From contig JBHLKM010000008.1 in NCBI GenBank assembly GCA_048886685.1, positions 96,001 to 160,000 of the forward strand: DNA of 64,000 bases, written 5' to 3'. Positions 1 to 64,000 of this stretch are shown one piece after another; position 1 is the stretch's first letter; every line of letters begins with the position of its first letter. Below the pieces are notes generated by a model, which was not told the origin of the DNA, did no database searches, and saw nothing but the letters and a program-made list of their open reading frames with translations. The translations under genes were made by a program, and so were the position numbers. This DNA is from Candidatus Hodarchaeota archaeon (lineage in GTDB: Archaea; Asgardarchaeota; Lokiarchaeia; Sigyniarchaeales; SOKP01).

Positions 1-2
1 AT

Positions 3-1199
3 ACTTATGTATTTATATTCACTTCAGGTACCACAGGTCTCCCGAAAGCAGCTCATATCCGAAATGTTCACACTGTTGGAGCAATATTGGGGTGGGGAAA
101 AATGGCTTTAAACATGCAACCAGATGATATATACTATATTTCTCTTCCAATATACCATAGCAATGCTTTACATCTTGGATGGTCTGCTGCAATTGCTAAT
201 GGTTCAGCAGTCGCATTAGCTCGAAGATTCAGTGTGCGTAATTTTTGGAAAGATATAAATAAATTTAAAGCCACATGCTTTAATTATATCGGGGAAATTT
301 GCCGATACCTTTATAATCAACCACCTAGTTCTAATGATAGGAAGCATACAGTCTATAAAATTGCCGGAAATGGACTCAAACCGGAGATGTGGAAGGATTT
401 TAAAGAGAGATTTGGAATAAAAGAAGTATACGAACACTATGGAATGACAGAAATGCGGGGGATGTTTTGCAATTATCTCAATTTGGACTGCACAATTGGA
501 ATTTGTTTAAGTGAGCATGCTATTGTAAAATACGATATTGAAAATGATGAGCCAATTCGTGGAGAGGATGGATTTCTTCAAATGGTTGGGGAGGGTGAAG
601 CGGGATTATTTCTTATGAAAATTCAAGATCCTTATACATTTGCGGGATATACTAGTAAATCAGCAAGTAAACAAAAGATAATTGAAAATGTTTTTGAAAA
701 AGGTGATAAATGGATGTATTCCGGTGATTTAATAAGACCTATAGGATATGGTCATGCCCAATTTGTAGATCGGCTTGGTGATACCTTTCGTTGGAAAGGG
801 GAGAATGTATCCACATCTGAAGTTGAAGATGTCATATCTTCTTTTGAAGAAGTTGAGCATTCATCAGTTTATGGCGTTCATGTACCTAACACCGAGGGTA
901 GAGCCGGAATGGCATCAATTTTCACTAAGAATAAACATGAATTATTTAATTTTGAGGGATTTTCAAAATTATTAAATGAAAATTTACCTAAGTATGCAAT
1001 ACCTCTTTTTGTACGTTTCTTGTCAGCATTATCTACAACAAATACTTACAAAATCCCAAAATCAGATATGAAAAAAGTTGGTTTCGATATTAGTAAAACG
1101 GAAGACCCAATTTACGTTCTCTTGCCAGATACTTCAGATTATACTTTCCTAACTGAAGAAATTCATTCAAATATTATGAATGAGAAATATAGATTTTAA
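3..1199 (+). CDS. Long-chain acyl-CoA synthetase, FATP/FACL family (5'-truncated by window edge)
   Basis: Frame is open from base 3 and reads TYVFIFTSGTTGLPKAA (AMP-binding loop); also YGMTE, SGDL and DRLGDTFRWKGENVST (FATP signature). Confidence 0.92.
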   Translation, partial: TYVFIFTSGTTGLPKAAHIRNVHTVGAILGWGKMALNMQPDDIYYISLPIYHSNALHLGWSAAIANGSAVALARRFSVRNFWKDINKFKATCFNYIGEICRYLYNQPPSSNDRKHTVYKIAGNGLKPEMWKDFKERFGIKEVYEHYGMTEMRGMFCNYLNLDCTIGICLSEHAIVKYDIENDEPIRGEDGFLQMVGEGEAGLFLMKIQDPYTFAGYTSKSASKQKIIENVFEKGDKWMYSGDLIRPIGYGHAQFVDRLGDTFRWKGENVSTSEVEDVISSFEEVEHSSVYGVHVPNTEGRAGMASIFTKNKHELFNFEGFSKLLNENLPKYAIPLFVRFLSALSTTNTYKIPKSDMKKVGFDISKTEDPIYVLLPDTSDYTFLTEEIHSNIMNEKYRF

Positions 1200-1295
1200 G
1201 GAAGATATTAAATATCTTAACGAGAAATTTTAAAATTACAATTAGATTTTATTATATAACAAAATTGAAGTGAATTAATAAAATATTGATGAAAA

Positions 1296-2429
1296 ATGTC
1301 AAAAGCTATAGATGAAAAATATAGGAATGCTGTTCAAGTAATCAATACCGCAGGTGGTAGTCCAATTCCTGTAACTGACACTACTATTGCAATATTAAAG
1401 CATATTGTTTCGGAAGAGTATATAGACTTCATAATAGCATTTAAAGGTCGAAGATCTCAATCTATGGAACAATTAAAAGAGAGTACTGGGTTAACTGAGG
1501 AAGAAATCAATGAAAAAGTAAAATTGTTAGCCGCAAAAGGCTTAATAATGAACCAACCGAGTCGTACTGGTTTAATGGTCTTTCGATTAATGCCATTTAT
1601 CAATGTGGGGGTATTTGAATATACATTTATGAAAAAACTTGAATACAATGATTGGGAAAAAGAATTAGCGCAATTATTTGGGAAGCTTAATCAAGAGTCC
1701 AGAGGTAGAATGCTTGCTAATTATGACTATGTAGTTAAAAATATTCTTCCAAATATACGTCCAATTGACAGGACAGTACCTTATACTGAAAATTTTGAAA
1801 CTGGAAAAGAAATTAATATCACCATTGATAAAGAATTGGAAGCACCAGAAGAAAAAATAATTTCTACTCAAAAAGTTGAAGATATAATTCAAAAATTTGA
1901 TGATATTGCTGTAGGACATTGTTATTGCCGTCATCACCGTGATCTATTAGGAGAACCATGTAAACAAACTGATATGCGAGAAAATTGTTTTACATTTGGA
2001 AAATCTGCTCGCTATACTACTGAACAAGGCTTTGCTAGAATGATTTCTAAAGAAGAAGCACTTGAGATATTAAAAAAATCTGAAGAAGATGGATTGGTAC
2101 ATAAAGCATATCATCCCAATATGGATTTCAAGCGAGAAGAAGATAGTATATGCAATTGTTGCTCAGATTGTTGTGGTCAAGCAAGAGGTATAACAGTTAA
2201 TTTTACAGATCATATAGCGCGAGTAGATCATGACCTTTGTGCTGGATGTGGGACATGTGTCGAAAAATGCTATTCAGGTGCTAAAAGTTTAAACGATGAA
2301 GGAAAAGCTGAAACTGATGAAGAACTTTGTATAGGGTGTGGTATATGTGCCGCATTCTGCCCTGAAGGTGCTATCTCCTTAGTTGAAAAACAGAGAGTTG
2401 TAAGGTTTGCTCCTCCTCGTCCCAGCTAA
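1296..2429 (+). CDS. 4Fe-4S dicluster protein with N-terminal wHTH-like region and Cys-rich core
   Basis: HCYCR and ICNCCSDCC core; two C-terminal CxxCxxCxxxC ferredoxin motifs. Confidence 0.8.
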   Translation: MSKAIDEKYRNAVQVINTAGGSPIPVTDTTIAILKHIVSEEYIDFIIAFKGRRSQSMEQLKESTGLTEEEINEKVKLLAAKGLIMNQPSRTGLMVFRLMPFINVGVFEYTFMKKLEYNDWEKELAQLFGKLNQESRGRMLANYDYVVKNILPNIRPIDRTVPYTENFETGKEINITIDKELEAPEEKIISTQKVEDIIQKFDDIAVGHCYCRHHRDLLGEPCKQTDMRENCFTFGKSARYTTEQGFARMISKEEALEILKKSEEDGLVHKAYHPNMDFKREEDSICNCCSDCCGQARGITVNFTDHIARVDHDLCAGCGTCVEKCYSGAKSLNDEGKAETDEELCIGCGICAAFCPEGAISLVEKQRVVRFAPPRPS

Positions 2430-2533
2430 AATATCATTATTTTTTACTTTACAATCTTTATTTTTATTACCTTATAATGTACATTCTATCAACGTCATAA
2501 ATATTTAATACATATCAATTGAAAAATTATATT

Positions 2534-3439
2534 ATGAAAATCAAAAAAGTTGATCCAAATCTTAGTTGTATAAACTTGGATAATTTTTTAAATATATGGG
2601 TGTACTTCGATGAGGATATTTGTTTTTTGGTAGATCCAGGACCCACTGTAACTATCAATTTATTAAAGAAGTGCCTAGATCAATTAAATATTAAAAAAGA
2701 TGATCTAAATTATATTCTTATCACGCATCCTCATATTGATCACGCTGGCGGGGCAGGAAAATTACTCCGTTTTTTCCCTCAAGCTAAAATTATATGTCAC
2801 CCAAGAGGTATAAAACATCTCATAAATCCTAATAAACTTTGGGAAGCAAGTCTTAGGGTTTTGGGTAAAGCTGCAGAATTTTATGGAAAAATTGAACCTG
2901 TTCCTGAAGATCGTATAGAGTATCAAGAAAAATTGGAAAATGGTCTAATAAAAATAATAGAAACTTTAGGACATTCACCTCACCATCAATCTTACCTTTT
3001 TAAAAACATCTTATTTGTTGGAGAAGCATGTGGTCATCATTATCCAACAGATGAAATTATTTATATTCGTCCAGCGACACCACCTATCTTTGATTTTGAT
3101 ATTTATGTTTCTTCACTTCAAAAATTGATCAAATTAAAATTGGATAGTTTCAAAATATGTTTTCCTCACTGGGGACTGAGAGACAAAGCTGTTCTAATGA
3201 TACAGATCGCTCATGATCAAATTAATACTTGGTTTAAGGTAATCGAATCTCTTTACGACAAAAGAAAACAGCCCAATTTTATGGAAATCATTTTTATGGA
3301 ATTAAAGAAAGCTGATAATATTTTTGCGAATTTAGAATTACTAAGTAAAGAAATCCAATCTAGAGAGCCTTATACTATAAGACAGAGTGTTGCTGGAATC
3401 TTAGGGTATATTGAGAAAAAAAAGGAAGAAAAAATGTAA
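2534..3439 (+). CDS. Metallo-beta-lactamase-fold hydrolase
   Basis: THPHIDHAGG (HxHxDH), GHSPHH, PHWG; ATG at 2534 preferred over TTG 2519. Confidence 0.85.
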   Translation: MKIKKVDPNLSCINLDNFLNIWVYFDEDICFLVDPGPTVTINLLKKCLDQLNIKKDDLNYILITHPHIDHAGGAGKLLRFFPQAKIICHPRGIKHLINPNKLWEASLRVLGKAAEFYGKIEPVPEDRIEYQEKLENGLIKIIETLGHSPHHQSYLFKNILFVGEACGHHYPTDEIIYIRPATPPIFDFDIYVSSLQKLIKLKLDSFKICFPHWGLRDKAVLMIQIAHDQINTWFKVIESLYDKRKQPNFMEIIFMELKKADNIFANLELLSKEIQSREPYTIRQSVAGILGYIEKKKEEKM

Positions 3440-3632
3440 TTCAATTCATATTTTTTAAGAGTATGGAATTTTTTTTTAGGGTTTTAAACCTAATTCAAAA
3501 GTGTTTTACATCTTTCTTTTTCGCTCTCTTACAATATTTTACGGTGGTGTTTTTACCCGAAAGTGAATATATTATTTCTTCTAATATTAATTATAATAAT
3601 TAGATTATAAAAAAAAAAGTAAATCAAAATCT

Positions 3633-4202
3633 TTATTTGATTTCAATTTTTTTCTTTTCTGGGACTACAGGTTCAACCTTGGGGATCGTTACTGTCAATA
3701 TCCCCTTATCGAGACTAGCGTCAATCTTATCCTCATCGATGTTATCAGGTAAGGAAAAAGCCCGATAATAACTTGAAGAACGATATTCTCTCCTGACTAA
3801 TTCTCCTTCCTTCTCTTCTTTCTTTTCTTCTTTTACTTCTCCTTTGATCTCTAAATTCCCGTCTTGGATAGTAATTTCAATATCACTCTTTTCTAATCCC
3901 GGTAATTCCGCACTAATAGAAAAGGCATCGTCTCCTTCGGTAATGTTTGCTAAAGGTGTTCTAAAAATTGGCTCATCTTCTCTTATAATCAATGAAAATG
4001 GTCGTCTCCGTTGCCTTCCAAACGGCCAAAACCAATCGTCAAAGAAATTTCGTTGCATATCATTAAACATTTTATCCATCTCTTGAAATAACGAAAATGG
4101 ACTTTCTCTTCTTACTGTTATTTCTCTTGATTTTTGATCTTCCCGTTTTTCTTCCTTACTCTTTTCTTTCTTTTTCACTTCAATTTTATTTTTTTCACTC
4201 AT
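3633..4202 (-). CDS. hsp20: Small heat shock protein (Hsp20/alpha-crystallin)
   Basis: AELPGL, DASLDKGILTVTIPK, C-terminal IEI motif; SD GAGGTGA at 4208-4214 (minus). Confidence 0.95.
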   Translation of the reverse strand: MSEKNKIEVKKKEKSKEEKREDQKSREITVRRESPFSLFQEMDKMFNDMQRNFFDDWFWPFGRQRRRPFSLIIREDEPIFRTPLANITEGDDAFSISAELPGLEKSDIEITIQDGNLEIKGEVKEEKKEEKEGELVRREYRSSSYYRAFSLPDNIDEDKIDASLDKGILTVTIPKVEPVVPEKKKIEIK

Positions 4203-4284
4203 TTAATTCACCTCAATATTTTTTATTTTTATACTTATGTCAAGGAAAGGTTTACAACTCTTGATTACAATATATTAACTGACA

Positions 4285-4292
4285 TATTTAAA
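4285..4292 (-). promoter_or_regulatory. Putative TATA box (TTTAAATA) of hsp20
   Basis: Minus strand reads AAAAAAACGAAATA-TTTAAATA: purine-rich BRE-like segment then TATA, about 85 nt upstream of the start. Confidence 0.45.
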
Positions 4293-4430
4293 TATTTCGT
4301 TTTTTTTCCTTTGAAGAATCAGTGCTCGTCTTATGAAGACTTCATTCTATTAGACTTTATATAAAGAAGTATATGTCATAAAAATAAAAAATAAGCGTAT
4401 AAAATGGTCCTTTTTTTCCTAATTTGTAAT

Positions 4431-5285
4431 TTAGATTTTTTTCTCTAAATAACTTTGTAAGACATCAAAACCGCTTAGTATCCATTTATAACGATTTTCA
4501 ATTCCTTGTTTCATATCCATTTCTGTAAATATATAAAAAATATCGTTTTCAATCGCATTGAATGTCATATCTGCCACTAAATCTGGAGACATTGAACCAC
4601 GATATCTATTTCTTATCTCCTCTAATCTCTCATTTATTTTCTCCCGATTTGTTGAGCCTTTACTGGGATTTTTTAGATCTTTCGGTCGATTTCTGTTGCT
4701 ATCAACTATAGCTGTATCTACAATTCCAGGAACCAATAAAGAGACACTTACATTTGAATCTATTTTCTTTAATTCGATTCTCATTAACTCTGATAAGGCT
4801 GTTACTCCGTATTTCGTGATATCATAAGCTCCATTTCCAGGAGAGAAAGCACTTCCTGAAGATGTGTTTACAATATGAGATTCTTCATTTTGTTCAAACA
4901 TAATTGGTAGAAAAGTTATAACTCCGTAGATTACACCCCATAGATTAACAGCTATTACCCATTGAAAATCCTTTAAAGTATTTTGAAGAATATTTGTTCC
5001 AGGTATTACCCCTGCATTGTTAAAAAGTAAATTAACCTTTCCATATGCTTTTAAAGTCTGATCAGCAAGATTTTTTATATCTTCCAATGAAGAAACATCA
5101 CAAACAACTGCAAGCGCATCCCCACCAGTGTTCTTCAGTTCGTTTGTTACTTTTAAAAGTAAGTCTTCTTCAATATCTGATAAAACAGTTTTTATCCCTA
5201 GCTTTACGCAATGCTTCGCAATCCCTAATCCAATCCCACTGGCAGCTCCTGTAATTACTGCTACCTTATTTTTGAAATCTTTCAT
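4431..5285 (-). CDS. SDR-family oxidoreductase
   Basis: TGAASGIG, NNAGV, YDITK (YxxxK). Confidence 0.92.
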   Translation of the reverse strand: MKDFKNKVAVITGAASGIGLGIAKHCVKLGIKTVLSDIEEDLLLKVTNELKNTGGDALAVVCDVSSLEDIKNLADQTLKAYGKVNLLFNNAGVIPGTNILQNTLKDFQWVIAVNLWGVIYGVITFLPIMFEQNEESHIVNTSSGSAFSPGNGAYDITKYGVTALSELMRIELKKIDSNVSVSLLVPGIVDTAIVDSNRNRPKDLKNPSKGSTNREKINERLEEIRNRYRGSMSPDLVADMTFNAIENDIFYIFTEMDMKQGIENRYKWILSGFDVLQSYLEKKI

Positions 5286-5382
5286 TATTGTTAAAAAAGA
5301 AAAGTAAATATTAATTTAGACATACAATCATATAAAATTATTCAAATATTTTAAAAATTAAGAAGATATGTATCGATTTAAA

Positions 5383-5615
5383 ATGGACTATAAATTCATA
5401 ACTCTTGACAATAAGGATCACTTAACAAATATTTGTCTTAACCGACCAAAAGTACTAAATGCTATTAATGCTCATGTAAGTTTTGAGCTTGAAAATGCTC
5501 AAAGGCAAATACTACAATATTCCCACTATATAGAAAATTTACTCAATCTCATGATTTTATTGAAGTTCCAAGAGCTTTCTCAGAAAAAAGAAAACCTATT
5601 TGGAAAGGAATCTAA
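5383..5615 (+). pseudogene. Internally deleted enoyl-CoA hydratase paralog
   Basis: 5' part MDYKFITLDNKDHLTNICLNRPKVLNAINAHVSFELE matches the N-terminus of 5650..6447. The 3' part, in another frame, reads KANTTIFPLYRKFTQSHDFIEVPRAFSEKRKPIWKGI* and matches its C-terminus. 233 nt versus 798 nt. Confidence 0.9.
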
Positions 5616-5649
5616 ATAAAAAGATATTAAAGATATAGGATGAATAAAA

Positions 5650-6447
5650 ATGGATTATAAATATATTATTGTTGAAAAGAAAGAACATCTTTTAATTATT
5701 CGTCTTAATAGACCAGAAGTAAGAAATGCTATCAATCCATATGTAAGCATCGAGTTAGAAGATGTGTTTAATGAATTTGAAAATGACCCAGATTCATGGA
5801 TTGCAATCGTGACAGGAGTAGGTGATAAAGCATTTTCGGCAGGATTTGATTTAAAATGGGGTGCCACTGCTAGTCCCGAAGAACAAAGAGAAGCTTTTAG
5901 CAAACTCAAATACAGAGCTGTTACTGGAGGATTAACCTTTAATCCCAATATTACTAAACCTGTTATTGCTGCGGTAAATGGTTTTGCTTTTGGTGGAGGA
6001 TTCGAACTTGCGTTAGGCAGTGATCTCATCATTGCGGCTGAAAATGCTGTTTTTTCTCTGCCTGAGCCATTAGTGGGACGAGTACCTACTGAAGGGGGAG
6101 TTCATAGATTAGTAAGATATCTCCCTTATCATCTAGCAATGGAAATACTCTTTACACACAAGCGTATTTCTGCTCAAGAAGGACTAGAACTTGGTTTTGT
6201 GAATAAAGTTGTCCCATTAGACCAATTAATGCCTGAAGCAGAAAAAATGGCAAATATCATAATGGAGGGTTCTCCTTTAGCAATCCGTGCAATTAAACAA
6301 ATGGCAAATGATGGACTCGAAATGACATTGAGAAAAGCAAATACTACAATATTCCCTCTATATAGACAATTTACCCAGTCTCATGATTTCATTGAAGGAC
6401 CAAGAGCCTTCTCTGAAAAAAGAAAACCTATTTGGAAAGGAGTTTAA
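5650..6447 (+). CDS. Enoyl-CoA hydratase/isomerase (crotonase family)
   Basis: LNRPEVRNA, AFSAGFDL, AVNGFAFGGGFEL, LPEP. Confidence 0.93.
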   Translation: MDYKYIIVEKKEHLLIIRLNRPEVRNAINPYVSIELEDVFNEFENDPDSWIAIVTGVGDKAFSAGFDLKWGATASPEEQREAFSKLKYRAVTGGLTFNPNITKPVIAAVNGFAFGGGFELALGSDLIIAAENAVFSLPEPLVGRVPTEGGVHRLVRYLPYHLAMEILFTHKRISAQEGLELGFVNKVVPLDQLMPEAEKMANIIMEGSPLAIRAIKQMANDGLEMTLRKANTTIFPLYRQFTQSHDFIEGPRAFSEKRKPIWKGV

Positions 6448-6483
6448 AATATTAAGAATTCAAAAATTTGGAAATGATATATT

Positions 6484-7275
6484 ATGAAATATGAATACAT
6501 AATTGTAGAAAAGAAAGAACATATAACAATTGTTACCCTAAATCGACCAGAAGTATTGAATGCGCTTCATCCTTATATACAATTAGAACTTGGACATGCA
6601 ATTAATGAATTTGAGGATGAACCTAATGCGTGGGTTGCAATTTTAACAGGTGTAGGAGAAAAAGCGTTTTCTGCTGGCGCCGATTTAAAGTGGGCAGCAA
6701 CAACGAGTGTTGAAGAACAGAGAAAAGCTTATGAAAAAGTAAGAAGTCAATCAGCTTCGCTTATAAGAAATTTTAGAATTACTAAACCATTAATTGCAGC
6801 AGTTAATGGTCTTGCCTTTGGAGGGGGCTTCGAACTTGCCTTAAGCTGTGATCTTATTATTGCTGCTGAACACGCTACATTTTGCCTACCAGAACCTGTT
6901 GTAGGGAGAATTCCTTCAGGAGGTGGAATTCATCGTTTAGTAAGATATCTTCCATATCATTTAGCAATGGACATTCTCCTTACCCGTAAACGCATAACTG
7001 CGCAAGAAGGGGTACAATATGGTTTTGTAAAAAAAGTAGTTCCATTCGATCAACTGTTAAATGAAGCAGAGAAAACAGCAAACATTATAATGGAAGGTTC
7101 ACCCCTTGCTATTCGAACAATAAAGCAAATGGCTATTGATGGACTTCAGATGACATTAAAAGAAGCCCTTTTTGCAAATTTTCCACTATATACGAAATTT
7201 CTCCGCTCTCATGATTTTAGAGAAGGTCCAAAAGCATTTAGTGAAAAAAGAAAACCTGTTTGGAAAGGAGAATAA
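6484..7275 (+). CDS. Enoyl-CoA hydratase/isomerase, tandem paralog
   Basis: LNRPEVLNA, AFSAGADL, AVNGLAFGGGFEL; closely similar to the upstream gene. Confidence 0.93.
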   Translation: MKYEYIIVEKKEHITIVTLNRPEVLNALHPYIQLELGHAINEFEDEPNAWVAILTGVGEKAFSAGADLKWAATTSVEEQRKAYEKVRSQSASLIRNFRITKPLIAAVNGLAFGGGFELALSCDLIIAAEHATFCLPEPVVGRIPSGGGIHRLVRYLPYHLAMDILLTRKRITAQEGVQYGFVKKVVPFDQLLNEAEKTANIIMEGSPLAIRTIKQMAIDGLQMTLKEALFANFPLYTKFLRSHDFREGPKAFSEKRKPVWKGE

Positions 7276-7311
7276 TTATTGCATTTAAGAAAGAAGAGAG
7301 TAAAAAAATTT

Positions 7312-7863
7312 TTAGTTCTTATTTTTTTGGGCTAGGAAAGTACACATCCCATCACGGGGCATTTCTTGAGTTTGACTTACCTCAACATCATCCATCTTAA
7401 GAATGTTAAAAATTGTTTTCCAAATAGTTAAACAACCATTTTTGCATGGTAATATTTTCAAATCTTCTTCAGGTAATGCTTCTTTTAGTTTGTTGTGAAC
7501 TGTACATGTATCCTCTACAATTGAAAAGCTCAATTCTTTATTATATGCAGTTTGGATTAACACAACACTCATCAAATGAATTGACAAACAGGTAATTTCA
7601 ATAAATCGTTGGGCTTCATGCGGAAATCTAATTTCTCCCGTCTTTTCAGCTGATAGTTTGATCATTTCGTACATGTGATCAATATTCTCGGGTTTAATTC
7701 CTAACTCATAAGTTCTTTCCATCAGATTTTTTCCCCATTCCTCAAAAACTGAAGCATCTTTCGATTCAAGGTATTTCTTGGCAATTTTGGCTCCACCAAA
7801 TTCCTCTTCAATAGTCTTGAAGAGTTCTTCTCTGATATTATAATCATATCGTGGTTGCATCAT
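7312..7863 (-). CDS. Hypothetical protein, possibly V4R-like Cys-liganded domain
   Basis: 183 aa; C-terminal CTV...PCKNGC...GMCTF pattern; 4-nt overlap with the upstream gene. Confidence 0.55.
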   Translation of the reverse strand: MMQPRYDYNIREELFKTIEEEFGGAKIAKKYLESKDASVFEEWGKNLMERTYELGIKPENIDHMYEMIKLSAEKTGEIRFPHEAQRFIEITCLSIHLMSVVLIQTAYNKELSFSIVEDTCTVHNKLKEALPEEDLKILPCKNGCLTIWKTIFNILKMDDVEVSQTQEMPRDGMCTFLAQKNKN

Positions 7864-8267
7864 AATTTTTTCAACCCCTTATACGTAGAATCTAACTTTT
7901 CAATTCGTTTTTGATTTTCCATTGCAACTTCTAGTGATTCGAATGGATGTTTATATGGATTCTCTCCCTCTTTTACCTCAGGAAGTGTAATTTCAATAGT
8001 TATTGCATCTTCTGGACAATTATTGGTGCATTCCATACAGCCAATGCATTTTGGGGCGGCCGATCCTGCTACTAAATAATTCTTAGGTTTGTTAGGATCT
8101 GGTTTCATATAAGCACCTGAAACTTTTGGGTAGGAGTGGACATGAAAAACTCCTTGGGGGCATTTTGTATAACATTTATAGTTGCATATCATGGGTAATT
8201 GACATTTTTCTCTATCTACTTTAATTCTTATAACCGGTATATCCAAATTTTTTATTTGTATTGCCAT
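7860..8267 (-). CDS. Ferredoxin-like 4Fe-4S protein
   Basis: CQLPMICNYKCYTKCP and CIGCMECTNNCP; SD GAGGTGA before ATG 8267. Confidence 0.8.
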   Translation of the reverse strand: MAIQIKNLDIPVIRIKVDREKCQLPMICNYKCYTKCPQGVFHVHSYPKVSGAYMKPDPNKPKNYLVAGSAAPKCIGCMECTNNCPEDAITIEITLPEVKEGENPYKHPFESLEVAMENQKRIEKLDSTYKGLKKL

Positions 8268-8278
8268 ATAATCACCTC

Positions 8279-9142
8279 TTACCAATCATATCTTAGAATA
8301 GGGAAATCCCGCCTATTTTTCAGTTCAATCGCATCAAATTCGCAAACACTATCACAAAGACCGCATCCAAAACACATCTGAGCGTCAATTTGTACCCTTT
8401 TTTGTCTAATGTCAGCAGCTATAGCCCCAAATTGACATCTTTGAACACATTTAAAGCATCCAGTACATTTTTCCATATTATGGATTGCAACTCTTTCACC
8501 TTTTATTAGCTGTTTTTCACCATAACGCAACCTATTCTCGATCGATGCACAATCTGGTCGTGAACAATTACAAAGACCTCCGATATAGGGCCCTCCATTC
8601 CTCTCTCCAAAATTCATCAAATTTTGAACCAGTCCTTTCTTATTCCATTTAATTACCCACTCTCGTGCTTCATCGTGATCCACCCATTCTGCTCCTGCTA
8701 CATATCGTGCAGGAGTTCTTTCCCATCTATACATTCCAATCCCGAGACCTAAGCAAGTCATTTTGGAGCGATCTCTCTCCACATAGCCAAATTTGAATTT
8801 CCTACATTCGCAATGAATAAAACAGATTGGTGAACTTATATCTATAAGGTCTAATGCATCTTGAAGAGTAAGTACTTGAGCACCTTGAACCTTAGTATGC
8901 AACCGATTTGCAGCTCGCATAAGATCAGGAAATCTCTCATCTTTAAGATTATATGCATCTATTGCCTGAGCAACAAGCGGACCTGCAGCTGCCTCAATAG
9001 CCGCAGTTCCACCTTTTATACGTTTTATATTCTTTTTTGTTTGGTCTACACGATTCCGATGATACATGAATCGAGCGTATCGCTTTGCATCTTTAAACCA
9101 AATTTTTGCACTTTCATTATGGGTGAAACATATGTCGCACAT
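8279..9142 (-). CDS. 4Fe-4S dicluster protein with N-terminal MCxxCxxH motif
   Basis: MCDICFTH, CECR, LCNCSRPDC, two CxxCxxCxxxC motifs; ATG at 9142. Confidence 0.8.
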   Translation of the reverse strand: MCDICFTHNESAKIWFKDAKRYARFMYHRNRVDQTKKNIKRIKGGTAAIEAAAGPLVAQAIDAYNLKDERFPDLMRAANRLHTKVQGAQVLTLQDALDLIDISSPICFIHCECRKFKFGYVERDRSKMTCLGLGIGMYRWERTPARYVAGAEWVDHDEAREWVIKWNKKGLVQNLMNFGERNGGPYIGGLCNCSRPDCASIENRLRYGEKQLIKGERVAIHNMEKCTGCFKCVQRCQFGAIAADIRQKRVQIDAQMCFGCGLCDSVCEFDAIELKNRRDFPILRYDW

Positions 9143-9376
9143 TTCTTTCTTCCCCTTTCTTTTCAATATAAAATTTTGCTAATTTTTATTAAATCATATT
9201 TAATTTTGGTAAAATATAATACTTTTGATTTACCTTAATATCAATTCCCTTTATATTATTCACGCGAAAAATCATCCTAATAATTTTAAGAAAATTTAGC
9301 ATTAAATGTTTAAATATTTTGGGAGATAAAATCAGTTAATAAAACAAAAAAAATACATAAAAAAGGTGAGAAGAAA

Positions 9377-10132
9377 ATTTCATTTGAAACAGTTCTTTAT
9401 GAAAGCAATAAGGAAACTAAAGTGGGGTATATAACTTTAAACAGACCTGAAAAACATAATGCATTAAGTTATCAACTACTTGACGATATAGATGCCGTTT
9501 TTGATCATGCGGAAGCAGATAACAATGTAAATGTTATCGTACTAAAAGGTGCAGGCAAAAGTTTTTGTTCTGGCTTTGATACAAAGGGGTCATATTATAT
9601 AACGCCTCCTGAAGGTGGTTGGAAATATAAGAATTCTTACGATATACTACGTAAAAAAATTTATGCGAAGTATCCGCGTATATTTAATTTCCCTAAGGTA
9701 ACAATCGCTCAAATTCATGGGCATTGTACTGATGCGGGATGTTATCTTCAACTTTGCTGTGATATTTCAGTTGCCGCTGAAGATGCTGTATTAGGACATC
9801 CTGCTCAATTATGGGGTGGTTCACAAAGCTTACCGCTATGGCAGTTTTACTTAGGCGTTAAAAAAGCACGATATCTTTTAATGAGTGGGAGAAGAATTTC
9901 AGGAAAGGAAGCTGCAGAAATGGGGCTTGTGAGTATAAGTGTCCCACGAGATAAACTCGATGAAGAAGTAAATAAATTAGCGGGAGAAATTGCCAAGATA
10001 CCACCTTGGGGAGCTTTGCACAATAAACTTGCGATGAATACTGATCTTAAAATTCGAGGTATTGATGCCTTATTTGAATACTATGGTCAGATGAATAGAT
10101 TCGGTAGATTTGTTCCGGGAAGATCACGTTGA
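9377..10132 (+). CDS. Enoyl-CoA hydratase/isomerase family; probable ATT start
   Basis: SD AGGTGA then ATT-TCA-TTT-GAA gives (M)SFETVLYESNKETKVGYITLNRP, matching paralog N-termini; SFCSGFD, QIHGHC. Confidence 0.85.
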   Translation: MSFETVLYESNKETKVGYITLNRPEKHNALSYQLLDDIDAVFDHAEADNNVNVIVLKGAGKSFCSGFDTKGSYYITPPEGGWKYKNSYDILRKKIYAKYPRIFNFPKVTIAQIHGHCTDAGCYLQLCCDISVAAEDAVLGHPAQLWGGSQSLPLWQFYLGVKKARYLLMSGRRISGKEAAEMGLVSISVPRDKLDEEVNKLAGEIAKIPPWGALHNKLAMNTDLKIRGIDALFEYYGQMNRFGRFVPGRSR

Positions 10133-10238
10133 GACTAAATATCACCTGATAACTATAATAAAATTATTTTTAACCAATTTTTTTAAAAGATATTATAATT
10201 TAAATTATTATTAGTAGAAAAGGAGGTTTTTATAGAAA

Positions 10239-11072
10239 ATGGAATATGAACAAATAATTTTTGAAACTTCAGAGGAGATTGCTACGATTACTCTAAATAG
10301 ACCAGAACGTTTGAATGCATGGACGTGGCAGATGGGCATGGAGGTGTGGGATGCACTGATGAAAGTGGAAGATGACCCTAATCTACGTGTTACAATTCTA
10401 ACTGGAGCAGGGAGGGGTTTTTGTGCAGGTGCAGATTTATCAGGAGGTGGTTCTACCTTTGATCCCTCAAAGCGTTCACGTGAAGAGCAAGAACAAAGAG
10501 ATAGGCGTGGAATAGCAATAAGTAGGTATTTTTCATTAAAGAAACCTGTAATAGTTGCGATTAATGGCCCAACTGTCGGGGTAGGTGTCACATTTATTCT
10601 ACCTTTTGACATCAGAATCGCATCTGAGAGTGCTCGTATAGGAATTGTCTTTAATCGACGTGGTGTTATACCTGAAATCGCCTGTCCTTGGATATTACCT
10701 CGTATCGTTGGGCTAAGTCGTGCTGCTGAACTAATGTATACTGGGAGAATATTAAATGCTCAAGAATCTTTAGAATTTGGACTCGTTAGTCGAGTTGTAC
10801 CAGATGATAAATTAATGGAGACCGCCCAAGAAATCGCTGATGAAATATTATTAAATGCACCTGTGAGTGTTGCTCTTACAAAAGTGATGTTATATCAATT
10901 TCTTACTGAACCAGACGCAGAGAAGGCAGAGAGGATTAACCACCGATATTTTACATGGACGGGATTGCAGCCAGATGCGCGTGAAGGAGTGATGTCTTTC
11001 CTTCAAAAGAGAAGACCTGAATGGAAATTAAAAGTACCTGGAGACTTACCTGATTTTTTCCCATTAGAGTGA
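10239..11072 (+). CDS. Enoyl-CoA hydratase/isomerase family
   Basis: LNRPERLNA, GFCAGADL, AINGPTVGVG; SD AGGAGG. Confidence 0.92.
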   Translation: MEYEQIIFETSEEIATITLNRPERLNAWTWQMGMEVWDALMKVEDDPNLRVTILTGAGRGFCAGADLSGGGSTFDPSKRSREEQEQRDRRGIAISRYFSLKKPVIVAINGPTVGVGVTFILPFDIRIASESARIGIVFNRRGVIPEIACPWILPRIVGLSRAAELMYTGRILNAQESLEFGLVSRVVPDDKLMETAQEIADEILLNAPVSVALTKVMLYQFLTEPDAEKAERINHRYFTWTGLQPDAREGVMSFLQKRRPEWKLKVPGDLPDFFPLE

Positions 11073-11079
11073 AATTAAA

Positions 11080-11436
11080 ATGTGTGCAAAGTTTAGGGGT
11101 ATCCCCGCATTAATATATTCAGGACTATGGAGACGGCAAATATTTGGGAAATTAAAAAATGATTTTCCAGAACGAATTGAATTCGTGGTGTTTATAAAAG
11201 ATCAACCCCCTGCCGTTTTGATTAAAATTGACAATGGAAATTTCGAGATGGAAAAATTAGAGGGAGTTAAGGAGATTTCAGAGTTAGAAAAAATGGAATG
11301 TGATGGATACTTTGCCGCATCTCAGAAATATGTTTTTGGAGGTCCTATTGCTTTACAGAAAGGGATTGAGGAGGGAAAAGTTAAAATGAAAAATGAAGCA
11401 ATTATCTTTTCAATATTACTTAGAATTAGAACTTAG
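11080..11436 (+). CDS. Hypothetical protein, SCP2 (sterol carrier)-like
   Basis: 118 aa; IKIDNG...CDGYF...GIEEGKVKMK resembles the SCP2 pattern; operonic spacing. Confidence 0.5.
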   Translation: MCAKFRGIPALIYSGLWRRQIFGKLKNDFPERIEFVVFIKDQPPAVLIKIDNGNFEMEKLEGVKEISELEKMECDGYFAASQKYVFGGPIALQKGIEEGKVKMKNEAIIFSILLRIRT

Positions 11437-11452
11437 ATAGGGGTGTTAAATT

Positions 11453-12610
11453 GTGATTAAAGTTCAAAAAATGTCAGCTCTTGAAAGAATAACAACAGTT
11501 CTAGAGGGAAAAATACCAGATAGAGTTCCCAGCTTTATCTTAGGTGGTGATTGTGATTTTGTATACAGATTTATGAATTCACCTTATAAACTTACAGAAG
11601 AGGATATGAAACTATTAGATAATGATCGGATTTCTTTTATGATTCCTTTTATCCATTCAATAGTTGCTAAATTTTCTCCTCCTGATATTTTTCCTGGAGG
11701 TCTCGATGCTAAAATTGATATGTGTTGGAGTACGACTGGTGGGGGATTCATACAATTAAGCTTCACCGATCAAGTCTTAACTAATAATGGTGGCACGTTT
11801 GATGCGGTTGTAAAAGAAGATGGAATACCACACTTCTGGTTTACGGGACCGGCACTATTAAAAAAAGAATATATAGAAGAATATTGGGAAAGGGAAAAAA
11901 ATTTGAAACCAAATCCCGCAGCCTTTCAAAATTTATCTAGAATTAGGAAAACTATGTTAGAGAAATATGATATTGTAGTTTCTCAGGGAATAACTGGTCC
12001 ATTTGAGAACTGTGTGTTTGGGATAGGACATGCAAATTTCGCTCGTTTTGCGAGGAAAGATCCAAGTTTCCTTCAACAACATATGGATTTCCAATGGGAA
12101 ACGATTGAAGAACCCTCTTTGAAGTTGTTAATGAAGCAAAAACCTGATGTGGTAATGTGTGGAGATGACTATGGTTTTAATGCAGGATTACAAATGAATG
12201 TTAAAAACTGGCGTAAATTTATTAAACCAAAATTAGCAGAATATGTTAAATATGCTCATGATGGTGCTGCTAAGTTTGTTATACATAGTTGTGGTAATAT
12301 AGCTGAGATATTCCCTGATTTTGTTGAAATTGGAATTGATGGGGTAGAATCTTTAAAACCAAAAAATAACGATTTAAAAATGTATAGAGAAAAATATCCT
12401 GAAATTACATTGATTGGTACTGTTGATGATTCAGAAATGTTAAAATATGAATCACCTGGATTTATTAGAAATTCAATTCGAGATGATATTCAAACTTTAG
12501 GAAAGAAAGGTGGCTATATACCGGGTCCAACAAATTTCTTATTGGATCAACCCCCTGAAAACATAGTTGCTCTATTTAAAGCGATACAGGATTACGGAAA
12601 AATATATTAA
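11453..12610 (+). CDS. Uroporphyrinogen decarboxylase superfamily (MtaA/CmuA-like) protein
   Basis: MSALERI...PDRVP, GDDYG, HSCGN, GGYI. Confidence 0.85.
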   Translation: MIKVQKMSALERITTVLEGKIPDRVPSFILGGDCDFVYRFMNSPYKLTEEDMKLLDNDRISFMIPFIHSIVAKFSPPDIFPGGLDAKIDMCWSTTGGGFIQLSFTDQVLTNNGGTFDAVVKEDGIPHFWFTGPALLKKEYIEEYWEREKNLKPNPAAFQNLSRIRKTMLEKYDIVVSQGITGPFENCVFGIGHANFARFARKDPSFLQQHMDFQWETIEEPSLKLLMKQKPDVVMCGDDYGFNAGLQMNVKNWRKFIKPKLAEYVKYAHDGAAKFVIHSCGNIAEIFPDFVEIGIDGVESLKPKNNDLKMYREKYPEITLIGTVDDSEMLKYESPGFIRNSIRDDIQTLGKKGGYIPGPTNFLLDQPPENIVALFKAIQDYGKIY

Positions 12611-12680
12611 GTATAAGTTTTTTTTTAATAGAATATAATTATAATCACTTATAAGTATCAAAATAACTAGATGAATTTTA

Positions 12681-13733
12681 ATGGTTATTGAGACGAATAT
12701 AACTAAGATGCTTGGAATTAAGCATCCTATAATTTCAGCTCCAATGGGTCCATTTTTTACGACTGAACTAACTATAGCTGTTTCAGAAGCTGGAGGTCTT
12801 GGAGTATTGAGTCATACTGGTTTACTCAGCGAATTTCAAGCTCGTAGATTTCCTACAGAGATAATGAAAGAGAATATGCTTAATGTGATTGAACATACTG
12901 ATAAACCTTTTGGTTTTAATATCAGAACTTCCCGAACTGAGCAAAGTGGGGCGAGAATTTGTAAAGAAATTCCAAAATTCCTATTAGAAAATCAAAGGGT
13001 TCGAGAACAATGCGTATATGTTGTAACTAGTGCAGGGTCTTCAAGAATCTTGCCTGAATCAAAATCTTTCCAAAAATTGAGGGAAAACGGTTCAAGTATC
13101 AAACATTTTCATGTTGCCCCTGCACTTTGGCTTGCAGATAAATGTGTTGCTACAGGTGTGGATGGTTTGGTGATTACTGGTGGTGAAGGAGGGGGACATC
13201 AATCATATGAAAGAGTAAGTACTCTTGTTTTGTTGCAACAGGTTATACAGAAATATCCAGATTATCCTGTTGTGGCATGCGGTGGATTTGCAACGGGGCA
13301 AGGTCTTGCGTCTGCTTTAGCCATGGGTGCTGGGGCTGTTGCGATGGGCTCACGGTTTATTGCATCTAATGAAAGTGAATTTCATGATACCTATAAGAAT
13401 ATAGTTCCTCCCGCAAAAGCTCAAGATACAATACTAACTACTGGTGCATTAGGGCTTATTCGCTTATGGAAAAATGAATATTCACTCCATCATGAACTTG
13501 TTGCAAATAAAGAAGAAAAATTGGCTCAAGAAGCAGCAATTACTCCAGAAGAAGCAACTGAAATAGCAGAAAAATACGAATTAGCCTACCGAGGCAATAT
13601 CAACGACGGTGCGGTGCCTCTAGGACAAAGCATTGGAGCTATTGATAAAATTGAAGATGTATCTAGTATTATTGATAGGATAATTAAGCATGCGGAAAAA
13701 AACTTGAGAAAAGTCTATTCTTATTTAAAGTAA
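12681..13733 (+). CDS. Nitronate monooxygenase/FabK-like FMN enzyme
   Basis: PIISAPMG, SEAGGLG, GGEGGGH, ACGGF, MGSRF. Confidence 0.9.
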   Translation: MVIETNITKMLGIKHPIISAPMGPFFTTELTIAVSEAGGLGVLSHTGLLSEFQARRFPTEIMKENMLNVIEHTDKPFGFNIRTSRTEQSGARICKEIPKFLLENQRVREQCVYVVTSAGSSRILPESKSFQKLRENGSSIKHFHVAPALWLADKCVATGVDGLVITGGEGGGHQSYERVSTLVLLQQVIQKYPDYPVVACGGFATGQGLASALAMGAGAVAMGSRFIASNESEFHDTYKNIVPPAKAQDTILTTGALGLIRLWKNEYSLHHELVANKEEKLAQEAAITPEEATEIAEKYELAYRGNINDGAVPLGQSIGAIDKIEDVSSIIDRIIKHAEKNLRKVYSYLK

Positions 13734-13900
13734 ATTTTATTTTTTCTTTTTTAGCTTTTTTTAAAGAACTACCTTGAAGTGAATACTTTAAAATTAATAA
13801 CTGAAGGATTCTAGAATAACTTTAATAAAACTATATATTTACAAAAAACAAAATAAATTCTAAAAAATCTAAAATTATCAATATTCTATTGGTAGATAAT

Positions 13901-16210
13901 ATGGTAAGTCAAGAAATAGATGATGAAGGAGTAAAAATTGTAAAAACTACTTCTGCCTTTGATTGCGGAGGTCGGTGTCTCTTAAGGTTTCATGTTAAGG
14001 ATGGAAAGGTTATAAGAGTAGAAGGTGATGATTTTCCTGATCCTGACCAACAGCTAAGAGCATGTTTAAGGTGTAGGTCAATCAGACAGTATATTTATCA
14101 TCCAGAAAGATTAAGATATCCCTTAAAAAGAGCTGGTCCAAAGGGTTCCGGCAAGTTTGAAAGGATTTCATGGGATGAAGCATTAGACACTATCGCAGAG
14201 AAATTAAAAGAAACTATAGAGAAATATGGAAATCAAAGCATCCTATATATTACTGGAGGAGGTTATTTAGGAGCTTTACATAGTGCCGGAGCGGCTTATG
14301 CAAGATTATTAAATGCACTTGGAGGATTTTCAAGCTCATACGGTAATATTTCTTCTCAAGGAGCTATTTTTGGAACTCAAGCGTCATACGGTTTTGGTCA
14401 GATTTTTGTTGGTAATAGTCGAGAAGACTGGTTGAATACCAAATTGATCATCTGTTGGGGCTGGGATCCCGCACGCCAGATTTCAGGGACAAATACGTTA
14501 TGGTGGCTAATTAAAGCTAAAGAAAATGGGGCTAAAGTTATTGTAATTGACCCACGTTATTCAGATACAGCTTTAGTGGTAGCAGATCAATGGATTCCTA
14601 TCATTCCTGGAACAGATACAGCTATGATGGCAGCCATGGCAAATGTTATGCTTCGAGAAAATTTATATGATCAGGAGTTTCTCGATAAATACACTCATGG
14701 TTTTGATAAATACAGAGATTATGTCTTGGGTGATGAAGATGGAATTCCAAAAACTCCCGAATGGGCTGAAAAAATTTGTGGCGTACCAGCTTCAACCATT
14801 GAGAATTTAGCTCGAGAATACGCCACAACTAAACCTGCAGCGTTAGAAGATTGCCAGGGCCCTGCTCGCTCAGCAATGGGTGGTCAATACACACGAGGAG
14901 CTATTACACTTTCTGCAATGACAGGAAATATCGGAAAACCTGGCGGAAGTGCTTGTGGTGGACTCCATGGGATTCCTTATGGTCATATGTTTAGGGGAAT
15001 TATAATTCCTCCAGGTGCTAATAAAGCATGGCCAAAAGGAAAATCCCTGAGAGGAAATATTAACCCAAGAGATCGTTTAGACACTCGAGTCCATGTAAAT
15101 AAGATCTTTGATGCCATTCTTAACGGTAAAGCAGGTGGATTTCCTATGGACGTTAAATTTGCTTGGTTCTGTGTATGTGATTTCTTAAACCAGATAGGAA
15201 ATGCGAATAAATCCGCAAAAGCTTTAAGTCGCGAAGATTTGTTTACTGTTGTTCCAGAATTATGGTTAACTCCTACTGCTCAATATGCTGATATCGTTCT
15301 TCCTGTAACTGGATTTCCGACAAGGAGTGAGCTTACAAGACCATGGCCCTCAGGACCTTATTTTGGTCATATGAATAAAGCTATTGAACCTATCGGTGAA
15401 TGTAAGGACGATATCGAAATAGCGGAATTATTAGCTGAGAGACTAGGTATTAAAAATTTTAAAAGAGAGGAACTTCTTGAACTATATTTAAAGAATCCCC
15501 AACTCGCTCCTGCGAAACCCCTTATAGATCAATATGTTGATATCAATGATAAATGGCTTCGCTTGCTCTCTCTCATGGCACAAGATGTTCGGGAAAATAT
15601 AAAAGATTATGATAAATATAAAAGAGAAGGAATCCATCGAGTCGAACTAAAAGAACCATATGTAGCATTTAAAAAGAATATAGATGATATTGAAAAAAAT
15701 CCATTCCCAACGCCTTCTGGGAAGATTGAGATATATTCCGATCAAATTGCAAGCTGGAATCGTCCTAATTGTCCACCTATTGCGAAATATGTACCAACAT
15801 GGGAAAATCGGGATGATCCCTTAGCAGAAAAATATCCACTTCAATTAATATCACCGCATCCAAGGCAACGGGTACATTCAGAACTCTATAAAATCGAATG
15901 GCTCATGGAAGCAATACCTCATCGTATGTGGATAAATCCTGCTGATGCAGAACCTAGAGGTATTAGAAATGGTGATATGTGTTTAGTCTTTAACGATAGA
16001 GGTACAGTAGCAATTGAAGCGTTTGTCACAAGAAGAATTATGACAGGTGTAGTTTGTATTTATGAAGGTGCCTGGTACAATCCTGATGAGAATGGAATAG
16101 ACAGGGGTGCTTGTGCAAATACCCTAACAAAGGATGAAATGGCTGAAGGTGGTGCGGCTGCGTTGAAAACATGTTTAGTTCAAGTAAAATTGGAGAAGGG
16201 AGGTGAATAA
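13901..16210 (+). CDS. Molybdopterin oxidoreductase catalytic subunit, DmsA-like, no Tat signal
   Basis: SAFDCGGRC...RACLRC, ERISWDEAL, IDPRYSDT, PGTD, ADIVLP, TPSGKIEI, PHPRQRVHS; no twin-arginine leader. Confidence 0.9.
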   Translation: MVSQEIDDEGVKIVKTTSAFDCGGRCLLRFHVKDGKVIRVEGDDFPDPDQQLRACLRCRSIRQYIYHPERLRYPLKRAGPKGSGKFERISWDEALDTIAEKLKETIEKYGNQSILYITGGGYLGALHSAGAAYARLLNALGGFSSSYGNISSQGAIFGTQASYGFGQIFVGNSREDWLNTKLIICWGWDPARQISGTNTLWWLIKAKENGAKVIVIDPRYSDTALVVADQWIPIIPGTDTAMMAAMANVMLRENLYDQEFLDKYTHGFDKYRDYVLGDEDGIPKTPEWAEKICGVPASTIENLAREYATTKPAALEDCQGPARSAMGGQYTRGAITLSAMTGNIGKPGGSACGGLHGIPYGHMFRGIIIPPGANKAWPKGKSLRGNINPRDRLDTRVHVNKIFDAILNGKAGGFPMDVKFAWFCVCDFLNQIGNANKSAKALSREDLFTVVPELWLTPTAQYADIVLPVTGFPTRSELTRPWPSGPYFGHMNKAIEPIGECKDDIEIAELLAERLGIKNFKREELLELYLKNPQLAPAKPLIDQYVDINDKWLRLLSLMAQDVRENIKDYDKYKREGIHRVELKEPYVAFKKNIDDIEKNPFPTPSGKIEIYSDQIASWNRPNCPPIAKYVPTWENRDDPLAEKYPLQLISPHPRQRVHSELYKIEWLMEAIPHRMWINPADAEPRGIRNGDMCLVFNDRGTVAIEAFVTRRIMTGVVCIYEGAWYNPDENGIDRGACANTLTKDEMAEGGAAALKTCLVQVKLEKGGE

Positions 16211-16212
16211 AG

Positions 16213-18219
16213 ATGCAGGTAGGATTTTATTTTGATCAAACAAGATGTGCAGGTTGTAATGCTTGCAGAGTGGCATGTAAAGATTGGCATGACCAACCAT
16301 CAGGTCCAGCATCATGGATGAGAATAAATTACTTTGAAGAAAGGCCATTTCCGAACGTTTTTGCTTGCTATCTTATATCGAATTGCTATCACTGTGAGGA
16401 ACCTGTTTGTTCTTATATTTGTCCGAATGAGGCAGTAAGTAAAAGAGAGGAAGATGGGATTGTTGTGGTAGACAAAGACAAATGTAGAGAAGAAGTTCCA
16501 TGTGGCATAATTTCAAAAGAAAAAATGGGTCCTAATTATTTATATGGTGAATCTCAAGCTCCTTGTCAAACCGCATGTCCAGTTCATCTCCATATTCCCG
16601 CTTATACTGCTTTAATAGCGAAAGGTAAGTTTAAAGAATCCTTGGATTTAATAAGACGAAGGATGCCATTACCTTCTGTATGTGGTCGCGTTTGTCTTCA
16701 TCCATGTGAAGAAGTTTGTGCTCGAAAAGAAGTGGATCAGGCAATCGCAATAGAAGCGTTAAAAGGATTCGTAGCAGATAATGTATCTGAAGAGCCACCA
16801 AAACGCATAGAGCAAACTCAAACAGAAAAAGTTGCGATAATTGGGTCCGGTCCTGCGGGTTTGGCAGCAGCGTATGACCTTATAAGATTAGGTTATGATG
16901 TTACAATCTTTGAAGCATTGTCCAATGCTGGAGGTATGCTGACCGTAGGAATTCCAGAACACAGGTTACCACGTGATATACTCAACAGGGATATTAACTA
17001 CATTAAAGCACTTGGGGTAGATATCAAGACTAATACTACAATAGATCTAAATCAAGGTTTAAGTGATCTTTTAAAACAAGGATATGGAGCGGTACTGGTT
17101 GCAATTGGGGCTCATAAAGGGAAGAAACTCGATATACCGGGAGCTGATTTAGATGGGGTATTAGTAGGAACCTCATTCATGCGAGATATTAATCTTGGTA
17201 AAGATGTTAATCTTGGTAATAAAGTAATAGTTATAGGTGGAGGAAATGTTGCTATGGATTGTGCGCGTGCTGCCCGTCGTCTTGGTGTTGAAAAGGTAGG
17301 TGTATCTTGTCTCGAATGTTGTGATGATATGCCAGCTGATGTATTAGAAGTGGAGCAAGCTCGTGAAGAAGGAATTGAGATCTATGATTCTCGTACATTC
17401 ACAAAAATTGTAAGTAACAATGGAAAAGTTTCTGGAGTAGGATGTCTTGAGATTACAGGATGTACTTTTGATGATGATGGAGAAGCCCATTTTGATGTGG
17501 TAAGTGATGAAGAACACACTTTAGAGGCTGATACAGTTATTTTTGCTATTGGTCAAGTTCCTGAAGTAAATAATTCTGGGATAATAAAAACCAGCAAGAT
17601 GGGTACTATCACCGCAGATCCTGAGACTTTAATGCTTGAAACTGAAGGAATATTTGTTGCTGGAGATTGTTTTAGCGGCGTGGCAAGTATTATTGATGCT
17701 ATAGCAAGTGGTCAAAAATCCGCATCGAAAATCCATCGTTATCTTCAGGGCGATATACTTAGAGTTAGACCCATTCCAGAAATTCCAGCAACCGATATAA
17801 AAGTTGATATTCCTTCAGACACAGAGAAAAAAGAGCGTCAACCGATGCCAGTTCTATCAGCATCCGAAAGAGTTAACAATTTCAAGGAGGTCACCTTAGG
17901 ATTCAGTGAAGAAGCTGCTATAGCTGAAGCCGAGAGATGTCTTAATTGTGCAGGCCACTTATGTAAAGATGCTTGTCCCTATTCTGCTCCTCAATTTGTT
18001 GAGGAAGAAAAAGCAAGGATGCAAAAATGTAATTATTGTGTTGATAGATTTGATATTGGAAAACAACCTATATGTGTTGAGGCTTGTTATGCACGTGCTT
18101 TAGATTCTGGTACATTAGAGGAATTAAGGTCAAAATATGGAGATATTAAAGAATCACCGGGTTTTTCTTATTCAACAAGTGCTAAACCAGCAATTATTTT
18201 TAAACCAAAAAAGAAATAA
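16213..18219 (+). CDS. DmsB-like Fe-S subunit with inserted GltD/NfnB-like FAD/NAD(P) module
   Basis: N-terminal MQVGFYFDQTRCAGCNACRVAC and CYHCEEPVC; central APCQTACP, CGRVCLHPCEEVC, GSGPAG, GGGNVAMD; C-terminal ACPYSAPQF, KCNYC, PICVEAC. Confidence 0.88.
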   Translation: MQVGFYFDQTRCAGCNACRVACKDWHDQPSGPASWMRINYFEERPFPNVFACYLISNCYHCEEPVCSYICPNEAVSKREEDGIVVVDKDKCREEVPCGIISKEKMGPNYLYGESQAPCQTACPVHLHIPAYTALIAKGKFKESLDLIRRRMPLPSVCGRVCLHPCEEVCARKEVDQAIAIEALKGFVADNVSEEPPKRIEQTQTEKVAIIGSGPAGLAAAYDLIRLGYDVTIFEALSNAGGMLTVGIPEHRLPRDILNRDINYIKALGVDIKTNTTIDLNQGLSDLLKQGYGAVLVAIGAHKGKKLDIPGADLDGVLVGTSFMRDINLGKDVNLGNKVIVIGGGNVAMDCARAARRLGVEKVGVSCLECCDDMPADVLEVEQAREEGIEIYDSRTFTKIVSNNGKVSGVGCLEITGCTFDDDGEAHFDVVSDEEHTLEADTVIFAIGQVPEVNNSGIIKTSKMGTITADPETLMLETEGIFVAGDCFSGVASIIDAIASGQKSASKIHRYLQGDILRVRPIPEIPATDIKVDIPSDTEKKERQPMPVLSASERVNNFKEVTLGFSEEAAIAEAERCLNCAGHLCKDACPYSAPQFVEEEKARMQKCNYCVDRFDIGKQPICVEACYARALDSGTLEELRSKYGDIKESPGFSYSTSAKPAIIFKPKKK

Positions 18220-18230
18220 GCAAACCAATT

Positions 18231-18253
18231 CTTTTTATTTTTTTTTCTTTTTT
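18231..18253 (+). terminator. Oligo-T archaeal terminator
   Basis: CTTTTTATTTTTTTTTCTTTTTT directly after the stop of 16213..18219. Confidence 0.55.
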
Positions 18254-18295
18254 ATTAATTATTATATTTTTAATATTTTAGGGGACTATTTAGAT

Positions 18296-19453
18296 ATGGA
18301 TGAAGAAATCGAAATTCATGGTTTTTGTGATGAGAGGTTAACGGCTGTAAAAGAAGCCTTTACCAAAAATTTCAAAGTAGATGGAGATGTTGGAGCTAGT
18401 TTTGCAGCTACTCTAAATGGGAAGTTTATTATTGATATATGGGGTGGTTATACTGATGAGGCTAAATCGAGACCTTGGGAAGAAAACACCATAATAAATG
18501 TATATTCAACAACCAAAGTGATGACTATAATATGCGCACTCATGTTAGTCGATCGAGGATTACTCGATCTTGATGCTCCCGTAGCTACGTACTGGCCAGA
18601 ATTCGCGCGAAACGGAAAAGAGAAAATTTTAGTTAGACAAATTTTCAGTCATTCTTCTGGTTTAGCTGGATGGGAAGAAAAAATTAGTGTCGAAGATCTT
18701 TACAATTGGGATAAAGTTGTTAACTTACTAGCTGCTCAAAAACCATGGTGGGAACCAGGAACCAAGAGTGGGTATCATGGTATTACACATGGTTATCTTT
18801 TAGGGGAGTTAGTTAGGCGTATAACTGGTAAATCTTTAGGTACTTTTTTTAAAGAAGAAGTAGCTGATCCACTCAATGCGGATTTCCATATTGGTTTTGG
18901 CAAAGAACATGATAAAAGAGTAGCCGATTTAATACCTTTTAAAGCCCCTCAAGAGGGTGATCTAGGTTTTGGAGATACCGATCCTAATTCTATTTTTAAT
19001 CGTGTTTTTTCTAATCCTGAGTTAACGACAGAACATATAAAAACGAGAGAATGGCGTGCTGCTGAAATTCCTGCAGCAGGAGGACACGGAAACGCAAGAT
19101 CCATAGCAAGAATCGCATCAACTATTGCATGTGGTGGTGAAGTGGATGGTGTTCGAATTTTAAAAACGGAAACAATTAAAAAAGCAATGGAAGAGCAAAA
19201 TTATATGAAAGATCTTGTTTTGTTAATGCCAATTCGATGGGGTCTTGGTTTTGGAATTCCAAGTAAAGAGATACCTTACCCATCCCAAAATACAGTATGG
19301 TGGGGTGGAGCAGGAGGAAGTCTAGTCGTGATGGACTTGGATAATAAAATAAGTCTCTCTTATGTAATGAACCAAATGAAAATGACGACAATGGGAGACA
19401 GGCGAACTGCTAGATTAATAATGTCTCTGTATGCTGGCTTGAATAAAATATAA
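18296..19453 (+). CDS. Serine hydrolase, beta-lactamase-related esterase family
   Basis: YSTTK (SxxK), HSSGL, GYHG, WGGAGGS; ATG 18296 follows AGGGGA, and the upstream ORF extension crosses a T-tract. Confidence 0.9.
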   Translation: MDEEIEIHGFCDERLTAVKEAFTKNFKVDGDVGASFAATLNGKFIIDIWGGYTDEAKSRPWEENTIINVYSTTKVMTIICALMLVDRGLLDLDAPVATYWPEFARNGKEKILVRQIFSHSSGLAGWEEKISVEDLYNWDKVVNLLAAQKPWWEPGTKSGYHGITHGYLLGELVRRITGKSLGTFFKEEVADPLNADFHIGFGKEHDKRVADLIPFKAPQEGDLGFGDTDPNSIFNRVFSNPELTTEHIKTREWRAAEIPAAGGHGNARSIARIASTIACGGEVDGVRILKTETIKKAMEEQNYMKDLVLLMPIRWGLGFGIPSKEIPYPSQNTVWWGGAGGSLVVMDLDNKISLSYVMNQMKMTTMGDRRTARLIMSLYAGLNKI

Positions 19454-19463
19454 AATTTATTAT

Positions 19464-20645
19464 TTATATATTTGCTAATTGATTACTTAAATCTATAAGA
19501 CCCATAGCAATCTTAGCTGTTTTATTAATATCCACAGCATGGGGCCACCGATCATTAGGATGATGGAAGAATTGATGGTTTGTATCAATAATTGAAAAAT
19601 ATTCACCTCCTCCTTCAAAAATGTTTTGAGCTTCTCCCCATGGCCTCCTTTGTCCAGGGACGCTCCATTTTGGAATGATTCTAAATTTTTTCAACGCTTC
19701 AAGAGCCAAATTTTCAATTTCTGAATTAGAAGACTGAATTATAACAGTGGGGATAAGAACTCCGTCCTGATCTATTTGGGGTAAGGTTGATAAGTTCGCT
19801 CCTAGGTGTATCCAACATGAAACATTTTTTATCAAACTTGAATTTTTTTCCAGATAGTTATCAAGTCCCAGATGTCCTAATTCATGACCTGAAGTAGCCA
19901 AAAAAATAATATCTCTTTTTGGTAAATTAAAGTAGAAGTTACGCAATATTTCTAAAAAAATTGCTATTCCTCCAGCTCTTTCTGACGCACAATTCCACCA
20001 TCCGCTTCGTGGGGTCATTATTACCATTGGATTTAATTTAGAATCTTTTCCGTTCAATCGAGAGACTATATTGAATGCTTTTGTATTCGTTTTCTTAATT
20101 TTAAAATTTAAAATTGCTTCATTTCCTAAATTTGAGGTTATCCATTCCAAATACCTACCTGAAATCTGTAAAGTTGGTGGTCCAAAAGGTTCTTGGAAAT
20201 TTACAGCATTAATAAGCGAAAGTCCAGGAGTATTTCCCTCAGTTACAAGGACCAATCCTAAATGTCTATTAATCTTTCTTATCTTGTCTAACTTTCTTAT
20301 TGTGTTATTATTTACACGTGAAATGCCAATAGTATTCTCATTTTCAATTTTTCCTAATTTACCCTTGATAAACTCTTCATTTGGGACTATACAATCAAAA
20401 AGAGGTACACCATCTATTTTTTTATTATTAATCTCTAATGAAGCTTCATTAATATCAATTCTATTGAATATAAATTCCTCCATCTTAGGCTTAAGTCCTA
20501 TTTTTTTTATTTCATCACATAACCAATAAGCGCTATCAGAATCAACTTTGGTTCCTGTACGATGGATTCCTTGATTATCATAATCTTTAATAATTCTATT
20601 TATACGTTCTTTTAATTCTTGGATTTTATTAGATTTATTAGACAT
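19464..20645 (-). CDS. M28-peptidase-fold-like hypothetical protein
   Basis: HRTGT, MTPRSGWW, ERAGGIA, FLATSGHELG, FHHPNDRW resemble a degenerate Zn-exopeptidase fold. Confidence 0.55.
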   Translation of the reverse strand: MSNKSNKIQELKERINRIIKDYDNQGIHRTGTKVDSDSAYWLCDEIKKIGLKPKMEEFIFNRIDINEASLEINNKKIDGVPLFDCIVPNEEFIKGKLGKIENENTIGISRVNNNTIRKLDKIRKINRHLGLVLVTEGNTPGLSLINAVNFQEPFGPPTLQISGRYLEWITSNLGNEAILNFKIKKTNTKAFNIVSRLNGKDSKLNPMVIMTPRSGWWNCASERAGGIAIFLEILRNFYFNLPKRDIIFLATSGHELGHLGLDNYLEKNSSLIKNVSCWIHLGANLSTLPQIDQDGVLIPTVIIQSSNSEIENLALEALKKFRIIPKWSVPGQRRPWGEAQNIFEGGGEYFSIIDTNHQFFHHPNDRWPHAVDINKTAKIAMGLIDLSNQLANI

Positions 20646-20731
20646 AATTAAAGACTTTACCTTTACTATTGGGTATTATTTCACAAAGAAATAAAAAAAT
20701 ATAAAAAAAAATTTAAGATATTTTCTATAAA

Positions 20732-22045
20732 TTAAAGAGCTTCAACTACAGAAGCAATGCCTACGCCGAAACCGCCACACATTAATTGTACGCCATATTT
20801 TTTATTGTAATTCTTCATGTAATGCACCATTTCAGTAAAGTAGATTACTCCACTTGCACCGATAGGATGGCCTATAGCAATTGCACCTCCAGTAGGATTA
20901 ACTCTCGGATCATCAAATTCATATCCAAAATTTTTTGCAAAAGCCAAACATGGGCTTGCGAAGGCTTCATTAGGTTCGATTACATCCATATCATCTACTG
21001 TTAGTTCTGCTCGATCCAATGCTTTTCTCATCGCAGGAATTGGTGCGAGCAACATGATGATTGGTTCTCCTCCAGCAACGGCAGTAGAAAGTATTCGTGC
21101 CATTGGTTTTAACCCAAGCTCATCTGCTTTCTCTCGGGACATTAGTAATGTTGCAGCTGCTCCATCAACTATTTGTGAAGAATTTCCTGCAGTGGTTTTA
21201 CCTCCTTTCTCAGCAGGTCTGAATACTGGTTTCAGCGATTTAATCATCTCCCATCCTTTTTCTGGATCATCTAAATAAATAGGTCGCACAGTCTGGTCTT
21301 CGGAAATCGTAACCTCCTCAACTTTTTGCTTCCCAGTGTTTTCATCCATAATTGGTTTCATATTTTCATCTATATATCTTCTCAGATAAGTTACTGGTAT
21401 CACACGGTTGAAATACTCTTCTTTATTGCGCATTGCCTTAGTAGCTTTCTGATGACTCCACATACCAAATTGATCTAATTCTTCCCTTGTAAAACCATAT
21501 CTATCATTAATCATCTCTGAAGAAACCCCTTGAGGGACGATACTTCTCATAGGTTCATTAGCCCATCTTGGAGACGTTATCATGGGATAGTTTGGGATCA
21601 TTCTAGTTATTTGCATATCTGAACCCATCGCATAATGCGTCATTGACTCAACACCCGCTGCTATACAAATATCACCATCACCCACTTTAATCGCGTTAGT
21701 TACAGTGTTAACAGCTTGAAGTCCCGCATTACAGTATCGATTGACAGTTGCTCCCGCTACTTCTTGTGGCAATCCTGCTAGCATTACTGCTATTCTAGCG
21801 ATATTTCCTCCTTGTTCACCTAATTGGGATAAACATCCTACATGGCAATCCTCAATTTCTTTTGGATCAAATTCTGGACACTTTTCTTTTGTTCTATCTA
21901 CAACTGCTCTTAAAACTGTTACCAATAAATCTTGAGCAGAACATTCCCGAAATGCTCCTCCGAGCTTTCTCATTTGGGCTCTACCCGATTTTCCAACCGG
22001 TGTTCGAACAGCATCAATAACTACACATTCTTTTAATTCTGTCAT
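20732..22045 (-). CDS. Thiolase (acetyl-CoA C-acyltransferase)
   Basis: RTPVGK, NRYCNAG, NEAF, GHPIGASG, MCGGFG. Confidence 0.95.
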   Translation of the reverse strand: MTELKECVVIDAVRTPVGKSGRAQMRKLGGAFRECSAQDLLVTVLRAVVDRTKEKCPEFDPKEIEDCHVGCLSQLGEQGGNIARIAVMLAGLPQEVAGATVNRYCNAGLQAVNTVTNAIKVGDGDICIAAGVESMTHYAMGSDMQITRMIPNYPMITSPRWANEPMRSIVPQGVSSEMINDRYGFTREELDQFGMWSHQKATKAMRNKEEYFNRVIPVTYLRRYIDENMKPIMDENTGKQKVEEVTISEDQTVRPIYLDDPEKGWEMIKSLKPVFRPAEKGGKTTAGNSSQIVDGAAATLLMSREKADELGLKPMARILSTAVAGGEPIIMLLAPIPAMRKALDRAELTVDDMDVIEPNEAFASPCLAFAKNFGYEFDDPRVNPTGGAIAIGHPIGASGVIYFTEMVHYMKNYNKKYGVQLMCGGFGVGIASVVEAL

Positions 22046-22051
22046 TTTTAA

Positions 22052-23206
22052 TCACTCTATTATAATATTTTCTTCTTTTTTTACTTTATTTGGTAAATTT
22101 AAAATTATTTCTTCTGCTTCAGTCATTATACTTTGAATTAAATCATGAACCGTTGGTATTGAGTGAATTCTACCAGTAACAACACCTGCGTTCATAAGAC
22201 TTTCATTTTCATCCTCATCTACTAGTTTTCTGAAACCCTGCTCTTCTAAAATACGGATTTCATTAGTAGATGGGCAAGGTTTTCCACGATAAAGATCTGA
22301 AGCTCCCTTTATTGTTTCATCTACAACTTCGAGAGAGGCTTGGTTAATTAAGAACCTCATAGGACCAAATATTCCCCTCCCAACAATCGTGTCGAATTCT
22401 GTAGCTTTTACAAGCTGTTCTTTCCACATTTGCTCAAAATCTCCTTCTTGAGTAGCGATAAACCTCGTTCCCATTTGAATCCCTATAGCTCCTAAAGCTA
22501 GTGCTGCAGCTAAGGATGCTCCATCAGCAAAACCTCCGGCACCAACAACAGGTAAATTAACAGTTCTAACTACCTCTGGGAGTAGAACCATCGAAGACGT
22601 GTCTCTCCAAGCGCAATGAGCTCCGCCTTCCCTTCCTGATGCAATAATTATATCTACACCAGATCTTTCAGCCCTTTTTGCTCCCCGAACATTTGGGCAG
22701 ACTTGACACCATATTATTGAAGGTAATTCATTCTTAATTTCAAAGAATGCTCTTTTTGAACCCTTTTCTCTCGCATTTATAGCCCAAGGAAGGGGATCAC
22801 CAGCGGAAGTCACCATAACTTTTAATTTTTTCTTCACTTCAGGGTTTTCTTCAAATATTTCTTTAACTGCGAACATGAATTGTCTTGAGACCATAGTAAA
22901 TTCTTTAGCAATTGGGATGTTAACACCAAATACTGCCTCTGGATAATCTTGGAGTTTTTCATAAACGTATCTTATCGTCTGTTTGAGGACATTTTTAGCA
23001 CTTCCTCCTTCCCCAAAATTGAGTTTTCGGTCTTCTTCAGGTATAAAGTTCACATCTGGTCCCGCCATACCAATTGTTGAGATTAAACCTAATCCCCCTT
23101 CTTTAGCTACAGCGATACATAGTTTTGTTGTTGCGTAGGGCCCCATTCCTGCCTGTATAATAGGATATTTCGTCCCAATTATTTCTTGGAATTTTGTTAG
23201 TATCAT
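22052..23206 (-). CDS. Nitronate monooxygenase/FabK-like FMN enzyme
   Basis: PIIQAGMG, GGLG, GREGGAH, AGGFADG, QMGTRF; 6 nt upstream of the thiolase. Confidence 0.9.
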   Translation of the reverse strand: MILTKFQEIIGTKYPIIQAGMGPYATTKLCIAVAKEGGLGLISTIGMAGPDVNFIPEEDRKLNFGEGGSAKNVLKQTIRYVYEKLQDYPEAVFGVNIPIAKEFTMVSRQFMFAVKEIFEENPEVKKKLKVMVTSAGDPLPWAINAREKGSKRAFFEIKNELPSIIWCQVCPNVRGAKRAERSGVDIIIASGREGGAHCAWRDTSSMVLLPEVVRTVNLPVVGAGGFADGASLAAALALGAIGIQMGTRFIATQEGDFEQMWKEQLVKATEFDTIVGRGIFGPMRFLINQASLEVVDETIKGASDLYRGKPCPSTNEIRILEEQGFRKLVDEDENESLMNAGVVTGRIHSIPTVHDLIQSIMTEAEEIILNLPNKVKKEENIIIE

Positions 23207-23477
23207 TTTTATTCATAAATTTAGTTTTTTCAAAAAATTATCAATTCAAAATGTATTTAATTAAATAAATTTTATACTGTTTCTGTATAAAAACTTTAAA
23301 CTTGTGATGACTATATTAATCCTAAAAATTTTTAATCTAGTCTCTTGAACTTTAACTCACTGTATAGAATTTCCATTTAAAAAAATAAGAAATTTAATAA
23401 AAAATACGATTCAAAATGTAATTATATAAATCTTGCTTATAAAAAAGCATAGTTTATACAAATAGTGACTAAATTTC

Positions 23478-24368
23478 ATGGTATTAGAATCTAAAAAATT
23501 AAAATTCTATGCTGATGTTTTTGCCTGGTTTCCTAATAGGCAAATCAAGAAAATCTCAACAGGAAATGGGATTTATTATCAACCTTGTATTCATCCTAAA
23601 GGAACACATGTGTTATATAGTGGAAATTCATCGGGAGTACCGCGAATATGGAAAGGAAATCTCATTACTGGAGAAGTTTCTCCTCTATCTCCAGCAAATT
23701 CGGGAGCACGTCATCCAGTTTTTTCATGGGACGGAAAAAAAATAGCCTTTGCATCAGATAGAGCTTCAGATCAAAATCCTGAGCAAGTGAAAGATATGGG
23801 TCCTGATGGAGCTCCACCTCGAGATTTAACTTTAAATATCTTCATAATGGATGCTGATGGTACAAATGTTACTCAATTAACTTCTGGCTCATATCAAGAT
23901 CAACGTCCATGTTTTAGTCCCGATGGTAAAAAAATTGCATTTGTGTCTACTCGTTCAGGCCCATATCCAGACCTTTGGGTGATTCCAAGTGATGGAAATA
24001 CAGAACCTCAAAAATTATTAAAGCAGGGATGGGGTTATCGTCCTTGGTATTCAATTAATGGAAAATTAATATATTTCTTCACAGGCATTAACAATAGGCA
24101 TCAAATCTGTCAAATATCTTCTGAAGGAGGAACTCCTATACCACTAGTCAATGACGACCAGGGAAAAAGTCATGGTCCTTTCTCAGATCCCGGTGGTGAA
24201 TATCTTTTGATGCATTCTACTCGCGGAGGAAGCTGGGGAATATGGGAATTACCCCTTGATGGAAGCCCACCTCGTTCTCTTCAACCTCCTGGATTTCAGA
24301 ACGCTACACACCCAACTAAAGCGAAGAATGGTAATATTACTTTTGATGTTGTGAGGTATAAGAAATAA
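23478..24368 (+). CDS. TolB-like beta-propeller (PD40 repeats)
   Basis: Repeated PxFSPDGKKIAF-type units; no signal peptide seen. Confidence 0.85.
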   Translation: MVLESKKLKFYADVFAWFPNRQIKKISTGNGIYYQPCIHPKGTHVLYSGNSSGVPRIWKGNLITGEVSPLSPANSGARHPVFSWDGKKIAFASDRASDQNPEQVKDMGPDGAPPRDLTLNIFIMDADGTNVTQLTSGSYQDQRPCFSPDGKKIAFVSTRSGPYPDLWVIPSDGNTEPQKLLKQGWGYRPWYSINGKLIYFFTGINNRHQICQISSEGGTPIPLVNDDQGKSHGPFSDPGGEYLLMHSTRGGSWGIWELPLDGSPPRSLQPPGFQNATHPTKAKNGNITFDVVRYKK

Positions 24369-24387
24369 TAAAGTGGTTTAAAACCTA

Positions 24388-25512
24388 TTATTGTTTAATT
24401 ATGACTCTATTACTAGCTTTCTCTTGTACCACTTTTTCTCCAATGATAGCTATCCTCCTTGATAATTCAGAGATTTTCCATCTTTCATGGTCTTTCACAT
24501 ATGTACAAAAAGTGTCCTGCAAAGGATCTTTCCATTTTCCAGGAATTTTATCAGCTCCATATATGACACCCATAAGTGCTCCGATATTACCACAATTACA
24601 ATCAGTATCATAACCCATCATTGCTGCAATACAAATAGAGCGACCAAACGGATCCTCCTTATCTTGAGCCCCAAATAGAAGTGAAAGTATTATTATTCCG
24701 ATATTTGGTAATGTATGAATCATTGCTAAACCTGTATTTAGGATGATACGCCTTACTAAATCCCTTTGGAAAACTAAAGATGAATCAAGCGTTTTATTTA
24801 CCATTTCTTCAATCCAATATTCCTTAGTTAAAATCTGTCTTGCCGCCCTAAAATCGGTCTTATTATTCTCATAAATATCGATTGCCTTCATTACCATTTG
24901 AGTATATAAACTATCCTTTTCAGGAGGGATGTATTTAAGGGCATTATTGATGTTCTTCCTTATATCTGATTCAAAAAAAGCTTGAGATATCAAAACAGCA
25001 AGAAAGACCTCTCCTTCTATCCCAATTCCCGCGTGAGAAATACAGCCATCAATTTCAGCGTATTCTTTAGCTATTTCTGGGCATCCTGGAGTAATTTGTC
25101 CCCAAATATCGGCTCGCATCTGAGCTCCTATAAAATCATAATAGAAATTATTAAGGATTCCAGATTTAGGTGGCAAGATTCCAGCTTCAAGATTATCATA
25201 TGCAATTTTTTCGGCAGTAAAGATATTATCTCTTCTACTGAGAAGGTTTAACCATTCTTGACCAATTTGCTGCGAAGTAATATTAATGCCATACTTTTCC
25301 ATAGCGAGTAAAGCAACAATTTCATACATCTCGTCATCGTTTACATGATTTAAATCTATTGGTTCAGGATAATCTGTTATATCCCCATATTTACCCAAAA
25401 TTTCTTCGTAACCTTTTCCCTCTACTGGTGCACCAACAAAATCCCCAGTAACTCTACCAATCCAGGACCCTAAAACTCTATTATAATATTCATTCGAACT
25501 TAATTCCATCAT
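24388..25512 (-). CDS. ADP-ribosylglycohydrolase family protein
   Basis: GDFVGAPVEG, NDD, IGAQMRAD, SH, GYDTDCN, IPGKW. Confidence 0.88.
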   Translation of the reverse strand: MMELSSNEYYNRVLGSWIGRVTGDFVGAPVEGKGYEEILGKYGDITDYPEPIDLNHVNDDEMYEIVALLAMEKYGINITSQQIGQEWLNLLSRRDNIFTAEKIAYDNLEAGILPPKSGILNNFYYDFIGAQMRADIWGQITPGCPEIAKEYAEIDGCISHAGIGIEGEVFLAVLISQAFFESDIRKNINNALKYIPPEKDSLYTQMVMKAIDIYENNKTDFRAARQILTKEYWIEEMVNKTLDSSLVFQRDLVRRIILNTGLAMIHTLPNIGIIILSLLFGAQDKEDPFGRSICIAAMMGYDTDCNCGNIGALMGVIYGADKIPGKWKDPLQDTFCTYVKDHERWKISELSRRIAIIGEKVVQEKASNRVIIKQ

Positions 25513-25572
25513 AAAACAATCATCTATTCTTTTTATTCTTCATATCCTTCATTATTATTGTTTGTCATATAA

Positions 25573-26058
25573 TTAAGGCGCAAAGCTTGAGCGCATCTTT
25601 ATACCCCAATGCCCTTCTTGATTAGTAATAATCCAAAGGGAAGGAAAAACACCTATTTTACTACCATCATTTCTGTATCGTGAGAATTGAATTTGGAGAT
25701 GTACTTTATTTGGATCGCTTTGAATCACACGACGATAATCCCAACAACTGTGATTCCACCCATATTCATTTATGAACCATTCGAAAAAATTTTCGTTTGA
25801 GATTGGGGGTTTTTCAGTAACGATTAATTTTCCCCCTTTCCCGACACGAGCGTGAGGGAAATTGCACGCATCTGAACAGCCATTGTTATCTTGGTTATTA
25901 AAATTATTCATGAAAGATATAGCAGTTTCAACTGCCTTCTCTTCAAACTCATTGTTCACGACTGTTAAAACTTTTGTTGTTTCAAGACAATCCTCTGTTA
26001 TTTTTTCTATAGTGATTAGTTCTTTAGGATATTGATTATTATTCTTTTCATGGCTCAA
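25573..26058 (-). CDS. Hypothetical protein, NTF2/SnoaL-like
   Basis: FMNNFN...NFPH...GWNHS...FSRY...SLWIIT..EGHWGI pattern; start uncertain (TTG). Confidence 0.55.
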   Translation of the reverse strand: MSHEKNNNQYPKELITIEKITEDCLETTKVLTVVNNEFEEKAVETAISFMNNFNNQDNNGCSDACNFPHARVGKGGKLIVTEKPPISNENFFEWFINEYGWNHSCWDYRRVIQSDPNKVHLQIQFSRYRNDGSKIGVFPSLWIITNQEGHWGIKMRSSFAP

Positions 26059-26090
26059 TTTTATTCACTAATTTATTATATAAATATAAT

Positions 26091-27296
26091 CTATAGTTCC
26101 CCCTTGTTTTTGAGAAATTCCTTATCTTTATCAATGTAGTATACCCAAGCATTACGAGACATTAAACAGGAATCTTCAGCACCTAGATTTTTTAACAGTT
26201 CAATACGTAATTTCCGTGATTCAATATTTTCTGGAGATGCTTGTATTAACACATCTAAGACTTCTAGCGCTAATTGTACTTGATCTTGATCAAAGAGTTC
26301 TTGTGCTCTCTTTAAAATTTTATCTGAATCTCCTATAAGATTGTACAGTTCCCCCATGACCTCTTTCTCTGGTCTTGGAAGGAGATGCGCAGGGTTATCA
26401 TCAAAATAACCATGATACCAGCGATATACATTAAACACAAAAAACTCTACCCTTGAATAATATGGTCCCAAGTAGGGTGTTTTTGCGAGGTGATCTGGAA
26501 GCTTAATTTTATGGATCATTTCTGTTATATGTGTTCCCTTATTAATATGATCAACCACTTGGTCGTGGAGGGAGTGGATAGCTTCAATATTATAATCTAA
26601 AATTGTACGTGCTTTAGTTCCCTTATAGAAATAACCGGCGCCATTACAAAATATATATTTCGGATTCTCAGCTCGTACTGCTTCTAATGCTTTTGCCCAA
26701 TCTAATGCAAACCGGGTAGGTTTCCATGGATTGCCAATATTTGGTAGTCCATAGATAATAAGATCTCCTATAAACGCAGCTTTTAATTCTGGTACATATA
26801 CCCATACCGCATCATCTGTTTCAGCTCTAACAGCATGAAGTTCAAAGGTTTTATCCCCAAGTGTTATGGTCATATCTCCTAAAAAGGTTTTAGTGGGGTA
26901 CACAAATTCCCGAGGTCTAACAATTTCTGGAATATTGAATTGTACTGCTGATGTATGAGCTCTGTGGGGAGCAAGCATTTTATATTTCTCAAATCGATCT
27001 GGTAAATATTTGCTAGCGATAATTTCTGGATTATCTTTTAAATACGCTGCAGTCCCTCCAGTATGATCACCGTGTCCATGGGTATAAATGATATATTTAA
27101 TTGTTCCTTTAATTCTTTTGAAGACTTCCTTTGCGACATTAACTCTTGCTATTGTATCAATTAATACAACTCCTTCAGTAGTTTCTACCCACGCACAACC
27201 GGCTATTGGTAGTCGAGCAATATGAACATCCTTTATAGGATCCTCAAATTCAGCATTTGGGGCACCCAAAATCCGTCTAGGTTTAATTTCATTCAT
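26091..27296 (-). CDS. MBL-fold alkyl/aryl-sulfatase-like protein with dimerisation domain
   Basis: THGHGDH, AETDD, PNIGNP, YHGYFDDNPAHL. Confidence 0.85.
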   Translation of the reverse strand: MNEIKPRRILGAPNAEFEDPIKDVHIARLPIAGCAWVETTEGVVLIDTIARVNVAKEVFKRIKGTIKYIIYTHGHGDHTGGTAAYLKDNPEIIASKYLPDRFEKYKMLAPHRAHTSAVQFNIPEIVRPREFVYPTKTFLGDMTITLGDKTFELHAVRAETDDAVWVYVPELKAAFIGDLIIYGLPNIGNPWKPTRFALDWAKALEAVRAENPKYIFCNGAGYFYKGTKARTILDYNIEAIHSLHDQVVDHINKGTHITEMIHKIKLPDHLAKTPYLGPYYSRVEFFVFNVYRWYHGYFDDNPAHLLPRPEKEVMGELYNLIGDSDKILKRAQELFDQDQVQLALEVLDVLIQASPENIESRKLRIELLKNLGAEDSCLMSRNAWVYYIDKDKEFLKNKGEL

Positions 27297-27350
27297 TTTT
27301 AATATCCCCTTTAATAGAGTTTAATAATATATATTGGTCTAAATTTAATA

Positions 27351-28391
27351 TTATTTTTTATTTAGTCCTTCATTAATCCTTTCCCATACAACCTCAATTG
27401 GTAGTGGTTGATAAGGAACCTTTTTAAATTGCTCTTTACAAAGTTTATAGATCATTCTATTATAAGGAATCTCAATTTGTAATGAATCTGCCAATTTTAT
27501 CAAATATCCAGTTAAGGATTCAAGCTCAGATTGGTTTTTCTTTCGATGGATCATATCTTGAGCCATACTATTAAACCATGAGTATTTAAGGTTTCGACCA
27601 AAATTCTTAATTGCTGTTACTTTATCGAGATTTCTACCTAATTCCATTATGTTCCAAGAAGGTAGTCCCTTTAATTCAAACTCTTTATATCCGGCAGCTT
27701 TTACAACCTTCACTCCCTCAAGGTATACATTCATAAAAATTTTCCACAGCGTAAAAATCGCATCATCATCTTTAAGTTCTGAACTTATTAGTGTAAAAGT
27801 TGCATTTGAAAGGTTTATTATTAATTTTGAATGAGCTGCATCTTGAAATTGTTGTGTTGTTCTTGTTGGTATTCCAAGATTTAAAATTTGTGCAATTTTA
27901 TTTATAAGTTCCGGATTTTCATTTTCAGGAGTTCCAAGAGTGAGGTATCCTTTACCTCGAGTTCTAAATATCCCTGGTTCTTCCCGCCAACCAGACTGCA
28001 CGACAACAGCATAAACAATTTTCGTAAAGTATTTAGGTAAAACTCGTTGGTTCTCGAATCCATTTTGTAATCCCACGATAATTGGTTTATCTCCTAATTT
28101 TTCGAAAATATCTTTGGCTACTACCTCTAAATCATAGTTTTTAACTGTGATTACTACAATATCAATATTAGTAATTTCATTTAAATCTTCTATAACTTTA
28201 ACTTTTATGGGTTCGGGATTGTCCTTTCCCCTTTCATTAAGAATTAAACCATTAGTTTTAAGCGCTTTCGCATTGTCACCCCTCGCTAATAAGTAAATAT
28301 TTTCATATCCTTGCGTTAGCCATCCTCCAAGGGTCGCACCAATTCCACCAATTCCGTAAATAACTAATTTTAATGAATTAATTGTGTTCAC
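27351..28391 (-). CDS. panE: Ketopantoate reductase (PanE/ApbA family)
   Basis: GIGGIG, TVK, LQNG, KLIIN, SMAQD, ELESLTG. Confidence 0.8.
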   Translation of the reverse strand: MNTINSLKLVIYGIGGIGATLGGWLTQGYENIYLLARGDNAKALKTNGLILNERGKDNPEPIKVKVIEDLNEITNIDIVVITVKNYDLEVVAKDIFEKLGDKPIIVGLQNGFENQRVLPKYFTKIVYAVVVQSGWREEPGIFRTRGKGYLTLGTPENENPELINKIAQILNLGIPTRTTQQFQDAAHSKLIINLSNATFTLISSELKDDDAIFTLWKIFMNVYLEGVKVVKAAGYKEFELKGLPSWNIMELGRNLDKVTAIKNFGRNLKYSWFNSMAQDMIHRKKNQSELESLTGYLIKLADSLQIEIPYNRMIYKLCKEQFKKVPYQPLPIEVVWERINEGLNKK

Positions 28392-28538
28392 TTCAGATAT
28401 TATTCCATTTATATAAAATTGAATAATGAAGAAATAGATTAAAACTTACGGAACTAAAGTATTAATTGAAAATCTCTAACTTTAATACATTTTCTTAATT
28501 ATTTTAATCAATATTAAATAGTTATTTGTGAGGTAAAA

Positions 28539-29588
28539 ATGGTATTAGAAACAAATATAACCAAAATGTTAGGGATTAAACACCCTATTATTGCCGCTCC
28601 AATGGGACCTTTCTATACAACTGAGCTGACAATTGCAATTTCAGAAGCAGGTGGACTTGGTGTCTTAAGTCATAGTGCTTTGTTAAGTGATTATCAGAAA
28701 GGAAGAAATCCCATCGAGATTATGAAAGAAAATATGTTACGGGTAGTTGAGCATACCGATAAGCCTTTTGGATTTAATGTAAGGACTTCACGTAGGGAAA
28801 TAGCTGCCCCACAATTAGTTACAGAAATTCCAAGATTTATTATGGAAAATCAGAGGGTAAAAGAACAATGTGTTTATGCCATTACTAGCGCAGGGTCTTC
28901 AAAAACATTACCAATGTCAAAAGATTACCAAAAATTAAAGGAAACTGGATCACAAATTAAACATTTTCATGTTGCTCCTGCATTATGGCTTGCTGAAAAG
29001 TGTGTTGCTTCAGGAGTAGATGGAATGGTAGTCACTGGGGGTGAAGGTGGAGGTCACCAATCGTATGAAAAAGTGAGTACCTTAGTCTTGTTGCAACAAA
29101 TTATGCAGAAGTATCCAGACTTTCCTGTAGTAGCATGTGGAGGATTTGCCACAGGTGAAGGACTAGCAGCTGCTCTAGCAATGGGAGCAGGCGCTATTGC
29201 AATGGGTTCACGTTTTATAGCTTCAGATGATAGTGAATTTAGTAATGAGTATAAAAATATTGTTCCTCCAGCAAAGGCTCAAGATACTATATTGGTAACA
29301 GGATCTTTAGGACCAATTCGTTTATGGAAAAACGAATATTCGTTGCATCACGGCCTAGTAGCTGATAAAGATGCGAAAATAGCTCAAGAACAAGCCATGT
29401 CACAAGCAGACTTAGTTGAAGAAATGAAGGCATACGAAGCAGCTTATAAGGGGGATACTACAGGAGCTGTTCTCTTAGGACAGAGTATTGGACTAATTCA
29501 TAGCGTGGAAAATGTCAAGAAAATTGTTGATGAAATAGTTGATGATGCAGAAAAACGTTTGAGAAATGCTTATGGATTTTTAAAATAA
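28539..29588 (+). CDS. Nitronate monooxygenase/FabK-like FMN enzyme, close paralog of 12681..13733
   Basis: Same motifs; long identical peptides such as IKHFHVAPALWLA and GGEGGGHQSYE. Confidence 0.9.
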   Translation: MVLETNITKMLGIKHPIIAAPMGPFYTTELTIAISEAGGLGVLSHSALLSDYQKGRNPIEIMKENMLRVVEHTDKPFGFNVRTSRREIAAPQLVTEIPRFIMENQRVKEQCVYAITSAGSSKTLPMSKDYQKLKETGSQIKHFHVAPALWLAEKCVASGVDGMVVTGGEGGGHQSYEKVSTLVLLQQIMQKYPDFPVVACGGFATGEGLAAALAMGAGAIAMGSRFIASDDSEFSNEYKNIVPPAKAQDTILVTGSLGPIRLWKNEYSLHHGLVADKDAKIAQEQAMSQADLVEEMKAYEAAYKGDTTGAVLLGQSIGLIHSVENVKKIVDEIVDDAEKRLRNAYGFLK

Positions 29589-29608
29589 GCAAAATACTAG
29601 TTCTATAA

Positions 29609-29623
29609 TTTTTTTTTTTTTTT
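29609..29623 (+). terminator. T15 tract (possible terminator/attenuator)
   Basis: 15 consecutive T between 28539..29588 and 29658..30824. Confidence 0.4.
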
Positions 29624-29657
29624 AATTAAATTATGAAAATGAAGGTGTTAACTTAAG

Positions 29658-30824
29658 ATGGTAGATGTTAAAAATATTGTAGTAATCGGTGTCGGCTTAA
29701 TGGGTAATGGAATTGCCCAAATATCAATGATGGCAGGATACACCACAACACTTGTCGATATTTCTCAAGAAATCATTGATAAAGCTGTTGCTGGTATTGA
29801 AGGTGGACTAAATAAACTTGAATCTAAAGGAATATTAAAAGTTGCAGAAGTTTTGATACGAATGAAAACGAGTTTAGATCTAGCTTCAGCGGTAAAGGAT
29901 GCAGATTTAATTATAGAAGCAGTAGTAGAAGATATGGATGTGAAGAAAAAGATCTTTAAAACCTGTGATGATAATGCCCCTCCTCATGCAGTAATTGCTT
30001 CAAACACATCAACAATGTCTATAACTGAAATGGCAACTGCTACTAATAGACCAGATAAATGTATTGGTATGCATTTTTTCAATCCGGCACCATTAATGCG
30101 ATTAATAGAAGTTATTGCTGGTGAAAAATCTTCTGATGAAGCAATGGAAATTGGTATGAAGGTCAGCGAAAGTTTGCCATGCCTAAGAGGAGACCGATAC
30201 GTTGCAAAAGTTTTAAAGGACCGACCTGGTTTCATTGTCAATAGGTTGAATGCTCCAGGCGGGATCTATATGAATTATCTTCTTGACACTTGCTTAGAAA
30301 AAGGAATTCCTTTTGAATCTCTAGATGCTGATTTTGGAAGTCGCGGTCCAATGTCTCCACTGGTTCTTTCAGACTATACAGGTATTGATACAGGGTATCA
30401 TGTTCGTAATTATTATGCAGATACTTTACATGAAGACTTTAGACCTGGAAAAGTAATAACCAAAATGTTTAATGAAGCAAAATTTGGCAGAAAAACGGGG
30501 CAAGGATTTTATGATTGGACTAATGGAAGACCACAGCCAGATTTCTCTAAAATCGAAAAAGCTGGATTAGTAGATTCTAGAATTGGCCTTGCTATCCGTC
30601 TAAATGAAGGATGTAGAATATTAGAAGAAGGAATTGCTTCTGGTTGGAAAGTAATAGATGATGCAAATATGGCAGGTATGAATGCACCAGGACCTTTTGA
30701 ATACGGAATTAAAAATTGGCAAGAACTTGTTAAAGTTTTAGAAGAATTTGCTGAAGAAATTGGTAGTGAATATCTTAAACCATGTGAACTGTTTAAAAGC
30801 GGAAAATTTATAGATATGAAATAA
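29658..30824 (+). CDS. 3-hydroxyacyl-CoA dehydrogenase with duplicated C-terminal domain
   Basis: GVGLMGNGIA, EAVVE, ASNTST, GMHFFNP, PGFIVNR, GRKTGQGFY. Confidence 0.93.
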   Translation: MVDVKNIVVIGVGLMGNGIAQISMMAGYTTTLVDISQEIIDKAVAGIEGGLNKLESKGILKVAEVLIRMKTSLDLASAVKDADLIIEAVVEDMDVKKKIFKTCDDNAPPHAVIASNTSTMSITEMATATNRPDKCIGMHFFNPAPLMRLIEVIAGEKSSDEAMEIGMKVSESLPCLRGDRYVAKVLKDRPGFIVNRLNAPGGIYMNYLLDTCLEKGIPFESLDADFGSRGPMSPLVLSDYTGIDTGYHVRNYYADTLHEDFRPGKVITKMFNEAKFGRKTGQGFYDWTNGRPQPDFSKIEKAGLVDSRIGLAIRLNEGCRILEEGIASGWKVIDDANMAGMNAPGPFEYGIKNWQELVKVLEEFAEEIGSEYLKPCELFKSGKFIDMK

Positions 30825-30877
30825 TTTCCCCTTTTTATTTTTTTTTAACTTTTGATCTAAAAAATGGTGAGGAAATA

Positions 30878-32101
30878 ATGTCAGAAAATTTCAACAATCA
30901 GGAAGAGATAGTGAATCGAATTGATGTACTTGCACCCAATGTCGTTTATGAGAATCCTATTAAGGATGTTCATACAGTTAGGGCTCCATTATCAAGTTGT
31001 GGGTGGATTCAAACAACCGATGGGGTAGTGTTGATTGACACCTTACTATCTAGAACATGGTCTAAAATGGTTCGAGAACGAATTAAAGATAAAATTAAAT
31101 ATATAATTTATACACATGGACATCTTGATCACGTGCGTGGAACCAATGTTTTCATGGATGATCAACCTGAAATTATAGCAAGTAAATACTTACCTGATCG
31201 ATTGGATAAATATAAGATGTTAGCTCAATATAAATCTAGGAAGGATGCACAACAATTTGGTTTCCCGGAGGTTATTCCAAAACTAGATGTAATTTATCCA
31301 ACCAAAACATTTCTTGGGGACATGACAATTTTACTCGGTGATAAAACATTCGAACTTCATACAGCACGAGCAGAAACGGATGATGCGCTATGGGTGTATG
31401 TTCCTGAACTTAAGGCTGCATTTATAGGAGATTTAATTATTAGAAGCTTTCCAAATATTGGTAATCCATGGAAACCTACTAGATTTGCGTTAGATTGGGC
31501 AAAAGAATTAGAAAGGATAAAAGAATTAAAGCCTGAATACATTTTTTATGGTGGTGGGGGAATAATGGCTAAAGGTAAAACCGCTATGAAAGCAATAAAT
31601 GATAATATCGAGGTGATTCGTTCTTTACATGACCAAGTTGTTGATTATATAAATCAAGATGTTCATATAACCGAAATGATTCATAAAGTAAAAATTCCTG
31701 ATCACCTAAAAGAAAGCCCTTTTCTTCAGGCAAGCTATTCTAGATCTGAATTTTTTACTTTTAATGTATACCGTTGGTATCATGGTTACTTTGATGGTAA
31801 TCCGGCCCACCTTTTACCAAGACCAGAAAAAGAGGTTATGGGGGAACTGTACAATCTTATAGGAGATTCATACAAAATTTTAAAAAGAGCACAAGACCTT
31901 TTAGATAAAAATCGGGCCCAACTTGCATTAGAAGTTTTAGATGTCTTAATTCAAGCAGATCCAGAAAATCTTGATGCTAGAAAGATGAGAATTAAACTTT
32001 TAGAGAAGATTGGAAAAGATGATTATTGTTTAATGTCTCGAAATGCGTGGGTTTATTTTATTAAAAAGGATAAAGAGTTTATCAAGTCAAAGAAAAAGTA
32101 A
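30878..32101 (+). CDS. MBL-fold alkyl/aryl-sulfatase-like protein, paralog of 26091..27296
   Basis: THGHLDH, AETDD, PNIGNPWKPTRFALDWAK. Confidence 0.85.
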   Translation: MSENFNNQEEIVNRIDVLAPNVVYENPIKDVHTVRAPLSSCGWIQTTDGVVLIDTLLSRTWSKMVRERIKDKIKYIIYTHGHLDHVRGTNVFMDDQPEIIASKYLPDRLDKYKMLAQYKSRKDAQQFGFPEVIPKLDVIYPTKTFLGDMTILLGDKTFELHTARAETDDALWVYVPELKAAFIGDLIIRSFPNIGNPWKPTRFALDWAKELERIKELKPEYIFYGGGGIMAKGKTAMKAINDNIEVIRSLHDQVVDYINQDVHITEMIHKVKIPDHLKESPFLQASYSRSEFFTFNVYRWYHGYFDGNPAHLLPRPEKEVMGELYNLIGDSYKILKRAQDLLDKNRAQLALEVLDVLIQADPENLDARKMRIKLLEKIGKDDYCLMSRNAWVYFIKKDKEFIKSKKK

Positions 32102-32180
32102 TAGAATAATTTATTTTCTTTTTTTTTTCTAAGTATTTTAAATCCAGTTTTAACTTTAGATCAATAAAAAGAATAAAGTG

Positions 32181-33521
32181 CTATTCTACTGTTTTCAAAT
32201 CTAGACCATAACTTTCTGGTATATAGACTAGAACAAGTGGAATTATTGGGAACATAAAGCATGTCAAAACGAGAGCTATGAACTGAATCCCGAATATTGG
32301 AAACAATGGAGCAGTAAAAACTCCTAGAAGTAACCCTGTTATGCTCATCACTAAAACCAACAGTCCGTTCCCAATCCCTCTTACATCTGTCGGAATAACC
32401 TCAATCGAAATTATCATCATTAAAGTCCATAATCCTGCTCTTGTTGACATTCCAAGTATTTTCAATATTATCATTACCATAAATCTCGTTTGTTCAGAGG
32501 GAATATGAGCCCCCCAAGTAAATTGTAAAATTACTGAAATAGGATATAAGAAACTATAAACGATTAACAAAACTTTTCTACCAGAGCGATCTGCTATTTT
32601 TCCTGTGATGATATAAAAAATTATGAGACCGAAAAGTCCGATCATTGAGATCATACTGAATTCTTCAGAACTCATTAAGGAATAATTCATGAAATAAGGT
32701 TCTAATAAATTACCTGAACCAACCGCAATGGTAAATAAAACTGAAATTATTATTAATACAATATAACCTTTCTTTCTCCCTCTCCCAAAAATTACTTCAA
32801 TACTCTCCCTAAAAGAATATTTAATCTCGGATTCCTCATTTAATTCTAAATCTCCACCTTTCTTTTTAAACAAATAAGCAGAAGTTTCCTTGATAGTAAA
32901 AATTATCAATAAGGTAGTGAATAAACCAGTTATTACTGAAAAATATAATACGCCTTTCCAGTGAGAAATAGTATATTCTTTATCATTAGTAATAAAAATT
33001 GAACGATTTATGTAAAAAGTTATTGGCCCAATTATCCCTATAAGTAAAATAATCGTTGACCATATCGCATTTTTCCCTTTTGGAGATTCTTCGTTTACAT
33101 AAATCATCCATACATTCACATTTGCCGCTACAGTTAAAAAAAAAGTTGTTATTGTAAAAATAAGAAGAGAAGTCGTTAAAATTTGAATTAATGGCATTAT
33201 TGTTAAAGTTACTCCGGATAAAATCAAAATAGGTTTTCTCCCCACTTTATCGGCAAATTTTTGGATAAAAATAGAGAAAAAACTCCCCAATCCAGCAATA
33301 ATCCCAACATAAGAAAGATAAGTCAAGCCGGTTTCGAAATCCAAATTCGGGAAAAAATACCAGACAAGAGCAGTTGTTTTTCCTCCTTCTAGTGTGTATG
33401 CACGAAAGGCTACAAAAAGAGATAAAATCCCTAACAAATAATATAGATAATGCTTTGAACGTGAAGCTTTAGAAGGAATACTAGTGGTTATATCGGTTTT
33501 TGTGGGTTTGTTAGTCGTCAA
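32181..33521 (-). CDS. MFS transporter
   Basis: About 12 hydrophobic segments; ADKVGRK and ADRSGRK motif-A loops; PES at the C-terminus. Confidence 0.88.
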   Translation of the reverse strand: MTTNKPTKTDITTSIPSKASRSKHYLYYLLGILSLFVAFRAYTLEGGKTTALVWYFFPNLDFETGLTYLSYVGIIAGLGSFFSIFIQKFADKVGRKPILILSGVTLTIMPLIQILTTSLLIFTITTFFLTVAANVNVWMIYVNEESPKGKNAIWSTIILLIGIIGPITFYINRSIFITNDKEYTISHWKGVLYFSVITGLFTTLLIIFTIKETSAYLFKKKGGDLELNEESEIKYSFRESIEVIFGRGRKKGYIVLIIISVLFTIAVGSGNLLEPYFMNYSLMSSEEFSMISMIGLFGLIIFYIITGKIADRSGRKVLLIVYSFLYPISVILQFTWGAHIPSEQTRFMVMIILKILGMSTRAGLWTLMMIISIEVIPTDVRGIGNGLLVLVMSITGLLLGVFTAPLFPIFGIQFIALVLTCFMFPIIPLVLVYIPESYGLDLKTVE

Positions 33522-33571
33522 AATAATAGAAAAGAGAATTTTTTTGGTTAAAATTTTAAACCTTTAATTGT

Positions 33572-33646
33572 TTACTTTTTCGCAATTCCAACACTTACAG
33601 CTCCCTGCTCTAATAAAAATTTTTCAACTTCTTCATTTAGATTAAT
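33572..33646 (-). pseudogene. 24-codon remnant resembling the N-terminus of QueG/reductive-dehalogenase-like Fe-S proteins
   Basis: SD GGTGA (33654-33658), ATT start, (M)NLNEEVEKFLLEQGAVSVGIAKK*; GAxxVGIA is typical of that family. Confidence 0.55.
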
Positions 33647-33821
33647 GCTTTTATCACCAGATTATCCCCGTTAAAAAAGCATTTAATACTAATCATTTTT
33701 GATTGTAAAAAACTTTTTCATTATTTTATGAAATGTAAACCTTTCTTGGCATTCATGAGATAAAATCATAAACTTAAGATAATATTAAGTTTTTCTCTAA
33801 ATATCGTTGCAGGTGATCATT

Positions 33822-34856
33822 ATAAAACCTATTAACAAATTTAAAACTTATAAGTTTGATGCGGCACCCTTCTTCTTTTTTATCGACATTTTTCCTCCTG
33901 ACTATCCTTTCGTAGATAAACCAGATTTTGCGAATTTAATCAATTCTATTGGAACAAATCCAATTATGCCCTTACCAATGAGAGTTGATCGAGTATTCAA
34001 TGGTGAAAAATCGGTTTTAATACGACCAAGAGAACCAATTTCTTTTCCAATAACCGAGGATTTTACAGCATTAATTAATCCTTCCCAGTTTCTTAAATTC
34101 GGTTTTGAAAAATTGTTGTATTATACTGAAATTCGATCTCGTGAGGCATTCTTTGTATCTCTTTCTCAAGAAAGAGTCTCGAAATGGTGGGCTTCTACTA
34201 AGTATCTTTATGGAAATCTAACTGCTATGGAAGAAGATTTCTCTGCTTTCTTAAGAGCTTATTTACATACAATTATTAAAGCAAAAGTGCTTGAGGAAGA
34301 TCTCATAGATGCTGCACTTAATTATTGTCAATTAGTATCAGATCTTTGTAGAAAACGATTAGAACAAAATACAATTCTCGTTGAAGTAGATGGAAAGCAA
34401 GAAAATGTGAAAATGTATAAAGTGAAAGAAGCTACATACTATAGAAAATTAAAAAAGTCTACAGAAACTGAATATCATCCAGAGTTAATAGACATTGAAA
34501 TATATGATCTCACAGACTTAGGTTTCTCAAATGAAAAAGATGATCGAGCTAGCCAATTGATTGGATTAAAAAAAAAATTGATAAAATATATCCCGCTTCT
34601 CTTTTATGATGATTTACTTGAATGCATGCTTCAAAATAAAAAAAGGCTCGAAGAAGATAAAAAAGATATTATAGATCCTTCTTTTCTTTTAGATAAAGGA
34701 ATTATTGCTACTAAAAACTCAAAAGATCTAGAGGAAATGAACATGGATGATTTCTCATGGTGGAAAAGTTTTGATACTATTAATTTTACCCCAATTTTGG
34801 AATCTATTAGAAAAACTCAACGAGAATTTCTCCTTACCTTTGAATTTGAGAAATAA
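33822..34856 (+). CDS. Hypothetical protein; possible ATA start
   Basis: Long ORF; AGGTGA at 33811-33816 lies inside the called TTG/GTG starts and 5 nt before ATA-AAA-CCT. Confidence 0.7.
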   Translation: MKPINKFKTYKFDAAPFFFFIDIFPPDYPFVDKPDFANLINSIGTNPIMPLPMRVDRVFNGEKSVLIRPREPISFPITEDFTALINPSQFLKFGFEKLLYYTEIRSREAFFVSLSQERVSKWWASTKYLYGNLTAMEEDFSAFLRAYLHTIIKAKVLEEDLIDAALNYCQLVSDLCRKRLEQNTILVEVDGKQENVKMYKVKEATYYRKLKKSTETEYHPELIDIEIYDLTDLGFSNEKDDRASQLIGLKKKLIKYIPLLFYDDLLECMLQNKKRLEEDKKDIIDPSFLLDKGIIATKNSKDLEEMNMDDFSWWKSFDTINFTPILESIRKTQREFLLTFEFEK

Positions 34857-35033
34857 TTAATTGTAAATCGATCTAAGATTAATCTTAATATCTCTTTCTA
34901 CTAATTTAACGTAGTTAATTAAAAACTAACTTTAAAGTTAGTATATATTTAACTCGTTAATAAACAATCTTAAAAGAGATAATAATCTATTTATGTTTTA
35001 AGAATGTATGAGAAGCTTACCACATTTTTGTAA

Positions 35034-36170
35034 ATGTTGTACAAGAAAGAAAGACCAGCAATTTTAATGCTTAAAAGTGGGAAATACTTCGAGGGTGTAG
35101 GATTCGGAGCGATAAAACAAGTTACTGGAGAACTGGTTTTTAATACAATGACAGGTGCTGGTTATAACGAGACTTTAACGGATCCCTCATATCAAGGTCA
35201 AATTGTTACAATGACCCATCCTCTCATAGGAAATTATGGTGTTCCCCCTTGGGAGAAGGATAAATATGGTATTTTAAAACATTTTGAATCAGATTCCATA
35301 AAAGTGTCAGGTTTTATCGTGAATGAATGTTGTAAAAAACCCAGCCATTATGAGAGTATAAAAACTTTAGATGATTTCCTTCGCGAGGAAGATATCCCTG
35401 GAATCGAATGGGTAGATACTAGGGCGATAACAAAACTATTAAGAGAAGAGGGTGTTCAAGTAGGATTACTCTCTGTATTAAACTCAGGAGAAAAACCTGA
35501 TTTTGAACAATTAAAAGAGGATGTTATAAAAGCAGAAGATCCTAATCTACGACATTTAGCAAGTGAAGTTTCAACAAAAGAAGTAAAAATTTATAGTCAA
35601 CCTAACCCGATCGGAAAAGTTGTTGTCTTAGATATGGGAGTAAAATTGAATATCTTACGAAATTTTGCAGAAAGAAGATTAGAAATTATAGTTGTCCCAT
35701 ATGATTATTCCTATGATCAAATTATGGATTTTCAGCCAAATGGAGTTTTTATATCAAATGGTCCAGGAGACCCTGCATTGTATAAGGGCGCTATTAATGT
35801 TTGTAAGAAATTAATAGAAAATAATATCCCAACATTTGGAATTTGTTTAGGAAATCAAATTATAGGATTAGCTGCAGGAGGATCATCTTATAAACTGAAA
35901 TACGGGCATAGAGGGGGGAACAAGACAGTTATAAATACTGAGACAAACCACTGTTATATTACTTCTCAAAATCATGGTTTTTGTGTAAAAGATTTTGAAA
36001 TTGGCGGTTTTAGGGAGTTTTTAAAAAATATTGATGATAAATCCAACGAAGGATTAGTTCATGAACATAAACCTATTTTTGCTGTACAATTCCACCCTGA
36101 AGCTTGTCCTGGCCCCCTAGACTCTTTATATCTATTTGATAAATTTATGGAAGTAATGGAGCTAAAATAA
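35034..36170 (+). CDS. carA: Carbamoyl-phosphate synthase small subunit
   Basis: LTDPSY, SNGPGDP, FGICLG, SQNHG, QFHPE. Confidence 0.97.
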   Translation: MLYKKERPAILMLKSGKYFEGVGFGAIKQVTGELVFNTMTGAGYNETLTDPSYQGQIVTMTHPLIGNYGVPPWEKDKYGILKHFESDSIKVSGFIVNECCKKPSHYESIKTLDDFLREEDIPGIEWVDTRAITKLLREEGVQVGLLSVLNSGEKPDFEQLKEDVIKAEDPNLRHLASEVSTKEVKIYSQPNPIGKVVVLDMGVKLNILRNFAERRLEIIVVPYDYSYDQIMDFQPNGVFISNGPGDPALYKGAINVCKKLIENNIPTFGICLGNQIIGLAAGGSSYKLKYGHRGGNKTVINTETNHCYITSQNHGFCVKDFEIGGFREFLKNIDDKSNEGLVHEHKPIFAVQFHPEACPGPLDSLYLFDKFMEVMELK

Positions 36171-36171
36171 A

Positions 36172-39100
36172 ATGCCATTAGATAAGAGTATAAAAAAAGC
36201 ATTGGTGCTTGGATCTGGTGGTATTCGAATTGGGCAGGCAGGTGAATTCGATTATAGCGGGTCGCAAGTTCTGAAAGCTTTACAGGAAGAAGGAATAGAG
36301 ACGATTTTGATTAACCCTAATATAGCAACAATCCAGACTGATCCTCAAATGTCGGATCGCGTCTATTTATTACCTCTAAATATTAAATATGTAGAAGAAG
36401 TCATTAAAAAGGAGATGCCTGATGGTTTATTATTATCTTTTGGTGGTCAAACAGCATTAAATGTCGGAGTTGAATTAAGTGAAGAAGGTATATTAGATAA
36501 ATATAAATTAAGAGTATTAGGAACGCCAATAGAAGCTATTGAAGCAACAGAAGACCGAGATCTATTTGTTAAAGCAATGGAGCGATCTAATGTTAAAGTA
36601 TGTAAAAGCCAAGCGGTAAACTCATATTCAGAAGCGTTAAAGGCTGTTGAAGAAATTGGATTTCCTTGCATGATTCGAGTAGCATATACTTTAGGTGGAA
36701 GAGGATCTGGTATTGTTAATAATATGAAAGAATTCGAAAGAATGGCTAAGAAAGCTTTAGCTCAATCAAGGATTAATCAAATTCTTATTGAAGAGAGTAT
36801 ATGGGGCTGGAAGGAAATTGAATACGAAGTTGTAAGAGATTCTGAAGATAACTGTTTTATTAATTGTAACATGGAGAACTTTGATCCAGTGGGACTCCAC
36901 ACAGGTGAATCTTTTGTTGTAAGCCCTAGTCAAACACTTACCAATGAAGAATACCAGATGCTTCGTTCTGCATCAATTAGAGTTATTCGAAATCTTGGCA
37001 TTATTGGGGAGTGTAATATTCAATATGGGTTAGATCCATTTTCAAAAGAATTTCGAGCAATAGAGGTAAATGCTAGACTTTCAAGATCGTCAGCATTAGC
37101 CTCAAAAGCGACGGGGTATCCTTTAGCATATATAGCAGCAAAACTAGCAATAGGCTATACCTTACCCGAATTAAAAAACAAAATTACTGGAATTACCACC
37201 GCATGTTTTGAACCCGCATTAGATTATCTAGTGTTAAAGATTCCAAGATGGGATCTCACTAAATTTAAAAAAGTTGACCGAAGATTAGGTTCCCAAATGA
37301 AAAGTGTGGGAGAAGTAATGGCAATTGGTAGAACATTTGAAGAAGTGCTTCAGAAAGCTATTCGGATGTTAGACATTGGTATGAAAGGATTTGTAGCCAA
37401 TGATTTAGAACCCATTGATGACATCAATGAATTAAAGTATGCTTTAAGAAATCCGACCGACTTAAGAGTGTTCAGAATTGCTGAAGCAATTAAAAGAGGA
37501 ATTTCTATCGATGAAATTTATCGCCTATCAAGAGTAGATACATGGTTTCTTCATAAATTAGAAAATATAATTGATATTGAACGTAATTTAAAAAATCTGG
37601 ACTTACTAGAGACCTCAGATAATGAAAAAAATTACTGGCTAGAAAGGGCAAAAAGGTATGGCTATTCTGATGGACAAATTGCCAAAATAATGGGAGTAGA
37701 TACAATATTTATAAGACAATTGAGAAGAAAATTAGGAATTCATCCTTTTGTTAAAAGGATTGACACTTTAGCTGCCGAGTGGCCAGCAGTAACAAATTAT
37801 TTATATCTCACGTATAATGCATCCGAACATGATATAGATTTTGAACAGGAAAATAAATCAAATCTTAGAAAAGTAATTGTTCTAGGCTCAGGTACTTATC
37901 GTATTGGAGCATCTGTCGAGTTCGATTGGGGATCTGTTAATTGCTTATGGGGTTTAAAAAAATTAGGCATTGATCAAGCAATTATGATTAATTATAACCC
38001 TGAAACGGTATCTACTGATTACGATATATCTGATAAATTATACTTCGAAGAAATCTCTGGTGAAAGAGTACTTGATATTTGTGAACTGGAAAAAGCAACT
38101 GGTATAGTAGTATCTGCTGGAGGTCAGATAGCAAATAATTTAGCTGCAAAAATCACAAAATATTCTGAATTCTTTAGAAAAACTAATTTGAAGATCCTTG
38201 GTACCCATGGTACAAGAATAGATATGGCAGAAGATAGAAGTAAGTTTAGCGCGTTATTGGACCAGTTGAATATAAAACAACCAGATTGGAATGCATTAAT
38301 AGAGAAAGATGAGGCAATAAAATTTGCCAAAGAAGTTGGTTATCCTGTGTTAGTTAGGCCATCTTATGTGTTAAGTGGAGCTGCTATGAGAGTGTGTTAT
38401 GATGAAAAAACGCTCAGGGACACTCTTGATCTTGCTGCTTCTGTTTCAAGAGAATATCCGGTTGTAATTACTAAATTTTTCATCAATGCAAGGGAGATTG
38501 AATGTGATGGAATTTGCGATGGAGATAATGTACTAATCGGCGCCATAGTAGAGCATATAGAAAATGCTGGAATTCATTCGGGAGACGCTACTATGTCCAT
38601 TGGTTTTTATACTATTTCAGACGAAGTTATTAAGGAAATTGAGGGTAATACCAAAAAGATTGCACTTGCATTAAAAATCCAAGGACCTTTTAATGTTCAA
38701 TATATGATTAAGAACGGAGATGTTTATGTAATTGAGTGTAATTTACGTAGTTCAAGATCTATGCCATATGTCTCGAAAACTCGAGGGATTAACTTAATGA
38801 GATTAGCAGCAGAGGTAATAATGGGCAACGAAATTCCTAAAAGACTCCTAAATCTACCTTATGGAAACTATGTTGGAATTAAAGCCCCAATGTTTTCTTT
38901 TCTAAGATTAGATAAAGCCGATTTTCGACTTGGGGTTGAAATGGCATCTACAGGGGAGATTGGAATAATAGGAGACGATTTTCAAGATGCGTTAATAAAA
39001 GCTTTAGAAGCTACTGAAATGCGTATCCCTGTGGAGGGCGGGAATGTATTAATTTCAGTAGGTGGAGAAGAACTAAAGAAACAAATAATTCCTCTTGCCA

Positions 39101-39483
39101 AAAAATTAAAGAGTTTAGGCTTTACAATATTTGCTACAGAAGATACGGCATTGGCATTAAAAAACAGTGGAATTTATGCTGTAAAACTCTACAAAATTCA
39201 AGAGGCTGGGATGGAACCAAATATTATGGGTTGTCTTCAAAATGGAGCAATTGACTTAGTAATTAATATTCCTCTACCAACTACAGTAGAGGAAAAATTT
39301 GCCAAAATAATAGAGGATGAATACAAAATTAGAAGGATGGCGGTCGATTATAATATTCCAGTGATAATAAATTTACAACTTGCAAGAGCAGTTGTAGATG
39401 CGATAGGAAATGTTCGGAAAAAAAAAGTTGAGATAAAGTCTCTTAACGAGTATCATCAGAATTTAAAAGAAGTTTATTGGTAA
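36172..39483 (+). CDS. carB: Carbamoyl-phosphate synthase large subunit
   Basis: GQAGEFDYSGSQ, EVNARLSRSSALASKATGYP, NPETVSTDYD, RPSYVLSG, C-terminal MGS domain. Confidence 0.98.
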   Translation: MPLDKSIKKALVLGSGGIRIGQAGEFDYSGSQVLKALQEEGIETILINPNIATIQTDPQMSDRVYLLPLNIKYVEEVIKKEMPDGLLLSFGGQTALNVGVELSEEGILDKYKLRVLGTPIEAIEATEDRDLFVKAMERSNVKVCKSQAVNSYSEALKAVEEIGFPCMIRVAYTLGGRGSGIVNNMKEFERMAKKALAQSRINQILIEESIWGWKEIEYEVVRDSEDNCFINCNMENFDPVGLHTGESFVVSPSQTLTNEEYQMLRSASIRVIRNLGIIGECNIQYGLDPFSKEFRAIEVNARLSRSSALASKATGYPLAYIAAKLAIGYTLPELKNKITGITTACFEPALDYLVLKIPRWDLTKFKKVDRRLGSQMKSVGEVMAIGRTFEEVLQKAIRMLDIGMKGFVANDLEPIDDINELKYALRNPTDLRVFRIAEAIKRGISIDEIYRLSRVDTWFLHKLENIIDIERNLKNLDLLETSDNEKNYWLERAKRYGYSDGQIAKIMGVDTIFIRQLRRKLGIHPFVKRIDTLAAEWPAVTNYLYLTYNASEHDIDFEQENKSNLRKVIVLGSGTYRIGASVEFDWGSVNCLWGLKKLGIDQAIMINYNPETVSTDYDISDKLYFEEISGERVLDICELEKATGIVVSAGGQIANNLAAKITKYSEFFRKTNLKILGTHGTRIDMAEDRSKFSALLDQLNIKQPDWNALIEKDEAIKFAKEVGYPVLVRPSYVLSGAAMRVCYDEKTLRDTLDLAASVSREYPVVITKFFINAREIECDGICDGDNVLIGAIVEHIENAGIHSGDATMSIGFYTISDEVIKEIEGNTKKIALALKIQGPFNVQYMIKNGDVYVIECNLRSSRSMPYVSKTRGINLMRLAAEVIMGNEIPKRLLNLPYGNYVGIKAPMFSFLRLDKADFRLGVEMASTGEIGIIGDDFQDALIKALEATEMRIPVEGGNVLISVGGEELKKQIIPLAKKLKSLGFTIFATEDTALALKNSGIYAVKLYKIQEAGMEPNIMGCLQNGAIDLVINIPLPTTVEEKFAKIIEDEYKIRRMAVDYNIPVIINLQLARAVVDAIGNVRKKKVEIKSLNEYHQNLKEVYW

Positions 39484-39691
39484 TTCTTCTTTTTTCTGTG
39501 CTATCTTTTATTAATGAAACTATTAATGACAGTAAGAAATTTAGTGATACTAAAGGGTTTAAGTTCTTAGCTATAGTTGTTCTTAGTATAATATTTAAAA
39601 GTTAATTAATAGAAATCTTGAAAAATCTTGAAAATATATCACAATTTATTATTTATTTAATATCTGAAGATTTAACTTAGGTGTCAATTAG

Positions 39692-39976
39692 ATTTATTTT
39701 CGTGGTTACATTTTAATTCGATTGAAAATCATCGGGACTCAATGGAAAGTTGCAGAAAAACTAAAAGGTCTAAAACCTAAAAACTCAAAAGAAGATTGGG
39801 AAATAACATACGCTACACCTATTTATGGGGGATGGGATTTAATGGTTGAGTGTAGCTTTAACGATTTGGATGACTTAGAAAAAATTGTTACTTTTTGTCG
39901 AACTGATGAGGAATTATCTGAATGGATAGAAGCAACTACAACCCTAATTAGTACAAAGAGGAATTATCCCCCTTAA
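39692..39976 (+). CDS. Stand-alone Lrp/AsnC ligand-binding (RAM) domain; ATT start
   Basis: (M)YFRGYILIRLK...YATPIYGGWDLMVE...IEATTTLI; in-frame TAG at 39689-91 directly precedes ATT; SD AGGTG. Confidence 0.75.
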   Translation: MYFRGYILIRLKIIGTQWKVAEKLKGLKPKNSKEDWEITYATPIYGGWDLMVECSFNDLDDLEKIVTFCRTDEELSEWIEATTTLISTKRNYPP

Positions 39977-40103
39977 ACGGGTATACTATAGTTTGAGATA
40001 TTTTAAATTCTTACTCTGAAAGGTAAAACTCTATTAATCATCAAATATTTCAAATAAAATAATTTAGATACATTTTTTCTGTTAAATAAGACAATTAATA
40101 AGG

Positions 40104-41954
40104 ATGAAGAAACGTAAAAGCAATACGATTCAAAAACGTATTGTTGAGTTCTCTCCGGAAGGTTCGGATCCGTTTGAAAAAGCCCGTCATAAAGGTTCAC
40201 GGAGTTGGATTTATTCACATTTATTTTATAAATCCAATAAGTACCTAATTATAATCGTATTATTTACAACAATTTTAACGTCCAATTTATGGTCTATAAC
40301 TTCTATTCTTATTGGTAATGCCATTACAGATTTCTTCTTAGGGAAGACTGATTCGTTATTATATTATACTGTTTTTATTTTATTGTTAAACGTTGGTTCT
40401 CCATTTTTGAGGATGTTAAGCTTCGCACTAAGAGAAGTCTTAGCTCATAGAATGGAAAGAGATTGTAGAAGAGAATTTTATTCTAATCTTTTAGGGAAGA
40501 GTCAATCTTTCCATGAACAGCAGCAAATTGGGACACTTATGGCATTAGCAACCAATGACGTTCGTATGCTTAATTTTCTTATCAGTCCTGCGATTTCTTT
40601 AATATTCGAATCTTTCACAGCTTTGGTAATTCCTTTAATATATGTTATAATTTTTTATCCAGTTCAATTAATATTAGCTCCCTCTGTTTTTGCAGTATTA
40701 TTTATAATTTCTTTAAGGTCTTATGTTAACAAAATAGCTCCAATATCTTGGAAACTGAGAGGTTTCTTTGGTAGCATGAATACTACTTTAAATGAGACTC
40801 TTACTGGCATTGAGGTTGTTAAAGCTACTGTTCAAGAGGCAGGTGAATTAGAAAAATATGTTTTAAATGCAAGTGGATATCGAGATGCTTTTATTGAACA
40901 AGGTCATGTTCAAGCAAGGTATCTCCCTTTTTTAATATTAGCTTTAACTATTACTTTTGGTCTAACTCATGCAATTATTCTACATTTAACACTTGGGGAG
41001 CTTATATTCCCGATCGGTTTTATTGTCGGTTATATGGCATTATTAGGGCAATTAGGTTTTCCAACACAAATTTCTATATTTGTGTTTGCCATTGTTCGGG
41101 TAGCAATTACGAGTGCTCAAAGGCTCCTTAATACAATGAATTTAGAAACTGAGATTGATGAAAATATTTCAGGAATTTCAAAACCATTAAAAGGGGGAAT
41201 AACGTTTGAAAATGTCTCTTTCTCTTATCCCGGAAGTGATAAACCTGTACTTAATAATATTAATTTACAGGTGAGGCCGGGACAGACAGTAGCTATTGTA
41301 GGTACAACAGGTTCAGGAAAAACAACCCTTACTAAATTGATATCTCGTCTATATGATGTTGATAAAGGTAAAATTTTAGTTGATAATGTTGATATTCGTG
41401 ATTATGCTCTAAAATCATTGAGGAGTCAAATATCTTATATAGAACAAGATGTTTTTTTGTTTTCAGATTCAGTGTTTAACAACATCTCATTTGGAAGAAC
41501 ATCATCAGAAGAAGAAATAATAAAAGTTGCAAAAGAAGCGCAAGCTCATGAATTTATCTGTGAATTACCTGATCAATACGAATCTGAAGTTGGAGAAAGA
41601 GGAGTTCAATTAAGTGGTGGAGAACGACAAAGAATAGCGATAGCTCGAGCTTTTCTGTCTGATCCAAGAATTCTGATCTTAGATGATTCAACGTCCTCAA
41701 TAGATTCGAATACAGAAGATAAAATACAAAGAGCAATTCGGAATATCCTCAAAGATAGAACCACACTTCTTATAACTCATAGACTTTCACAAATTAGATG
41801 GGCTGACCTAATAGTTGTCTTAAAAAAAGGAGAGATAGCAGCAATGGGAACACATGATGAACTTTTATCTACTTCGGAAGAATATAGAAAGATTTTCGTT
41901 AAAAAGTTTGATATCGATATAGAAAAACTTATAATACAAGATACGGGTACTTGA
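40104..41954 (+). CDS. ABC exporter half-transporter (TMD+NBD)
   Basis: GTTGSGKT, LSGGERQR, degenerate Walker B ILILDD. Confidence 0.93.
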   Translation: MKKRKSNTIQKRIVEFSPEGSDPFEKARHKGSRSWIYSHLFYKSNKYLIIIVLFTTILTSNLWSITSILIGNAITDFFLGKTDSLLYYTVFILLLNVGSPFLRMLSFALREVLAHRMERDCRREFYSNLLGKSQSFHEQQQIGTLMALATNDVRMLNFLISPAISLIFESFTALVIPLIYVIIFYPVQLILAPSVFAVLFIISLRSYVNKIAPISWKLRGFFGSMNTTLNETLTGIEVVKATVQEAGELEKYVLNASGYRDAFIEQGHVQARYLPFLILALTITFGLTHAIILHLTLGELIFPIGFIVGYMALLGQLGFPTQISIFVFAIVRVAITSAQRLLNTMNLETEIDENISGISKPLKGGITFENVSFSYPGSDKPVLNNINLQVRPGQTVAIVGTTGSGKTTLTKLISRLYDVDKGKILVDNVDIRDYALKSLRSQISYIEQDVFLFSDSVFNNISFGRTSSEEEIIKVAKEAQAHEFICELPDQYESEVGERGVQLSGGERQRIAIARAFLSDPRILILDDSTSSIDSNTEDKIQRAIRNILKDRTTLLITHRLSQIRWADLIVVLKKGEIAAMGTHDELLSTSEEYRKIFVKKFDIDIEKLIIQDTGT

Positions 41955-41957
41955 AAA

Positions 41958-43772
41958 ATGTGGGTTGGATTAGAAAGCGAAGAATATGATAGAATTTACA
42001 AGGATAGAGTTTTGGTAAAAAGGATTATTCAATACTTTAGCCCCTATAAAAAATCTATGTCTTTTGTAGTTTTTCTTTTAACTCTTTCTTCATTATTTAG
42101 TTCTTTGGTCCCAATTCTAACTACTATGGTATTAAATAATTTAGAGACCCATAAAGATATTATTTATCTTGTATTCATAATATCATTGACGTTTGGTCTA
42201 AATATATTTGGATGGGTTTTTAATTATTTTAGGCGTCGTAAAATTTCTAAAATCATTGGAGATGTTGTATTAGATTTAAGAAGGGATGCCGGTGAAGCTG
42301 TTTTAAATCATGATTTATCTTTTTTTGATAGAAATCCAATTGGTAAAATTGTGAGTCGTATTAATACAGATTCCAGAGATTTAGGTCAAGTTGTTGAGCT
42401 CTCTTTAGATCTTGTATCCTCCTTTTTTATCGTAGCCATTATATTAGTAGCTATGGCATTTATGAATCTTACTTTATTTTTCATCACATTAATTACATTT
42501 CCTTTATTTTTTATTCTAGCACTTTCTTATCGTAAAGTTGCCAGGAAAAGAGCTTTATTGGGACAACGAGCTCTCGCTTCTGTTAATGCATATATTAAAG
42601 AGAGTTTCTCGGGAATTCAGATTGCTAAAACTTTCCGACAGGAACAAAAATTATATGAGACTTTTAATGATGTAAATGATACATCTTACAAGGTTAATCT
42701 CAAAAGAGGATTTACTTTTAGTATAGTATGGCCTGCTTTAAGCATGGTTCAAGGAATAGTATTATCTTTAATTGTATTTCTCGGAGGAGCCAAAGTATTA
42801 GATGGGTCTTTAAGTGTAGGTGATTTAAATTTGTTTTTGTCAGGATTAAACTTTCTCTTCTTTCCCCTGATATCTATTGCTTCCTTTTGGCCAGTATTTC
42901 AGACAGGTATGGCAGCATCAGAGCGTATTTTTGCTTTAATAGATACAATCCCGTTAGTTATTCAAAATGATTATATAAAACCACCAAAACTAAGAGGTGA
43001 AATTATATTTAAGGATATCACCTTTAGATATGAAGCATCAAAGGAAGTTTTCCAGAATTTCAATTTAAAAATTAAACCTGGAGAATCAATAGCCATTGTT
43101 GGTCATACAGGTGCAGGAAAGTCAAGTCTTGCGAAACTAATAGCCAGATTTTATGAATTTCAGGAGGGAGATATTTTGGTTGACGCACAAAGCATAAGAA
43201 ATTACGATTTAAAAGAATATAGAAGACAAATTGGAATAATACCACAAACTCCTTTTCTATGGGCTGATTCTCTTGAAAATAACATCAAGTACTGCTGTAA
43301 AAATGCTACAGATGAAGCTGTCTTTAATGCTCTTGATGATTCTAGTGGATTTGATTGGATTGAAGATCTGCCATATGGCTTAAAAACTTATACAGGTGAA
43401 CGAGGGAGTCTTCTCTCAATGGGACAGCGTCAATTAGTTGTTTTTGCCCGGGTTTTATTGGAAAATCCCTCAATTCTAATATTAGATGAAGCAACGGCAT
43501 CTGTCGATCCTTTTACTGAAACAAGAATTCAAGATGCTTTTCAAAAAACAATTGAAGGACGTACCTCGATAATTATCGCTCATAGACTCACCACAGTAAA
43601 ACATGTTGATAGGATAATCGTTATGGATCATGGAAAAATTGTCGAAGAAGGTAATCATGAGGAGCTAATGGCTAAGGGAGGAACTTATGCTGAGCTTTAC
43701 AACACTTATTTCAGGCATCAGAGTCTTGAATATATCGAAAAGATGAGAGAAATTGTGGAAAATAAGACTTAA
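41958..43772 (+). CDS. ABC exporter half-transporter (TMD+NBD), heterodimer partner
   Basis: GHTGAGKS, LSMGQRQ, ILILDEAT, IAHRL. Confidence 0.93.
   Translation: MWVGLESEEYDRIYKDRVLVKRIIQYFSPYKKSMSFVVFLLTLSSLFSSLVPILTTMVLNNLETHKDIIYLVFIISLTFGLNIFGWVFNYFRRRKISKIIGDVVLDLRRDAGEAVLNHDLSFFDRNPIGKIVSRINTDSRDLGQVVELSLDLVSSFFIVAIILVAMAFMNLTLFFITLITFPLFFILALSYRKVARKRALLGQRALASVNAYIKESFSGIQIAKTFRQEQKLYETFNDVNDTSYKVNLKRGFTFSIVWPALSMVQGIVLSLIVFLGGAKVLDGSLSVGDLNLFLSGLNFLFFPLISIASFWPVFQTGMAASERIFALIDTIPLVIQNDYIKPPKLRGEIIFKDITFRYEASKEVFQNFNLKIKPGESIAIVGHTGAGKSSLAKLIARFYEFQEGDILVDAQSIRNYDLKEYRRQIGIIPQTPFLWADSLENNIKYCCKNATDEAVFNALDDSSGFDWIEDLPYGLKTYTGERGSLLSMGQRQLVVFARVLLENPSILILDEATASVDPFTETRIQDAFQKTIEGRTSIIIAHRLTTVKHVDRIIVMDHGKIVEEGNHEELMAKGGTYAELYNTYFRHQSLEYIEKMREIVENKT
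43668..43772 (+). repeat. 105-bp direct repeat, copy 1 (last 35 codons of the ABC gene)
   Basis: 94/105 identical to 45129..45233 by manual alignment. Confidence 0.95.
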
Positions 43773-43952
43773 TACCTGTCATTTTAAATATCATATAGAA
43801 TATTATTCACTTACACTTACCTATTTTAACTCTAATAATAACTCCATATTCATTTCATTTCTTCATAAAGATACCCTTTAATAGACCTATGGGCAGTTAC
43901 ATATTCAATAAAACACATTTATATTTCTCTATTTTTATTATTAGTGTAATTC

Positions 43953-45108
43953 TTGAATTTTATTTTGACAACAATGAAAATTAGCGAGGATTGTCTTTTT
44001 TTTTTTGGTTTTTCTCCTGAAACTACGAAGTTTAGTCAAGTTTATAATGCAATCTCTGATTTTATGGAGAATAAGCATAAAATTGATCCTTCTGGGAGAT
44101 TTAATTTTATCCTATTTCTTCATGATGGACCAAATTATTTAAATCATTTTACTCTCGACTCAGAATATGTTTTAAAGACCTTAAAATTATTAAAGAATGA
44201 TATTATAAAGACTAATACTTTTAGGGGTTTTTTAATTGCTCTTTCTCTACTTATTGAAAACTTTAAAAGAACTTCAGAAAAAATATATCGATTGCTAGTT
44301 CTATTAGATGAAAATGCTTATAAAATTCCCCTCGATGAATTTCCCTTAATAGAAAAATTGGCTAAAGATGTCAGGAATCTGCCATTTTATATAGATATAA
44401 TACGTATAGGAACAAATGAAAATGAAGAGAATCAATTCTTAAAAAGAATAGCAACTTCCGTTAATGGAGAATTTAATCAAATAAAAAATGTTCAAGAACT
44501 GAAACCATTATTAAATAAACTCGCAGTAAAAACCTTTAAAATGGAATATCTATACTCAAAATATAAATTAAATATATATCAGAAAGAAACCTACGAATTT
44601 TTTATCAGCCTGGCGGATAAACCTAAGGTTTTTAATGAACTTACATCTTGCTCAATTTGTTTTCAGGATGATATTGAAGGTATTGTGCAATGTCCTTCAT
44701 GTGGAACATTGGTACATAAAATATGTTGGGCACAATGGGCTATAAACTCAGTTCAAAAGTACCACATGTTTATAGGTGCCATAACTGCTATTATTTATTG
44801 AAACTTGATCAGAATTTTGTATTTGATGTTCAAATCGGGACAATTCCTCTAATTTCAAAATTAAATAACATAAAAAAAAAAATTCCAATGATTATTTAAT
44901 AAAATTGGAATCTAAAATTGATCTTCAGATTATAAAAGCTGAGGATCCAATGGTTTCAGAAATTAGAACGATAATTGAATCAAAAAAGAGTAATTCAGAA
45001 AGTATTGAGAATGACGAAATTATAACAGTTCAAATCTGCCCTATTTGCAATGATGTCGTATATGGTAAAAGAAAAAATTGTCAAGTTTGTGGTTTTCTTT
45101 TATCATGA
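43953..45108 (+). pseudogene. vWA-like + C4HC3 (RING/PHD-like) + Zn-ribbon protein, split by two -1 frameshifts
   Basis: CSIC...CPSC...HKICW continues in the -1 frame at about 44757 as VPHVYRCHNCYYLLKL. A second -1 shift at A11 (44872-44882) joins ORF 44905..45108 (CPIC...CQVC). Confidence 0.75.
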
Positions 45109-45128
45109 GTAAAATCATATGATTTTCT

Positions 45129-45233
45129 ATGGCTAAAGGAGGGACTTATGCTGAGCTATACAACAATTATTTCAGGCACCAGAGTCTTGAATACATCGAA
45201 AAAATGAAAGAAATTGTACAAAACAAGACTTAA
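45129..45233 (+). repeat. 105-bp direct repeat, copy 2 (orphan ABC gene 3' end)
   Basis: Encodes MAKGGTYAELYNNYFRHQSLEYIEKMKEIVQNKT*; 11 mismatches to copy 1, 8 of them synonymous. Confidence 0.95.
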
Positions 45234-45295
45234 TAAGAAAAAAGAAAAATGAAAATAAATGAGTTTATCTGCTAGTCCTCATTAAAATACCCATT

Positions 45296-47104
45296 TCAAG
45301 TTCTATGTATGCTTGTTCTAAAGCTATTGGCTTCTACAAGAAGATTTTTCAGACCATAATGTAAGACAAATGAGCCAAATGCTATAAAGAAAATAAAGAG
45401 TCCTGGCCAGATCGTTGCCCAAGGAGCATCATATAAGTGTGATCTCGCTATATCAACATCTTTACCTAATCCAAAAGAATCAGAGAATCCTAAAAATCCA
45501 AATGATTCATAAATTAAAACGAATATACCAAATGCTAATGGAATATAGATAACTATATTCTTCAAAGAGGTTAAAATATTTTTTTTACTTAATGGAACAT
45601 TAGCGATTCCTCGAGTAAACAGAGGAATTAGTAAAATCCCTGAAAGAATCGTGATTACATCGATAATATGACCAACAATATTAATAAATAAAGGAATAAC
45701 CATTATTATGGGAATAATAAAAATAATAATCAATATTACCTCAATCGCTCTGTTAACGTATCTATGTAAGCTAGAAATAAATCCAAATATTATTCCCCCA
45801 GCTAAACCTATAATAATAGCTCCAAATCCGTATAACAATACACCACGAAGACCATATAACACCCTTGCAAACACATCACGTCCCAATTCTGTTTGTCCAA
45901 GAACATGGGCATCTGATGGGAGATTCCATGCATCAGCGAATACATCATTAGCTTCTTCAATAGTGAACCCTGAGATTGGCCCAGCAAAGATTGCACAAAC
46001 CACAATACCTATCGTGACTATCAAGCCAAGTAGGATTAATGGGTTTTTAATAAGGTAAAGGGGAGAATATTTTAGGAATTTTTTTAAATCCCTTCTAGAG
46101 GTAGTTCCCCGATTATCTTCACTTGGATTTGATTCTTCATTTTGTAATGTAGGGGAATTTTGTTCAGTAGCATGTTGTCTATCGAATTTTAAGAATGAAA
46201 CAATACTATAAATTATGCTTGAAATAAATGTTAATACTACCAAAAATATCAGAAATACGAATATTACTCCTCTTATTACATTTGGATCACTATTCATTAT
46301 ACCCCTGAGAAAAACCTCACTTAATAAATGTAAATTAAAAGTAATTTCTATTAAGGAGTAAAAGATCATAATGAAATTAAAAATCATCATGGTTTTCATA
46401 GTGTGTGAAAGAATAGATTTTTCGTTTAGTTTTCGCTCCATATTAGACCGAGTTTGCCAAGCCACGAATGCGATAATTGCAGGAGTTATCGTAACGGTAG
46501 GCAGGATAAGGTGTTCAATCCTATCTAGGGCTAAGTAGATTTGTCCGGATAATCTAGCATCCAATATCGGAAATCCTGTTATTTCTGCTGGATCTGGATA
46601 CCCAGGATTCTTAAATCCAATAGCAGGGAATCTACCTAAGAAGAGCATTAAACTACTGTGGGTTTCCCCCCCGATAAAACTATTATATTGGAAAATCATT
46701 CCAAGGAAAAATATTGGAAATGCAATGCCAAGAGCAATAGACAATTGAATCAATTTATTTTTACATGTCCCCCTTAATTTAAATGAGGTTCTTCCAAGAG
46801 CAATTCCGCCTATTAATCCTAATAGAATTGGAACCCAAAGAAATTCAATCGTTCGAAAAAGTCGAAAAGAGCCAACAAGCTCAGTGACGGGCATTCCTGC
46901 ATAAATACTCGACGAAACACCCCAATCATCTGAAAAAAAATCACCCAAATAATCTAAGAATGTTAAATCGGGAGTATTTGCAATCTGAATAAAAAATGCA
47001 TAGCTAATTAATAATCCAACGAATAAGAGAGTAATCGCTATTACGAAGCAGGCAATTATATTTATGAGAAATTGCATTTGTTTTCTATTAGAACTAAATA
47101 TCAT
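45296..47104 (-). CDS. Fused DppB/DppC-like peptide ABC permease, divergent
   Basis: DWGVS, ITGFPILD, HLILP (DppB-like); HVLGQTELGRDVFARVLYG, APWATIWPG (DppC-like). Confidence 0.8.
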   Translation of the reverse strand: MIFSSNRKQMQFLINIIACFVIAITLLFVGLLISYAFFIQIANTPDLTFLDYLGDFFSDDWGVSSSIYAGMPVTELVGSFRLFRTIEFLWVPILLGLIGGIALGRTSFKLRGTCKNKLIQLSIALGIAFPIFFLGMIFQYNSFIGGETHSSLMLFLGRFPAIGFKNPGYPDPAEITGFPILDARLSGQIYLALDRIEHLILPTVTITPAIIAFVAWQTRSNMERKLNEKSILSHTMKTMMIFNFIMIFYSLIEITFNLHLLSEVFLRGIMNSDPNVIRGVIFVFLIFLVVLTFISSIIYSIVSFLKFDRQHATEQNSPTLQNEESNPSEDNRGTTSRRDLKKFLKYSPLYLIKNPLILLGLIVTIGIVVCAIFAGPISGFTIEEANDVFADAWNLPSDAHVLGQTELGRDVFARVLYGLRGVLLYGFGAIIIGLAGGIIFGFISSLHRYVNRAIEVILIIIFIIPIIMVIPLFINIVGHIIDVITILSGILLIPLFTRGIANVPLSKKNILTSLKNIVIYIPLAFGIFVLIYESFGFLGFSDSFGLGKDVDIARSHLYDAPWATIWPGLFIFFIAFGSFVLHYGLKNLLVEANSFRTSIHRT

Positions 47105-47311
47105 TATTTTGGTTCAAACCTCATATAATTTTAAAAACTATTTTTTAGAGATTTCTGATGTTATTAATTTATTACAGTAGATTGAAACTATAAAAATGTT
47201 TTCACTAATCAAAATTGTTTCAAATTTATCATGAATCAACAAAATTTTAAATTTTAATTAAAATAAATTAAGATAAGTTAGACCCAAATTAAAAAAAATG
47301 AGGAATTTAAA

Positions 47312-47683
47312 TTGGTTGAATTTATTAAAGGAAAATTATTAGCGGCGCTATTATTAGCTCTTGTCGGTTCTGTATTATTAGTAATTGGTGGTATTCTTGG
47401 AATTTCTCTACCTGAAATGGAACCTATTTTGGAAGAAGAACCTATCCTCTTTATGACATTCATTTTACCCATAATTTTAGGCCTTATTGGTATTGCTGGT
47501 GCTGCTTTAACGATAATTGAAAAAAATGATTTGAACTATATTATAATAATCGTTGGATTAATTGCGGTTATAGGAATATTCATACCTCTTATAGATGAAT
47601 ACCCATTGGTGATGACCCTCCTTTATATTGATCCATTTCTGATTTTAATCGGGGGAATCCTCAGTGTAGTAATTAATGAATAA
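47312..47683 (+). CDS. Small membrane protein (about 4 TM)
   Basis: Four hydrophobic segments; SD GAGGA before TTG. Confidence 0.7.
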   Translation: MVEFIKGKLLAALLLALVGSVLLVIGGILGISLPEMEPILEEEPILFMTFILPIILGLIGIAGAALTIIEKNDLNYIIIIVGLIAVIGIFIPLIDEYPLVMTLLYIDPFLILIGGILSVVINE

Positions 47684-47816
47684 TACGCCTAGCCACATTT
47701 TTTTATCTAATTTTTTAGAAAATATAAAAGAAATTATGAAAAACAAGATATAACAAGAGAAATAAGAATAAAATTTTATTCCTTTTAATCACAATTTGAG
47801 ATTTCTAATCAAGGAT

Positions 47817-49166
47817 CTATAGCCGAATATAGCGTTCTCTTTCCCAATCACTCACAACAACTCTATAAGCATCAAATTCCTCTAATTTAGCATAGTAGTA
47901 ATTCTTAAATGCTGTTTCACCAAATATTTCTTTCATTGATTCAGATTCTTTAAACTCCAATAACGCTTCATGTAAACTACCGGGTAGAGATACAATACCT
48001 TCCTTTTCCATTTCTTTACTGGAAAGATGGTAAACATTTCTATCTGTTGGTTCAGATATTTCAATGTCATCTGATAATACACCTTCCAAACCTGTAGTTA
48101 AAAGCACGGCAAACTGAAGATATGGATTTCCAGACGGATCTGGGCATCGAATTTCACATCGAGCGGCATTAGGTCTACCGTGAAAATCAGGTACCCTAAT
48201 CAGAGGTGACCTGTTACGAAATCCCCAAGCAAGATATACAGGGGCCTCATAACCTGGGACGAGTCTTTTATATGAATTTGGCCAGCTACTTAGAACAGCA
48301 CACATGGCTCTTGAATGTTTTAATTGACCTGCTATCCATTTCTTCATTGTTAGTGATATATTATCTTGATCGTTTTCATCATAAAATGCATTATTACCAT
48401 TTTTCCATAATGACTGATGTACATGCATACCTGAACCATTAATTCCATGAAAGGGTTTTGCCATGAAAGTTCCAGTAAGATTGTGGTTTGCTGCAACCGT
48501 TTTGACTATTGTTTTAATAGTTATTGTATTGTCAGCGGTATTCACAGCCTCATCATAACGAAAATCAATCTCATGTTGACCATAAGCAACTTCATGATGA
48601 ATACACTCAACATTAATTCCCATTGCATCACTATATTCTGCAATTGTATATCTTATCATCTCATTTTTATCATATGGATCATAATCGAAATATCCTCTCA
48701 TATCTGATGGTTTAAATTCTGCTTTAGTATCTGGAGTTAGTATAAAAAATTCCATTTCAGGTGCACAAAAATATTTATAACCATGTTCTTTTGCCTTATT
48801 TGTAGCACGCTGTAAAATATAACGAGGATCCCCCTCATATCGTTCACCATCAGGTTTATAAATATCACAAATAACTCGAGCAACCTTGTTTTCTTTTCGC
48901 CATGGTAAGAGGTAAAAAGTGCTCGGATCAGGAAGTGCAACTTTATCAGATTCCTCAATAGCTCCATATCCTGTTATCGAACTTCCATCAAAATTTTCTC
49001 CTACTTCAAAAATATCTTCAATTCTCTTAGAATTAATCTCAAATGATTTAATAATTCCATGAATATCTGTAAATTGAAGATAGATAAATTTAATCCCTTC
49101 CTCCTTAATCCTCTCTATCACAGCATCACACATTTCTTTCCTTTTTGGATTATCTTTTTCAATCAT
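47817..49166 (-). CDS. glnA: Glutamine synthetase type I (GSI-alpha-like)
   Basis: FDGSSI, PEMEFF, HHEVAYGQHEI, FMAKP, NGSGMHVHQSL, NSYKRLVPGYEAP, EIRCPD. Confidence 0.97.
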   Translation of the reverse strand: MIEKDNPKRKEMCDAVIERIKEEGIKFIYLQFTDIHGIIKSFEINSKRIEDIFEVGENFDGSSITGYGAIEESDKVALPDPSTFYLLPWRKENKVARVICDIYKPDGERYEGDPRYILQRATNKAKEHGYKYFCAPEMEFFILTPDTKAEFKPSDMRGYFDYDPYDKNEMIRYTIAEYSDAMGINVECIHHEVAYGQHEIDFRYDEAVNTADNTITIKTIVKTVAANHNLTGTFMAKPFHGINGSGMHVHQSLWKNGNNAFYDENDQDNISLTMKKWIAGQLKHSRAMCAVLSSWPNSYKRLVPGYEAPVYLAWGFRNRSPLIRVPDFHGRPNAARCEIRCPDPSGNPYLQFAVLLTTGLEGVLSDDIEISEPTDRNVYHLSSKEMEKEGIVSLPGSLHEALLEFKESESMKEIFGETAFKNYYYAKLEEFDAYRVVVSDWERERYIRL

Positions 49167-49192
49167 TTTTTATAACTCTTTTAGTTGTTATT

Positions 49193-49564
49193 TTATTCAT
49201 AAATTAGAGATGAATCTTTTTTACTCCTCATAAACGTGGAAAAATCTTTTATGGTTAATGCTTTTCGAATGTTTTCTGAATTCAAATTTAACTTATTATT
49301 AGGTTCACAATTCCAGTCGTAGGATGCTCTTTCGTGAATTGCAAAATTATTGGGTTCTGGAGTTAAATCTTTAATTAGTTCACAAGTTTTACTTGTTTTA
49401 AACGCAATTGTATCAATACCTAAAAAAATTGAACAATTCCATTTATTATTGTCTCGACCTCCAAAATCTGTTAATCCACTAGATATAGAATAATCTTCAC
49501 ACTCCTGACAGATTTTACTATCATAACGGTACTTTTTTCCACAAACAGGACATTTTATTTCCAT
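49193..49564 (-). CDS. Uncharacterised Zn-ribbon protein, first gene of the glnA unit
   Basis: CPVCGKKYRYDSKICQEC, KWNC, YDWNC; ends LIYE; 26 nt upstream of glnA. Confidence 0.75.
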   Translation of the reverse strand: MEIKCPVCGKKYRYDSKICQECEDYSISSGLTDFGGRDNNKWNCSIFLGIDTIAFKTSKTCELIKDLTPEPNNFAIHERASYDWNCEPNNKLNLNSENIRKALTIKDFSTFMRSKKDSSLIYE

Positions 49565-49661
49565 TTTTTCATATTCTCTCTCATTTAATTTTTGATTTAA
49601 TTAATTTTTCAAAAAGAAATATACGTATATTGCCAAATTAAATCAATTTTTATTTTTATAT

Positions 49662-49675
49662 GGGATTTAAACCCC
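49662..49675. promoter_or_regulatory. Candidate operator GGGA-N6-TCCC (variant GGGATTTAAACCCC)
   Basis: Lies between minus-strand TATA TTTATATA (49709-49716) and the Zn-ribbon/glnA unit. Confidence 0.6.
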
Positions 49676-49913
49676 ATTTTTTATCCTTTAACAATAAATG
49701 TGATCGTATATATAAAAATCTTTTGATCAATTATCTCAAATATTCATTTCTTGATAAAAATGTTAACAATATATTTAATAATCATTGAATAAAGTGACCG
49801 ATTGATTATTTAGAAATTTTTTGTCGTTATAGAGAATGATCATTTGAATATTTTTTATTGCTTTATTTAATCAAATGCATACTTTTATAATTATTTCATA
49901 ACTATCTATTAAT

Positions 49914-50417
49914 ATGGTTGTTAATTCTAAGATAGTTAACTTATCTGATTTGGATAAGAAGATCCTAACTAAACTAGACGAAGATGGAAGATTATCATTT
50001 CGTCATCTTGCTAAAGACTTAGAAGTAGGTTCACCTGTAACCATTAAAAATCATGTTGAGAATTTAGAAGAAAAGGGTGTTATTAAAAATTATGGAGTAC
50101 AGATTGATTATGAAAAACTAGGGTATGATATTATCGCTCTTATTGAATTAACGGTTTCAAAAGGTAAAATGCTTGAAGTTGAAAATAAATTAGCCCAGAA
50201 CCCAAACATTTTTGCTGTGTATGATATTACAGGAACATATGATGCTCTTATTCTTGCGAGATTTAAAACTAGGGCGGAGCTAAGCGAAATGATAAAAGAA
50301 GAAATACATACTTCTCCCTATGTTGAACGAACTAATACTCATATAGTTTTAAATATTATTAAAGAGGAATTTTCTTTTAAAAATTTGATAGAAAAAGAAG
50401 GAATAGAACTTCAATAG
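49914..50417 (+). CDS. Lrp/AsnC family transcriptional regulator
   Basis: LSDLDKKIL..LDEDGRLSFRHLAKDL HTH, LEEKGVI, VYDITGTYD. Confidence 0.95.
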   Translation: MVVNSKIVNLSDLDKKILTKLDEDGRLSFRHLAKDLEVGSPVTIKNHVENLEEKGVIKNYGVQIDYEKLGYDIIALIELTVSKGKMLEVENKLAQNPNIFAVYDITGTYDALILARFKTRAELSEMIKEEIHTSPYVERTNTHIVLNIIKEEFSFKNLIEKEGIELQ

Positions 50418-50439
50418 CAATCTAAAGCGAGGATACTGA

Positions 50440-50592
50440 AAACGTTCAACAAAAATCATTAATTATTAATACTAGGATTGAATCCAAAGATAAATGTTCA
50501 CTGAAATAAATCTTTATGTTTAAAATGTTCACAAAATCGAATATTCTGTAGACTATTTACTATTTTTAATATGAAAAAATATAAAATGTTCA
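50440..50592 (+). repeat. Four direct repeats AAAYGTTCA
   Basis: At 50440 (AAACGTTCA), 50492, 50523 and 50584 (AAATGTTCA); spacings 52, 31, 61 nt. Confidence 0.6.
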
Positions 50593-50777
50593 ATAACCTT
50601 ACACAAAACTTAAATAGAAGAAGATTTTCACTGAATAATTTTCATAAGAAACGTATAATATTAATAGATCTTTCATTTATATTTAACTATTCTTGTCGAA
50701 AGGTTTAGAAAAATTATGAAAAGACATAATTTCTTTCAATAAATTATAAATAGAAGTTCTCCTTTAGTAATAAATAA

Positions 50778-50791
50778 GGGAACTTGTTCCC
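50778..50791. promoter_or_regulatory. Candidate operator GGGAACTTGTTCCC
   Basis: GGGAAC-TT-GTTCCC palindrome 26 nt after TATA-like TTATAAAT (50744-50751). Confidence 0.65.
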
Positions 50792-50861
50792 ACAAATAAA
50801 AAAATAAGACATAAAAGAGGTAAAAAAAAATAAAAAAATTTTTTGAAAGGAGGTTTTAAAA

Positions 50862-51077
50862 ATAACAGTTCAAGAGTATTTTCGAACATGGGAAGAAATT
50901 TGCTTGGAAAAACTAAAAGAAATAGGAAGATGCTCAGCAGCCGAATGGGCTAGGGCAATGGGATATGGAGATAATCGTAATGGTGTGACAACAGTAATAA
51001 AACGAATAAAAAAAACTATGCCTGAAAGGTTAACGGTTTATTATAACACCAGGCCACGATTATATGAAGCTGTATAA
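50862..51077 (+). CDS. Small winged-helix-like protein, ATA start, absent from the ORF track
   Basis: SD AAAGGAGGT 7 nt upstream; (M)TVQEYFRTWEEICLEKLKEIGRCSAAEWARAMGYGDNRNGVTTVIKRIKKTMPERLTVYYNTRPRLYEAV*. Confidence 0.75.
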   Translation: MTVQEYFRTWEEICLEKLKEIGRCSAAEWARAMGYGDNRNGVTTVIKRIKKTMPERLTVYYNTRPRLYEAV

Positions 51078-51107
51078 ACAGAATATTAAAGTAGAGTGTG
51101 AATTAAG

Positions 51108-51620
51108 ATGCCATTAAAATGCCAAATTTGTGGAAAAGAATATTTATATGATGGAAAGATATGCCATAGCTGCGAAGAGAGTGCCATTACAAGTGGTTTG
51201 ACATCTCGAGAGGGATATGAACATAAGTGGAGATGTGATAATTTTATTGAACCGAATGGTTTAGTATTTGGAAGCAATTTAAATAAGAGAAGAGAGTTTA
51301 CATTAAAATTAATTGAATGTCCTGAATGTGGAGAAAAGTATTCCTATGGCAGAAAAATCTGTCATGTCTGTGAAGGTAATTTATTGCCGTTTGGAACGTT
51401 ATTCGATTCAGATCGCAAGGCACGTAGGTGGAATTGTGAAACAGTATTAGCTTGTATAGAGATATTGTCATCTAATTTAGATACTACTGAGACCATTGTA
51501 AAAGATGTACCCCATTTAGAAAAACTCGAGAAAACTGATTATAAATGGAATCAAGTTTCGACTATAAAATATAATAATGAACAAATAGATGGGAAGAACA
51601 AGCTTCTGATCTATGAATAA
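51108..51620 (+). CDS. Uncharacterised double Zn-ribbon protein, paralog of 49193..49564
   Basis: CQICGKEYLYDGKICHSC...KWRC and CPECGEKYSYGRKICHVC...RWNC; ends LIYE. Confidence 0.78.
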   Translation: MPLKCQICGKEYLYDGKICHSCEESAITSGLTSREGYEHKWRCDNFIEPNGLVFGSNLNKRREFTLKLIECPECGEKYSYGRKICHVCEGNLLPFGTLFDSDRKARRWNCETVLACIEILSSNLDTTETIVKDVPHLEKLEKTDYKWNQVSTIKYNNEQIDGKNKLLIYE

Positions 51621-51816
51621 ATATCATTTTTTAAATTCAAGATTATTAAAAAAAAGTAAAAATAATGAATATAACTCAGGTTAAAATTATGAGCATTGTA
51701 GTAGTAAAGAAGGTAGCTTATACATCTAATTAAAATTAAGTTATTTCTTTATGGTTTTACTTAATATTTTCATTTTATTTTAAAGTAACTTAATGTAATT
51801 AAAGAGGTTAAAAAAA

Positions 51817-53157
51817 ATTCAACAAGAGATAATGTTATTTCCAGGATGCGTGATAGTAAATAGATTTCCCTTTATTGAAGTCTCAATAAGGAAAGTATTT
51901 GATCATCTGGGAATATCTTTTACTGAAAATCCCAAATTTTCTTGTTGTCCAGATCCAAATGGCATTAAAAATTCTAATAAGTTATTATATTCTATTACCG
52001 CAGCTCGCAATATTGCTCTTGCTGAGTTAGAAAATAAAGCAATATTAACACCCTGTAACGGATGCTTTAGCACATTAAAAAAAGTCAAAAGTGAAATCGA
52101 TACAGATCACCATTTCAAAAGGAAAATCAATAGTTATTTAGATAAGATTGATATCAAGGTTGAGGGAAAGACTGAAGTATTCCATATGGTTGATTTCATT
52201 TTCAAATTTAAGAGAGACACTATCAGGGATAATTTAATATATCCACTGACGGGATTAAGAGTTGCTGTGCATTATGGATGTCATTTTCTTAGACCAAGCA
52301 ATAAAGTTCAGATAGATGATCCCTTGGAACCAGCAATCTTTGATGACTTAATTAAGGATTTAGGTGCTGAAAGTATAGATTATAATCTTAAAATGGATTG
52401 TTGTGGGGGAATTCTCGAGAGAGCTGGAAATTCAAGTTTATCATTAGAAATTATTAAAGCAAAATTAGAAAGCATGAAAGAAAAAGATGTGGATTGCATT
52501 GTTGTTTGCTGTCCTCAATGTTATATGCAATTTGATCATTTACAACAGGAAATGAAAAAATTTGACTTTAATTATGACATTCCTGTGCTATATTATTCAG
52601 AATTATTATCTCTCGCATTAGGGCTAGATCTCCGAGATATTATTAAAAAGCATCATAGAACCCAAGTTGATTCACTTTTTGAAAAGATCGATCTCATCCA
52701 AGAGAAAAATAAGGAGATAAGAAAATTCTTCGATCTTACCTTTTTACTTAAATGCTATTCATGTGGGGCATGCGATGACGATTGTATTATCTCAAAGATG
52801 ACCGAATTTAGTCCGAAGGCACTCATAGGCAATATTATCAAAGGAAAAATTGATCAGGTAATCTCAGATCCTTCTATTTGGATGTGTCTCGACTGTTATT
52901 TGTGTTATGAGCTTTGTCCGATGGGAATTGGCCTAATTGAAATTTTTACTATATTACGAAATTTAGCAAAAGAAAGAGGTTTTATCACTAAAGGATTTGA
53001 AAAGGAATTTAACGCTTTTTACAAAAAAGGAATAGTAGGAATGCCTTCGAAGGCAGCACGATCTAGAGTTGGATTACCATCACATATACCGGATGTTGGA
53101 GATTTGAAAGATTTGTTTAATGTAGTAGAAAGAGAGAATACAAAACTAGAGGAATAA
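51817..53157 (+). CDS. HdrB-HdrC fusion (two CCG domains plus 2x[4Fe-4S])
   Basis: FPGC, SCCP, PCNGC, HYGCH, DCCGG, CPQC, then CYSCGACDDDC and CLDCYLCYELCP; start is ATT 51817 (after GAGGT) or ATG 51832. Confidence 0.88.
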   Translation: MQQEIMLFPGCVIVNRFPFIEVSIRKVFDHLGISFTENPKFSCCPDPNGIKNSNKLLYSITAARNIALAELENKAILTPCNGCFSTLKKVKSEIDTDHHFKRKINSYLDKIDIKVEGKTEVFHMVDFIFKFKRDTIRDNLIYPLTGLRVAVHYGCHFLRPSNKVQIDDPLEPAIFDDLIKDLGAESIDYNLKMDCCGGILERAGNSSLSLEIIKAKLESMKEKDVDCIVVCCPQCYMQFDHLQQEMKKFDFNYDIPVLYYSELLSLALGLDLRDIIKKHHRTQVDSLFEKIDLIQEKNKEIRKFFDLTFLLKCYSCGACDDDCIISKMTEFSPKALIGNIIKGKIDQVISDPSIWMCLDCYLCYELCPMGIGLIEIFTILRNLAKERGFITKGFEKEFNAFYKKGIVGMPSKAARSRVGLPSHIPDVGDLKDLFNVVERENTKLEE

Positions 53158-53160
53158 TTT

Positions 53161-54351
53161 ATGAGATGGGAAAATTATACCTCATTACCAGAGCAGTATA
53201 GGAATCAGAGAGTATTCGATGGATGTGGGATTTCTGGATTTATAAATGTTGATGGGAGTAGGGTTAGAGGGGATAAAGTCATTGATATGCTATGTATTTT
53301 AAAGGAGAGGGAAAATGGATTAGGAGCTGGGTTTGCGGCTTATGGTATTTATCCAAAATATAAAAATTATTATGCATTTCATTTTCTCTTTGATAATATT
53401 TCTGCTAAAACAAAAGTTTTAGATTATTTAGATAATAAAGGTACAATTATCGCATCTGAACCAATTCCAACTAATACTCCTTTAAATGTTGATAATCCAC
53501 CGATTATTTGGAGAGCTTTCTTCGATCCTAATAAAAGTGGAAGTCTGGAACCAGACGAAAAAGTCGTACAGATTGTAATGGAAATAAATGCGAACATAGA
53601 AAATGCTTTTGTTATGTCTTCCGGTAAAAACATGGGTGTGTTTAAAGGAAATGGGTGGTCACATGAAATTGCCAATTTTTACAAAATTTCAGATTATGAC
53701 GCTTTTATGTGGTTAGCGCATTCTAGGTTTCCTACCAATACTCCTGGATGGTGGGGAGGTGCTCACCCCTTTAATTTATTAAATTGTTCAGTTGTTCATA
53801 ATGGAGAAATAACATCCTATGGAACAAATAGAAGGTACTTAGACTCGTTTGGATATAAATGCACTCTCTTCACCGACACAGAAGTCATTGCATATTTATT
53901 TGATTTATTATGTCGTAAGCATCAAATACCCTTATCTATCGCCACAATTGCTCTAGCACCACCATTATTTGGTGAGATCGAAAAGTTAAGCAGGAGAGAG
54001 CAACTAGTGCTTAAAAGTATAAGAGCAACTTATCGGAGCGCGATGTTAAATGGACCATTTTCAATTGTGGTTGGTTTTTCAAATCCAATTCCTACAATGA
54101 TCGGATTATCTGATAGAAAAAAATTAAGACCCCTTGTAATTGGAATTTCAGATGATGAAAACACTATATATATGAGTAGTGAGGAAGCATCTTTCAAACG
54201 ATTGACGTTATCTAATAGAAATTTCTCAATGAAAGAAATATGGCATCCCAAAAGTGGGTCAGCAACGATTGTCATGCTTGGTAAAGGATTGATAACAAAT
54301 GGCCTTGAAACACCAATAAAAAATTTAAAATTAACAATGATGGAGGCTTAA
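53161..54351 (+). CDS. Glutamate synthase amidotransferase (Ntn) subunit, GltB1/GlxB-like
   Basis: Propeptide then DG|CGISG, ERENGLGAG, HSRFPTNT, AHPF, VHNGEI, TDTEV. Confidence 0.92.
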   Translation: MRWENYTSLPEQYRNQRVFDGCGISGFINVDGSRVRGDKVIDMLCILKERENGLGAGFAAYGIYPKYKNYYAFHFLFDNISAKTKVLDYLDNKGTIIASEPIPTNTPLNVDNPPIIWRAFFDPNKSGSLEPDEKVVQIVMEINANIENAFVMSSGKNMGVFKGNGWSHEIANFYKISDYDAFMWLAHSRFPTNTPGWWGGAHPFNLLNCSVVHNGEITSYGTNRRYLDSFGYKCTLFTDTEVIAYLFDLLCRKHQIPLSIATIALAPPLFGEIEKLSRREQLVLKSIRATYRSAMLNGPFSIVVGFSNPIPTMIGLSDRKKLRPLVIGISDDENTIYMSSEEASFKRLTLSNRNFSMKEIWHPKSGSATIVMLGKGLITNGLETPIKNLKLTMMEA

Positions 54352-54354
54352 ATA

Positions 54355-55875
54355 ATGGCAATCGCGCATGAAATTATTAATTATTTTAAAGTTGATATAA
54401 ATAGAGAAGATTGTAAAAAATGTAAACGATGCATTAATCACTGTTCATTTGGAGTTTTGTCTTTTAATGGGGAACAAATAATTGCTGAGGATCATAAATG
54501 TGTTGCCTGTCAACGGTGTGCAGTTATGTGTCCTGGAAATGCGATAAGAATTGTTCAAAATGAGTCATTTTTGCCACCTCATGGACATTATACAAGAAAA
54601 ATTCGAAATATAATCTGGGCTCAATCTGGGAATGGAGGTGTTCTACTATCCGCAACTGGTAATGATAGACCAATCCGTTCAATATTCGATGATTTACTTC
54701 TAGATGCGTGCCAAGTTACTAATCCCTCTATCGATCCCTTAAGAGAAACAATTGAAACTAAGATAATTTTTGGGAGAAAACCAAAGAAATTAACTTTCAT
54801 CTCTCATCCGGATGATTTAGAAAAAATTTCTTTAAAAACCAACTTGATGCCGAATTTTGAGATTGATATGCCAATCATGGTAGGTCATATGTCTTTGGGT
54901 TCAATTAGTTATAATGCATGTCAGGCAATTTACCAAGCAGCAACTGAATTAAATATTGTAGCAGGATCAGGTGAAGGGGGTTTACATCCAGATTTCTATG
55001 AATATGCTCCGAATATAATTACAGAAGTTGCTTCTGGAAGATTTGGAGTGGATATTAATTATCTTAGCAATGCTGCGGCGTTAGAAATAAAGATCGGGCA
55101 AGGAGCTAAACCAGGGCATGGTGGTCACTTACCAGGTGAAAAAGTTAGCAGTTTAATCTCGCAAACCCGAATGATTCCAAAAGGAAGCGATGCGTTATCA
55201 CCTTATCCCCATCATGATATTTATTCAATAGAAGATTTAGCTCAATTGATAGCTGCCTTAAAAGAAGCAACAAGATATAAAGTTCCTGTAGGAGTAAAAA
55301 TAGCGGCAGTTCATAATTCTGCTCCGATTGCAGTTGGAATTGTTAGAGGAAGTGCTGATTTTCTTACTTTAGACGGATTCCGTGGTGGAACTGGTGCTGC
55401 TCCAAGAATTATTCGGGATCATGCAGGAATCCCCATTGAATTAGCCATAGCTGCCGTTGATGAAAGATTAAGACAAGAAAATTTACGTGAAGAAGTAACT
55501 TTAATAGCTGGCGGTTCAATTCGATATTCTGCTGATTTAATTAAGGCTATTGCTCTAGGCGCTGATGTAGCAATGTGTTGTATGCCAGTTTTAATTTCAA
55601 TGGGATGTAGAGTTTGTCAGCAATGCTTCAGGGGACTATGTCCCTGGGGAATTGCAACTCAACAAGAATATTTGGTAAAACGATTAGATGTTGATGTTGC
55701 GAAAAATAGAATAATTAATTTATTTCATTCTTGGAATGAAGAATTAAAGGAAGTTTTAGGAGCGATGGGAATTGATTCTATAGAATCGCTCCGCTCAAAC
55801 CGAGACCGATTAAGATATATAGGTCCAAATCCGCGTATTGCGGACATTTTAGGAGTAAAACATGCAGGTGAATAA
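54355..55875 (+). CDS. Glutamate synthase FMN subunit with N-terminal ferredoxin, GltB2/GlxD-like
   Basis: Two CxxCxxCxxxC motifs; MSLGS, GEGG, ASGRFG, EIKIGQGAKPGHGGHLPGEKV, PHHDIYSIEDL, CRVCQQCFRGLCPWGI. Confidence 0.95.
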   Translation: MAIAHEIINYFKVDINREDCKKCKRCINHCSFGVLSFNGEQIIAEDHKCVACQRCAVMCPGNAIRIVQNESFLPPHGHYTRKIRNIIWAQSGNGGVLLSATGNDRPIRSIFDDLLLDACQVTNPSIDPLRETIETKIIFGRKPKKLTFISHPDDLEKISLKTNLMPNFEIDMPIMVGHMSLGSISYNACQAIYQAATELNIVAGSGEGGLHPDFYEYAPNIITEVASGRFGVDINYLSNAAALEIKIGQGAKPGHGGHLPGEKVSSLISQTRMIPKGSDALSPYPHHDIYSIEDLAQLIAALKEATRYKVPVGVKIAAVHNSAPIAVGIVRGSADFLTLDGFRGGTGAAPRIIRDHAGIPIELAIAAVDERLRQENLREEVTLIAGGSIRYSADLIKAIALGADVAMCCMPVLISMGCRVCQQCFRGLCPWGIATQQEYLVKRLDVDVAKNRIINLFHSWNEELKEVLGAMGIDSIESLRSNRDRLRYIGPNPRIADILGVKHAGE

Positions 55876-56713
55876 AATTACTATAGTTAATGATATTGAA
55901 ACAAAAGATTTTGGAATTGGAATTGAAGAACCATTAGAGATAGATGCTGCTCCAAATGGAGATCCTCTCGATTATAGAGAATTAAATTCCATGATTCATA
56001 ATGCTGTTAATAATAATTGTAAGAAAATTGTGTTAAACAATGTTTGTGGGCAAAGATTTATAGGTGCTGCTTTACAAGGAGATGTAGAAATAAGTATTAA
56101 TGGGGTTCCTGGTAATGATTTAGGGATTTTTATGGATGGTCCAAGAATTAGTGTTTTTGGGAATTGTGAGGACCAATCTGGTAATACCATGAATCAAGGA
56201 ACAATGATAATTGATGGGGATGGAGGAGATGTTATAGGCTTATCTTCAAGAGGCGGGAAGATTTATATCAAAGGTGATGTTGGATATAGAGTTGGTATTC
56301 ACATGAAAGAATATGAAGACCATTTTCCAATATTAATAGTCGGTGGCACAGCTAAAGACTTTTTAGGTGAATATATGGCTGGTGGTAAAATTATTGTACT
56401 TGGTTTAAAAATTTCCTCAAATAGTAGTATTTCTGAGAGTCCACAGTCAATTTGTGGTACGGAATTAGGAACAGGGATTCATAGGGGTGCTATTTATCTT
56501 CGAACAGAAGAAAATGTAGAGGATAGGTTAGGTGTTGGAGCAAAAGTTTTCAATCTTTCAAAAGATGAACAAGAAGAAATTGATACTTACGTAGAAGATT
56601 TCTGTAAAACATTTAATGTTCCCCTAAGTGCTGTTGATAATAAACCTTTTAAAGTTATTAAACCAATTTCAAAAAGACCTTTTGGTGGAAATTATTGTAG
56701 CCAATTAATCTAA
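55862..56713 (+). CDS. Glutamate synthase beta-helix subunit, GltB3/GlxC-like
   Basis: GQRFIG, PGNDLG, GNTM, GYRVGIHMK, DFLGEYMAGG. Confidence 0.9.
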   Translation: MQVNKITIVNDIETKDFGIGIEEPLEIDAAPNGDPLDYRELNSMIHNAVNNNCKKIVLNNVCGQRFIGAALQGDVEISINGVPGNDLGIFMDGPRISVFGNCEDQSGNTMNQGTMIIDGDGGDVIGLSSRGGKIYIKGDVGYRVGIHMKEYEDHFPILIVGGTAKDFLGEYMAGGKIIVLGLKISSNSSISESPQSICGTELGTGIHRGAIYLRTEENVEDRLGVGAKVFNLSKDEQEEIDTYVEDFCKTFNVPLSAVDNKPFKVIKPISKRPFGGNYCSQLI

Positions 56714-56937
56714 TTTTTTCCCCTTTTTTTGAATTTGTTCATTTATAAACATTAAGCTTTAATATATGAATAACAACCCTTAAACATTGTTCAATTATAT
56801 TCATTTTTTCTAAAAAATATTGAAAAATTCTTATATTAATTTTTAAGATTATCGGATTTTTTAATTAAATATTAATAAATTGTTTAATTTCGATCCTAAT
56901 ATTTATTAATAATAAAACCTAATTTATTATAAAAAAT

Positions 56938-56951
56938 GGGAATACAAACCC
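56938..56951. promoter_or_regulatory. Candidate operator GGGAATACAAACCC
   Basis: One mismatch to GGGA-N6-TCCC; 28 nt after TATA-like TTTATTAA (56902-56909). Confidence 0.55.
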
Positions 56952-56988
56952 ACTATTTTTTTGAATACATTTGAAAAGTAGATTATTT

Positions 56989-58638
56989 ATGACAAAATTT
57001 TCAATGGATACTCATCAATCAAGCATGATAGGGTCTAGAACCAGAGTTGAGGATTCTTGTGAATCTGGTTTGTGCCCAATTTGTGTAGCAGATTGCCCTG
57101 TTTTCTGCGAAGTTTCAAAATCTGCTTTGCGCGGTCGCGAAGTGTTATATCCACGTAGAGAATTTTTTGGTAATTCTACAGCTGGTTCACCAAAAGATTT
57201 TGGGTTCTCTTATAGTGACTTTCAAATTCAATTTGAATGTCGAGGAGCTCAGGGAATTGAAGAAGATGAAGATAAAGTAATATTTCCTAATGTTAATATT
57301 AAAACTAAGTGGGGAAATATTGAACAAAAAAATCCATTTGTAATTGCTGGTTTAGGAAGCACTTACGTTGCAAAACGTAACTGGGATGGTTTAGCAATAG
57401 GAGCTGCATTATCAGGAGTAAGTACTACTGTAGGAGAGAATGTAGTTGGAATGGATCCTTATGCTAAATTCGCAAACCATGCCGTATATCCTAAAGTAGT
57501 TGATACACAGGATATGAAATATCGGGTTGAAAAATACAGAGAATTTTGGGATGGGAAGCATGGAGATATTATTGTACAAAAAAATGTAGAGGATACAAGA
57601 TTAGGTGTTTTTGATTATGTTATGTCTAATTTAGAAGTAAACTCACTTGAAATAAAATTTGGTCAAGGTGCAAAAGCAATTGGAGGCGAAGTCAGGTTAG
57701 AATCATTGGAGCGTGCCCAATTACTGCAGGAAAGAGGGTACCTTGTCTTTCCTGATCCTTCAGATCCAGTTATTATTGAACAGTGGAAAGAAGGATTAAT
57801 TCCAGACTTTGAAAGACATAGTCGGGTAGGACTATCTTCTACTGAGGATGTTTTAGAAGAAATTGATCAAGTACGCTCAAGCGGCGCAAAAAATATTTTC
57901 ATAAAAACTGGAGCATACAGACCAGCAGCAACAGCTTGGATAATAAGATTAGGTATTGAAGGAAAAGTAGATGGAATGACTTTTGATGGTGCTGGTGGAG
58001 GTACTGGTATGAGTCCAGTAAGTATGATGAATGAAGGATCAATTCCAACAGCCTATTTAGAAGCACTAGTAGTTGGATGTCTTGATATGATTAAAAAGAA
58101 AAATCCGAATGTATCTATACCCTCTATTGCAATAGCAGGTGGTATTGCTAATGAAACACAGATTTTTAAAGCACTTGCTATGGGTGCTCCTTATGTAAAT
58201 TGCATTGCGATGGCAAGAGCCCCAATTACCGCAGCTATGAAAGCAAAATTCATTGGAGAGGTTATTAATAAAAAGGAAGCCACACCTGCAATGCTTCGCA
58301 ATTTGGGTTTCTATAAGGACAAAGATCCTAAAAGTTTGACATTAAGTGAAGCTTTTGTTGAGTATGATAATTTGAATAGAATTTATAACGGAAATCGTAT
58401 TCCTCCTTCGGCGATTGGAGTTTACACTTATTTTACTAGCAAATTAGGTATAGGACTCCAACAACTATTAGCTGGAGTTCGAAAATTTAAGGCGAATTTA
58501 ATATGTCGAAATGATATTGCTTATATTTCTCAAAGAGCTAAAGAAGTATGTAAAAAATGGAATCTTGGAATTAAATCTCAAGAATCACTCGATTATGAGT
58601 TAGTAAAAAATGAGATTTATTCTGGGAATTATGATTAA
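56989..58638 (+). CDS. Glutamate synthase-related FMN-binding protein (second family)
   Basis: CESGLCPICVADCPVFCE, EIKFGQGAKAIGGE, DGAGGGTGMSP, IAGG; ATG at 56989. Confidence 0.85.
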   Translation: MTKFSMDTHQSSMIGSRTRVEDSCESGLCPICVADCPVFCEVSKSALRGREVLYPRREFFGNSTAGSPKDFGFSYSDFQIQFECRGAQGIEEDEDKVIFPNVNIKTKWGNIEQKNPFVIAGLGSTYVAKRNWDGLAIGAALSGVSTTVGENVVGMDPYAKFANHAVYPKVVDTQDMKYRVEKYREFWDGKHGDIIVQKNVEDTRLGVFDYVMSNLEVNSLEIKFGQGAKAIGGEVRLESLERAQLLQERGYLVFPDPSDPVIIEQWKEGLIPDFERHSRVGLSSTEDVLEEIDQVRSSGAKNIFIKTGAYRPAATAWIIRLGIEGKVDGMTFDGAGGGTGMSPVSMMNEGSIPTAYLEALVVGCLDMIKKKNPNVSIPSIAIAGGIANETQIFKALAMGAPYVNCIAMARAPITAAMKAKFIGEVINKKEATPAMLRNLGFYKDKDPKSLTLSEAFVEYDNLNRIYNGNRIPPSAIGVYTYFTSKLGIGLQQLLAGVRKFKANLICRNDIAYISQRAKEVCKKWNLGIKSQESLDYELVKNEIYSGNYD

Positions 58639-58691
58639 ATAAATTTTCTTCTTTTTACTAAAAAAAAAATAGAAATAGCAAAGTCTAAAGA

Positions 58692-60482
58692 TTAGTTCAT
58701 AAGACTTTCTAATTGATTAACAAAATCTTCATACTGTTTTATCCCGAGTACCCAAAAGTCTTTCTTTGTTACATCTAATCCTACAATCATTCCTAATTCT
58801 ACCGGAGAAATGCTGCCACCTGCAGCGAGAAGCTTCTTAAATTTGGGAACAAAGTCTTTACCCTCTTTTTTATAAGCTTGATAAAGTGCATAAACAAAAA
58901 GTTGAGCATAGACATAGGGGTAATTATAGAAGCGAAAATTTGGGATGAAGTAATGTTGCTTCATAGTCCATTCCCAATCCATCTCCTCAAACCATTCTAC
59001 AGAATCTCCGTATATTTTATCTCTACCAGCGCACCAATATTTCGATATAGTCTTACCATCTAGATTTTCACCTTTTTCTATCGCTTTATATAAATCATGT
59101 TCAAACCAATATCTCGCACTTACTTGAAATGCAGCTTGTCCCGCATCGTCAAGTACATAGGCTAGTATTGCCATTTTTTCTTCTTTTGATTCGGCTACTT
59201 CAAGAAGTAAATCGGTTAATAAAAGTTCTCCAAATATTGAAGCAGTCTCTGCTACACTATACCCTGGATGAATATTAAAGTATGTTTGTGCTTGGATGGC
59301 TAAATAATCATGGATTGCATGACCAAGCTCATGAATAAGTGTAAAAATTTCATTCATTTCTCCAGTATACGTCATAAGAATAAATGCAGATTTTCCTTTA
59401 TACCAAGAAGCGCAATTAGCTCCATTTCTTTTACCGTTTCTAGGACTTGCGTCAATATGATTTCGATTGAACATATCATTAAGATACTCCGCAAATTCCT
59501 TATCAAATTTTTCATTTGCTTGAATTACGAGTTCTTTAGCTTTTTCCCATAAATATTTTTTATGTGGGGCAATCGGAAGTGGAGCTCGAACATCAGCACA
59601 ATTTAACTTGGGAAAACCTAGGATCTTTGCTTTAAGATTCATATATCTACGATAAACATCAACACCTTCTTCTATTGCCCTCATCAAATTATCAATTATT
59701 TCTTGAGTTGTATCATTTACAATAAGGCTATCATGCATTGGGTTATCATATTTTCTTCTCTTCGAATTATTCACCCAATTTCCGCATATACTTCTCAAAG
59801 CCGTAGAAAAGATATACTCATCTTCTCCTAGCAAACCATAAATAGACTTATTTGCTGAAATTCTGGTATTCCTATCTGGGTGGTTGAGTAAAGCATTAGC
59901 CTCCCCATAAGATAGTTCTTTTTTCTCACCCTCAAATTCTACTACAATTTTTCTTGTATTCAACCATTTAGACTGTAGGGTGCTCCATGCCCTTACCCCA
60001 TATTGATCTTTTTCAAGAATTATTTGTTCTTCTATTTCAGAAAGATCATGAGGAAATTTTCTTTTAATTATCTCTAGAAGATGTTTATAATTAGATAGAA
60101 TCGGTTCATTGATTATGTCAGCATTGTTATAAACAAATTTGGCAATATCTAAGTCCAAAAAGGCTAGATCTTTAGCTATTTTTGTTGTAAAATCATCAAT
60201 ACGATTCTTTAAAGCCTCACTTTCTGGAATAGTCATATTAGCACTGAATAATCTATCCTTATAAAGATCTAATTCACCAAGTTCAGCTCCAAATTCTTCT
60301 TGTATTTTAAATAGTTCTAACAATTTCTTAGGTGTAAATTCAGGAGAATTAATTTTCCCTTTATAATTATTAACAAGTTCAGTAGCCTTACTAGAGAGGG
60401 TATCCATCCTTTCAGTGATTTTAGGGTCATCATGACCAACGAAAATTTCTGTTAAATCCCACGCGATTTCTTTTTCAGTCAT
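58692..60482 (-). CDS. pepF: Oligoendopeptidase F (M3B)
   Basis: WDL N-terminus, GKRNGA, HELGH, AETASIFGE, FYNYPY. Confidence 0.92.
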   Translation of the reverse strand: MTEKEIAWDLTEIFVGHDDPKITERMDTLSSKATELVNNYKGKINSPEFTPKKLLELFKIQEEFGAELGELDLYKDRLFSANMTIPESEALKNRIDDFTTKIAKDLAFLDLDIAKFVYNNADIINEPILSNYKHLLEIIKRKFPHDLSEIEEQIILEKDQYGVRAWSTLQSKWLNTRKIVVEFEGEKKELSYGEANALLNHPDRNTRISANKSIYGLLGEDEYIFSTALRSICGNWVNNSKRRKYDNPMHDSLIVNDTTQEIIDNLMRAIEEGVDVYRRYMNLKAKILGFPKLNCADVRAPLPIAPHKKYLWEKAKELVIQANEKFDKEFAEYLNDMFNRNHIDASPRNGKRNGANCASWYKGKSAFILMTYTGEMNEIFTLIHELGHAIHDYLAIQAQTYFNIHPGYSVAETASIFGELLLTDLLLEVAESKEEKMAILAYVLDDAGQAAFQVSARYWFEHDLYKAIEKGENLDGKTISKYWCAGRDKIYGDSVEWFEEMDWEWTMKQHYFIPNFRFYNYPYVYAQLFVYALYQAYKKEGKDFVPKFKKLLAAGGSISPVELGMIVGLDVTKKDFWVLGIKQYEDFVNQLESLMN

Positions 60483-60640
60483 AATAATAAATACCTTAAA
60501 AATTGGAAAATTTAAAAACCTTTACTACAGATTTAATTTAATACTTAAAGTCGGGGATGGAAAAAAGAAATAGAAATTATGTCTATGAAATGATCTAGGA
60601 TTATTTAATTATTTTATATTAAAATCAGTTAAAGTTAGAT

Positions 60641-62200
60641 TTATTCATATTCTATCGTTCCAGGGGGTTTATTGGTGATATCATATACGACTCTATTTAT
60701 TCCCCTAACCTCATTAATAATTCTTGTTCCTATTTTCTCTAATAAATCCCAGTTTAACTTAGCAAAATTGGCGGTCATGACATCAAGAGATTCAACAGCT
60801 CTAATCGCACAAATATATTCATATGTGCGGTAATCTCCCATGACACCAACAGTTTTTAGTGGTAAAAAAACACAAAAAGCTTGCCATAAAGCTTCATATA
60901 CTCCTCCTTTTTTAATTTCTTCAATTAAAATCTCGTCGGCTTCTCTTAAGATATTAAGCTTTTCTTTATTTATAGGACCTACAATTCTTACAGCCAAACC
61001 AGGTCCTGGAAAGGGATGTCTTGAGATTATTTCCTCTGGGATTCCGAGTTTTATTCCAATTTTTCTAACCTCGTCTTTATACAAGTTTTTTAATGGCTCG
61101 ATCACTTCTAGCATCATATTTTCTGGTAATGCTACATTATGATGTGATTTAATTCTTGCTGACGCCTTACTTGTTGCGCTTGTTTCCACTCGATCGGGAT
61201 AAATTGTTCCTTGGGCAAGGTATTTTATATCTGGATTTTCTTTTTCTAGTTCAATAGTTTTATTTTCAAATACCTCAATAAATGTATGACTAATTATCTT
61301 ACGCTTTTCTTCTGGATCCCCAATATTTTCAAGTCTATTTAAGAATAGTTCTTCAGCATCTACATAATGAAAATTTTTAAATTTCAATTTATCCTTGAAT
61401 GTCTTTTGGACTTCCATTTCTTCATTCTTCCTCAATAAACCATTATTTACAAACACGCTATGTAAGCGATCACCGATAGCTCTATGAATTAAAACAGCTG
61501 TTACAGAAGAATCTACTCCCCCACTTAACCCTAAAATCACTTTATTATTTGGGCCTATTTCGCTTTTAATTTCTTCAATAATACTTTCGATTAAACCTTC
61601 AACTTTCCATTCTTTTTTGCATTGAGCTATTTTAAATACAAAATTCTCTAAAATCTTATTACCTTTAGGAGTATTAACTACTTCGGGATGAAATTGAACA
61701 CCAAATAATAATTGTTCTTCATTTGAATAAGAAGCTACGGGGCAGGTTTCTGTTTTAGCTAAAGTTTTAAAACCCTTAGGTAAGGAAGTAACTTGATCAC
61801 CATGAGACATCCATACTATTTCTTCTCTATTTAATGAGTCGAAAAGAAGGTTTTTCTTTACAATAATAATATTTGTTTTACCATATTCCTTTGATTCTTT
61901 GGATTCCACCTTTCCTTTATGTTTATGTATAATTAAATGATGTCCATAGCAGATTCCTAAAATAGGGATTTTTTTTTCAGAAGTAAATTGAAATAATTCA
62001 TCACTTATAGTTGGACTATCTTTTTCATAGATACTATTCGGTCCTCCAGAAAATATTATAGCTTTAGGCATGATGCTTCTAATTTTGTCTAGACCAACAT
62101 CATAGGGAAAAATCTCTGAATATACTCCAAAATCCCGAATCCTCCTGGTGATTAAATGTGCATATTGCCCACCAAAATCCAAAACAATAACACAATCCAT
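60641..62200 (-). CDS. guaA: GMP synthase (glutamine-hydrolysing), fused form
   Basis: LDFGGQY, GICYG, QFHPEV, SGGVDS, IKSHHNV, HPFPGPGL, KPPGTIEYE. Confidence 0.98.
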   Translation of the reverse strand: MDCVIVLDFGGQYAHLITRRIRDFGVYSEIFPYDVGLDKIRSIMPKAIIFSGGPNSIYEKDSPTISDELFQFTSEKKIPILGICYGHHLIIHKHKGKVESKESKEYGKTNIIIVKKNLLFDSLNREEIVWMSHGDQVTSLPKGFKTLAKTETCPVASYSNEEQLLFGVQFHPEVVNTPKGNKILENFVFKIAQCKKEWKVEGLIESIIEEIKSEIGPNNKVILGLSGGVDSSVTAVLIHRAIGDRLHSVFVNNGLLRKNEEMEVQKTFKDKLKFKNFHYVDAEELFLNRLENIGDPEEKRKIISHTFIEVFENKTIELEKENPDIKYLAQGTIYPDRVETSATSKASARIKSHHNVALPENMMLEVIEPLKNLYKDEVRKIGIKLGIPEEIISRHPFPGPGLAVRIVGPINKEKLNILREADEILIEEIKKGGVYEALWQAFCVFLPLKTVGVMGDYRTYEYICAIRAVESLDVMTANFAKLNWDLLEKIGTRIINEVRGINRVVYDITNKPPGTIEYE

Positions 62201-62430
62201 TATTGAGAAACTCTTAACTTAGAATTGAAATATATCTTGAATTAATATTTTTTATGTTGAAATCGTTTCTTAATTATTTTTTAATAAGTTAAATAATCAA
62301 ATTAATTTTTCCAATTAGTCGTAGATTTTTTCTAACTTAAAATTATTTATTAAATAGATATTCAAAAAACCATTATAGCAAAAGAAATGATTGTAAATTA
62401 GATTTTCTTAAGAAATAATTATTAAAATAG

Positions 62431-62444
62431 GGGAAAAAATTCCC
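62431..62444. promoter_or_regulatory. Candidate operator GGGAAAAAATTCCC
   Basis: Exact GGGA-N6-TCCC in the divergent guaA / NfnA-like intergenic region. Confidence 0.55.
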
Positions 62445-62561
62445 ATAAACAGAGTGATTTACGATATATTTTTTTTAGGTCGAATTATTCTTCAATTAGG
62501 AGGAACAAAATTATTTTCGAATTGAATCTTCAAATAAATCTTGAATATAATAAGAATCGCA

Positions 62562-63446
62562 ATGCCTTTTAAAATTTTAAAAAAAATCCAACTTGGAAAA
62601 AGTGGTACATTATTTGAAATTGATATTTACGCCCCGCTAATAGCTAAGAAAGCATTTGCAGGTAACTTTATACTTCTTAGAATTAATGAAACAGGGGAGC
62701 GAATTCCCTTAACAATTGCTGATTATGATACTGATAACGGAACATTAACTATCGTTTTTCAAGTAATTGGAAAAAGTACAAAACTTCTTTCTACTCTGAA
62801 TGTAGAAGATGAAATTTTAGATGTTGTTGGACCATTAGGTAATAGAATTCATACTGAAAAATATGAAAATTCTGTTGTTATTGTTGGGGGTGGTGTTGGT
62901 ATAGCAGAATGTTATCCCCAAGCAAAGGAATTGAAAAACATAGGAAATAACATTATATCGATAATAGGAGCAAGGACGAAAGATTTAATATTTTGGAAAG
63001 ATAAAATGGCTGCTGTAACTGATACATTAATTATATGCACTGATGATGGAAGTGAAGGAATAGAGGGATTTGTAACAGATCCACTTAAAAAGCTACTCAA
63101 AACTGAGAAAATAAGTGTTGTGATAGCGATTGGACCATTAATCATGATGAAGAACGTTTCTCTTTTAACAAATGGATTGAATAATTTGCCTAAAGTAAGA
63201 ACCTATGTATCTTTAAATACAATAATGATTGATGGTACTGGAATGTGTGGGGGATGTCGATTCTCAACTCATGATGGTAACATATATTTTGCATGTGTTG
63301 AAGGACCTGATGTAGATGGGCATATAGTTGATTTTGATAATCTTTTAAATCGTTCTAAAAGATTTATTAAACAAGAACAGGAATCTTTAGAAAATTTTGA
63401 ACATGAATGTAAAGCTCTAGAAAAAACAGGGGGAAATGCATCTTAG
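62562..63446 (+). CDS. NfnA/SudB-like FAD/NAD-binding [2Fe-2S] protein
   Basis: GERIPLTIAD, VVGPLG, GGGVG, TDDGS, DGTGMCGGCR, ACVEGP; ATG at 62562. Confidence 0.92.
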   Translation: MPFKILKKIQLGKSGTLFEIDIYAPLIAKKAFAGNFILLRINETGERIPLTIADYDTDNGTLTIVFQVIGKSTKLLSTLNVEDEILDVVGPLGNRIHTEKYENSVVIVGGGVGIAECYPQAKELKNIGNNIISIIGARTKDLIFWKDKMAAVTDTLIICTDDGSEGIEGFVTDPLKKLLKTEKISVVIAIGPLIMMKNVSLLTNGLNNLPKVRTYVSLNTIMIDGTGMCGGCRFSTHDGNIYFACVEGPDVDGHIVDFDNLLNRSKRFIKQEQESLENFEHECKALEKTGGNAS

Positions 63447-64000
63447 AATGGAGTTCCAAACACCATTAATAAAAGTTTTGCTTGAGAATAAGGCTAAGAT
63501 TTTAGAGGCAAAAAGATATGGCACTGAATCTGAATTTCAAAACTTCCTTAATTTAATAATTAATGCAGAAAAACAACGACAAGCTGTTTTAAAAGGGATA
63601 AAAGAAATAGGCTCTATAAATATCCAAAAATTAAAGAATAATTTGGGCATAACAGAAGAAGCCCTGATTTATAATGTAGAGTATTTAAAAGAATTAGGTT
63701 CTTTGGAATTTATTGGGGAAAAATCAAGATTTTTTCAAAAAATAATTGAAAAAAATGGTTATACTGGCTTATTTCCAAATGTTTCAATAATAAGAGACAG
63801 AAATCTATGTTGTGGTTGTGGTTTATGTGATTCTATCTGCCCTGTAAAAGCAATAAACTATACAGGTAATACTTTTGAGCTAAAGGAAGAAGTTTGTTTC
63901 AACTGTGGGTTGTGTTTTTCATGTTGTCCAAGATCTTTCTTCCCAAAAACATTGAAAAGAATTAAAAAAAATACTCATTTAAATTCCAAATTTTCAGAAC
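63436..64000 (+). CDS. Partial CDS: helical/wHTH-like N-domain plus 2x[4Fe-4S], FrhB-type N-terminus (truncated by window edge)
   Basis: MHLRMEFQTPL...; IIRDRNLCCGCGLCDSICP...CFNCGLCFSCCPRS, open to the window end; overlaps the upstream stop. Confidence 0.7.
   Translation, partial: MHLRMEFQTPLIKVLLENKAKILEAKRYGTESEFQNFLNLIINAEKQRQAVLKGIKEIGSINIQKLKNNLGITEEALIYNVEYLKELGSLEFIGEKSRFFQKIIEKNGYTGLFPNVSIIRDRNLCCGCGLCDSICPVKAINYTGNTFELKEEVCFNCGLCFSCCPRSFFPKTLKRIKKNTHLNSKFSE

Follow-up and report, generated by a model that had tools for sequence, protein, structure and literature searches.

Six Shine-Dalgarno (SD) motifs, each followed closely by ATT or ATA, were proposed by a sequence-only reading of the window, meaning the whole stretch of 64,000 nucleotides analysed, and all six are present where it placed them; the question raised by this locus is whether such codons act as translation starts. 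Comparison with related genomes makes it highly likely that AUU, AUA and AUC (collectively ATH in the DNA) are genuine initiation codons in this Lokiarchaeial (Promethearchaeota) genus when located about 6-8 nt 3' of an SD motif, and dozens of intact genes in the genus, including those for ribosomal protein uS10 and the start-codon proofreading factor aIF1, very probably begin translation at ATT, ATA or ATC directly after the ribosome-binding site. The coding region of these genes opens at the ATH codon with no canonical start there, the SD spacing is that of ATG genes, with GGTGA-6 nt-ATH as the modal arrangement, and the arrangement is kept across many independently assembled genomes. The evidence for these starts is wholly comparative, without protein-level or ribosome-level data, and orthologs for the candidates of the window were drawn from 17-23 same-genus genomes. 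The sequence-only reading had also inferred relaxed start-codon selection in the lineage, of which the use of non-AUG starts is supported by orthologs and by a genome-wide excess, while relaxed fidelity and selected weak starts remain undecided between.

Start codons of genes in the window

All features of the window lie on the plus strand unless stated otherwise. A stand-alone RAM-domain protein of 94 aa (39692..39976), delimited by orthologs and an AF2 model, is predicted to start at ATT 39692, which is located 8 nt after an SD AGGTG (39679..39683) and directly after an in-frame TAG (39689-39691). All 20 genus copies have ATT (13) or ATC (7) at this codon, preceded at 8 nt by an (A/G)GGTG-type motif (TGGTG in two) whose GTG lies in another frame. 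In eight copies, that of the window included, a stop directly adjoins the codon on its 5' side, being TAG, TGA or TAA depending on the ortholog. The downstream TTG 39722 varies among orthologs (TTG/CTG/TTA/CTA), synonymous variation is seen across Y-Y-R-G-Y-I-L, and an ATG or GTG occurs 2-5 codons upstream in other families. The AF2 model (pLDDT 87; E3-11, H17-25, E36-44, E49-56, H59-71, E79-88) has the beta-alpha-beta-beta-alpha-beta fold of about 80 residues, without HTH, that defines a stand-alone RAM, the ligand-binding module of Lrp/AsnC. Foldseek matches were 2cvi, 2e1a, 2djw and 2zbc (target-normalised TM 0.73-0.79), the best PDB matches being the stand-alone RAM modules 2cvi, 2e1a and 2zbc; the Pfam match to AsnC_trans_reg was weak (E 0.008, below the cut-off). 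The first strand comprises residues 3-11 and would be deleted by a TTG start. From these comparisons ATT 39692 is inferred to be a real, conserved start, in agreement with the earlier proposal that it restores the first strand of the RAM domain.

The same inference, as had been proposed, is drawn for ATA 50862, which opens a small conserved protein of 71 aa without a Pfam family (50862..51077, from orthologs) and lies 7 nt after an SD AGGAGGT (50848..50854); none of the 5 open codons before it is canonical. The start codon is ATA in five species, in which GGAGG(T/A) is kept 7 nt before it, and ATG at the identical codon in seven further same-genus copies. The residues R8, T9, E11 and C14 are invariant and all precede TTG 50904, the first codon of canonical type, itself variable among orthologs (TTG/TTA/CTA/CTG/CTC).

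Regarding the enoyl-CoA hydratase gene (9377..10132), identified by ortholog alignment and by a Pfam ECH_1 match meeting the criterion for crotonases (E 2.5e-43, 148.7 bits vs a cut-off of 27), an SD AAGGTGA (9363..9369) is found 7 nt before ATT 9377, and 15 orthologs have an AAGGTGA-type motif ahead of the start. At exactly the position of the ATT, same-genus orthologs have ATG (14) or TTG (one), and most of them have an Ile codon in place of the downstream GTG 9422; as the sequence-only reading had noted, ATG, GTG and TTG are absent from the 21 open codons upstream. Its expectation that the ATG of relatives should fall on the ATH codon is thus met both here and for the small protein. The ATT is interpreted as a recent ATG-to-ATT change at the true start in a single genome; because it is the only ATT confined to one genome and lacks read-level confirmation, an assembly error or a mutation that disables the gene is not ruled out.

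The remaining candidates are of three different kinds. On the minus strand (33572..33658), an SD GGTGAT (33658-33653) lies 6 nt before ATT 33646, which in this genome opens only a relic ORF cut after 24 codons (stop 33574-33572), as placed by orthologs. In two relatives (G003 and G017) the orthologous ATT after GGTGAT opens a gene of 392-396 aa, in G016 the frame is 80 codons long, and a within-genome paralog (C21, minus strand, 41169) also starts at ATT, so that the proposed start is upheld by the relatives, here apparently as that of a gene decayed to a relic. The CCG-domain and 4Fe-4S (HdrD-like) protein (51817..53157; Pfam CCG, Fer4) has an SD AGAGGT (51803..51808; GAGGT at D = 14) 8 nt before ATT 51817 and a usable ATG 51832 five codons further on. 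This ATG lacks an SD, and its counterpart in paralogs is an internal Met (K-M-F-x-G-C); in all 24 homologs at least 5 residues precede the F of F-x-G-C, of which ATT gives 7 and ATG 2. ATT 51817 is thus the probable start, as had been suggested, but is not settled, since ATG 51832 remains an alternative and no close ortholog was found in the genus.

The sixth candidate, ATA 33822, was a misreading. It follows GGTGATC (33811-33817), and in-frame TTG 33807 and GTG 33813 are located upstream; the GTG is kept in 14 of 17 orthologs, the three others having ATG 1-4 codons upstream instead, and the position of the ATA varies widely (ATA/ATT/ATC/GTA/GTC/TTT/TTC/AAA). The start at ATA was rejected because its putative SD holds a conserved in-frame GTG start, and orthologs indicate that this gene without a Pfam family (33813..34856) most likely starts at GTG 33813. 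It therefore fails the criterion that the stretch from the upstream stop to where conserved coding sequence begins should be free of in-frame ATG, GTG and TTG, a criterion satisfied by the crotonase, RAM, small-protein and HdrD-like genes.

Genome-wide association of ATH codons with SD motifs

An SD 5-mer with ATH at start-like spacing is frequent by chance (13,475 triplets in the genome, about 195 per 64-kb window), and the motif alone is therefore meaningless. The signal above chance is its link to long ORFs without a canonical start, which are opened by 113 of the 13,475 SD-led ATH codons vs 424 of 115,184 among the remaining non-start codons (OR 2.29, p 6e-13); against AT-only codons in the same test the OR was 1.95 (p 4e-7). 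The SD offset D of ATG genes is 12-18 with a mode of 14-15, the six candidates of the window meet this spacing (D 13-15), and ATH is enriched over control codons genome-wide at D 13-15; at the spacing of ATG genes, set against spacings 20-30, the OR was 3.2 (p 1e-9). The strict-SD excess before long ORFs amounts to about 63 sites for ATH, 227 for ATG, 61 for TTG and 5 for GTG. In pre-start regions, an SD accompanies 95 of 4,256 ATH codons vs 276 of 23,640 other codons (p 2e-7). The effect is seen again in a complete chromosome from the same genus, of which 800 kb were analysed (OR 2.64, p 2e-5), and is weaker in a genome of another family (10 vs about 5 expected, OR 2.1, p 0.04), which is not a clean negative control. 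The statistic was not calibrated on any genome known to lack ATH starts, and since a strict SD is present in only about 13% of ATG genes, the SD dependence of ATH starts is partly built into the filter.

Conservation and domain content point in the same direction. ATH itself is kept across the genus in the relic and RAM genes and in eight further genes (uS10, aIF1, ThiF, GPN GTPase, PPAT, response regulator, Roadblock and ACD), and besides uS10 and aIF1 six more genes have ATH in every ortholog examined. Among the 20 candidates with the longest N-terminal extension, the Pfam domain begins inside the extension, upstream of any canonical start, in 12 (for example ThiF at residue 10, ATP_bind_1 at 6, Response_reg at 8, Ribosomal_S10 at 5 and SUI1 at 26), and none of the 20 contradicts an ATH start. 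A single initiator tRNA with anticodon CAU and A1:U72 was detected, and a second copy was not found in the genome. The genome also carries a predicted tRNA-Sec.

uS10, aIF1 and competing explanations

The start codon of uS10 is ATA in all 20 genus members, and in other families nearly always ATG or GTG, with ATT in one. NCBI translation table 11 lists ATT, ATC and ATA as possible starts, and in line with this practice (table 11/PGAP) one NCBI record of the clade calls uS10 from ATA, giving 101 aa; Prodigal-type callers (ENA, Logan, JGI proteins), in contrast, allow only ATG, GTG and TTG, and the public ENA/Logan calls of the clade start at TTG codon 8 and give 94 aa. The earlier warning that standard callers truncate genes is borne out by this protein. 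In about 55 species the start codon of aIF1 is ATT, with ATC in its place in 2, and the 19-nt leader hardly varies; other Lokiarchaeial genera have ATA, TTG or GTG, ATG is avoided order-wide (ATT, ATA, TTG or GTG), and Heimdallarchaeia have ATG or GTG. The protein matches Pfam SUI1 (E 6e-17, residues 26-97), which identifies it as aIF1, the factor described as discriminating against non-AUG starts (PMC6237735), and it meets the infC-type criterion of a clade-wide non-AUG start. A TATA-like box is located about 36 nt upstream of aIF1, so that the transcript start might fall inside the supposed SD and the leader would then be very short. In these Asgard genomes, gene finders limited to ATG, GTG and TTG would truncate or miss a few percent of all genes, affecting a universal marker (uS10) and leaving only the C-terminal half of aIF1 from its first canonical codon, and would distort protein catalogues, structure predictions, completeness estimates and phylogenomic matrices for a lineage used in reconstructing the origin of eukaryotes.

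If translation instead began at the first downstream ATG, GTG or TTG, the upstream conservation would be non-coding (regulatory DNA or RNA), or the genes would be N-terminally truncated pseudogenes. Every gene does have some downstream canonical codon, that of the HdrD-like gene is only five codons on, and the ATT of the crotonase gene is unique to this genome; however, the downstream codons vary among orthologs as ordinary Leu, Val or Ile, so that homology beginning only there, which would have refuted the original proposal, is not what is seen. Upstream stretches vary at synonymous sites while the protein sequence is invariant, Pfam domains begin inside them in the 12 genes mentioned, the RAM model requires its first strand, and uS10 and aIF1 would be halved in length, which makes a downstream start very improbable. 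Misreading of ATG as ATT or ATA through sequencing, assembly or binning is harder still to sustain, although the genome is a MAG of 47 contigs with 8% estimated contamination and without read inspection, since dozens of MAGs that stem from separate studies, as well as two closed chromosomes, carry the same ATH codons, and since one recurrent miscall would not yield a third position interchanging T, C and A. The N-termini could also lie further upstream, reached by stop read-through, by a frameshift from the GTG in GGTGA or through an unrecognised intron, with ATH as an internal Ile; the TGA of the SD is in frame in the modal arrangement and the tRNA-Sec would be available, but the stop before the RAM start differs among orthologs, the sequence 5' of the SD lacks both conservation and a shared ORF, the GTG within GGTGA is out of frame, and Pfam domains begin 5-10 residues past ATH, as true N-termini would, leaving hardly any room for recoding.

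With ATH starts as the preferred reading, it can still be asked whether the machinery is generally relaxed, or whether each start is deliberately weak and selected for low or aIF1-dependent expression, as in infC and pcnB, amounting to an enlarged regulon and not to lowered fidelity. This is a plausible though less than probable account. In ten of the 12 gene families examined the third position is always T, C or A and G is absent throughout the genus, despite free interchange among the three, and aIF1 itself lacks ATG across the whole order. Against this, the stoichiometric ribosomal protein uS10 uses ATA throughout the genus, the ATG/ATA alternation in the small protein and the ATG-to-ATT change in the crotonase gene suggest near-neutral exchange, and related genomes are not independent samples, the lack of ATG being without a formal test. 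The near-absence of ATG at long-conserved ATH sites is fitted equally well by selection for weak or regulated starts and by relaxed selection.

Proposed mechanism and comparison with known systems

In the mechanism envisaged, pairing of SD and anti-SD would set the ATH codon in the P site, where the lone initiator tRNA would pair with A and U and tolerate a mismatch at the third position, and the product would begin with Met. As aIF1 normally rejects non-AUG codons, its own AUU start would subject stringency to negative feedback, as in the case of infC in bacteria. It is only tentatively suggested, and considered rather unlikely, that AUU, AUA and AUC form a selected start class set by the concentration of an aIF1 made from its own clade-invariant AUU, an archaeal stringency homeostat whose feedback has not been demonstrated. 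If true, the bacterial analogue of this homeostat would be infC/IF3 and its direct ortholog the autoregulation of eIF1; control of start-codon stringency at the level of a factor would be older than eukaryotes, and many housekeeping genes, together with uS10, would be coupled to it. With third-position near-cognates rivalling UUG and a proofreading factor that is apparently itself AUU-started, the lineage lends itself as a natural system to the study of what sets and regulates start-codon stringency in initiation machinery of the archaeal/eukaryotic type.

In bacteria, infC, encoding IF3, has an AUU start with translational autoregulation, and pcnB also starts at AUU. The likeness to infC lies in a near-cognate AUU after an SD, in a fidelity-factor gene that itself has a non-AUG start, and in conservation across a clade; unlike infC, the factor here is aIF1 (SUI1 fold), not homologous to IF3, feedback is undemonstrated, and dozens of unrelated genes including uS10 are involved, with AUU, AUA and AUC interchangeable. 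Start-codon discrimination by IF3 has been reviewed (PMC4611024). Regarding eukaryotes, near-cognate initiation is described, as is autoregulation of eIF1 via the poor context of its own start (Ivanov et al. 2010, cited in PMC6237735). The factor eIF1 is the ortholog of aIF1, with a sub-optimal start on its own mRNA and a factor that disfavours such starts, but eukaryotes use AUG in a weak Kozak context with scanning, whereas here AUU is apparently placed by an SD. The published precedent found for such starts is one anecdote only, a Heimdallarchaeia gene whose protein is truncated in GenBank and regains its first beta-strand when read from an ATT after a plausible ribosome-binding site; unlike the present case it concerns a single gene in a methods-section remark, with no lineage-wide pattern claimed. 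In archaea, aIF1 destabilises non-AUG complexes (PMC6237735), and the start codons listed in a review are AUG, GUG and UUG, with AUH not among them (PMC7531240). The present case resembles the reviewed archaea in SD-assisted start placement and one CAU initiator tRNA, and differs from them in that the strict-SD excess for ATH in this genome equals that for TTG and far exceeds that for GTG.

Start codons at the six proposed sites

Inspection of the window sequence confirmed a Shine-Dalgarno (SD) motif followed by ATT or ATA at each of the six positions that the sequence-only reading had put forward as initiation sites (9377, 33646 on the minus strand, 33822, 39692, 50862, and 51817). Comparison with orthologous loci from 17-23 same-genus genomes and from other families within that order supported initiation at 9377, 33646, 39692, and 50862, whereas the gene at 33822 starts at GTG, the site at 33646 belongs to a relic, and 51817 remains a probable start only.

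Regarding the crotonase gene (Pfam ECH_1), the codon at ATT 9377 is ATG in 14 same-genus orthologs and TTG in one, each behind an AAGGTGA-type SD, so that the ATG of relatives maps onto the ATT codon as proposed. Since the orthologs place ATG or TTG exactly there, and GTG 9422, the next canonical codon (ATG, GTG, or TTG), is an isoleucine codon in most of them, ATT 9377 is, as judged from sequence comparison, the correct start position. The change, ATT TCA for ATG GAA in relatives, is confined to the source genome (assembly sequence, without read-level data). The window carries two crotonase genes in tandem (9377-11072), and ECH_1 paralogs number about two dozen in the source genome (24 matches), 11-24 being typical of the genus. 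Similarly, ATA 50862, 7 nt behind GGAGG(T/A), is kept in five species, and the ATG of seven further same-genus copies falls on this codon; residues 8, 9, 11, and 14, which precede the first canonical codon, do not vary.

The gene encoding a stand-alone RAM-domain protein has an in-frame TAG immediately before ATT 39692, and a stop lies directly upstream of the start in 8 of 20 genus copies, including that of the window. The start codon is ATT (13) or ATC (7) in all 20 copies, which represent two paralog lineages, and is preceded at 8 nt by an (A/G)GGTG-type motif; the subsequent stretch Y-Y-R-G-Y-I-L-I-R shows synonymous variation, TTG 39722 varies between TTG, CTG, TTA, and CTA, and homologs in other families carry an ATG or GTG located 2-5 codons further upstream. 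The claim that ATT 39692 restores the first strand of the RAM domain is borne out by an AlphaFold model (pLDDT 87) in which strand beta1 comprises residues 3-11; the PDB structures that match this model best are stand-alone RAM modules. The gene is located directly downstream of carA and carB, encoding carbamoyl-phosphate synthase (35034-39976), a position that fits an amino-acid-sensing regulator of the carA/carB operon.

The frame following ATT 33646 is open for 24 codons only. In the closest relatives the homologous ATT, 6 nt behind GGTGAT, opens a gene of 392-396 aa, and a paralog within the source genome likewise starts at ATT; ATT 33646 is therefore inferred to be a genuine start, but of a gene deleted or decayed in the source genome, a putative QueG/RDH-like Fe-S gene (33572-33700, minus strand) of which only the SD, the ATT, and 24 codons are left. 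It is not the N-terminus of the adjoining MFS transporter gene; the two differ in frame, and the former is a separate relic. In the start region of the MFS gene (33521-33563, minus strand) the first canonical start is TTG 33521, and ATT 33554, 5 nt after AAGGT and close to the upstream stop, may be a further ATT start adding 11 residues.

Initiation at ATA 33822 was rejected. The supposed SD, GGTGATC, itself holds an in-frame GTG (33813), which is kept in 14 of 17 orthologs, the other three having ATG 1-4 codons upstream, while the codon at 33822 is found as ATA, ATT, ATC, GTA, GTC, TTT, TTC, or AAA; the gene starts at GTG 33813. Among the orthologs, only that of one same-genus genome (locus L098 in G004) has ATT TAG ATT after the conserved GTG, so that a stop in frame parts the GTG from the gene; either this gene is broken or it must start at the ATT after the TAG. 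For the remaining site no close ortholog was found in the genus. ATG 51832 lacks an SD and aligns to an internal methionine of paralogs, and at least five residues precede the F of F-x-G-C in every homolog, compared with seven counted from ATT and two from ATG; ATT 51817 is the probable start, held with moderate confidence.

Genome-wide frequency of SD-led ATH codons

The source assembly (4.42 Mb, 47 contigs, ~31% G+C) contains no SSU rRNA in any of its contigs, and the generic archaeal GGAGGTGATC was therefore used as the anti-SD complement; no Rfam family and no tRNA were detected in a scan of the window. Support for GGAGGTGATC comes from the upstream regions of ATG genes, which have a G-rich block between -14 and -8; 5-mers of GGAGGTGATC occur at an offset D of 12-18 in ~13% of these regions (mode D 14-15), D being counted from the virtual first base of the template to the start codon.

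An SD 5-mer followed at D 12-18 by ATT, ATA, or ATC (ATH) occurs 13,475 times in the genome, and the bare motif is therefore uninformative. A triplet was instead scored if it opened an ORF of 100 codons or more, lacked an in-frame canonical codon upstream, and did not share its SD with a canonical codon. This applied to 113 of 13,475 ATH codons (0.84%) vs. 424 of 115,184 other non-start codons (0.37%; OR 2.29, p 6e-13), an excess consistent with the proposal of recurrent ATH initiation, and the difference held against the AT-only codons AAA, AAT, TAT, TTA, and TTT (0.43%; OR 1.95, p 4e-7). In the pre-start regions of 3,625 long ORFs, 2.2% of ATH codons were SD-preceded compared with 1.2% of others (p 2e-7), and the ATH-to-control ratio was 3.2-fold higher at D 13-15 than at D 20-30 (p 1e-9). 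The background-corrected excess of SD-led sites amounted to ~63 for ATH, 227 for ATG, 61 for TTG, and 5 for GTG, thus ATH is as common as TTG among strictly SD-led starts. In an SD-independent count, the paralog alignments of 141 of 536 testable ORFs extended past the first canonical codon by 8 residues or more in the upstream direction; this is only a rough upper guide (~4%) given imprecise alignment ends and possible split genes.

When the test was applied to 800 kb from a closed chromosome of the same genus, the OR was 2.64 (p 2e-5), while 800 kb of a closed genome of equal G+C from another family yielded 10 ATH sites vs. ~5 expected. SD-led ATH starts are thus concentrated in the genus, with a faint presence in the rest of the order; since a weak excess persists there, the latter genome measures a lower level rather than zero. 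Other near-cognates (CTG, ACG) may also be in use. ACG ranks top among the other codons in the SD statistic (7/694). A zf-AN1/rhomboid gene (contig C15 of the source genome, 10714-10756; positions 50-93 of locus L113) has an AN1 finger beginning upstream of the flagged ATC, and a CTG, 6 nt after the GGTGA of GGTGAT and preceded by an in-frame TGA, is the sole start-like codon with SD spacing.

Conservation in other genes and consequences for annotation

A Pfam scan of the 20 SD-led ATH candidates with the greatest distance to the first canonical codon found a domain beginning within the ATH-to-canonical stretch in 12, usually 5-10 residues after ATH, the other eight being uninformative and none contradictory. 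Counted from ATH, domains begin, for example, at residue 10 in ThiF, 6 in the GPN-type ATP_bind_1, 8 in Response_reg and in the cytidylyltransferase, 5 in Ribosomal_S10, 26 in SUI1, and 14 and 24 in Roadblock. In every same-genus ortholog examined of ThiF, the GPN GTPase, PPAT, the response-regulator/Lrp fusion, Roadblock, and the ADP-forming acetyl-CoA synthetase the start is ATT, ATC, or ATA; these codons interchange and ATG was never seen. The ribosomal protein uS10 starts at ATA in 20 of 20 genus members; almost every other family has ATG or GTG there, and one has ATT.

The prediction that standard gene callers truncate such genes was borne out by uS10, which public protein sets (ENA, Logan, JGI) give for this clade as a 94-aa form from a TTG at codon 8, just ahead of which the SD and ATA are intact; one NCBI record has a 101-aa form called from ATA, and in more distant relatives (84% identity) the start is a true ATG. 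Only AUG, GUG, and UUG are named as starts in a review of archaeal initiation (PMC7531240), and the only Asgard mention found in our literature search is a "likely rare ATT start codon" of a Heimdallarchaeial tubulin (PMC13394414). ATH initiation here is a lineage-scale variant of known near-cognate initiation, and is clearly of interest both to the study of translation initiation in archaea and eukaryotes and to the annotation of Asgard genomes.

aIF1 and the possible mechanism of ATH initiation

The gene encoding the start-codon proofreading factor aIF1 (SUI1 fold; contig C33 of the source genome, 8614-8934, minus strand, locus L123; orthologs L133-L162 and L193-L251) itself starts at ATT, as it does in ~55 species (ATC in two), compared with ATA, TTG, or GTG in other Lokiarchaeial genera and ATG or GTG in Heimdallarchaeia. 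The scoring omits a closed same-genus chromosome (G005, contig C1), in which the aIF1 start region at ~1385050-1385110 (L154, L246) reads N, the bases being withheld or masked. The 19-nt leader, AAGGTTGTGA[T/A]AAGAGAGT, is nearly invariant across the ~55 species, far above the conservation of other leaders; a TATA-like box lies ~36 nt upstream, and the transcribed leader may therefore be very short.

The suggestion that aIF1 might carry fidelity substitutions was not supported. No genus-specific substitution was found at the classical fidelity motif, QGDHR being unchanged, and the features that set this aIF1 apart from that of other archaea (F-x-G-N-F instead of G-I-D, and C-A-S-G-G) are not genus-specific because they are common to Lokiarchaeial genera using TTG. 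A dedicated AUH-reading initiator tRNA was not found either, although its absence is unproven given incomplete detection in an intron-rich genome for which the intron mode of ARAGORN is noisy (14 intron-less tRNAs in the assembly, one a predicted tRNA-Sec). The single initiator-like tRNA, without paralog, has a CAU anticodon, A1:U72, and three G:C pairs in the anticodon stem; its gene (contig C30, 10443-10546) encodes the CCA end and is interrupted immediately 3' of the anticodon loop by a 25-nt intron.

As far as genomic data can show, coding begins at ATH, without a canonical codon and with an SD at canonical spacing, and this is kept across independent assemblies. The interpretation of the sequence-only reading is supported overall, with one site of six wrong, one a relic, and one unsettled, while its inference of relaxed start-codon selection remains unresolved. 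Generally relaxed proofreading would be in keeping with the ATA of uS10 and with the exchanges between ATG, ATA, and ATT at the 9377 and 50862 starts; the fact that long-conserved ATH sites lack ATG points instead to ATH codons being selected as weak, regulated starts, and both possibilities remain open. The SD/anti-SD duplex is inferred to hold the ATH codon in the P site, with the single CAU initiator tRNA reading A-U-N despite the third-position mismatch. In other archaea aIF1 destabilises non-AUG complexes (PMC6237735). Initiation of aIF1 itself at AUU could then impose negative feedback on stringency, an untested step that would parallel bacterial infC and the poor-context AUG of eukaryotic eIF1.

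Follow-up and report, generated by a model that had tools for sequence, protein, structure and literature searches.

What do two small zinc-ribbon proteins do whose genes stand in front of the glutamine synthetase (GS) gene and of a glutamate synthase (GOGAT) gene cluster in an uncultured Asgard archaeon? The two genes, here called A and B, lie on divergent strands in the window that we analysed (the whole stretch of 64,000 nucleotides; Table 1), and to our knowledge nothing is known about how nitrogen assimilation is regulated in Asgard archaea. We regard the family to which both belong as probably composed of new nitrogen-assimilation regulators, because its genes front GS and glutamate synthase genes beside DNA-binding regulators. 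The reading that we favour, with a rough probability of 0.4, is that A and B would serve as regulatory adaptors of nitrogen assimilation, with a head that couples to a winged helix-turn-helix or Lrp regulator and a tail that, as a tethered glutamate, docks on glutamate-binding enzymes.

Table 1. Features of the glnA and glutamate synthase region, with positions in the window.
Feature	Position	Strand	Basis or remark
glnA, type I glutamine synthetase	47817..49166	-	Pfam Gln-synt_C and Gln-synt_N; TIGR00653, 506 bits (cut-off 429)
A-type zinc-ribbon/tail protein (A)	49193..49564	-	123-aa ORF; motifs conserved in 16 close homologues
GGG-N8-CCC palindrome, lrp/A-glnA divergent intergenic region	49662..49675	.	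111 nt upstream of A
Lrp/AsnC regulator, divergent from A-glnA	49914..50417	+	Pfam AsnC_trans_reg and HTH_24
GGGAACTTGTTCCC palindrome, candidate operator upstream of s57-B	50778..50791	.	GGGA-N6-TCCC type
s57, small predicted winged-helix protein	50862..51077	+	AF2 mean pLDDT 80.6; three helices and a beta hairpin
B-type protein (B)	51108..51620	+	170-aa ORF; motifs conserved across 29 homologues
HdrBC-like CCG/Fer4 gene and three-part glutamate synthase (GATase_2, Fer4+Glu_synthase, GXGXG)	51832..56713	+	Pfam
GGGAATACAAACCC palindrome	56938..56951	.	33 nt upstream of second GltS-FMN-like gene
FMN2, second Glu_synthase-domain protein, 555 aa	56971..58638	+	Pfam Glu_synthase, 4e-15

The A and B proteins and their family

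A contains a single ribbon, CPxCGKKYxYDSKICxxC, followed by ISSGLT, KWNC, YDWNC and a terminal LIYE (ribbon, residues 5-22; KWNC, 41-44; EP, 70-71; YDWNC, 82-86; LIYE, 120-123). B has two ribbons, with ITSGLT and KWRC after the first and RWNC after the second, and then YKWN and a terminal LIYE. In BLASTP, A matched unit 1 of B at 2e-15 and unit 2 at 2e-12, so that the likeness is no chance match; judged by their sequences, A and B are paralogues. A preliminary description of this DNA had indeed called them paralogous zinc-ribbon proteins, with the ORFs as we find them, and had correctly placed the genes before glnA and hdrBC-GOGAT on divergent strands; we measure spacers of 26 and 211 nt respectively. 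The description had also counted one ribbon unit in A and two in B; the counts stand, with the refinement that B's units are not equivalent. Unit 1 is A-like, scoring 55-79 bits with an HMM of the A head; unit 2 represents the ancestral ribbon of the B type, scoring 67-81 bits with a B-head HMM and aligning with single-unit B-types. By these scores and alignments, the B of the window is an A-like head (residues 1 to ~57) fused to a complete B-type protein (~68-170).

Structure prediction for A with AF2 was confident for residues 1-30 only (pLDDT ~80) and fell below 50 for the remainder. An ESM Atlas model had a pLDDT of 0.37, and ESM Atlas gave no usable feature match and only structure matches with TM below 0.5. 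The body beyond the zinc ribbon is poorly predicted and, going by these models, probably disordered.

An HMMER search of 1.84e9 proteins delineated a family of 101 clusters, whose members were found in a single family of uncultured, Loki-type Asgard archaea. They are laid out as an N-terminal C4 zinc ribbon, a body with WNC and YxWN motifs and, in most, a C-terminal L-x-[YF]-E. No curated family in Pfam or NCBIfam was convincingly matched by A or B, which gave generic or sub-threshold zinc-ribbon matches only: with Pfam DZR_2 (PF18912; gathering threshold, 27 bits) B scored 27.7 bits, just over the threshold, and A 17 bits, under it, and NCBIfam returned zero matches for A and a single unrelated sub-threshold match for B. 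The match to the DZR_2 double zinc ribbon is limited to the CxxC..CxxC knuckles, whereas the A/B family alone has the WNC, YxWN and LxYE motifs and this gene context. A profile search against PDB sequences brought up no match below E = 0.003 (the best-ranked were L32 zinc knuckles), our literature searches found no description of the family, and an Rfam search of the 47-59 kb part of the window returned nothing relevant. Pfam detected neither HTH_AsnC nor RAM (AsnC_trans_reg) in A or B, both domains being carried only by fused relatives of 197 aa; the exhaustive HMMER search uncovered no fusion of the family to GS or GOGAT, only an Lrp fusion and unrelated multi-ribbon proteins. As far as these searches reach, the family is undescribed and lineage-specific, in line with the earlier view of it as unnamed.

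Gene neighbourhoods, regulators and palindromes

The 3' end of A lies 26 nt from the start of glnA on the shared strand, a spacer too short for a separate promoter, and A and glnA are therefore probably co-transcribed. A-type genes occupy the same place, 26-96 nt upstream of glnA and between it and a divergent lrp, in 14 loci from two genera. The arrangement of an orthologous lrp divergent from glnA extends to most sampled genera of the Asgard family, including genera without the zinc-ribbon family. In haloarchaea, too, lrp typically lies beside glnA, which Lrp activates (PMC8229911, PMC2894021), and glutamine elicits a response from an archaeal Lrp (PMC3584215). In the close relatives L037 and L038, A is likewise preceded by a site that matches the palindrome at 49662, which 14 other A-type loci lack ahead of A.

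This geometry bears on the notion that A and B might be purely enzyme-bound subunits or modulators (activator, inhibitor or assembly factor) of GS and of GOGAT or FMN2, with no link to transcription, by analogy with IF7/IF17 and sP26. Spacers of 1-96 nt to glnA and FMN2 fit co-transcription and the disordered bodies are compatible with such a role, as is the presence of R376 and E389, both within one 14-residue loop, in 14/14 GS with an A-type gene upstream. That loop differs in most GS without an upstream A-type gene (three columns in the comparison), but phylogeny is a confounder here, as three GS that lack such a gene share the loop features, and the loop columns are a lead only. Moreover, GS identity is 75-89% in all but one genus of the Asgard family (~62% in that one) with or without A, which argues that GS does not need A, and the notion leaves the Lrp fusion and the pairing with s57 (see below) unaccounted for; we consider it unlikely. 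Both proteins can be dispensed with: lrp-glnA or s57-GOGAT occurs without A or B in some genomes of the same genus.

The cyanobacterial proteins IF7 and IF17 (gifA, gifB) form a paralogous pair, short and long, of small, largely disordered proteins dedicated to GS control. A and B likewise make a short/long paralogous pair of small, probably largely disordered proteins, but differ in that IF7/IF17, by description, are without a zinc ribbon, an LxYE tail, co-transcription with glnA or a GOGAT-linked paralogue, and neither Pfam nor NCBIfam returned a gifA/gifB-type family for A or B. The proteins sP26 and GlnK (PII) of Methanosarcina mazei, which act on GlnA1, are small archaeal proteins that modulate GS; A and B are unlike both, sP26 being a 23-aa protein without a ribbon and PII having a trimeric ferredoxin-like fold.

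On the other side of the divergent region, B is separated by 211 nt from the HdrBC-like CCG+Fer4 gene, the first of a series that continues with the GATase_2, Glu_synthase and GXGXG genes, and this order recurs in L037, L038 and L070. B-type genes had s57 before them in 14/14 loci and stood ahead of either GOGAT or a GltS-FMN-like gene (FMN2), the latter directly downstream of the B-type gene in a sister genus, at a spacing of 1-30 nt (L044, L045, L052, L054, L066, L072). Alignment places the start of the conserved RTxE..C segment of s57 at 50862, ahead of the first canonical start, a TTG at 50904. The top Foldseek matches of the s57 model were all winged-helix DNA binders and, on its predicted structure, s57 is a winged-helix protein. 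It occurs in the same genera as the ribbon family. A GGGA-N6-TCCC palindrome was found before 18/18 s57 genes checked, and sites of this type number nine in the window versus 1.2 expected; a GGGAATACAAACCC-type palindrome is also present before the orthologue of FMN2 in L038. The obligate winged-helix partner gene of B, the fusion of the zinc ribbon to Lrp and the shared operator were all absent from the preliminary description.

Contexts of other relatives divide by the tail. Among further tail-bearing subtypes, one is divergent from glnA and a second has an FGase-like gene and an amino-acid permease gene as neighbours; tail-less forms either are fused to Lrp (a single branch of 197-aa proteins) or adjoin genes for a histidine kinase, a response regulator, REC-Lrp and GDH. 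From these contrasting contexts it appears that tails go with enzyme adjacency and heads with regulators. The Lrp of the fusions is a paralogue only ~30-34% identical to the glnA-linked Lrp, so the inference from head to Lrp is indirect. Nonetheless, the obligate winged-helix partner of B, the ribbon-Lrp fusion and the shared operator indicate transcriptional circuitry.

The same features would suit pure transcription co-factors that act only with Lrp or s57 at promoters, the tail docking on a transcription factor or the basal machinery and on no enzyme. They could be co-repressors, anti-repressors or DNA-contacting modules. A full Lrp regulator is fused to the ribbon, s57 always adjoins B, a conserved operator precedes s57, two-component genes flank short forms, and the s57 C-terminus, ..LYEA[LV], resembles the tail. 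Such co-factors, however, would explain neither the constant Glu at the terminus nor why the enzyme-adjacent forms specifically carry tails that others lack. Nor are the proteins basic, and we hold this explanation to be possible but doubtful.

The C-terminal tail

The terminal LIYE shared by A and B, whose conservation the preliminary description had foreseen, proved to be the most conserved feature of the family outside the ribbon. [YF]E ends 135/186 distinct family sequences, with Leu at -3 in 108 of the 135, and only five unfused members of at least 95 aa are without the tail. At -1, 100 of these tails have Tyr and 35 have Phe, and position -2 is hydrophobic in 109/135 and Lys or Arg in 22/135 (16%). 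Information content reached 3.1 bits at Leu(-3), 1.8 bits at -2 and 3.5 bits at [YF](-1), as scored on the 135 tails chosen for ending in [YF]E, in which the last-residue Glu is constant by selection. Of the last four residues, -2 is thus the least conserved, and Leu(-3), [YF](-1) and Glu(0) are conserved. The link of the family's genes to nitrogen metabolism, also anticipated, holds as a tight linkage to glutamate and glutamine genes in many genomes; on the whole, the homologues in our searches neither lacked the tail or this link nor fell into an already characterised family.

The I-Y-E with which both window proteins end has the format of the HbYX motif, defined as hydrophobic-Tyr-any residue (PMC6008533), and the preliminary description had raised this fit as one speculative option. 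It could imply a proteasome link, the tail docking in the pockets of the 20S alpha ring for turnover of GS/GOGAT or as a self-delivery degron. Along with the 109/135 tails hydrophobic at -2, this would be favoured by the polar, flexible segment before the tail and by the PAN and Cdc48 tails of the same genome (LYS, IFL, FYK, LFV, LYR), where Tyr and Phe are both native (Phe in PAN2 and one Cdc48). The HbYX pattern, however, centres conservation on Hb and Tyr and leaves the last residue free, and the family tails are out of phase with it: they constrain Leu(-3) and Glu(0), vary most at -2, the Hb position, and keep a Glu that HbYX leaves unexplained. Most A/B members resemble the HbYX activators PAN, Cdc48, PbaB and PI31 in an extreme C-terminal hydrophobic-aromatic-X after a polar linker, but they are small proteins with one tail each, no sign of ring formation, Lys/Arg at Hb in 16% and a constant Leu(-3) and Glu. 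Their context is wholly regulatory or metabolic, and no protease or AAA genes were found near the scanned loci. The HbYX assignment finds no support as first stated, and a proteasome role of either kind appears very unlikely.

A constant C-terminal Glu also calls to mind carrier proteins. In LysW, a small globular head with a zinc ribbon is followed by a flexible extension, and the C-terminal Glu is essential for function, an outline that A and B resemble; GS chemistry activates the gamma-carboxylate of Glu, and PafA, which has the GS fold, ligates Pup via the C-terminal Glu of Pup. The terminal Glu could accordingly be imagined as a covalent carrier or tag, a carboxylate of which the adjacent GS-fold enzyme, for instance, would activate for amidation or ligation in a protein-tethered Glu/Gln cycle, and an FGase-like gene (N-acyl-glutamate hydrolase family) does adjoin one subtype. 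Yet the tail is LxYE, neither EDWGE nor GG[QE], the proteins are not acidic, LysW is absent from the Pfam matches of A and B, and no ATP-grasp gene of the LysX type was found among the scanned neighbours. A TIGR01206 (lysW) search of the whole genome, which does give matches in control genomes, gave zero. Moreover, the adjacent GS is the genome's sole GS type and passes the GlnA equivalog cut-off, and must therefore make free glutamine. Carrier or tag chemistry of this kind strikes us as far-fetched. As to membership in the known groups, TIGR01206, the tail motif, the pI of ~5-9 and neighbours (glnA, lrp, s57, GOGAT) without ATP-grasp exclude LysW and the amino-group carriers, and a terminal Glu not preceded by GG, together with an adjacent GS-fold gene that is a GlnA equivalog, excludes the Pup-like tags.

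The adaptor reading and PII

Family genes head operons of glutamate-handling enzymes (glnA, GOGAT, GltS-FMN-like and FGase-like). In the adaptor reading, the ribbon head would be a coupling module for a DNA-binding partner, which would be Lrp in the case of A-type proteins and the winged-helix protein s57 in that of B-type proteins, with s57 probably binding the GGGA-N6-TCCC palindrome. The tail would be a docking peptide for the neighbouring enzyme, and its constant terminal Glu, chemically an N-acyl-glutamate, would enter the site at which GS, the GOGAT synthase subunit or FMN2 binds glutamate, or compete for that site. In this way the enzyme could pass on its ligand state, with effects on transcription, on enzyme activity or on both, a trigger-enzyme logic as with TnrA and GlnR, whose tails bind GS in Bacillus. 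The glutamate-mimic idea has as its sole basis the constant terminal Glu and the gene context. Against adaptors count the dispensability of A and B and the low identity of the fused Lrp to the glnA-linked one; co-transcription of an inhibitory regulator with its own target would also be unusual, and the near-neutral pI (~5-9) of the family proteins offers no separate clue to DNA or enzyme binding.

In Bacillus, a C-terminal peptide of TnrA or GlnR docks on feedback-inhibited GS, and the state of the enzyme controls the transcription of nitrogen genes. A and B match these proteins in proposed logic only, with no sequence relationship by Pfam. TnrA and GlnR are themselves MerR-type DNA binders, whereas the DNA-binding module of the A/B family is separate (Lrp, s57) and fused in one branch only. 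If the adaptor reading is true, the LxYE tail would be a short C-terminal docking motif of a new type.

The near-universal PII/Amt signalling pair is lacking from most genomes of the two host genera, although they encode GS and GOGAT: one genus had PII and Amt in 2/14 genomes and the other in 0/16, versus 3/4 to 5/7 in several sister genera. The A/B system may stand in for the PII/GlnK missing from most host genomes, and the conserved, lineage-specific set of ribbon/tail proteins, mini winged-helix protein, Lrp and palindromic operator that fronts the GS and GOGAT operons constitutes a candidate for the missing circuit, with parts that are small and easy to express. The more specific proposal of a nitrogen-status transducer and non-homologous PII replacement in Loki-type genera without PII/GlnK and Amt, in which the tethered C-terminal glutamate would sample the glutamate-binding sites of GS, GOGAT and related enzymes and the ribbon head would signal to s57 and Lrp, seems to us improbable. 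In phylogenetic terms, the PII/Amt anticorrelation counts as about one event, and so do the GS loop differences. In the sister genera, GlnK genes adjoin lrp-glnA.

Genomic setting and phyletic range of the ribbon family

The motifs ascribed in a preliminary description to A and B, a Zn-ribbon protein with a C-terminal tail and its paralogue with two ribbon units, are present in both ORFs, and BLASTP aligns A to units 1 and 2 of B with E-values of 2e-15 and 2e-12 respectively. On the same strand as A, and starting 26 nt past its end, lies glnA, whose product is a type I GS scoring above the TIGR00653 cut-off. B ends 211 nt upstream of a CCG+Fer4 (HdrBC-like) gene; GATase_2, Fer4+Glu_synthase and GXGXG genes come next, and then a second Glu_synthase-like gene, FMN2.

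Coordinates of the features discussed, in the window unless a contig or locus is named
Feature	Position	Strand	Remarks
glnA	47817-49166	-	
A	49193-49564	-	123 aa; from ORF list
Lrp/AsnC gene	49914-50417		between A and B, along with s57
s57	50862-51077	+	coding segment conserved from 50862 (15-homologue alignment)
B	51108-51620	+	170 aa; from ORF list
GGG-N8-CCC sites	49662, 50778, 56938, 62431, 62695; also 14457, 28572, 32499, 55631		
Second mini-cluster	G000 (genome holding the window) contig C46:1-4400 (L002)		B-type fragment, s57, lrp, glnA (88% identical to the window's)
Tail-less copy, window genome	C2:296350-296604 = L004:1522-1776	+	
Tail-less forms (Lrp-fused or short)	L035:1105-1698	-	
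	L036:8-601	-	
	L060-L063		
Nitrogen gene island	G206:C21:4500-24000 (L038)		

Word-based searches retrieved 16 proteins related to A and 29 related to B; none has a name, and all come from metagenomes or from MAGs of Promethearchaeota or 'Thorarchaeota'. With the combined profile, an exhaustive HMMER search of 1.84 billion representatives gave no more than 101 clusters at E <= 1e-3. In a sample of 300 genomes from across the phylum, matches were confined to one family (41 of its 67 genomes, the hosts being uncultured MAGs throughout), with none in about 230 genomes of 29 other families. They occur in genera g1, g4 and, marginally, g7, across which counts are not independent because these genera are kin. 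Pfam gave generic zinc-ribbon matches only, that of B barely above the DZR_2 threshold; searches of NCBIfam and of PDB sequences returned no family and no relative, and the literature searched contained no description, in keeping with the earlier claim of an unnamed family.

Protein anatomy and the C-terminal tail

Four elements emerge from the alignments: a C4 ribbon (CPxCGxxYxYxxKICxxCE), a WNC motif ~18 residues after it, a second motif, Y-x-W-N-(C), and the tail. Conservation of the latter, which the preliminary description had put forward for checking, is borne out, since 135 of 186 distinct family sequences end in [YF]E and only five unfused members of at least 95 aa lack the tail. Within these 135, position -1 is Tyr (100) or Phe (35), position -2 carries Ile (60), Leu (19), Lys (18), Val (17), Phe (7), Met (4) or Arg (4), and Leu occupies position -3 in 108. 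AF2 modelled residues 1-30 of A confidently (pLDDT about 80) and the remainder at below 50, and the Atlas model agrees in predicting the body poorly; judged from these models, the body is probably disordered and bears short linear motifs.

Although most tails fit the format of the HbYX motif (hydrophobic-Tyr-any residue; PMC6008533), as had been noted earlier with docking to the proteasome in mind, and the PAN and Cdc48 tails of the window genome use Tyr as well as Phe, conservation of the tail is out of phase with that motif, Lys or Arg stands at its Hb position in 16% of tails, and the invariance of the terminal Glu is left unexplained, making such docking improbable. Covalent chemistry of the LysW or Pup kind is more doubtful still: none of the membership features looked for was found in the ribbon family. 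Its proteins have near-neutral net charge.

Subtypes, s57 and a candidate operator

At 14 loci in g1 and g4, glnA has an A-type gene (89-138 aa) immediately before it, on its own strand and 26-96 nt away; some g1 genomes have no such gene. As the divergent lrp-glnA pair is also found, at the loci sampled, in most genera of the family, even those without ribbon proteins, the A-type gene is an insertion between lrp and glnA. B-type genes, preceded on the same strand by an s57 homologue at 14/14 loci, have HdrBC-GOGAT or GOGAT downstream, or FMN2 directly (1-30 nt), so that the proposed association with nitrogen genes extends beyond the window for both paralogues. The usual B-type has a single unit and about 100-113 aa, and aligns to unit 2 of the window's B; because HMM scoring finds unit 1 of the two-unit form A-like and its unit 2 B-like, the window's B is a complete B-type protein with an A-type head joined to it.

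Further subtypes include 105-aa proteins with FIFE or PYFE tails, divergent from glnA, and proteins ending in SLY[IVL]YE that adjoin genes for an FGase-like (N-formylglutamate amidohydrolase-like) protein, a CCG/Fer4 protein and an amino-acid permease at three loci (L059, L067, L068), which also hold two unknown genes (225 and 305-309 aa). Tail-less relatives are either 197-aa fusions of a ribbon+WNC unit to a full Lrp regulator or short forms of 73-84 aa; in a conserved arrangement, both always have GDH, REC-Lrp, histidine kinase and response regulator genes as neighbours. From these contexts, adjacent glutamate-handling enzyme genes go with tails, and wHTH/Lrp regulators with the ribbon head.

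The conserved segment of s57 (..RTWEEIC..) extends upstream of its first canonical start, a TTG at 50904, and since its reading frame contains no ATG, GTG or TTG between the in-frame stop and that position, a non-canonical start is likely. Homologues measure 70-92 aa. The confident AF2 model (pLDDT 80.6) has three helices and a beta hairpin, and its top Foldseek matches are all winged-helix DNA binders (e.g. Zalpha, MarR, ArsR, AspA), at probabilities of about 1 and E-values of only about 1e-2. s57 occupies the same genera as the ribbon family (13/14 in g1, 16/16 in g4, rare elsewhere) and is also found without B. The palindrome GGG-N8-CCC, mostly GGGA-N6-TCCC, is found at nine places in the window, where 1.2 would be expected. 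In related genomes, 18/18 s57 genes checked are preceded by it, at -34 to -126, and so are A and FMN2, both in the window and in the relatives closest to it. On sequence grounds, we propose it as a candidate operator for a nitrogen regulon.

A probable role in regulating glutamate and glutamine assimilation

We conclude, with a probability of roughly 80%, that A, B and their relatives are accessory regulators of Glu/Gln assimilation. The reading we favour, tentatively, is that they are adaptors whose ribbon head would couple to a DNA-binding partner, as the Lrp fusion and obligate s57 adjacency suggest, and whose tail would dock on the enzyme encoded next to it. The unvarying Glu at the C-terminus might then enter a glutamate site in the form of a tethered N-acyl-glutamate, given that all tail-bearing subtypes, and not the tail-less ones, adjoin enzymes binding glutamate or N-acyl-glutamate. 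What the data show is that the family is real, that its motifs and gene order are conserved, that one branch is fused to Lrp, that s57 has a wHTH fold and that the operator is conserved; all protein-protein contacts and the direction of regulation we infer. Set beside the same pairing of heads with regulators and tails with enzymes, action purely as a transcription co-factor seems unlikely, and action purely as an enzyme modulator somewhat more so.

Small proteins that regulate GS (IF7/IF17, sP26) and transcription factors regulated via a GS-bound tail (TnrA, GlnR) offer comparisons for an adaptor. In haloarchaea, lrp adjoins glnA and Lrp control of glnA is established (PMC8229911, PMC2894021), and an archaeal Lrp responsive to glutamine is known (PMC3584215). 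All were judged non-homologous to the ribbon family (IF7/IF17 by description), and none unites a ribbon, a disordered body and an LxYE tail in a family that has one paralogue beside GS and another beside GOGAT.

The GS proteins are conserved orthologues encoded essentially in single copy; their identity to the GS of the window is 73-89% in 12/13 genera and about 62% in g3. Because the window genome has this GS type only, GS must make free glutamine; the second copy, in a contig-edge mini-cluster, reflects either paralogy of the locus or contamination (estimated at 8.4%) by a related strain. R376 and E389, within one 14-residue surface loop (DRNVYHL..KEMEKEG, residues 376-389) that is probably the counterpart of the loop bearing Tyr397 (the adenylylation loop) in E. 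coli GS, occur in 14/14 GS with an A-type gene upstream, most also with S383; both residues are common to three GS without such a gene, and the signal tracks GS clade and is confounded by phylogeny.

Neither PII (PF00543) nor Amt (PF00909) was found in the window genome (100% complete) or in 28/30 sampled g1 and g4 genomes (present in 2/14 and 0/16 respectively), and in several sister genera 3/4 to 5/7 genomes have them, with amt-glnK adjoining lrp-glnA, a pattern that is a lead rather than a test since it amounts to about one evolutionary event. In one related genome (L038), a single island brings together an A-type gene, s57 and a 66-aa B-type gene with HdrBC-GOGAT, FMN2, two lrp genes and two amt-glnK pairs, as well as a divergent GS-like gene (35% identical, 500 aa).

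Follow-up and report, generated by a model that had tools for sequence, protein, structure and literature searches.

The nearest described counterpart of the DNA element considered here is the operator of NrpR in Methanococcus maripaludis, a 14-bp inverted repeat, GGAAN6TTCC, found close to where transcription of glnA and further assimilation genes starts (PMC2723118). The palindrome GGGA-N6-TCCC of a Loki-type Asgard archaeon shares its length and 4-N6-4 symmetry, is likewise reused within one genome to join genes of the carbon/nitrogen node, and occupies what is likely a repressor position at some promoters. However, the half-site here is GGGA, invariant in 38 unique sites, and not the GGAA of NrpR; the genes concerned are glutamate-synthase-like, linked to glutamate dehydrogenase (GDH) or engaged in amino-acid fermentation rather than nif and glnK-amtB; no NrpR-domain protein was found in the genome; and the protein proposed as its binder has only 70 aa and none of the 2-oxoglutarate-sensing domains.

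Several winged-helix regulators also bear comparison. TrmBL1/Tgr, which is associated with the Thermococcales glycolytic motif, is an archaeal winged-helix-turn-helix (wHTH) protein with a palindrome common to a metabolic regulon, and the position of the site sets the outcome, repression when it lies downstream of the BRE/TATA elements and activation when it lies upstream (PMC4706686). A similar pair of geometries is predicted here for the promoters of a mini-wHTH gene and of iorB, but TrmBL1 is large, carries a sugar-binding domain and belongs to PF01978, whereas the mini-wHTH has no Pfam family, and the motifs are unrelated. OxsR of Haloferax volcanii, a TrmB-like protein, consists, like the mini-wHTH, of little beyond one winged-helix domain and activates or represses in a position-dependent manner (PMC9426492). 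It is a thiol-based regulator, and the mini-wHTH has a cysteine, C12, that is invariant across its family; a thiol switch here would be pure speculation. Unlike in the present case, OxsR recognises a CG repeat and governs an oxidative-stress regulon, and no sequence relationship between the two proteins was detected. Repressors of the MarR/ArsR type provide the best structural matches; as proposed for the mini-wHTH, an operator lies in the promoter of their own gene and its half-sites are spaced by one helical turn. The mini-wHTH, however, lacks the dimerisation helices at the N and C termini by which MarR is defined. For Asgard archaea themselves, no experimentally defined triad of transcription factor, operator and regulon was found in the searchable literature.

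The sequence comparisons presented below indicate that the GGGA-N6-TCCC palindrome is a real operator that would define a regulon in one group of Asgard archaea of the Loki type. This regulon revolves around glutamate, 2-oxoglutarate and the fermentation of amino acids and is broader than nitrogen assimilation, and its regulator is probably a mini-wHTH protein that controls its own gene.

Four palindromes within 12.8 kb

The window, that is the whole 64-kb stretch of DNA that was analysed, is part of contig C8 (172 kb) of the source genome G000 (completeness 100%) and holds four intergenic palindromes, to which no strand is assigned. Site 1 (GGGATTTAAACCCC, 49662..49675) lies in the divergent spacer between the zinc-ribbon and glnA genes on the minus strand and an Lrp gene on the plus strand, 97 nt from the zinc-ribbon start. 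Site 2 (GGGAACTTGTTCCC, 50778..50791) lies 70 nt ahead of the mini-wHTH gene, counted to its probable ATA start, and site 3 (GGGAATACAAACCC, 56938..56951) 37 nt ahead of a gene for an FMN-binding protein of the glutamate-synthase family (GltS2). Site 4 (GGGAAAAAATTCCC, 62431..62444) falls in the spacer between guaA on the minus strand and an NfnA-like gene on the plus strand, whose start is 117 nt away. These are exactly the four 14-mers that an earlier sequence-only reading of this DNA had picked out, each directly followed by A, and its gene calls agree with Pfam and NCBIfam. GGG-N8-CCC occurs nine times in the window against 4.0 expected; the other five matches are inside coding sequence, so that the remark that no other intergenic region holds such an element is upheld. 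It can be extended to the whole contig, on which sites 1–4 are the sole intergenic copies. One of the coding matches, GGGAGCGAATTCCC (62695..62708, likewise unstranded), lies within the NfnA-like CDS and scores 21.5 bits with a weight matrix of the motif; GGG-N8-CCC is absent inside the NfnA-like orthologues of the close relatives G020, G022 and G023, and the match is probably due to chance or a species-specific second site.

In the intergenic DNA of G000 (0.75 Mb, 24% GC), GGGA-N6-TCCC is present seven times, where mononucleotide shuffles give 0.45 (maximum 2), and each of the other spacer lengths between 0 and 14 has 0–4 intergenic matches. In coding DNA of the same genome no spacer is rarer than N6, which has 12 matches where the others have 16–33. 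At a threshold of at least 20 bits the weight matrix, whose training set was partly made up of the sites that it scored, returns eight intergenic sites and one coding site, the next intergenic site reaching 18.2 bits. Whole-genome counts of the 14-mer against a reversed-pattern control are 18 versus 5 in G022, 16 versus 14 in G020 and 15 versus 13 in G023, while a 17-mer scan with one mismatch across five genomes gave a background too noisy to use without gene context. The genome-wide excess is modest over other spacers, and none is seen against the reversed pattern in G020 and G023; the count of the bare 14-mer alone is only moderately significant.

Such counts would suit a chance or compositional artefact of AT-rich spacers. 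The strong evidence for the motif is of another kind and lies in its clustering (four sites, and with them every intergenic copy on the 172-kb contig, inside 12.8 kb), its palindromic flanks and its conservation in other genomes. The extended motif is a 16–18 bp palindrome, aATGGGA(A/T)-N4-(T)TCCCAt, with a half-site spacing of 10 bp and A-T...A-T flanks around the core. The 38 unique sites upstream of wHTH genes share an unvarying GGGA/TCCC core with palindromic flanks, set in unconserved neighbouring DNA, and dozens of species keep the motif in its place at orthologous promoters where the intergenic DNA around it has diverged. A chance origin is rejected on these conservation data and carries only a minute residual probability.

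Genes led by the palindrome

Site 1 precedes the gene of a zinc-ribbon protein (49193..49564, minus strand), a paralogue of the double zinc-ribbon protein described below, which stands directly upstream of the glutamine synthetase gene glnA (47817..49166, minus strand). The two are 27 nt apart and probably co-transcribed, and glnA is reached by the motif only via this upstream gene. G022 has an orthologue of site 1 at 34 nt from its zinc-ribbon gene, whereas G020 and G023 have none (two of the four close genomes carry it in all); in G022 the motif also stands before a second zinc-ribbon paralogue. On the other side of the spacer is the Lrp/AsnC-family regulator (49914..50417, plus strand; PF01037/PF13412, NF041396), which might be a competing binder of the motif or else an additional regulator.

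The genes after site 2 are all on the plus strand. The mini-wHTH gene (50862..51077) is followed by its constant downstream neighbour, the double zinc-ribbon protein DZR (51108..51620), then by an HdrB/HdrC-like CCG and 4Fe-4S protein recognised by profile matches (51832..53157), for which orthologues turned up only in G020, G022 and G023 and in a few further genera, and by a split archaeal-type glutamate synthase (GOGAT; 53161..56713) composed of GATase_2 (53161-54351), FMN/Glu_synthase (54355-55875) and GXGXG (55862-56713) parts. The motif stands before the GOGAT operon in all four close genomes. GltS2 (549 aa; 56989..58638, plus strand; profile match), preceded by site 3, is the gene that comes after wHTH-DZR in most genomes of the genus and has the motif in three of three cases, including G022 and G023. 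The ESM Atlas offers only generic labels here, FMN-binding glutamate synthase family and zinc ribbon.

Beyond site 4 lie the NfnA-like FAD/NAD-binding Fe-S protein of the PRK06222 type (62562..63446, plus strand; profile match) and the start of a 911-aa FrhB::GltD/NfnB-like fusion (63436..64000, plus strand), which continues past the window end and is followed by the GDH gene (contig C8:162353-163603, plus strand). The motif in the guaA-NfnA spacer is found in three of four genomes, being kept in G020 and G023 and missing in G022. The spacer site and the GDH gene after the pair tie the NfnA/FrhB-like genes to glutamate metabolism, much as the earlier reading had tied them to nitrogen assimilation.

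Taken over the whole of G000, the palindrome leads the GOGAT operon, the GltS2-type gene, the zinc-ribbon gene with glnA, the NfnA/FrhB-GltD-like pair with GDH next to it, ATP-citrate lyase (ACL) with IDH, and an acyl-CoA synthetase. The operon of indolepyruvate:ferredoxin oxidoreductase (IOR), beginning with iorB, has it at a fixed 94 nt in 11/11 loci with upstream DNA. Before ACL the motif is found in G000 and G020, with a weak copy in G005. The C9 acyl-CoA synthetase is a clade-specific target, with the motif in about 11 of 28 genomes and missing in both wHTH-less and 17 wHTH-containing ones. The best-conserved targets are the wHTH/zinc-ribbon/FMN-glutamate-synthase-like operon and the operon of indolepyruvate oxidoreductase and acyl-CoA synthetase. 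Conservation at the orthologous wHTH, iorB, GOGAT, GltS2 and guaA/NfnA promoters thus sustains the idea of a shared operator-like element that defines a regulon. The label of a nitrogen regulon given to it was too narrow, given that IOR and acyl-CoA synthetase are among the best targets and glnA is included only through the zinc-ribbon gene.

The same reading had regarded the element as a variant nitrogen operator bound by an NrpR homologue encoded elsewhere. Its length and symmetry do match those of GGAAN6TTCC (PMC2723118), and sites lie close to glnA and GOGAT, but the half-sites are GGGA and not GGAA, and PF01995, the NrpR regulatory domain, was not found in G000, a genome of 100% completeness, by a search that was positive in the controls Methanocaldococcus jannaschii and Methanosarcina acetivorans. 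Neither PII/glnK (PF00543) nor amtB/Amt (PF00909) was found in G000. An NrpR-type operator is largely rejected on these results and must be considered highly improbable.

A lineage-specific mini winged-helix protein

The protein encoded immediately downstream of site 2 (P0001, ~70-71 aa) is the candidate regulator; its probable ATA start lies 8 nt downstream of a GGAGG Shine-Dalgarno sequence. An AF2 model (pLDDT 86) has the order H-H-H-E-E, with helices at 8-19, 24-31 and 38-50 and strands at 55-58 and 65-68. The best Foldseek matches listed are all winged-helix nucleic-acid binders, namely MarR/BpsR, AdcR, AspA, RbkR, CzrA and Z-alpha domains; those to BpsR, AdcR, MarR and CzrA have TM values of 0.6-0.73 and weak E-values of at least 0.015. 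The protein is accordingly modelled as having a winged-helix DNA-binding fold. No significant match came from sequence searches of Pfam, PDB and NCBIfam. Among 21 members of the family, the sole Pfam match at E-values up to 1 is a weak HTH_18, in eight of them, with no match at this level to MarR (PF01047 and relatives), ArsR or TrmB (PF01978) profiles. Moreover, no dimerisation or ligand-binding module is evident in the ~70 residues, the model comprising the wHTH core alone. The family is present in 86 of the 132 genomes of one Asgard family and in 0 of 266 elsewhere, and it constitutes a previously undescribed, lineage-specific family of stand-alone winged-helix proteins.

The palindrome at wHTH promoters

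Of 65 species-representative loci, 44 have the palindrome, at 76-114 nt upstream of the wHTH coding region. It was present in all 21 loci of the first round (76-107 nt upstream), in 12 of 12 additional loci of genus g1, where every locus examined has an equivalent palindrome, in 5/5 'class B' copies of g22 and in 1/1 of g21, and it lies 81 nt upstream of a second wHTH copy of G000 on contig C46. The 21 motif-less loci belong to a paralogous subfamily (…HNALAKVIRRIVND…) or to other genera. Upstream of that subfamily and of the g14, g18 and g23 copies the count is 0/15, so that autoregulation is not universal in the wHTH family; a different palindrome, sought before the motif-less paralogues as a sign of co-evolution, was not found, nor was any co-variation of the recognition helix with the operator. 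An inverted repeat that keeps a fixed distance to a gene for a DNA-binding fold, within that gene's own promoter and in about 44 species, is what one usually sees with autoregulation, and it is a trait that the paralogous subfamily does not share. Site 2 is therefore presumed to be an autoregulatory operator of the mini-wHTH. Further, genera without the wHTH have no motif before their HdrBC-GOGAT operons. Within the genus, however, a comparison of genomes with and without the wHTH does not discriminate: those without it are also without GltS2 and IOR, and the one shared target examined, the C9 acyl-CoA synthetase, can be without the motif in either group.

The earlier reading had named the local Lrp or wHTH protein as possible binders, and the wHTH is now the best candidate of the two. 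That the Lrp/AsnC-family regulator at 49914-50417 binds the palindrome, the mini-wHTH operon being only its most conserved target, is nevertheless the foremost rival. In 12 of 21 loci the Lrp gene adjoins the wHTH module directly upstream, frequently with glnA flanking it on the far side. Its product is a genuine Lrp whose ligand-binding domain would provide the sensor that is otherwise missing, and haloarchaeal Lrp regulates glnA. On the other hand, the Lrp gene is not adjacent in nine of these loci, whereas wHTH and motif are linked in all 21. Characterised archaeal Lrp boxes are AT-rich palindromes of 13-15 bp and are not G/C-clamped like GGGA-N6-TCCC, and the wHTH promoters have a further conserved element, ATGTTTAGA, on the upstream side of the BRE that would make a better Lrp site. 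Binding by the Lrp is judged unlikely. It is a little less likely still that another, unlinked factor of the lineage binds the operator and the wHTH has a different role. Motif-less wHTH paralogues do exist, and the binding of the wHTH to the motif is something that we infer, but this proposal would need a second lineage-restricted factor of identical phyletic range and has to contend with the fixed distance between motif and wHTH gene.

All promoter and start-site positions given here are predicted from sequence. A TATA-like box, TTATAAATA (50744..50752, plus strand), ends 26 nt before site 2, and another, TTTTTATATATA, on the zinc-ribbon/glnA strand ends about 31 nt before site 1. The spacing of 26-33 nt claimed for three of the sites was roughly right for these two, but a search at site 4 gave no convincing TATA box. 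At the wHTH promoters of most relatives a conserved cgATAAATTTATAAAt begins 42 nt before the motif, the conserved BRE/TATA elements lie 35-42 nt upstream of it, and the predicted start site would lie some 10-25 nt ahead of the motif. At iorB it appears to be upstream of a conserved TATA-like block.

Within the first ~25 nt of the predicted wHTH mRNA, the element could instead fold into a hairpin of the transcript's 5' end (GGGA...UCCC), acting for example in the control of stability or translation, and some copies such as site 2 do offer stems of 5-6 bp. The test for stem covariation was negative: in the 38 sites, pairing of the inner positions is no commoner than independent columns predict (5:10, 24 observed vs 21.2; 6:9, 16 vs 12.8; 7:8, 14 vs 12.0), and T5 occurs together with T10 in nine sites. 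The palindromy of the flanks is moreover a DNA-level feature, the iorB site seems to lie upstream of the TATA-like block, and an Rfam search gave no matching family. An RNA hairpin in place of a DNA operator is quite improbable.

Proposed mechanism and implications

The reading preferred here, in which a dimer of the lineage-specific mini-wHTH acts on the palindromes and couples the genes of the glutamate/2-oxoglutarate node, is one that we hold to be reasonably probable as a whole. A dimer of the ~70-aa protein would bind the two GGGA half-sites, one helical turn apart. At its own promoter, with the operator past the predicted start, the mini-wHTH would most likely repress itself together with the downstream zinc-ribbon and glutamate-synthase genes, by blocking the recruitment of RNA polymerase. 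At other promoters, such as that of iorBA/acyl-CoA-synthetase, it may activate, since the operator seems to precede the conserved TATA-like block there. The genes so coupled would be GOGAT, the FMN-GltS-like protein and the NfnA/FrhB-GltD-like pair with GDH immediately downstream on the one hand, and ACL with IDH, IOR with the ADP-forming acyl-CoA synthetases, and the zinc-ribbon protein with glnA on the other. More tentatively, and with somewhat less than even confidence, the mini-wHTH family might be a position-dependent master switch of the glutamate, 2-oxoglutarate and amino-acid-fermentation node that works through this one operator, as repressor or activator, and replaces NrpR and PII, neither of which was found in the one genome checked, G000. 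Sensing might then take place via the always-adjacent zinc-ribbon proteins or the invariant cysteine.

The candidate system is small: it pairs a protein of 70 aa with a site of 16-18 bp and is kept across dozens of species. It suggests how an amino-acid-fermenting Loki-type archaeon in which PII, Amt and NrpR were not found may coordinate the synthesis and breakdown of glutamate, and this coordination may reach into aromatic amino-acid fermentation and citrate/2-oxoglutarate metabolism. Moreover, it would provide a functional context for genes that are poorly understood, such as those for the FMN-binding 'glutamate synthase family' protein, the HdrBC-like partner of GOGAT, the FrhB::GltD fusion and the paired zinc-ribbon proteins.

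Operator sites and their target genes

The sequence-only reading reported four GGGA-N6-TCCC 14-mers, and all were confirmed, at 49662, 50778, 56938 and 62431 of the window, in AT-rich spacers and each followed by A. Its statement that the other intergenic regions hold none also stands, the remaining five GGG-N8-CCC matches of the window all falling within genes of a simple longest-ORF map (83% coding). The first site precedes a Zn-ribbon gene and glnA on the minus strand, with an Lrp/AsnC gene divergent. The second precedes a ~70-aa ORF (50862-51077), here the mini-wHTH, followed by a double Zn-ribbon protein (DZR), an HdrB/C-like protein and three split GOGAT subunits. Downstream of the third lies GltS2, an FMN-binding glutamate-synthase-family protein, and downstream of the fourth an NfnA-like protein, a 911-aa FrhB::GltD/NfnB-like fusion and, 182 nt beyond it and in the same orientation, glutamate dehydrogenase. 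The fusion (63436 onwards; fusion through glutamate dehydrogenase, G000:C8:159436-163603, locus L120) joins FrhB-type F420-binding and GltD/NfnB-type (TIGR01316) modules, and its placement between the NfnA-like and glutamate dehydrogenase genes is an unusual electron-transfer architecture.

Across the whole 172-kb contig C8, these four are the only intergenic GGG-N8-CCC matches. Elsewhere in the source genome, G000 (4.42 Mb, 31% GC, 47 contigs), such matches are mostly tRNA T-arms, and four more resemble the window sites. The one at C10:86952 lies before iorB-iorA (indolepyruvate:ferredoxin oxidoreductase; alpha subunit 701 bits, above the equivalog cut-off) and an ADP-forming acyl-CoA synthetase alpha subunit, C11:46021 before both ATP-citrate lyase (ACL) subunits and then isocitrate dehydrogenase, C9:104384 before another acyl-CoA synthetase alpha-like gene, and C46:530 before a second copy of the 70-aa ORF. 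What these genes have in common is the glutamate/2-oxoglutarate node and amino-acid fermentation; the candidate nitrogen regulon of the sequence-only reading is a real regulon, for which nitrogen assimilation is too narrow a description.

The exact motif occurs seven times in the 0.75 Mb of G000 intergenic DNA, against 0.45 (maximum 2) in mononucleotide shuffles. With any other spacer length between 0 and 14, intergenic DNA holds 0-4 matches, and N6 is the rarest spacing in coding DNA. By itself, the genome-wide count is a signal of moderate strength; in two relatives the whole-genome count showed no excess over a reversed-pattern control. Aligning the sites revealed palindromic flanks, with the consensus aATGGGA(A/T)-N4-(T)TCCCAt, and a matrix trained in part on the same sites that it then scored found eight intergenic and one coding site at 20 bits or more in G000, the next reaching 18.2 bits.

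Conservation at orthologous promoters

Three same-genus genomes (G020, G022 and G023) share the HdrBC-GOGAT arrangement, with proteins 57-91% identical. Counting G000, the motif is present upstream of the GOGAT operon in 4/4 genomes, in the guaA/NfnA spacer in three of four and in the Zn-ribbon/Lrp spacer in two of four; it also precedes GltS2 in 3/3, and G022 has an additional copy 36 nt 5' of a second Zn-ribbon paralogue. In three genomes of other families, the HdrBC-GOGAT operon has no such intergenic site. The ACL site is kept in G020 (131 nt vs 132 nt from the gene) and weakly in the relative G005, and is absent in G022 and G023; that of the C9 synthetase is kept in about 11 of 28 wHTH-containing genomes. 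At iorB, the site is found in all 11 loci having upstream DNA, always 94 nt 5' of the gene.

The mini-wHTH as probable regulator

Of 23 genomes sampled from the genus, 20 encode homologues of the mini-wHTH; 16 genomes from other genera of the order have none. Every one of the 21 loci that include upstream sequence has a single GGGA-N6-TCCC 76-107 nt 5' of the match, and the motif is also upstream in 12/12 further genomes of the genus. Among 398 genomes of the phylum, the protein occurs in a single family (86/132 vs 0/266 elsewhere). When 1.84 billion representative proteins were searched with a profile, only 36 matched, and the public records encoding it are titled Promethearchaeota/Promethearchaeia (Loki-type Asgard MAGs). 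In a species-representative collection, the motif stands no more than 200 nt upstream in 44 of 65 loci; the 21 motif-less loci are a recognisable paralogous subfamily (…HNALAKVIRRIVND…) or lie in other genera. This subfamily (L159-L168, L173 and L158, from the genus g22) has a different gene context, and many g22 genomes carry both subfamilies.

Most often, the genus has the arrangement [glnA(-)] [Lrp(+)] motif-wHTH-DZR-GltS2. In G000, HdrBC-GOGAT seems to have been inserted between the last two genes, with GltS2 retaining a copy of the ancestral promoter, motif included. Contig C46 (4.7 kb; L003) repeats the module as glnA - Lrp - (WD40 gene) - motif - wHTH - DZR; its mini-wHTH is only 60% identical to the window copy and nearer the majority type of the genus, and the contig may be from a co-binned relative rather than a true second locus (estimated contamination of G000, 8.4%).

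As binder, the sequence-only reading had proposed an NrpR homolog encoded elsewhere, or the local Lrp or wHTH. The first is effectively excluded, no NrpR domain (PF01995) being found in G000, which is scored 100% complete. Searches for PII (PF00543) and an ammonium transporter (PF00909) in G000 were also negative; the positive controls for PF00543, PF00909 and PF01995 were detected in 13, 14 and 2 reference genomes, respectively. The Lrp gene adjoins the module in only 12/21 loci, and it is the mini-wHTH that is probably the regulator, with binder, signal and sign of regulation all inferred.

In an AlphaFold model from 21 sequences (pLDDT 86), the protein is a winged helix with three helices and two strands, and the best Foldseek matches listed are all winged-helix nucleic-acid binders (TM 0.6-0.73, with weak E-values). 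Searches of Pfam, NCBIfam and PDB sequences placed the protein in no family. It has an invariant Cys12 and no evident sensor module; input might come through the Zn-ribbon proteins, which are always adjacent, through Lrp, a frequent neighbour, or through Cys12. The Zn-ribbon proteins before glnA (49193-49564, minus strand) and after the mini-wHTH (DZR; 51108-51620, plus strand) are paralogues sharing the module KCxxCGKxYxYDxKICxxCE..SGLT..KWxC and ending in L(I/L)IYE. One such paralogue lies downstream of the mini-wHTH in most loci examined, and either the regulator or GS/GOGAT may have them as partners or sensors.

In G000, G003, G017, G011 and G023, no in-frame ATG, GTG or TTG follows the upstream stop of the mini-wHTH gene, and a GGAGG Shine-Dalgarno, an 8-nt spacer and ATA are conserved (50849-50864; same place in L098-L101). 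The non-canonical ATA is therefore the probable start codon in these genomes; other genus members have an ATG start.

Predicted promoter geometry and possible mode of action

The GGGA/TCCC core is invariant in all 38 unique sites. Such an inverted repeat could act as an RNA element instead of a DNA operator; however, its inner positions pair no more than by chance (24 observed vs 21.2 expected, 16 vs 12.8 and 14 vs 12.0 among the 38 sites), the flanking bases mirror each other at the DNA level, and Rfam gave no matching family. As a DNA operator, its half-site centres 10 bp apart would suit a symmetric wHTH dimer.

Aligned on the motif, the wHTH promoters share a BRE/TATA-like cgATAAATTTATAAAt beginning 42 nt upstream. 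The proposed spacing of 26-33 nt from TATA-like boxes is borne out at 50778, whose predicted box ends 26 nt 5' of the motif. At the distance usual in archaea between TATA box and start site, the predicted start falls about 4-12 nt 5' of the motif, and the operator would lie just downstream of it. This would be a position for blocking RNA polymerase recruitment, as archaeal factors bound just downstream of the start site do (PMC4706686); such factors can activate from sites upstream of the promoter (PMC4706686, PMC9426492). At iorB, the layout is the reverse: about 60 nt downstream of the motif are nearly invariant and contain a TATA-like sequence, and the DNA upstream is unconserved, which suggests that the operator is upstream of the predicted promoter, where it might serve activation. 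The invariant block (G000:C10:86966-87030, L001/L179, and 10 orthologous loci, 11 genomes in all) reads TCATGTATAAGTTAATTAAAAACTAGTAATTAAGTAGAACTAG and may be a promoter plus leader element. A second conserved element, aATGTTTAGAtttt, lies ~15 nt upstream of BRE/TATA in wHTH-type promoters (~52-64 nt 5' of the motif in L101-L117; window ~56870-56890 before the third site), and may be bound by another factor, the neighbouring Lrp being the obvious candidate.

Overall, the interpretation in the sequence-only reading holds in part: the operator and regulon are real, and the regulator is probably the local wHTH protein, not NrpR. The system is of an ordinary kind, probably an autoregulated wHTH factor acting at a palindromic operator on a small set of metabolic genes. 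The mini-wHTH protein family, from a group whose regulation has hardly been described, is new and restricted to its lineage.

Follow-up and report, generated by a model that had tools for sequence, protein, structure and literature searches.

In a genome of the Promethearchaeota (Lokiarchaeia), four co-oriented open reading frames encode a fusion of HdrB with HdrC, followed by the three subunits of a split glutamate synthase, gltB1-gltB2-gltB3. We propose that the fusion is probably a dedicated thiol-oxidising electron-input subunit of this glutamate synthase (GOGAT), in place of GltD or FrhB, and our foremost, still tentative, candidate for the thiol pair is a dihydrolipoyl protein. No description of an HdrBC-linked or lipoyl-linked glutamate synthase was found in the literature searched, a coverage that leaves out most subscription journals.

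The cassette and its glutamate synthase

The window, that is, the whole stretch of 64,000 nucleotides analysed, holds the four genes in close succession (Table 1), with gaps of 3 nt and 3 nt between the first three and a 14-nt overlap between gltB2 and gltB3. These gaps agree with the initial annotation, as do Pfam and our census of cysteines with its description of a B-then-C Hdr fusion with both CCG domains intact. Its remark that GltD and HdrA are missing is true of the operon, but the genome has about 17 hdrA genes at other places, and 6.7 kb downstream, behind nfnA, window position 63436 marks the start of a fusion of FrhB with a GltD/NfnB-type gene. The fusion can be read from an in-frame ATT at 51817, 8 nt past an AAGAGGT element, or from its first ATG at 51832; the ATT start is plausible, because homologues also have a few residues before the first CCG cysteine. 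Assembly artefact and pseudogene were both rejected as accounts of the cassette.

Table 1. Features of the cassette and its surroundings (window coordinates)
Feature	Position	Strand	Remarks
Type I glutamine synthetase glnA	47817..49166	-	TIGR00653, 506 bits, over cut-off; divergent
Lrp/AsnC regulator	49914..50417	+	Recurrent cassette neighbour; candidate box binder
Palindromic box, GGGA-N6-TCCC type	50778..50792	.	Upstream of zinc-ribbon gene and operon; candidate nitrogen-regulon operator
Double zinc-ribbon protein, 170 aa	51108..51620	+	DZR_2, weak; between box and fusion
HdrB-HdrC fusion	51832-53157 from first ATG (441 aa); 51817..53157 from ATT	+	CCG x2 and Fer4_8 (Pfam)
GltB1, class II glutamine amidotransferase subunit	53161..54351 (396 aa)	+	GATase_2
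GltB2, 2x[4Fe-4S] and FMN Glu_synthase	54355..55875 (506 aa)	+	Glu_synthase, 425 bits; Fer4
GltB3, GXGXG beta-helix subunit	55862..56713 (283 aa)	+	PF01493, E 5e-31
FMN-only glutamate-synthase-like gene, 555 aa	56971..58638	+	Glu_synthase, E 4e-15
nfnA, then start of wHTH-FrhB-GltD/NfnB fusion (911 aa, past window end)	62541..64000	+	Rival electron source

The adjacent GATase, ferredoxin-plus-FMN and GXGXG genes make this a split archaeal-type glutamate synthase and, with gltB1 present as a single copy, it is the genome's only complete one. GltB1 has its nucleophile, Cys22, after a 21-residue propeptide and intact glutamine-binding motifs at 187 and 213, while GltB2, which matches GltS in the PDB (E about 1e-56), combines an N-terminal 2x[4Fe-4S] ferredoxin domain and the FMN synthase barrel with a C-terminal cluster motif (C418, C421, C424, C429). 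The Ntn cysteine, the glutamine motifs, the FMN and 2-oxoglutarate loops and the C-terminal cluster cysteines are all present and are invariant across 37 homologues. From these motifs, GltB1-3 are predicted to form glutamate from glutamine and 2-oxoglutarate.

The surroundings speak for an assimilatory role. Further copies of the box lie at 49661, 56938 and 62431; its 7 matches in the window, where 2.8 are expected, are marginal alone, but it stands upstream of the fusion at 16 of 43 Asgard loci against 1.0 expected, and it precedes gltS2 and nfnA/guaA orthologues as well. An upstream box common to glnA, which often adjoins the cassette in relatives, and to the cassette itself supports assimilation. 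No NrpR domain was found in the genome. The zinc-ribbon gene, present at genus-level loci only, is probably co-transcribed with the fusion operon. The FMN-only gene (27% identity to GltB2 over 225 aa) has its own box, adjoins the cassette in some relatives only and lies outside the core cassette. A sigma-70 promoter scan, with a bacterial-type model unsuited to an archaeon, gave fewer sites than shuffles.

It is highly improbable that the enzyme serves another purpose, be it glutamate oxidation with a disulfide taking up the electrons or a reaction like that of N-methylglutamate synthase. MgsABC is homologous to split GltS; it is recognised, however, by a linked type III GmaS and the lack of a redox partner, and here the neighbouring glutamine synthetase is type I, scoring below cut-off on TIGR03105 (type III/GmaS). 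The amidotransferase retains its nucleophile and glutamine motifs, and the genome already has a glutamate dehydrogenase gene, located after the wHTH-FrhB-GltD/NfnB fusion. Glutamate oxidation would fit the fermentative heterotrophy predicted for Lokiarchaeia (PMC9723677), yet with a disulfide near -0.29 V it would run uphill by an estimated 33 kJ/mol or so.

Linkage of the fusion to gltB in archaea and bacteria

The synteny survey proposed in the initial annotation was run on 398 Asgard genomes and extended to several bacterial phyla, and it found the linkage conserved, also in altered gene orders. The fusion occurs in 54 of the 398 genomes, all 54 of which carry gltB1, and was found in none of the 332 gltB1-negative ones. 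Full-length fusions lie directly upstream of gltB1 in 50 of 51 cases, the remaining copy ending at a contig edge. All 11 distant members looked up sit inside a gltB run, one of them ordered gltB3-hdrBC-gltB1-gltB2; distant members include proteins labelled Schekmanbacteria, Nitrospirota, Planctomycetota, Deltaproteobacteria/Acidulodesulfobacterium and Bacillota, and 25 more bacterial genome loci show the same linkage. Chance adjacency of the fusion and gltB1 was rejected, as the linkage goes far beyond chance. In a FastTree phylogeny of the HdrB domain 69 of 72 fusions are grouped, with weak support (83) that does not establish a single origin. Pairwise identities of the fusion and of GltB2 correlate (r = 0.91, 58 pairs), which we do not count as co-evolution, since shared ancestry predicts it.

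The same place in the cassette can be taken by a different redox module. In 7 fusion-free genomes a NirB-like FAD oxidoreductase (NAD(P)H-type) and a 4Fe-4S protein occupy this role, and one genome (G305) has a cassette of each kind. GltB2 proteins of the flavoprotein-type cassettes form a separate branch (SH-aLRT 99) in a quick IQ-TREE search, midpoint-rooted, from which we claim neither a donor nor an order of events.

These patterns bear on a reading that we judge quite unlikely, in which free ferredoxin, or the nearby NfnA or FrhB-GltD with NADPH or F420H2, supplies the electrons to a ferredoxin-type GltB1-3 enzyme and the fusion is an accessory. GltB2 does carry its own ferredoxin domain, FrhB-type partners have been proposed for methanogen GltS (PMC3448663), and nfnA and the FrhB-GltD fusion lie 6 kb away behind the same box, at 62431. 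Moreover, intact gltB1-3 without the fusion or another adjoining module were found in four genomes that have lost it (G266, G269, G271 and G032, a count that leaves out G190), G269 keeping a 3' relic only, so the enzyme may work without the fusion, which may not be indispensable to it. However, no fusion was found without gltB, the fusion fills a slot held elsewhere by a flavoprotein module, and the nfn neighbourhood is confined to close Loki relatives, being absent in other classes and in bacteria. As an accessory, the fusion could be a side disulfide reductase, an electron overflow or a redox sensor. The initial proposal that HdrBC is the electron-input module has good genomic support from the strict one-way co-occurrence, the linkage kept through reordering and across domains and the exchange of modules, and loses something to the four genomes that lack the fusion.

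A proposed thiol-oxidising subunit and its candidate donors

Pfam places two CCG domains at aa 1-290 of the fusion, followed by the 2x[4Fe-4S] HdrC domain (aa 307-366+). All 10 CCG cysteines and all 8 ferredoxin cysteines, the latter in both CxxCxxCxxxC motifs, are intact and conserved across the family; the CCG cysteines are invariant in the alignment of the fusion family, which points to a thiol-reactive site under selection. The AlphaFold model (pLDDT 91) matches HdrB in Foldseek with a TM of 0.91-0.92 and an rmsd of 1.7-1.9 A. Scored as a fusion on the single-subunit equivalog models TIGR03288 and TIGR03290, it reaches 264 bits (cut-off 345) and 80 bits (cut-off 160), and on the TfrB model NF004898 it scores 60 (cut-off 385). 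A plain methanogen-type HdrBC was rejected as its identity.

We propose the following mechanism. As in every GltS, GltB1 would free ammonia from glutamine and the FMN of GltB2 would reduce 2-iminoglutarate. In the HdrB part, the two non-cubane clusters would oxidise a thiol pair to the disulfide, which is Hdr chemistry reversed (compare TfrB), and two electrons would pass through the HdrC cubanes to the ferredoxin domain of GltB2, its C-terminal cluster and the FMN. The likeliest donor would be dihydrolipoyl-lysine borne by a small carrier protein and regenerated by lipoamide dehydrogenase at the expense of NADH, which would make the net reaction that of an NADH-GOGAT wired through lipoate. 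With a potential of -0.29 V (PMC6067878), dihydrolipoamide as donor would yield about -46 kJ/mol, for an acceptor potential estimated at -0.05 V.

The case for lipoate comes from relatives. In one bacterial operon (L117) the order is glnA-gltB1-B2-B3-lpdA-lipB-lipA-lipoyl domain-hdrBC, with lpdA, lipB and lipA exceeding NCBIfam cut-offs; overall, 9 loci have Lpd at most 4 genes away from the fusion and 6 have an adjoining free lipoyl domain, in at least 2 gene orders. These operons fall into one clade of the GltB2 tree and so count as about one event. Neither lpdA, a free lipoyl domain nor other lipoyl genes were found beside the cassette in the window or at any Asgard locus. This genome does have lipoylation machinery. 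Its candidates for such a relay are the LipS2-Lpl-LipS1 operon, an orphan GcvH-like protein (G000:C1:249768) and lipoamide dehydrogenase, which it encodes three times, none of them linked to the cassette. Since the orphan GcvH (123/132) and LipS1 (125/132) are near-universal in the family, co-distribution of lipoyl genes with the fusion does not discriminate, and 7 fusion-bearing Asgard genomes have lipoamide-dehydrogenase matches below cut-off only, that of G155 far below.

The pocket was compared using the CoM/CoB-binding residues Gly46, Gly198, Arg14, Arg201 and Arg240 (PMC13261682). The fusion retains the equivalents of Arg14 and Arg201, with Gly46 replaced by Asn, Gly198 by Ile or Ser and Arg240, which varies in true HdrBs too, by His, together with a one-residue loop deletion. 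Its pocket loops resemble those of the lipoyl-linked bacterial members. The equivalent of Arg201, which binds CoB in HdrB, is kept in all 45 Loki proteins and in none of the 8 lipoyl-linked ones, and so the substrate in the Loki proteins could be a different, anionic one.

This contrast is relevant to a somewhat unlikely variant of our proposal, with the same architecture, in which Lokiarchaeia would use as donor a small-molecule thiol pair, CoM/CoB-like or other, that is shared with TfrAB and the many Hdr complexes. The genome encodes TfrA-TfrB (TfrB over cut-off), 7 other hdrB, the numerous hdrA and 14 mvhD, which makes a soluble thiol/disulfide pool likely; the two CoB-binding arginines are kept in the Loki proteins, and at the revised potential of -281 mV (PMC12054007) the reaction would be as favourable as with lipoate. 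On the other hand, the CoM-side loops (at Gly46, Gly198 and the deletion) and the Arg240 position are unlike those of methanogen HdrB, the genome's own TfrB and two HdrBs have canonical CoM/CoB-type loops where the fusion does not, and the same fusion serves bacteria without reason to make CoM or CoB. ComA, which bears on the ComA route of CoM synthesis only, was not found in the genome. Of the initial suggestion that CoM/CoB-type thiols act as in thiol:fumarate reductase, the thiol donor is thus kept, but this particular pair is a weaker candidate than the lipoyl dithiol, given the different pocket loops and the presence of a lipoyl carrier and lipoamide dehydrogenase in the operons of relatives. 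That yet another dithiol serves is very unlikely.

Docking of the fusion on an HdrA from another locus, so that the high-potential branch of an HdrA-C-B complex, or its thiol product, drains into GOGAT with coupling to bifurcation, is also unlikely. HdrA is the established partner of HdrC, is available here in some 17 gene copies and is clearly encoded by 6 of the 8 bacterial genomes with the cassette. Against this, no hdrA or mvhD lies beside the fusion at loci whose annotation drew on an HdrA reference or Pfam, and no hdrA match was found in G398, a 4.4 Mb MAG that carries the cassette and may be incomplete. The ferredoxin face of HdrC would be required for GltB2 if that is the exit, and matches to PDB HdrC start only at residue 28-37. 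Synteny gives no support to the link with an Hdr bifurcating complex raised in the initial annotation.

Relation to known systems and significance

The closest precedents are the putative F420-dependent FGltS(I)/(II) of methanogens (PMC3448663), in which split GltB1/B2/B3 is joined by a fourth, FrhB-like subunit, and the FrhB10 clusters of ANME with split glutamate synthase (PMC9012536), which are also genomic predictions. They too have a three-gene GltB with the ferredoxin domain on GltB2, do without GltD and devote a fourth gene of the cluster to redox; there, however, that gene encodes an FAD-binding F420H2 dehydrogenase, whereas here it encodes a flavin-free CCG/ferredoxin protein with a predicted thiol-pair donor, and an FrhB/FdhB-like subunit is absent from the cassette, the FrhB domain sitting in the separate nfn operon. 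NAD(P)H-GOGAT (GltBD; 1EA0, 2VDC, 6S6S, 7MFM) and ferredoxin-GOGAT (1LLW) have the amidotransferase, FMN synthase and beta-helix domains and their motifs in common with our enzyme, which differs in its three genes, extra N-terminal ferredoxin domain, four-cysteine C-terminal motif and lack of the GltD beta subunit in the operon.

With HdrB and HdrC of methanogen HdrABC (5ODC/5ODR, 7BKB, 8RVU) the fusion shares 35-40% identity, the fold, the ten CCG cysteines, equivalents of His154 and Arg14 and two HdrC cubane motifs. It differs in being fused B-then-C, under NCBIfam cut-offs and tied to gltB, with no hdrA/mvhD linkage, altered CoM-side loops and no Arg240. TfrB likewise has CCG domains and ferredoxin clusters proposed to draw thiol electrons for a flavin-dependent reduction, but the fusion lacks its [2Fe-2S] domain, reverses the domain order and is HdrB-type, not HdrD-type; the true tfrAB of this genome lies at G000:C9:109741-113031. 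In sHdr-LbpA of sulfur oxidisers, lipoamide is proposed to be reduced in sulfur oxidation, with HdrA and sulfurtransferases (PMC6067878). There too, Hdr-like CCG proteins are tied genetically to a lipoyl carrier and the enzymes of lipoate assembly, and in some cases to dihydrolipoamide dehydrogenase. Here, by contrast, dihydrolipoyl would be oxidised for biosynthesis, the linked operons encode an E2-type lipoyl domain as the carrier, and no shdrC1B1AHC2B2 cluster with lbpA and sulfurtransferases was found at this or related loci.

In the papers found, both the physiological donor of split archaeal-type glutamate synthases and the substrate of HdrB-like proteins in non-methanogens are prediction-based. 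The cassette joins these two questions in one small, soluble and expressible system of four to six genes with glutamate formation as its readout. Fusion-type proteins are labelled heterodisulfide reductase in databases, and metabolic reconstructions are misled. We tentatively suggest a third glutamate synthase class, driven by a dithiol and not directly by NAD(P)H nor ferredoxin, which would add thiols to the reductants of GOGAT. If true, this would give lipoate a new job, and HdrB one beyond methanogenesis and sulfur oxidation, and would indicate a lipoyl carrier as the substrate for some of the many orphan Asgard HdrBs. Lipoate would then serve biosynthesis as a diffusible carrier of two electrons, both in Asgard archaea and in several phyla of bacteria.

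Strict linkage of an HdrB-HdrC fusion to split glutamate synthase

The cassette is compact, with spacings of 3 nt and 3 nt and a final 14-nt overlap, as the initial annotation had described. Its account of a B-then-C Hdr fusion with both cysteine-rich (CCG) domains intact was also borne out, as two CCG domains precede an HdrC-type dicluster, with all ten cysteines of the CCG domains and the two cubane motifs kept. The predicted structure of the fusion (pLDDT 91) matches the HdrB of 8RVY, 5ODC and 7BKB with TM 0.91-0.92. The start given in the initial annotation, 51817, is an in-frame ATT 8 nt past an AAGAGGT element; it is plausible, because the five residues it would add can be aligned to the opening strand of HdrB structures. 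The gltB genes qualify as a split glutamate synthase in all sequence tests and are the only such set in the source genome (4.4 Mb, 100% complete, 8% contamination). The labels of its nearest relatives are Promethearchaeota, which makes the source an Asgard archaeon of the Lokiarchaeia type.

Features of the window and of related loci (L, locus; G000, source genome; C, contig)
Feature	Position	Remarks
Palindromic box	49661, 50778, 56938, 62431	window motif scan
Zinc-ribbon paralogues	49193-49564, 51108-51620	small; on either side of Lrp gene
HdrB-HdrC fusion ORF	51832-53157	co-oriented with gltB1-3
GltB1, amidotransferase part	53161-54351	co-oriented, catalytic motifs intact
GltB2, ferredoxin+FMN part	54355-55875	co-oriented, catalytic motifs intact
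GltB3, beta-helix part	55862-56713	co-oriented
FMN-only glutamate-synthase-like protein	56971-58638	N-terminal cysteine cluster
911-aa fusion	63436-64000 (L001:7437-10172)	probable winged-helix domain + FrhB (F420-binding) + GltD/NfnB
Orphan GcvH-like carrier	L139:2769-3161 (G000:C1)	lipoyl lysine present
Lipoamide dehydrogenase genes	L141:957-3157, G000:C2:326638-328853	each preceded by conserved ~200-aa gene
hdrA/mvhD matches with in-frame TGA	G000:C2:239233, C2:318035, C6:216667, C6:145648, C11:121550	
3' relic of fusion	L040:3027-3230	directly upstream of intact gltB1
Second, split CCG gene	L098:4808-5784	upstream of intact fusion, one Loki-like locus
FMN/amidotransferase-GXGXG pair	L028:2051-7736, L029:3200-10084, L030:7776-14753, L145:3-4149	~820-aa and ~811-aa proteins
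Ferredoxin-domain protein gene	L118:1829-2491	Nitrospirota, ahead of fusion
HEAT-repeat protein gene	L116:11999-13087	Planctomycetota, between gltB2 and gltB3

Among 398 Asgard genomes, 66 have gltB1. A fusion profile, whose scores are separated from unfused HdrB by a clear gap, detected the fusion at full length 51 times, in 50 genomes, and four times cut by a contig end. gltB1 lies directly downstream of 50 of the 51; the remaining copy stops at a contig edge, and gltB1 of the same genome opens another contig. All 54 carriers have gltB1, and no fusion was seen in the 332 Asgard genomes without gltB1, with four candidates scored per genome and many genomes incomplete. The carriers belong to several families and to other orders, and outside the class to at least three families. 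When 1.84 billion representatives were searched for relatives beyond Asgard archaea, roughly two dozen clusters proved to have the full-length B-then-C architecture; labels among their members are Bacillota, Nitrospirota, Planctomycetota, Schekmanbacteria and Acidulodesulfobacterium. The 11 distant members examined all lie within a gltB run (one ordered gltB3-hdrBC-gltB1-gltB2), and the linkage holds in 25 further bacterial genome loci. By these counts, the hdrBC-gltB1/B2/B3 synteny is conserved in Asgard archaea and bacteria.

We consider the fusion to be probably a dedicated thiol-oxidising input subunit of glutamate synthase, which would form a complex with the GltB proteins and pass electrons to them from a thiol. 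It could instead partner an HdrA encoded in trans. The earlier statement that GltD and HdrA are missing holds for the operon but not beyond it, as the genome carries about 17 hdrA (with 14 mvhD, seven other hdrB and one tfrAB), and a FrhB-GltD/NfnB fusion lies downstream. hdrA is also present elsewhere in six of eight bacterial carriers, partial in one and not found in one; none adjoins the fusion among the 11 distant members and 25 further bacterial loci, and we regard this partnership as unlikely. The TGA codons in several hdrA/mvhD matches are consistent with selenocysteine forms.

Exchange and loss at the gltB cassette

Within or flanking the cassette, seven of the 12 fusion-less gltB1 genomes carry a NirB-like FAD oxidoreductase together with a 4Fe-4S protein. 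One genome, G305, holds a cassette of each kind, and the GltB2s of the flavoprotein kind form a separate branch in the tree. Neither module was found at the gltB cassettes of G266, G269, G271 and G032, which are losses, because they nest among fusion carriers in the tree and G269 (100% complete) retains the 3' relic, a recent loss. In the last of the 12, G190, the cassette is broken by a contig end. That ferredoxin or an Nfn/FrhB protein feeds the synthase, with the fusion as an accessory, seems quite unlikely to us.

The split CCG gene is perhaps a decayed duplicate. In another glutamate-synthase-like gene pair, an FMN protein accompanies an amidotransferase-GXGXG fusion; EtfB and then ferredoxin-EtfA follow it in L028-L030, and it adjoins glnA in two Loki genomes without the hdrBC cassette. 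This is possibly an ETF-linked third module.

Candidate thiols for the fusion

One locus, L117, is ordered glnA-gltB1-gltB2-gltB3-lpdA-lipB-lipA-free lipoyl domain-hdrBC. Eight more loci, from a metagenome scan, have the gene for lipoamide dehydrogenase (Lpd) immediately ahead of the fusion; they show a second gene order, and five also encode a free lipoyl domain. All fall into one bacterial clade of the tree and thus count as one line of evidence, but this evidence is direct: the operon encodes the entire chain that leads from NADH through Lpd, lipoyl carrier and HdrBC to GltB. For the window's own cassette the connection is indirect. The source genome encodes LipS2-Lpl-LipS1, three Lpd over the cut-off, a glycine-cleavage GcvH and the orphan GcvH-like protein, which scores below GcvH cut-offs. 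The orphan was detected in 123 of the family's 132 genomes, and in four well-assembled fusion carriers no other protein matched the GcvH family; it is a candidate partner for the many Hdr complexes; lipoyl genes are near-universal in the family, which tempers their weight. The ~200-aa proteins encoded before two Lpd genes gave no Pfam match, and one such pair adjoins a large hdrA cluster.

When CoM/CoB pocket contacts (PMC13261682) were mapped onto the fusion, equivalents of Arg14 and Arg201 were kept, Gly46, Gly198 and Arg240 were changed, and the second CCG loop was shortened. Its pocket loops resemble those of lipoyl-linked members; TfrB and two HdrBs of the source genome keep methanogen-type loops. 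Loki proteins alone have an invariant Arg201 equivalent, which leaves room for a small anionic thiol. We tentatively favour a lipoyl thiol as the likeliest donor; small thiols are a doubtful choice, and any other thiol is improbable.

If the couple (Gln + 2-oxoglutarate)/2 Glu is put at -0.05 V, our own estimate, the standard driving force amounts to ~ -46 kJ/mol with dihydrolipoamide as donor (-0.29 V; PMC6067878), ~ -45 kJ/mol with CoM/CoB at its revised potential of -281 mV (PMC12054007) and ~ -18 kJ/mol at -143 mV, near the older CoM/CoB figure. Thiol-driven glutamate synthesis is feasible, and its reverse is not favoured.

The predicted working of the fusion is likened to that of HdrB/TfrB, but by linkage and score it qualifies neither as CoB-CoM Hdr nor as TfrB or sHdr, the sulfur-oxidiser type. 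The closest published idea, FrhB-bearing FGltS (PMC3448663, PMC9012536), is likewise a prediction, and we found no description of an HdrBC- or lipoyl-linked glutamate synthase in the literature searched.

Neighbourhood and a probable assimilatory role

Type I glnA and an Lrp regulator precede the cassette; the FMN-only GltS paralogue, pepF, guaA, nfnA, the wHTH-FrhB-GltD/NfnB fusion and glutamate dehydrogenase follow. The GGGA-N6-TCCC-type box has 7 matches in the window vs 2.8 expected, marginal on window data alone; of 43 Asgard loci, 16 have it upstream of the fusion vs 1.0 expected, these loci being mostly close kin. It is nearer to the fusion in Asgard loci without a zinc-ribbon gene. No NrpR was found in the source genome, and the nearest candidate regulator is Lrp. 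The boxed genes may be read as a nitrogen regulon, which favours an assimilatory role; a non-assimilatory one appears highly improbable.

In close relatives, the box is kept ahead of the cassette, the FMN-only paralogue and the divergent guaA/nfnA region, and both zinc-ribbon genes accompany glnA and the cassette. The FMN-only paralogue adjoins the cassette in several Loki genomes, in either orientation. The 911-aa fusion, between nfnA and glutamate dehydrogenase and present in two further genomes (G020, G023), could be an F420-linked Nfn.

The hdrBC-gltB cassette is real and conserved, and the role proposed here for it is readily testable.
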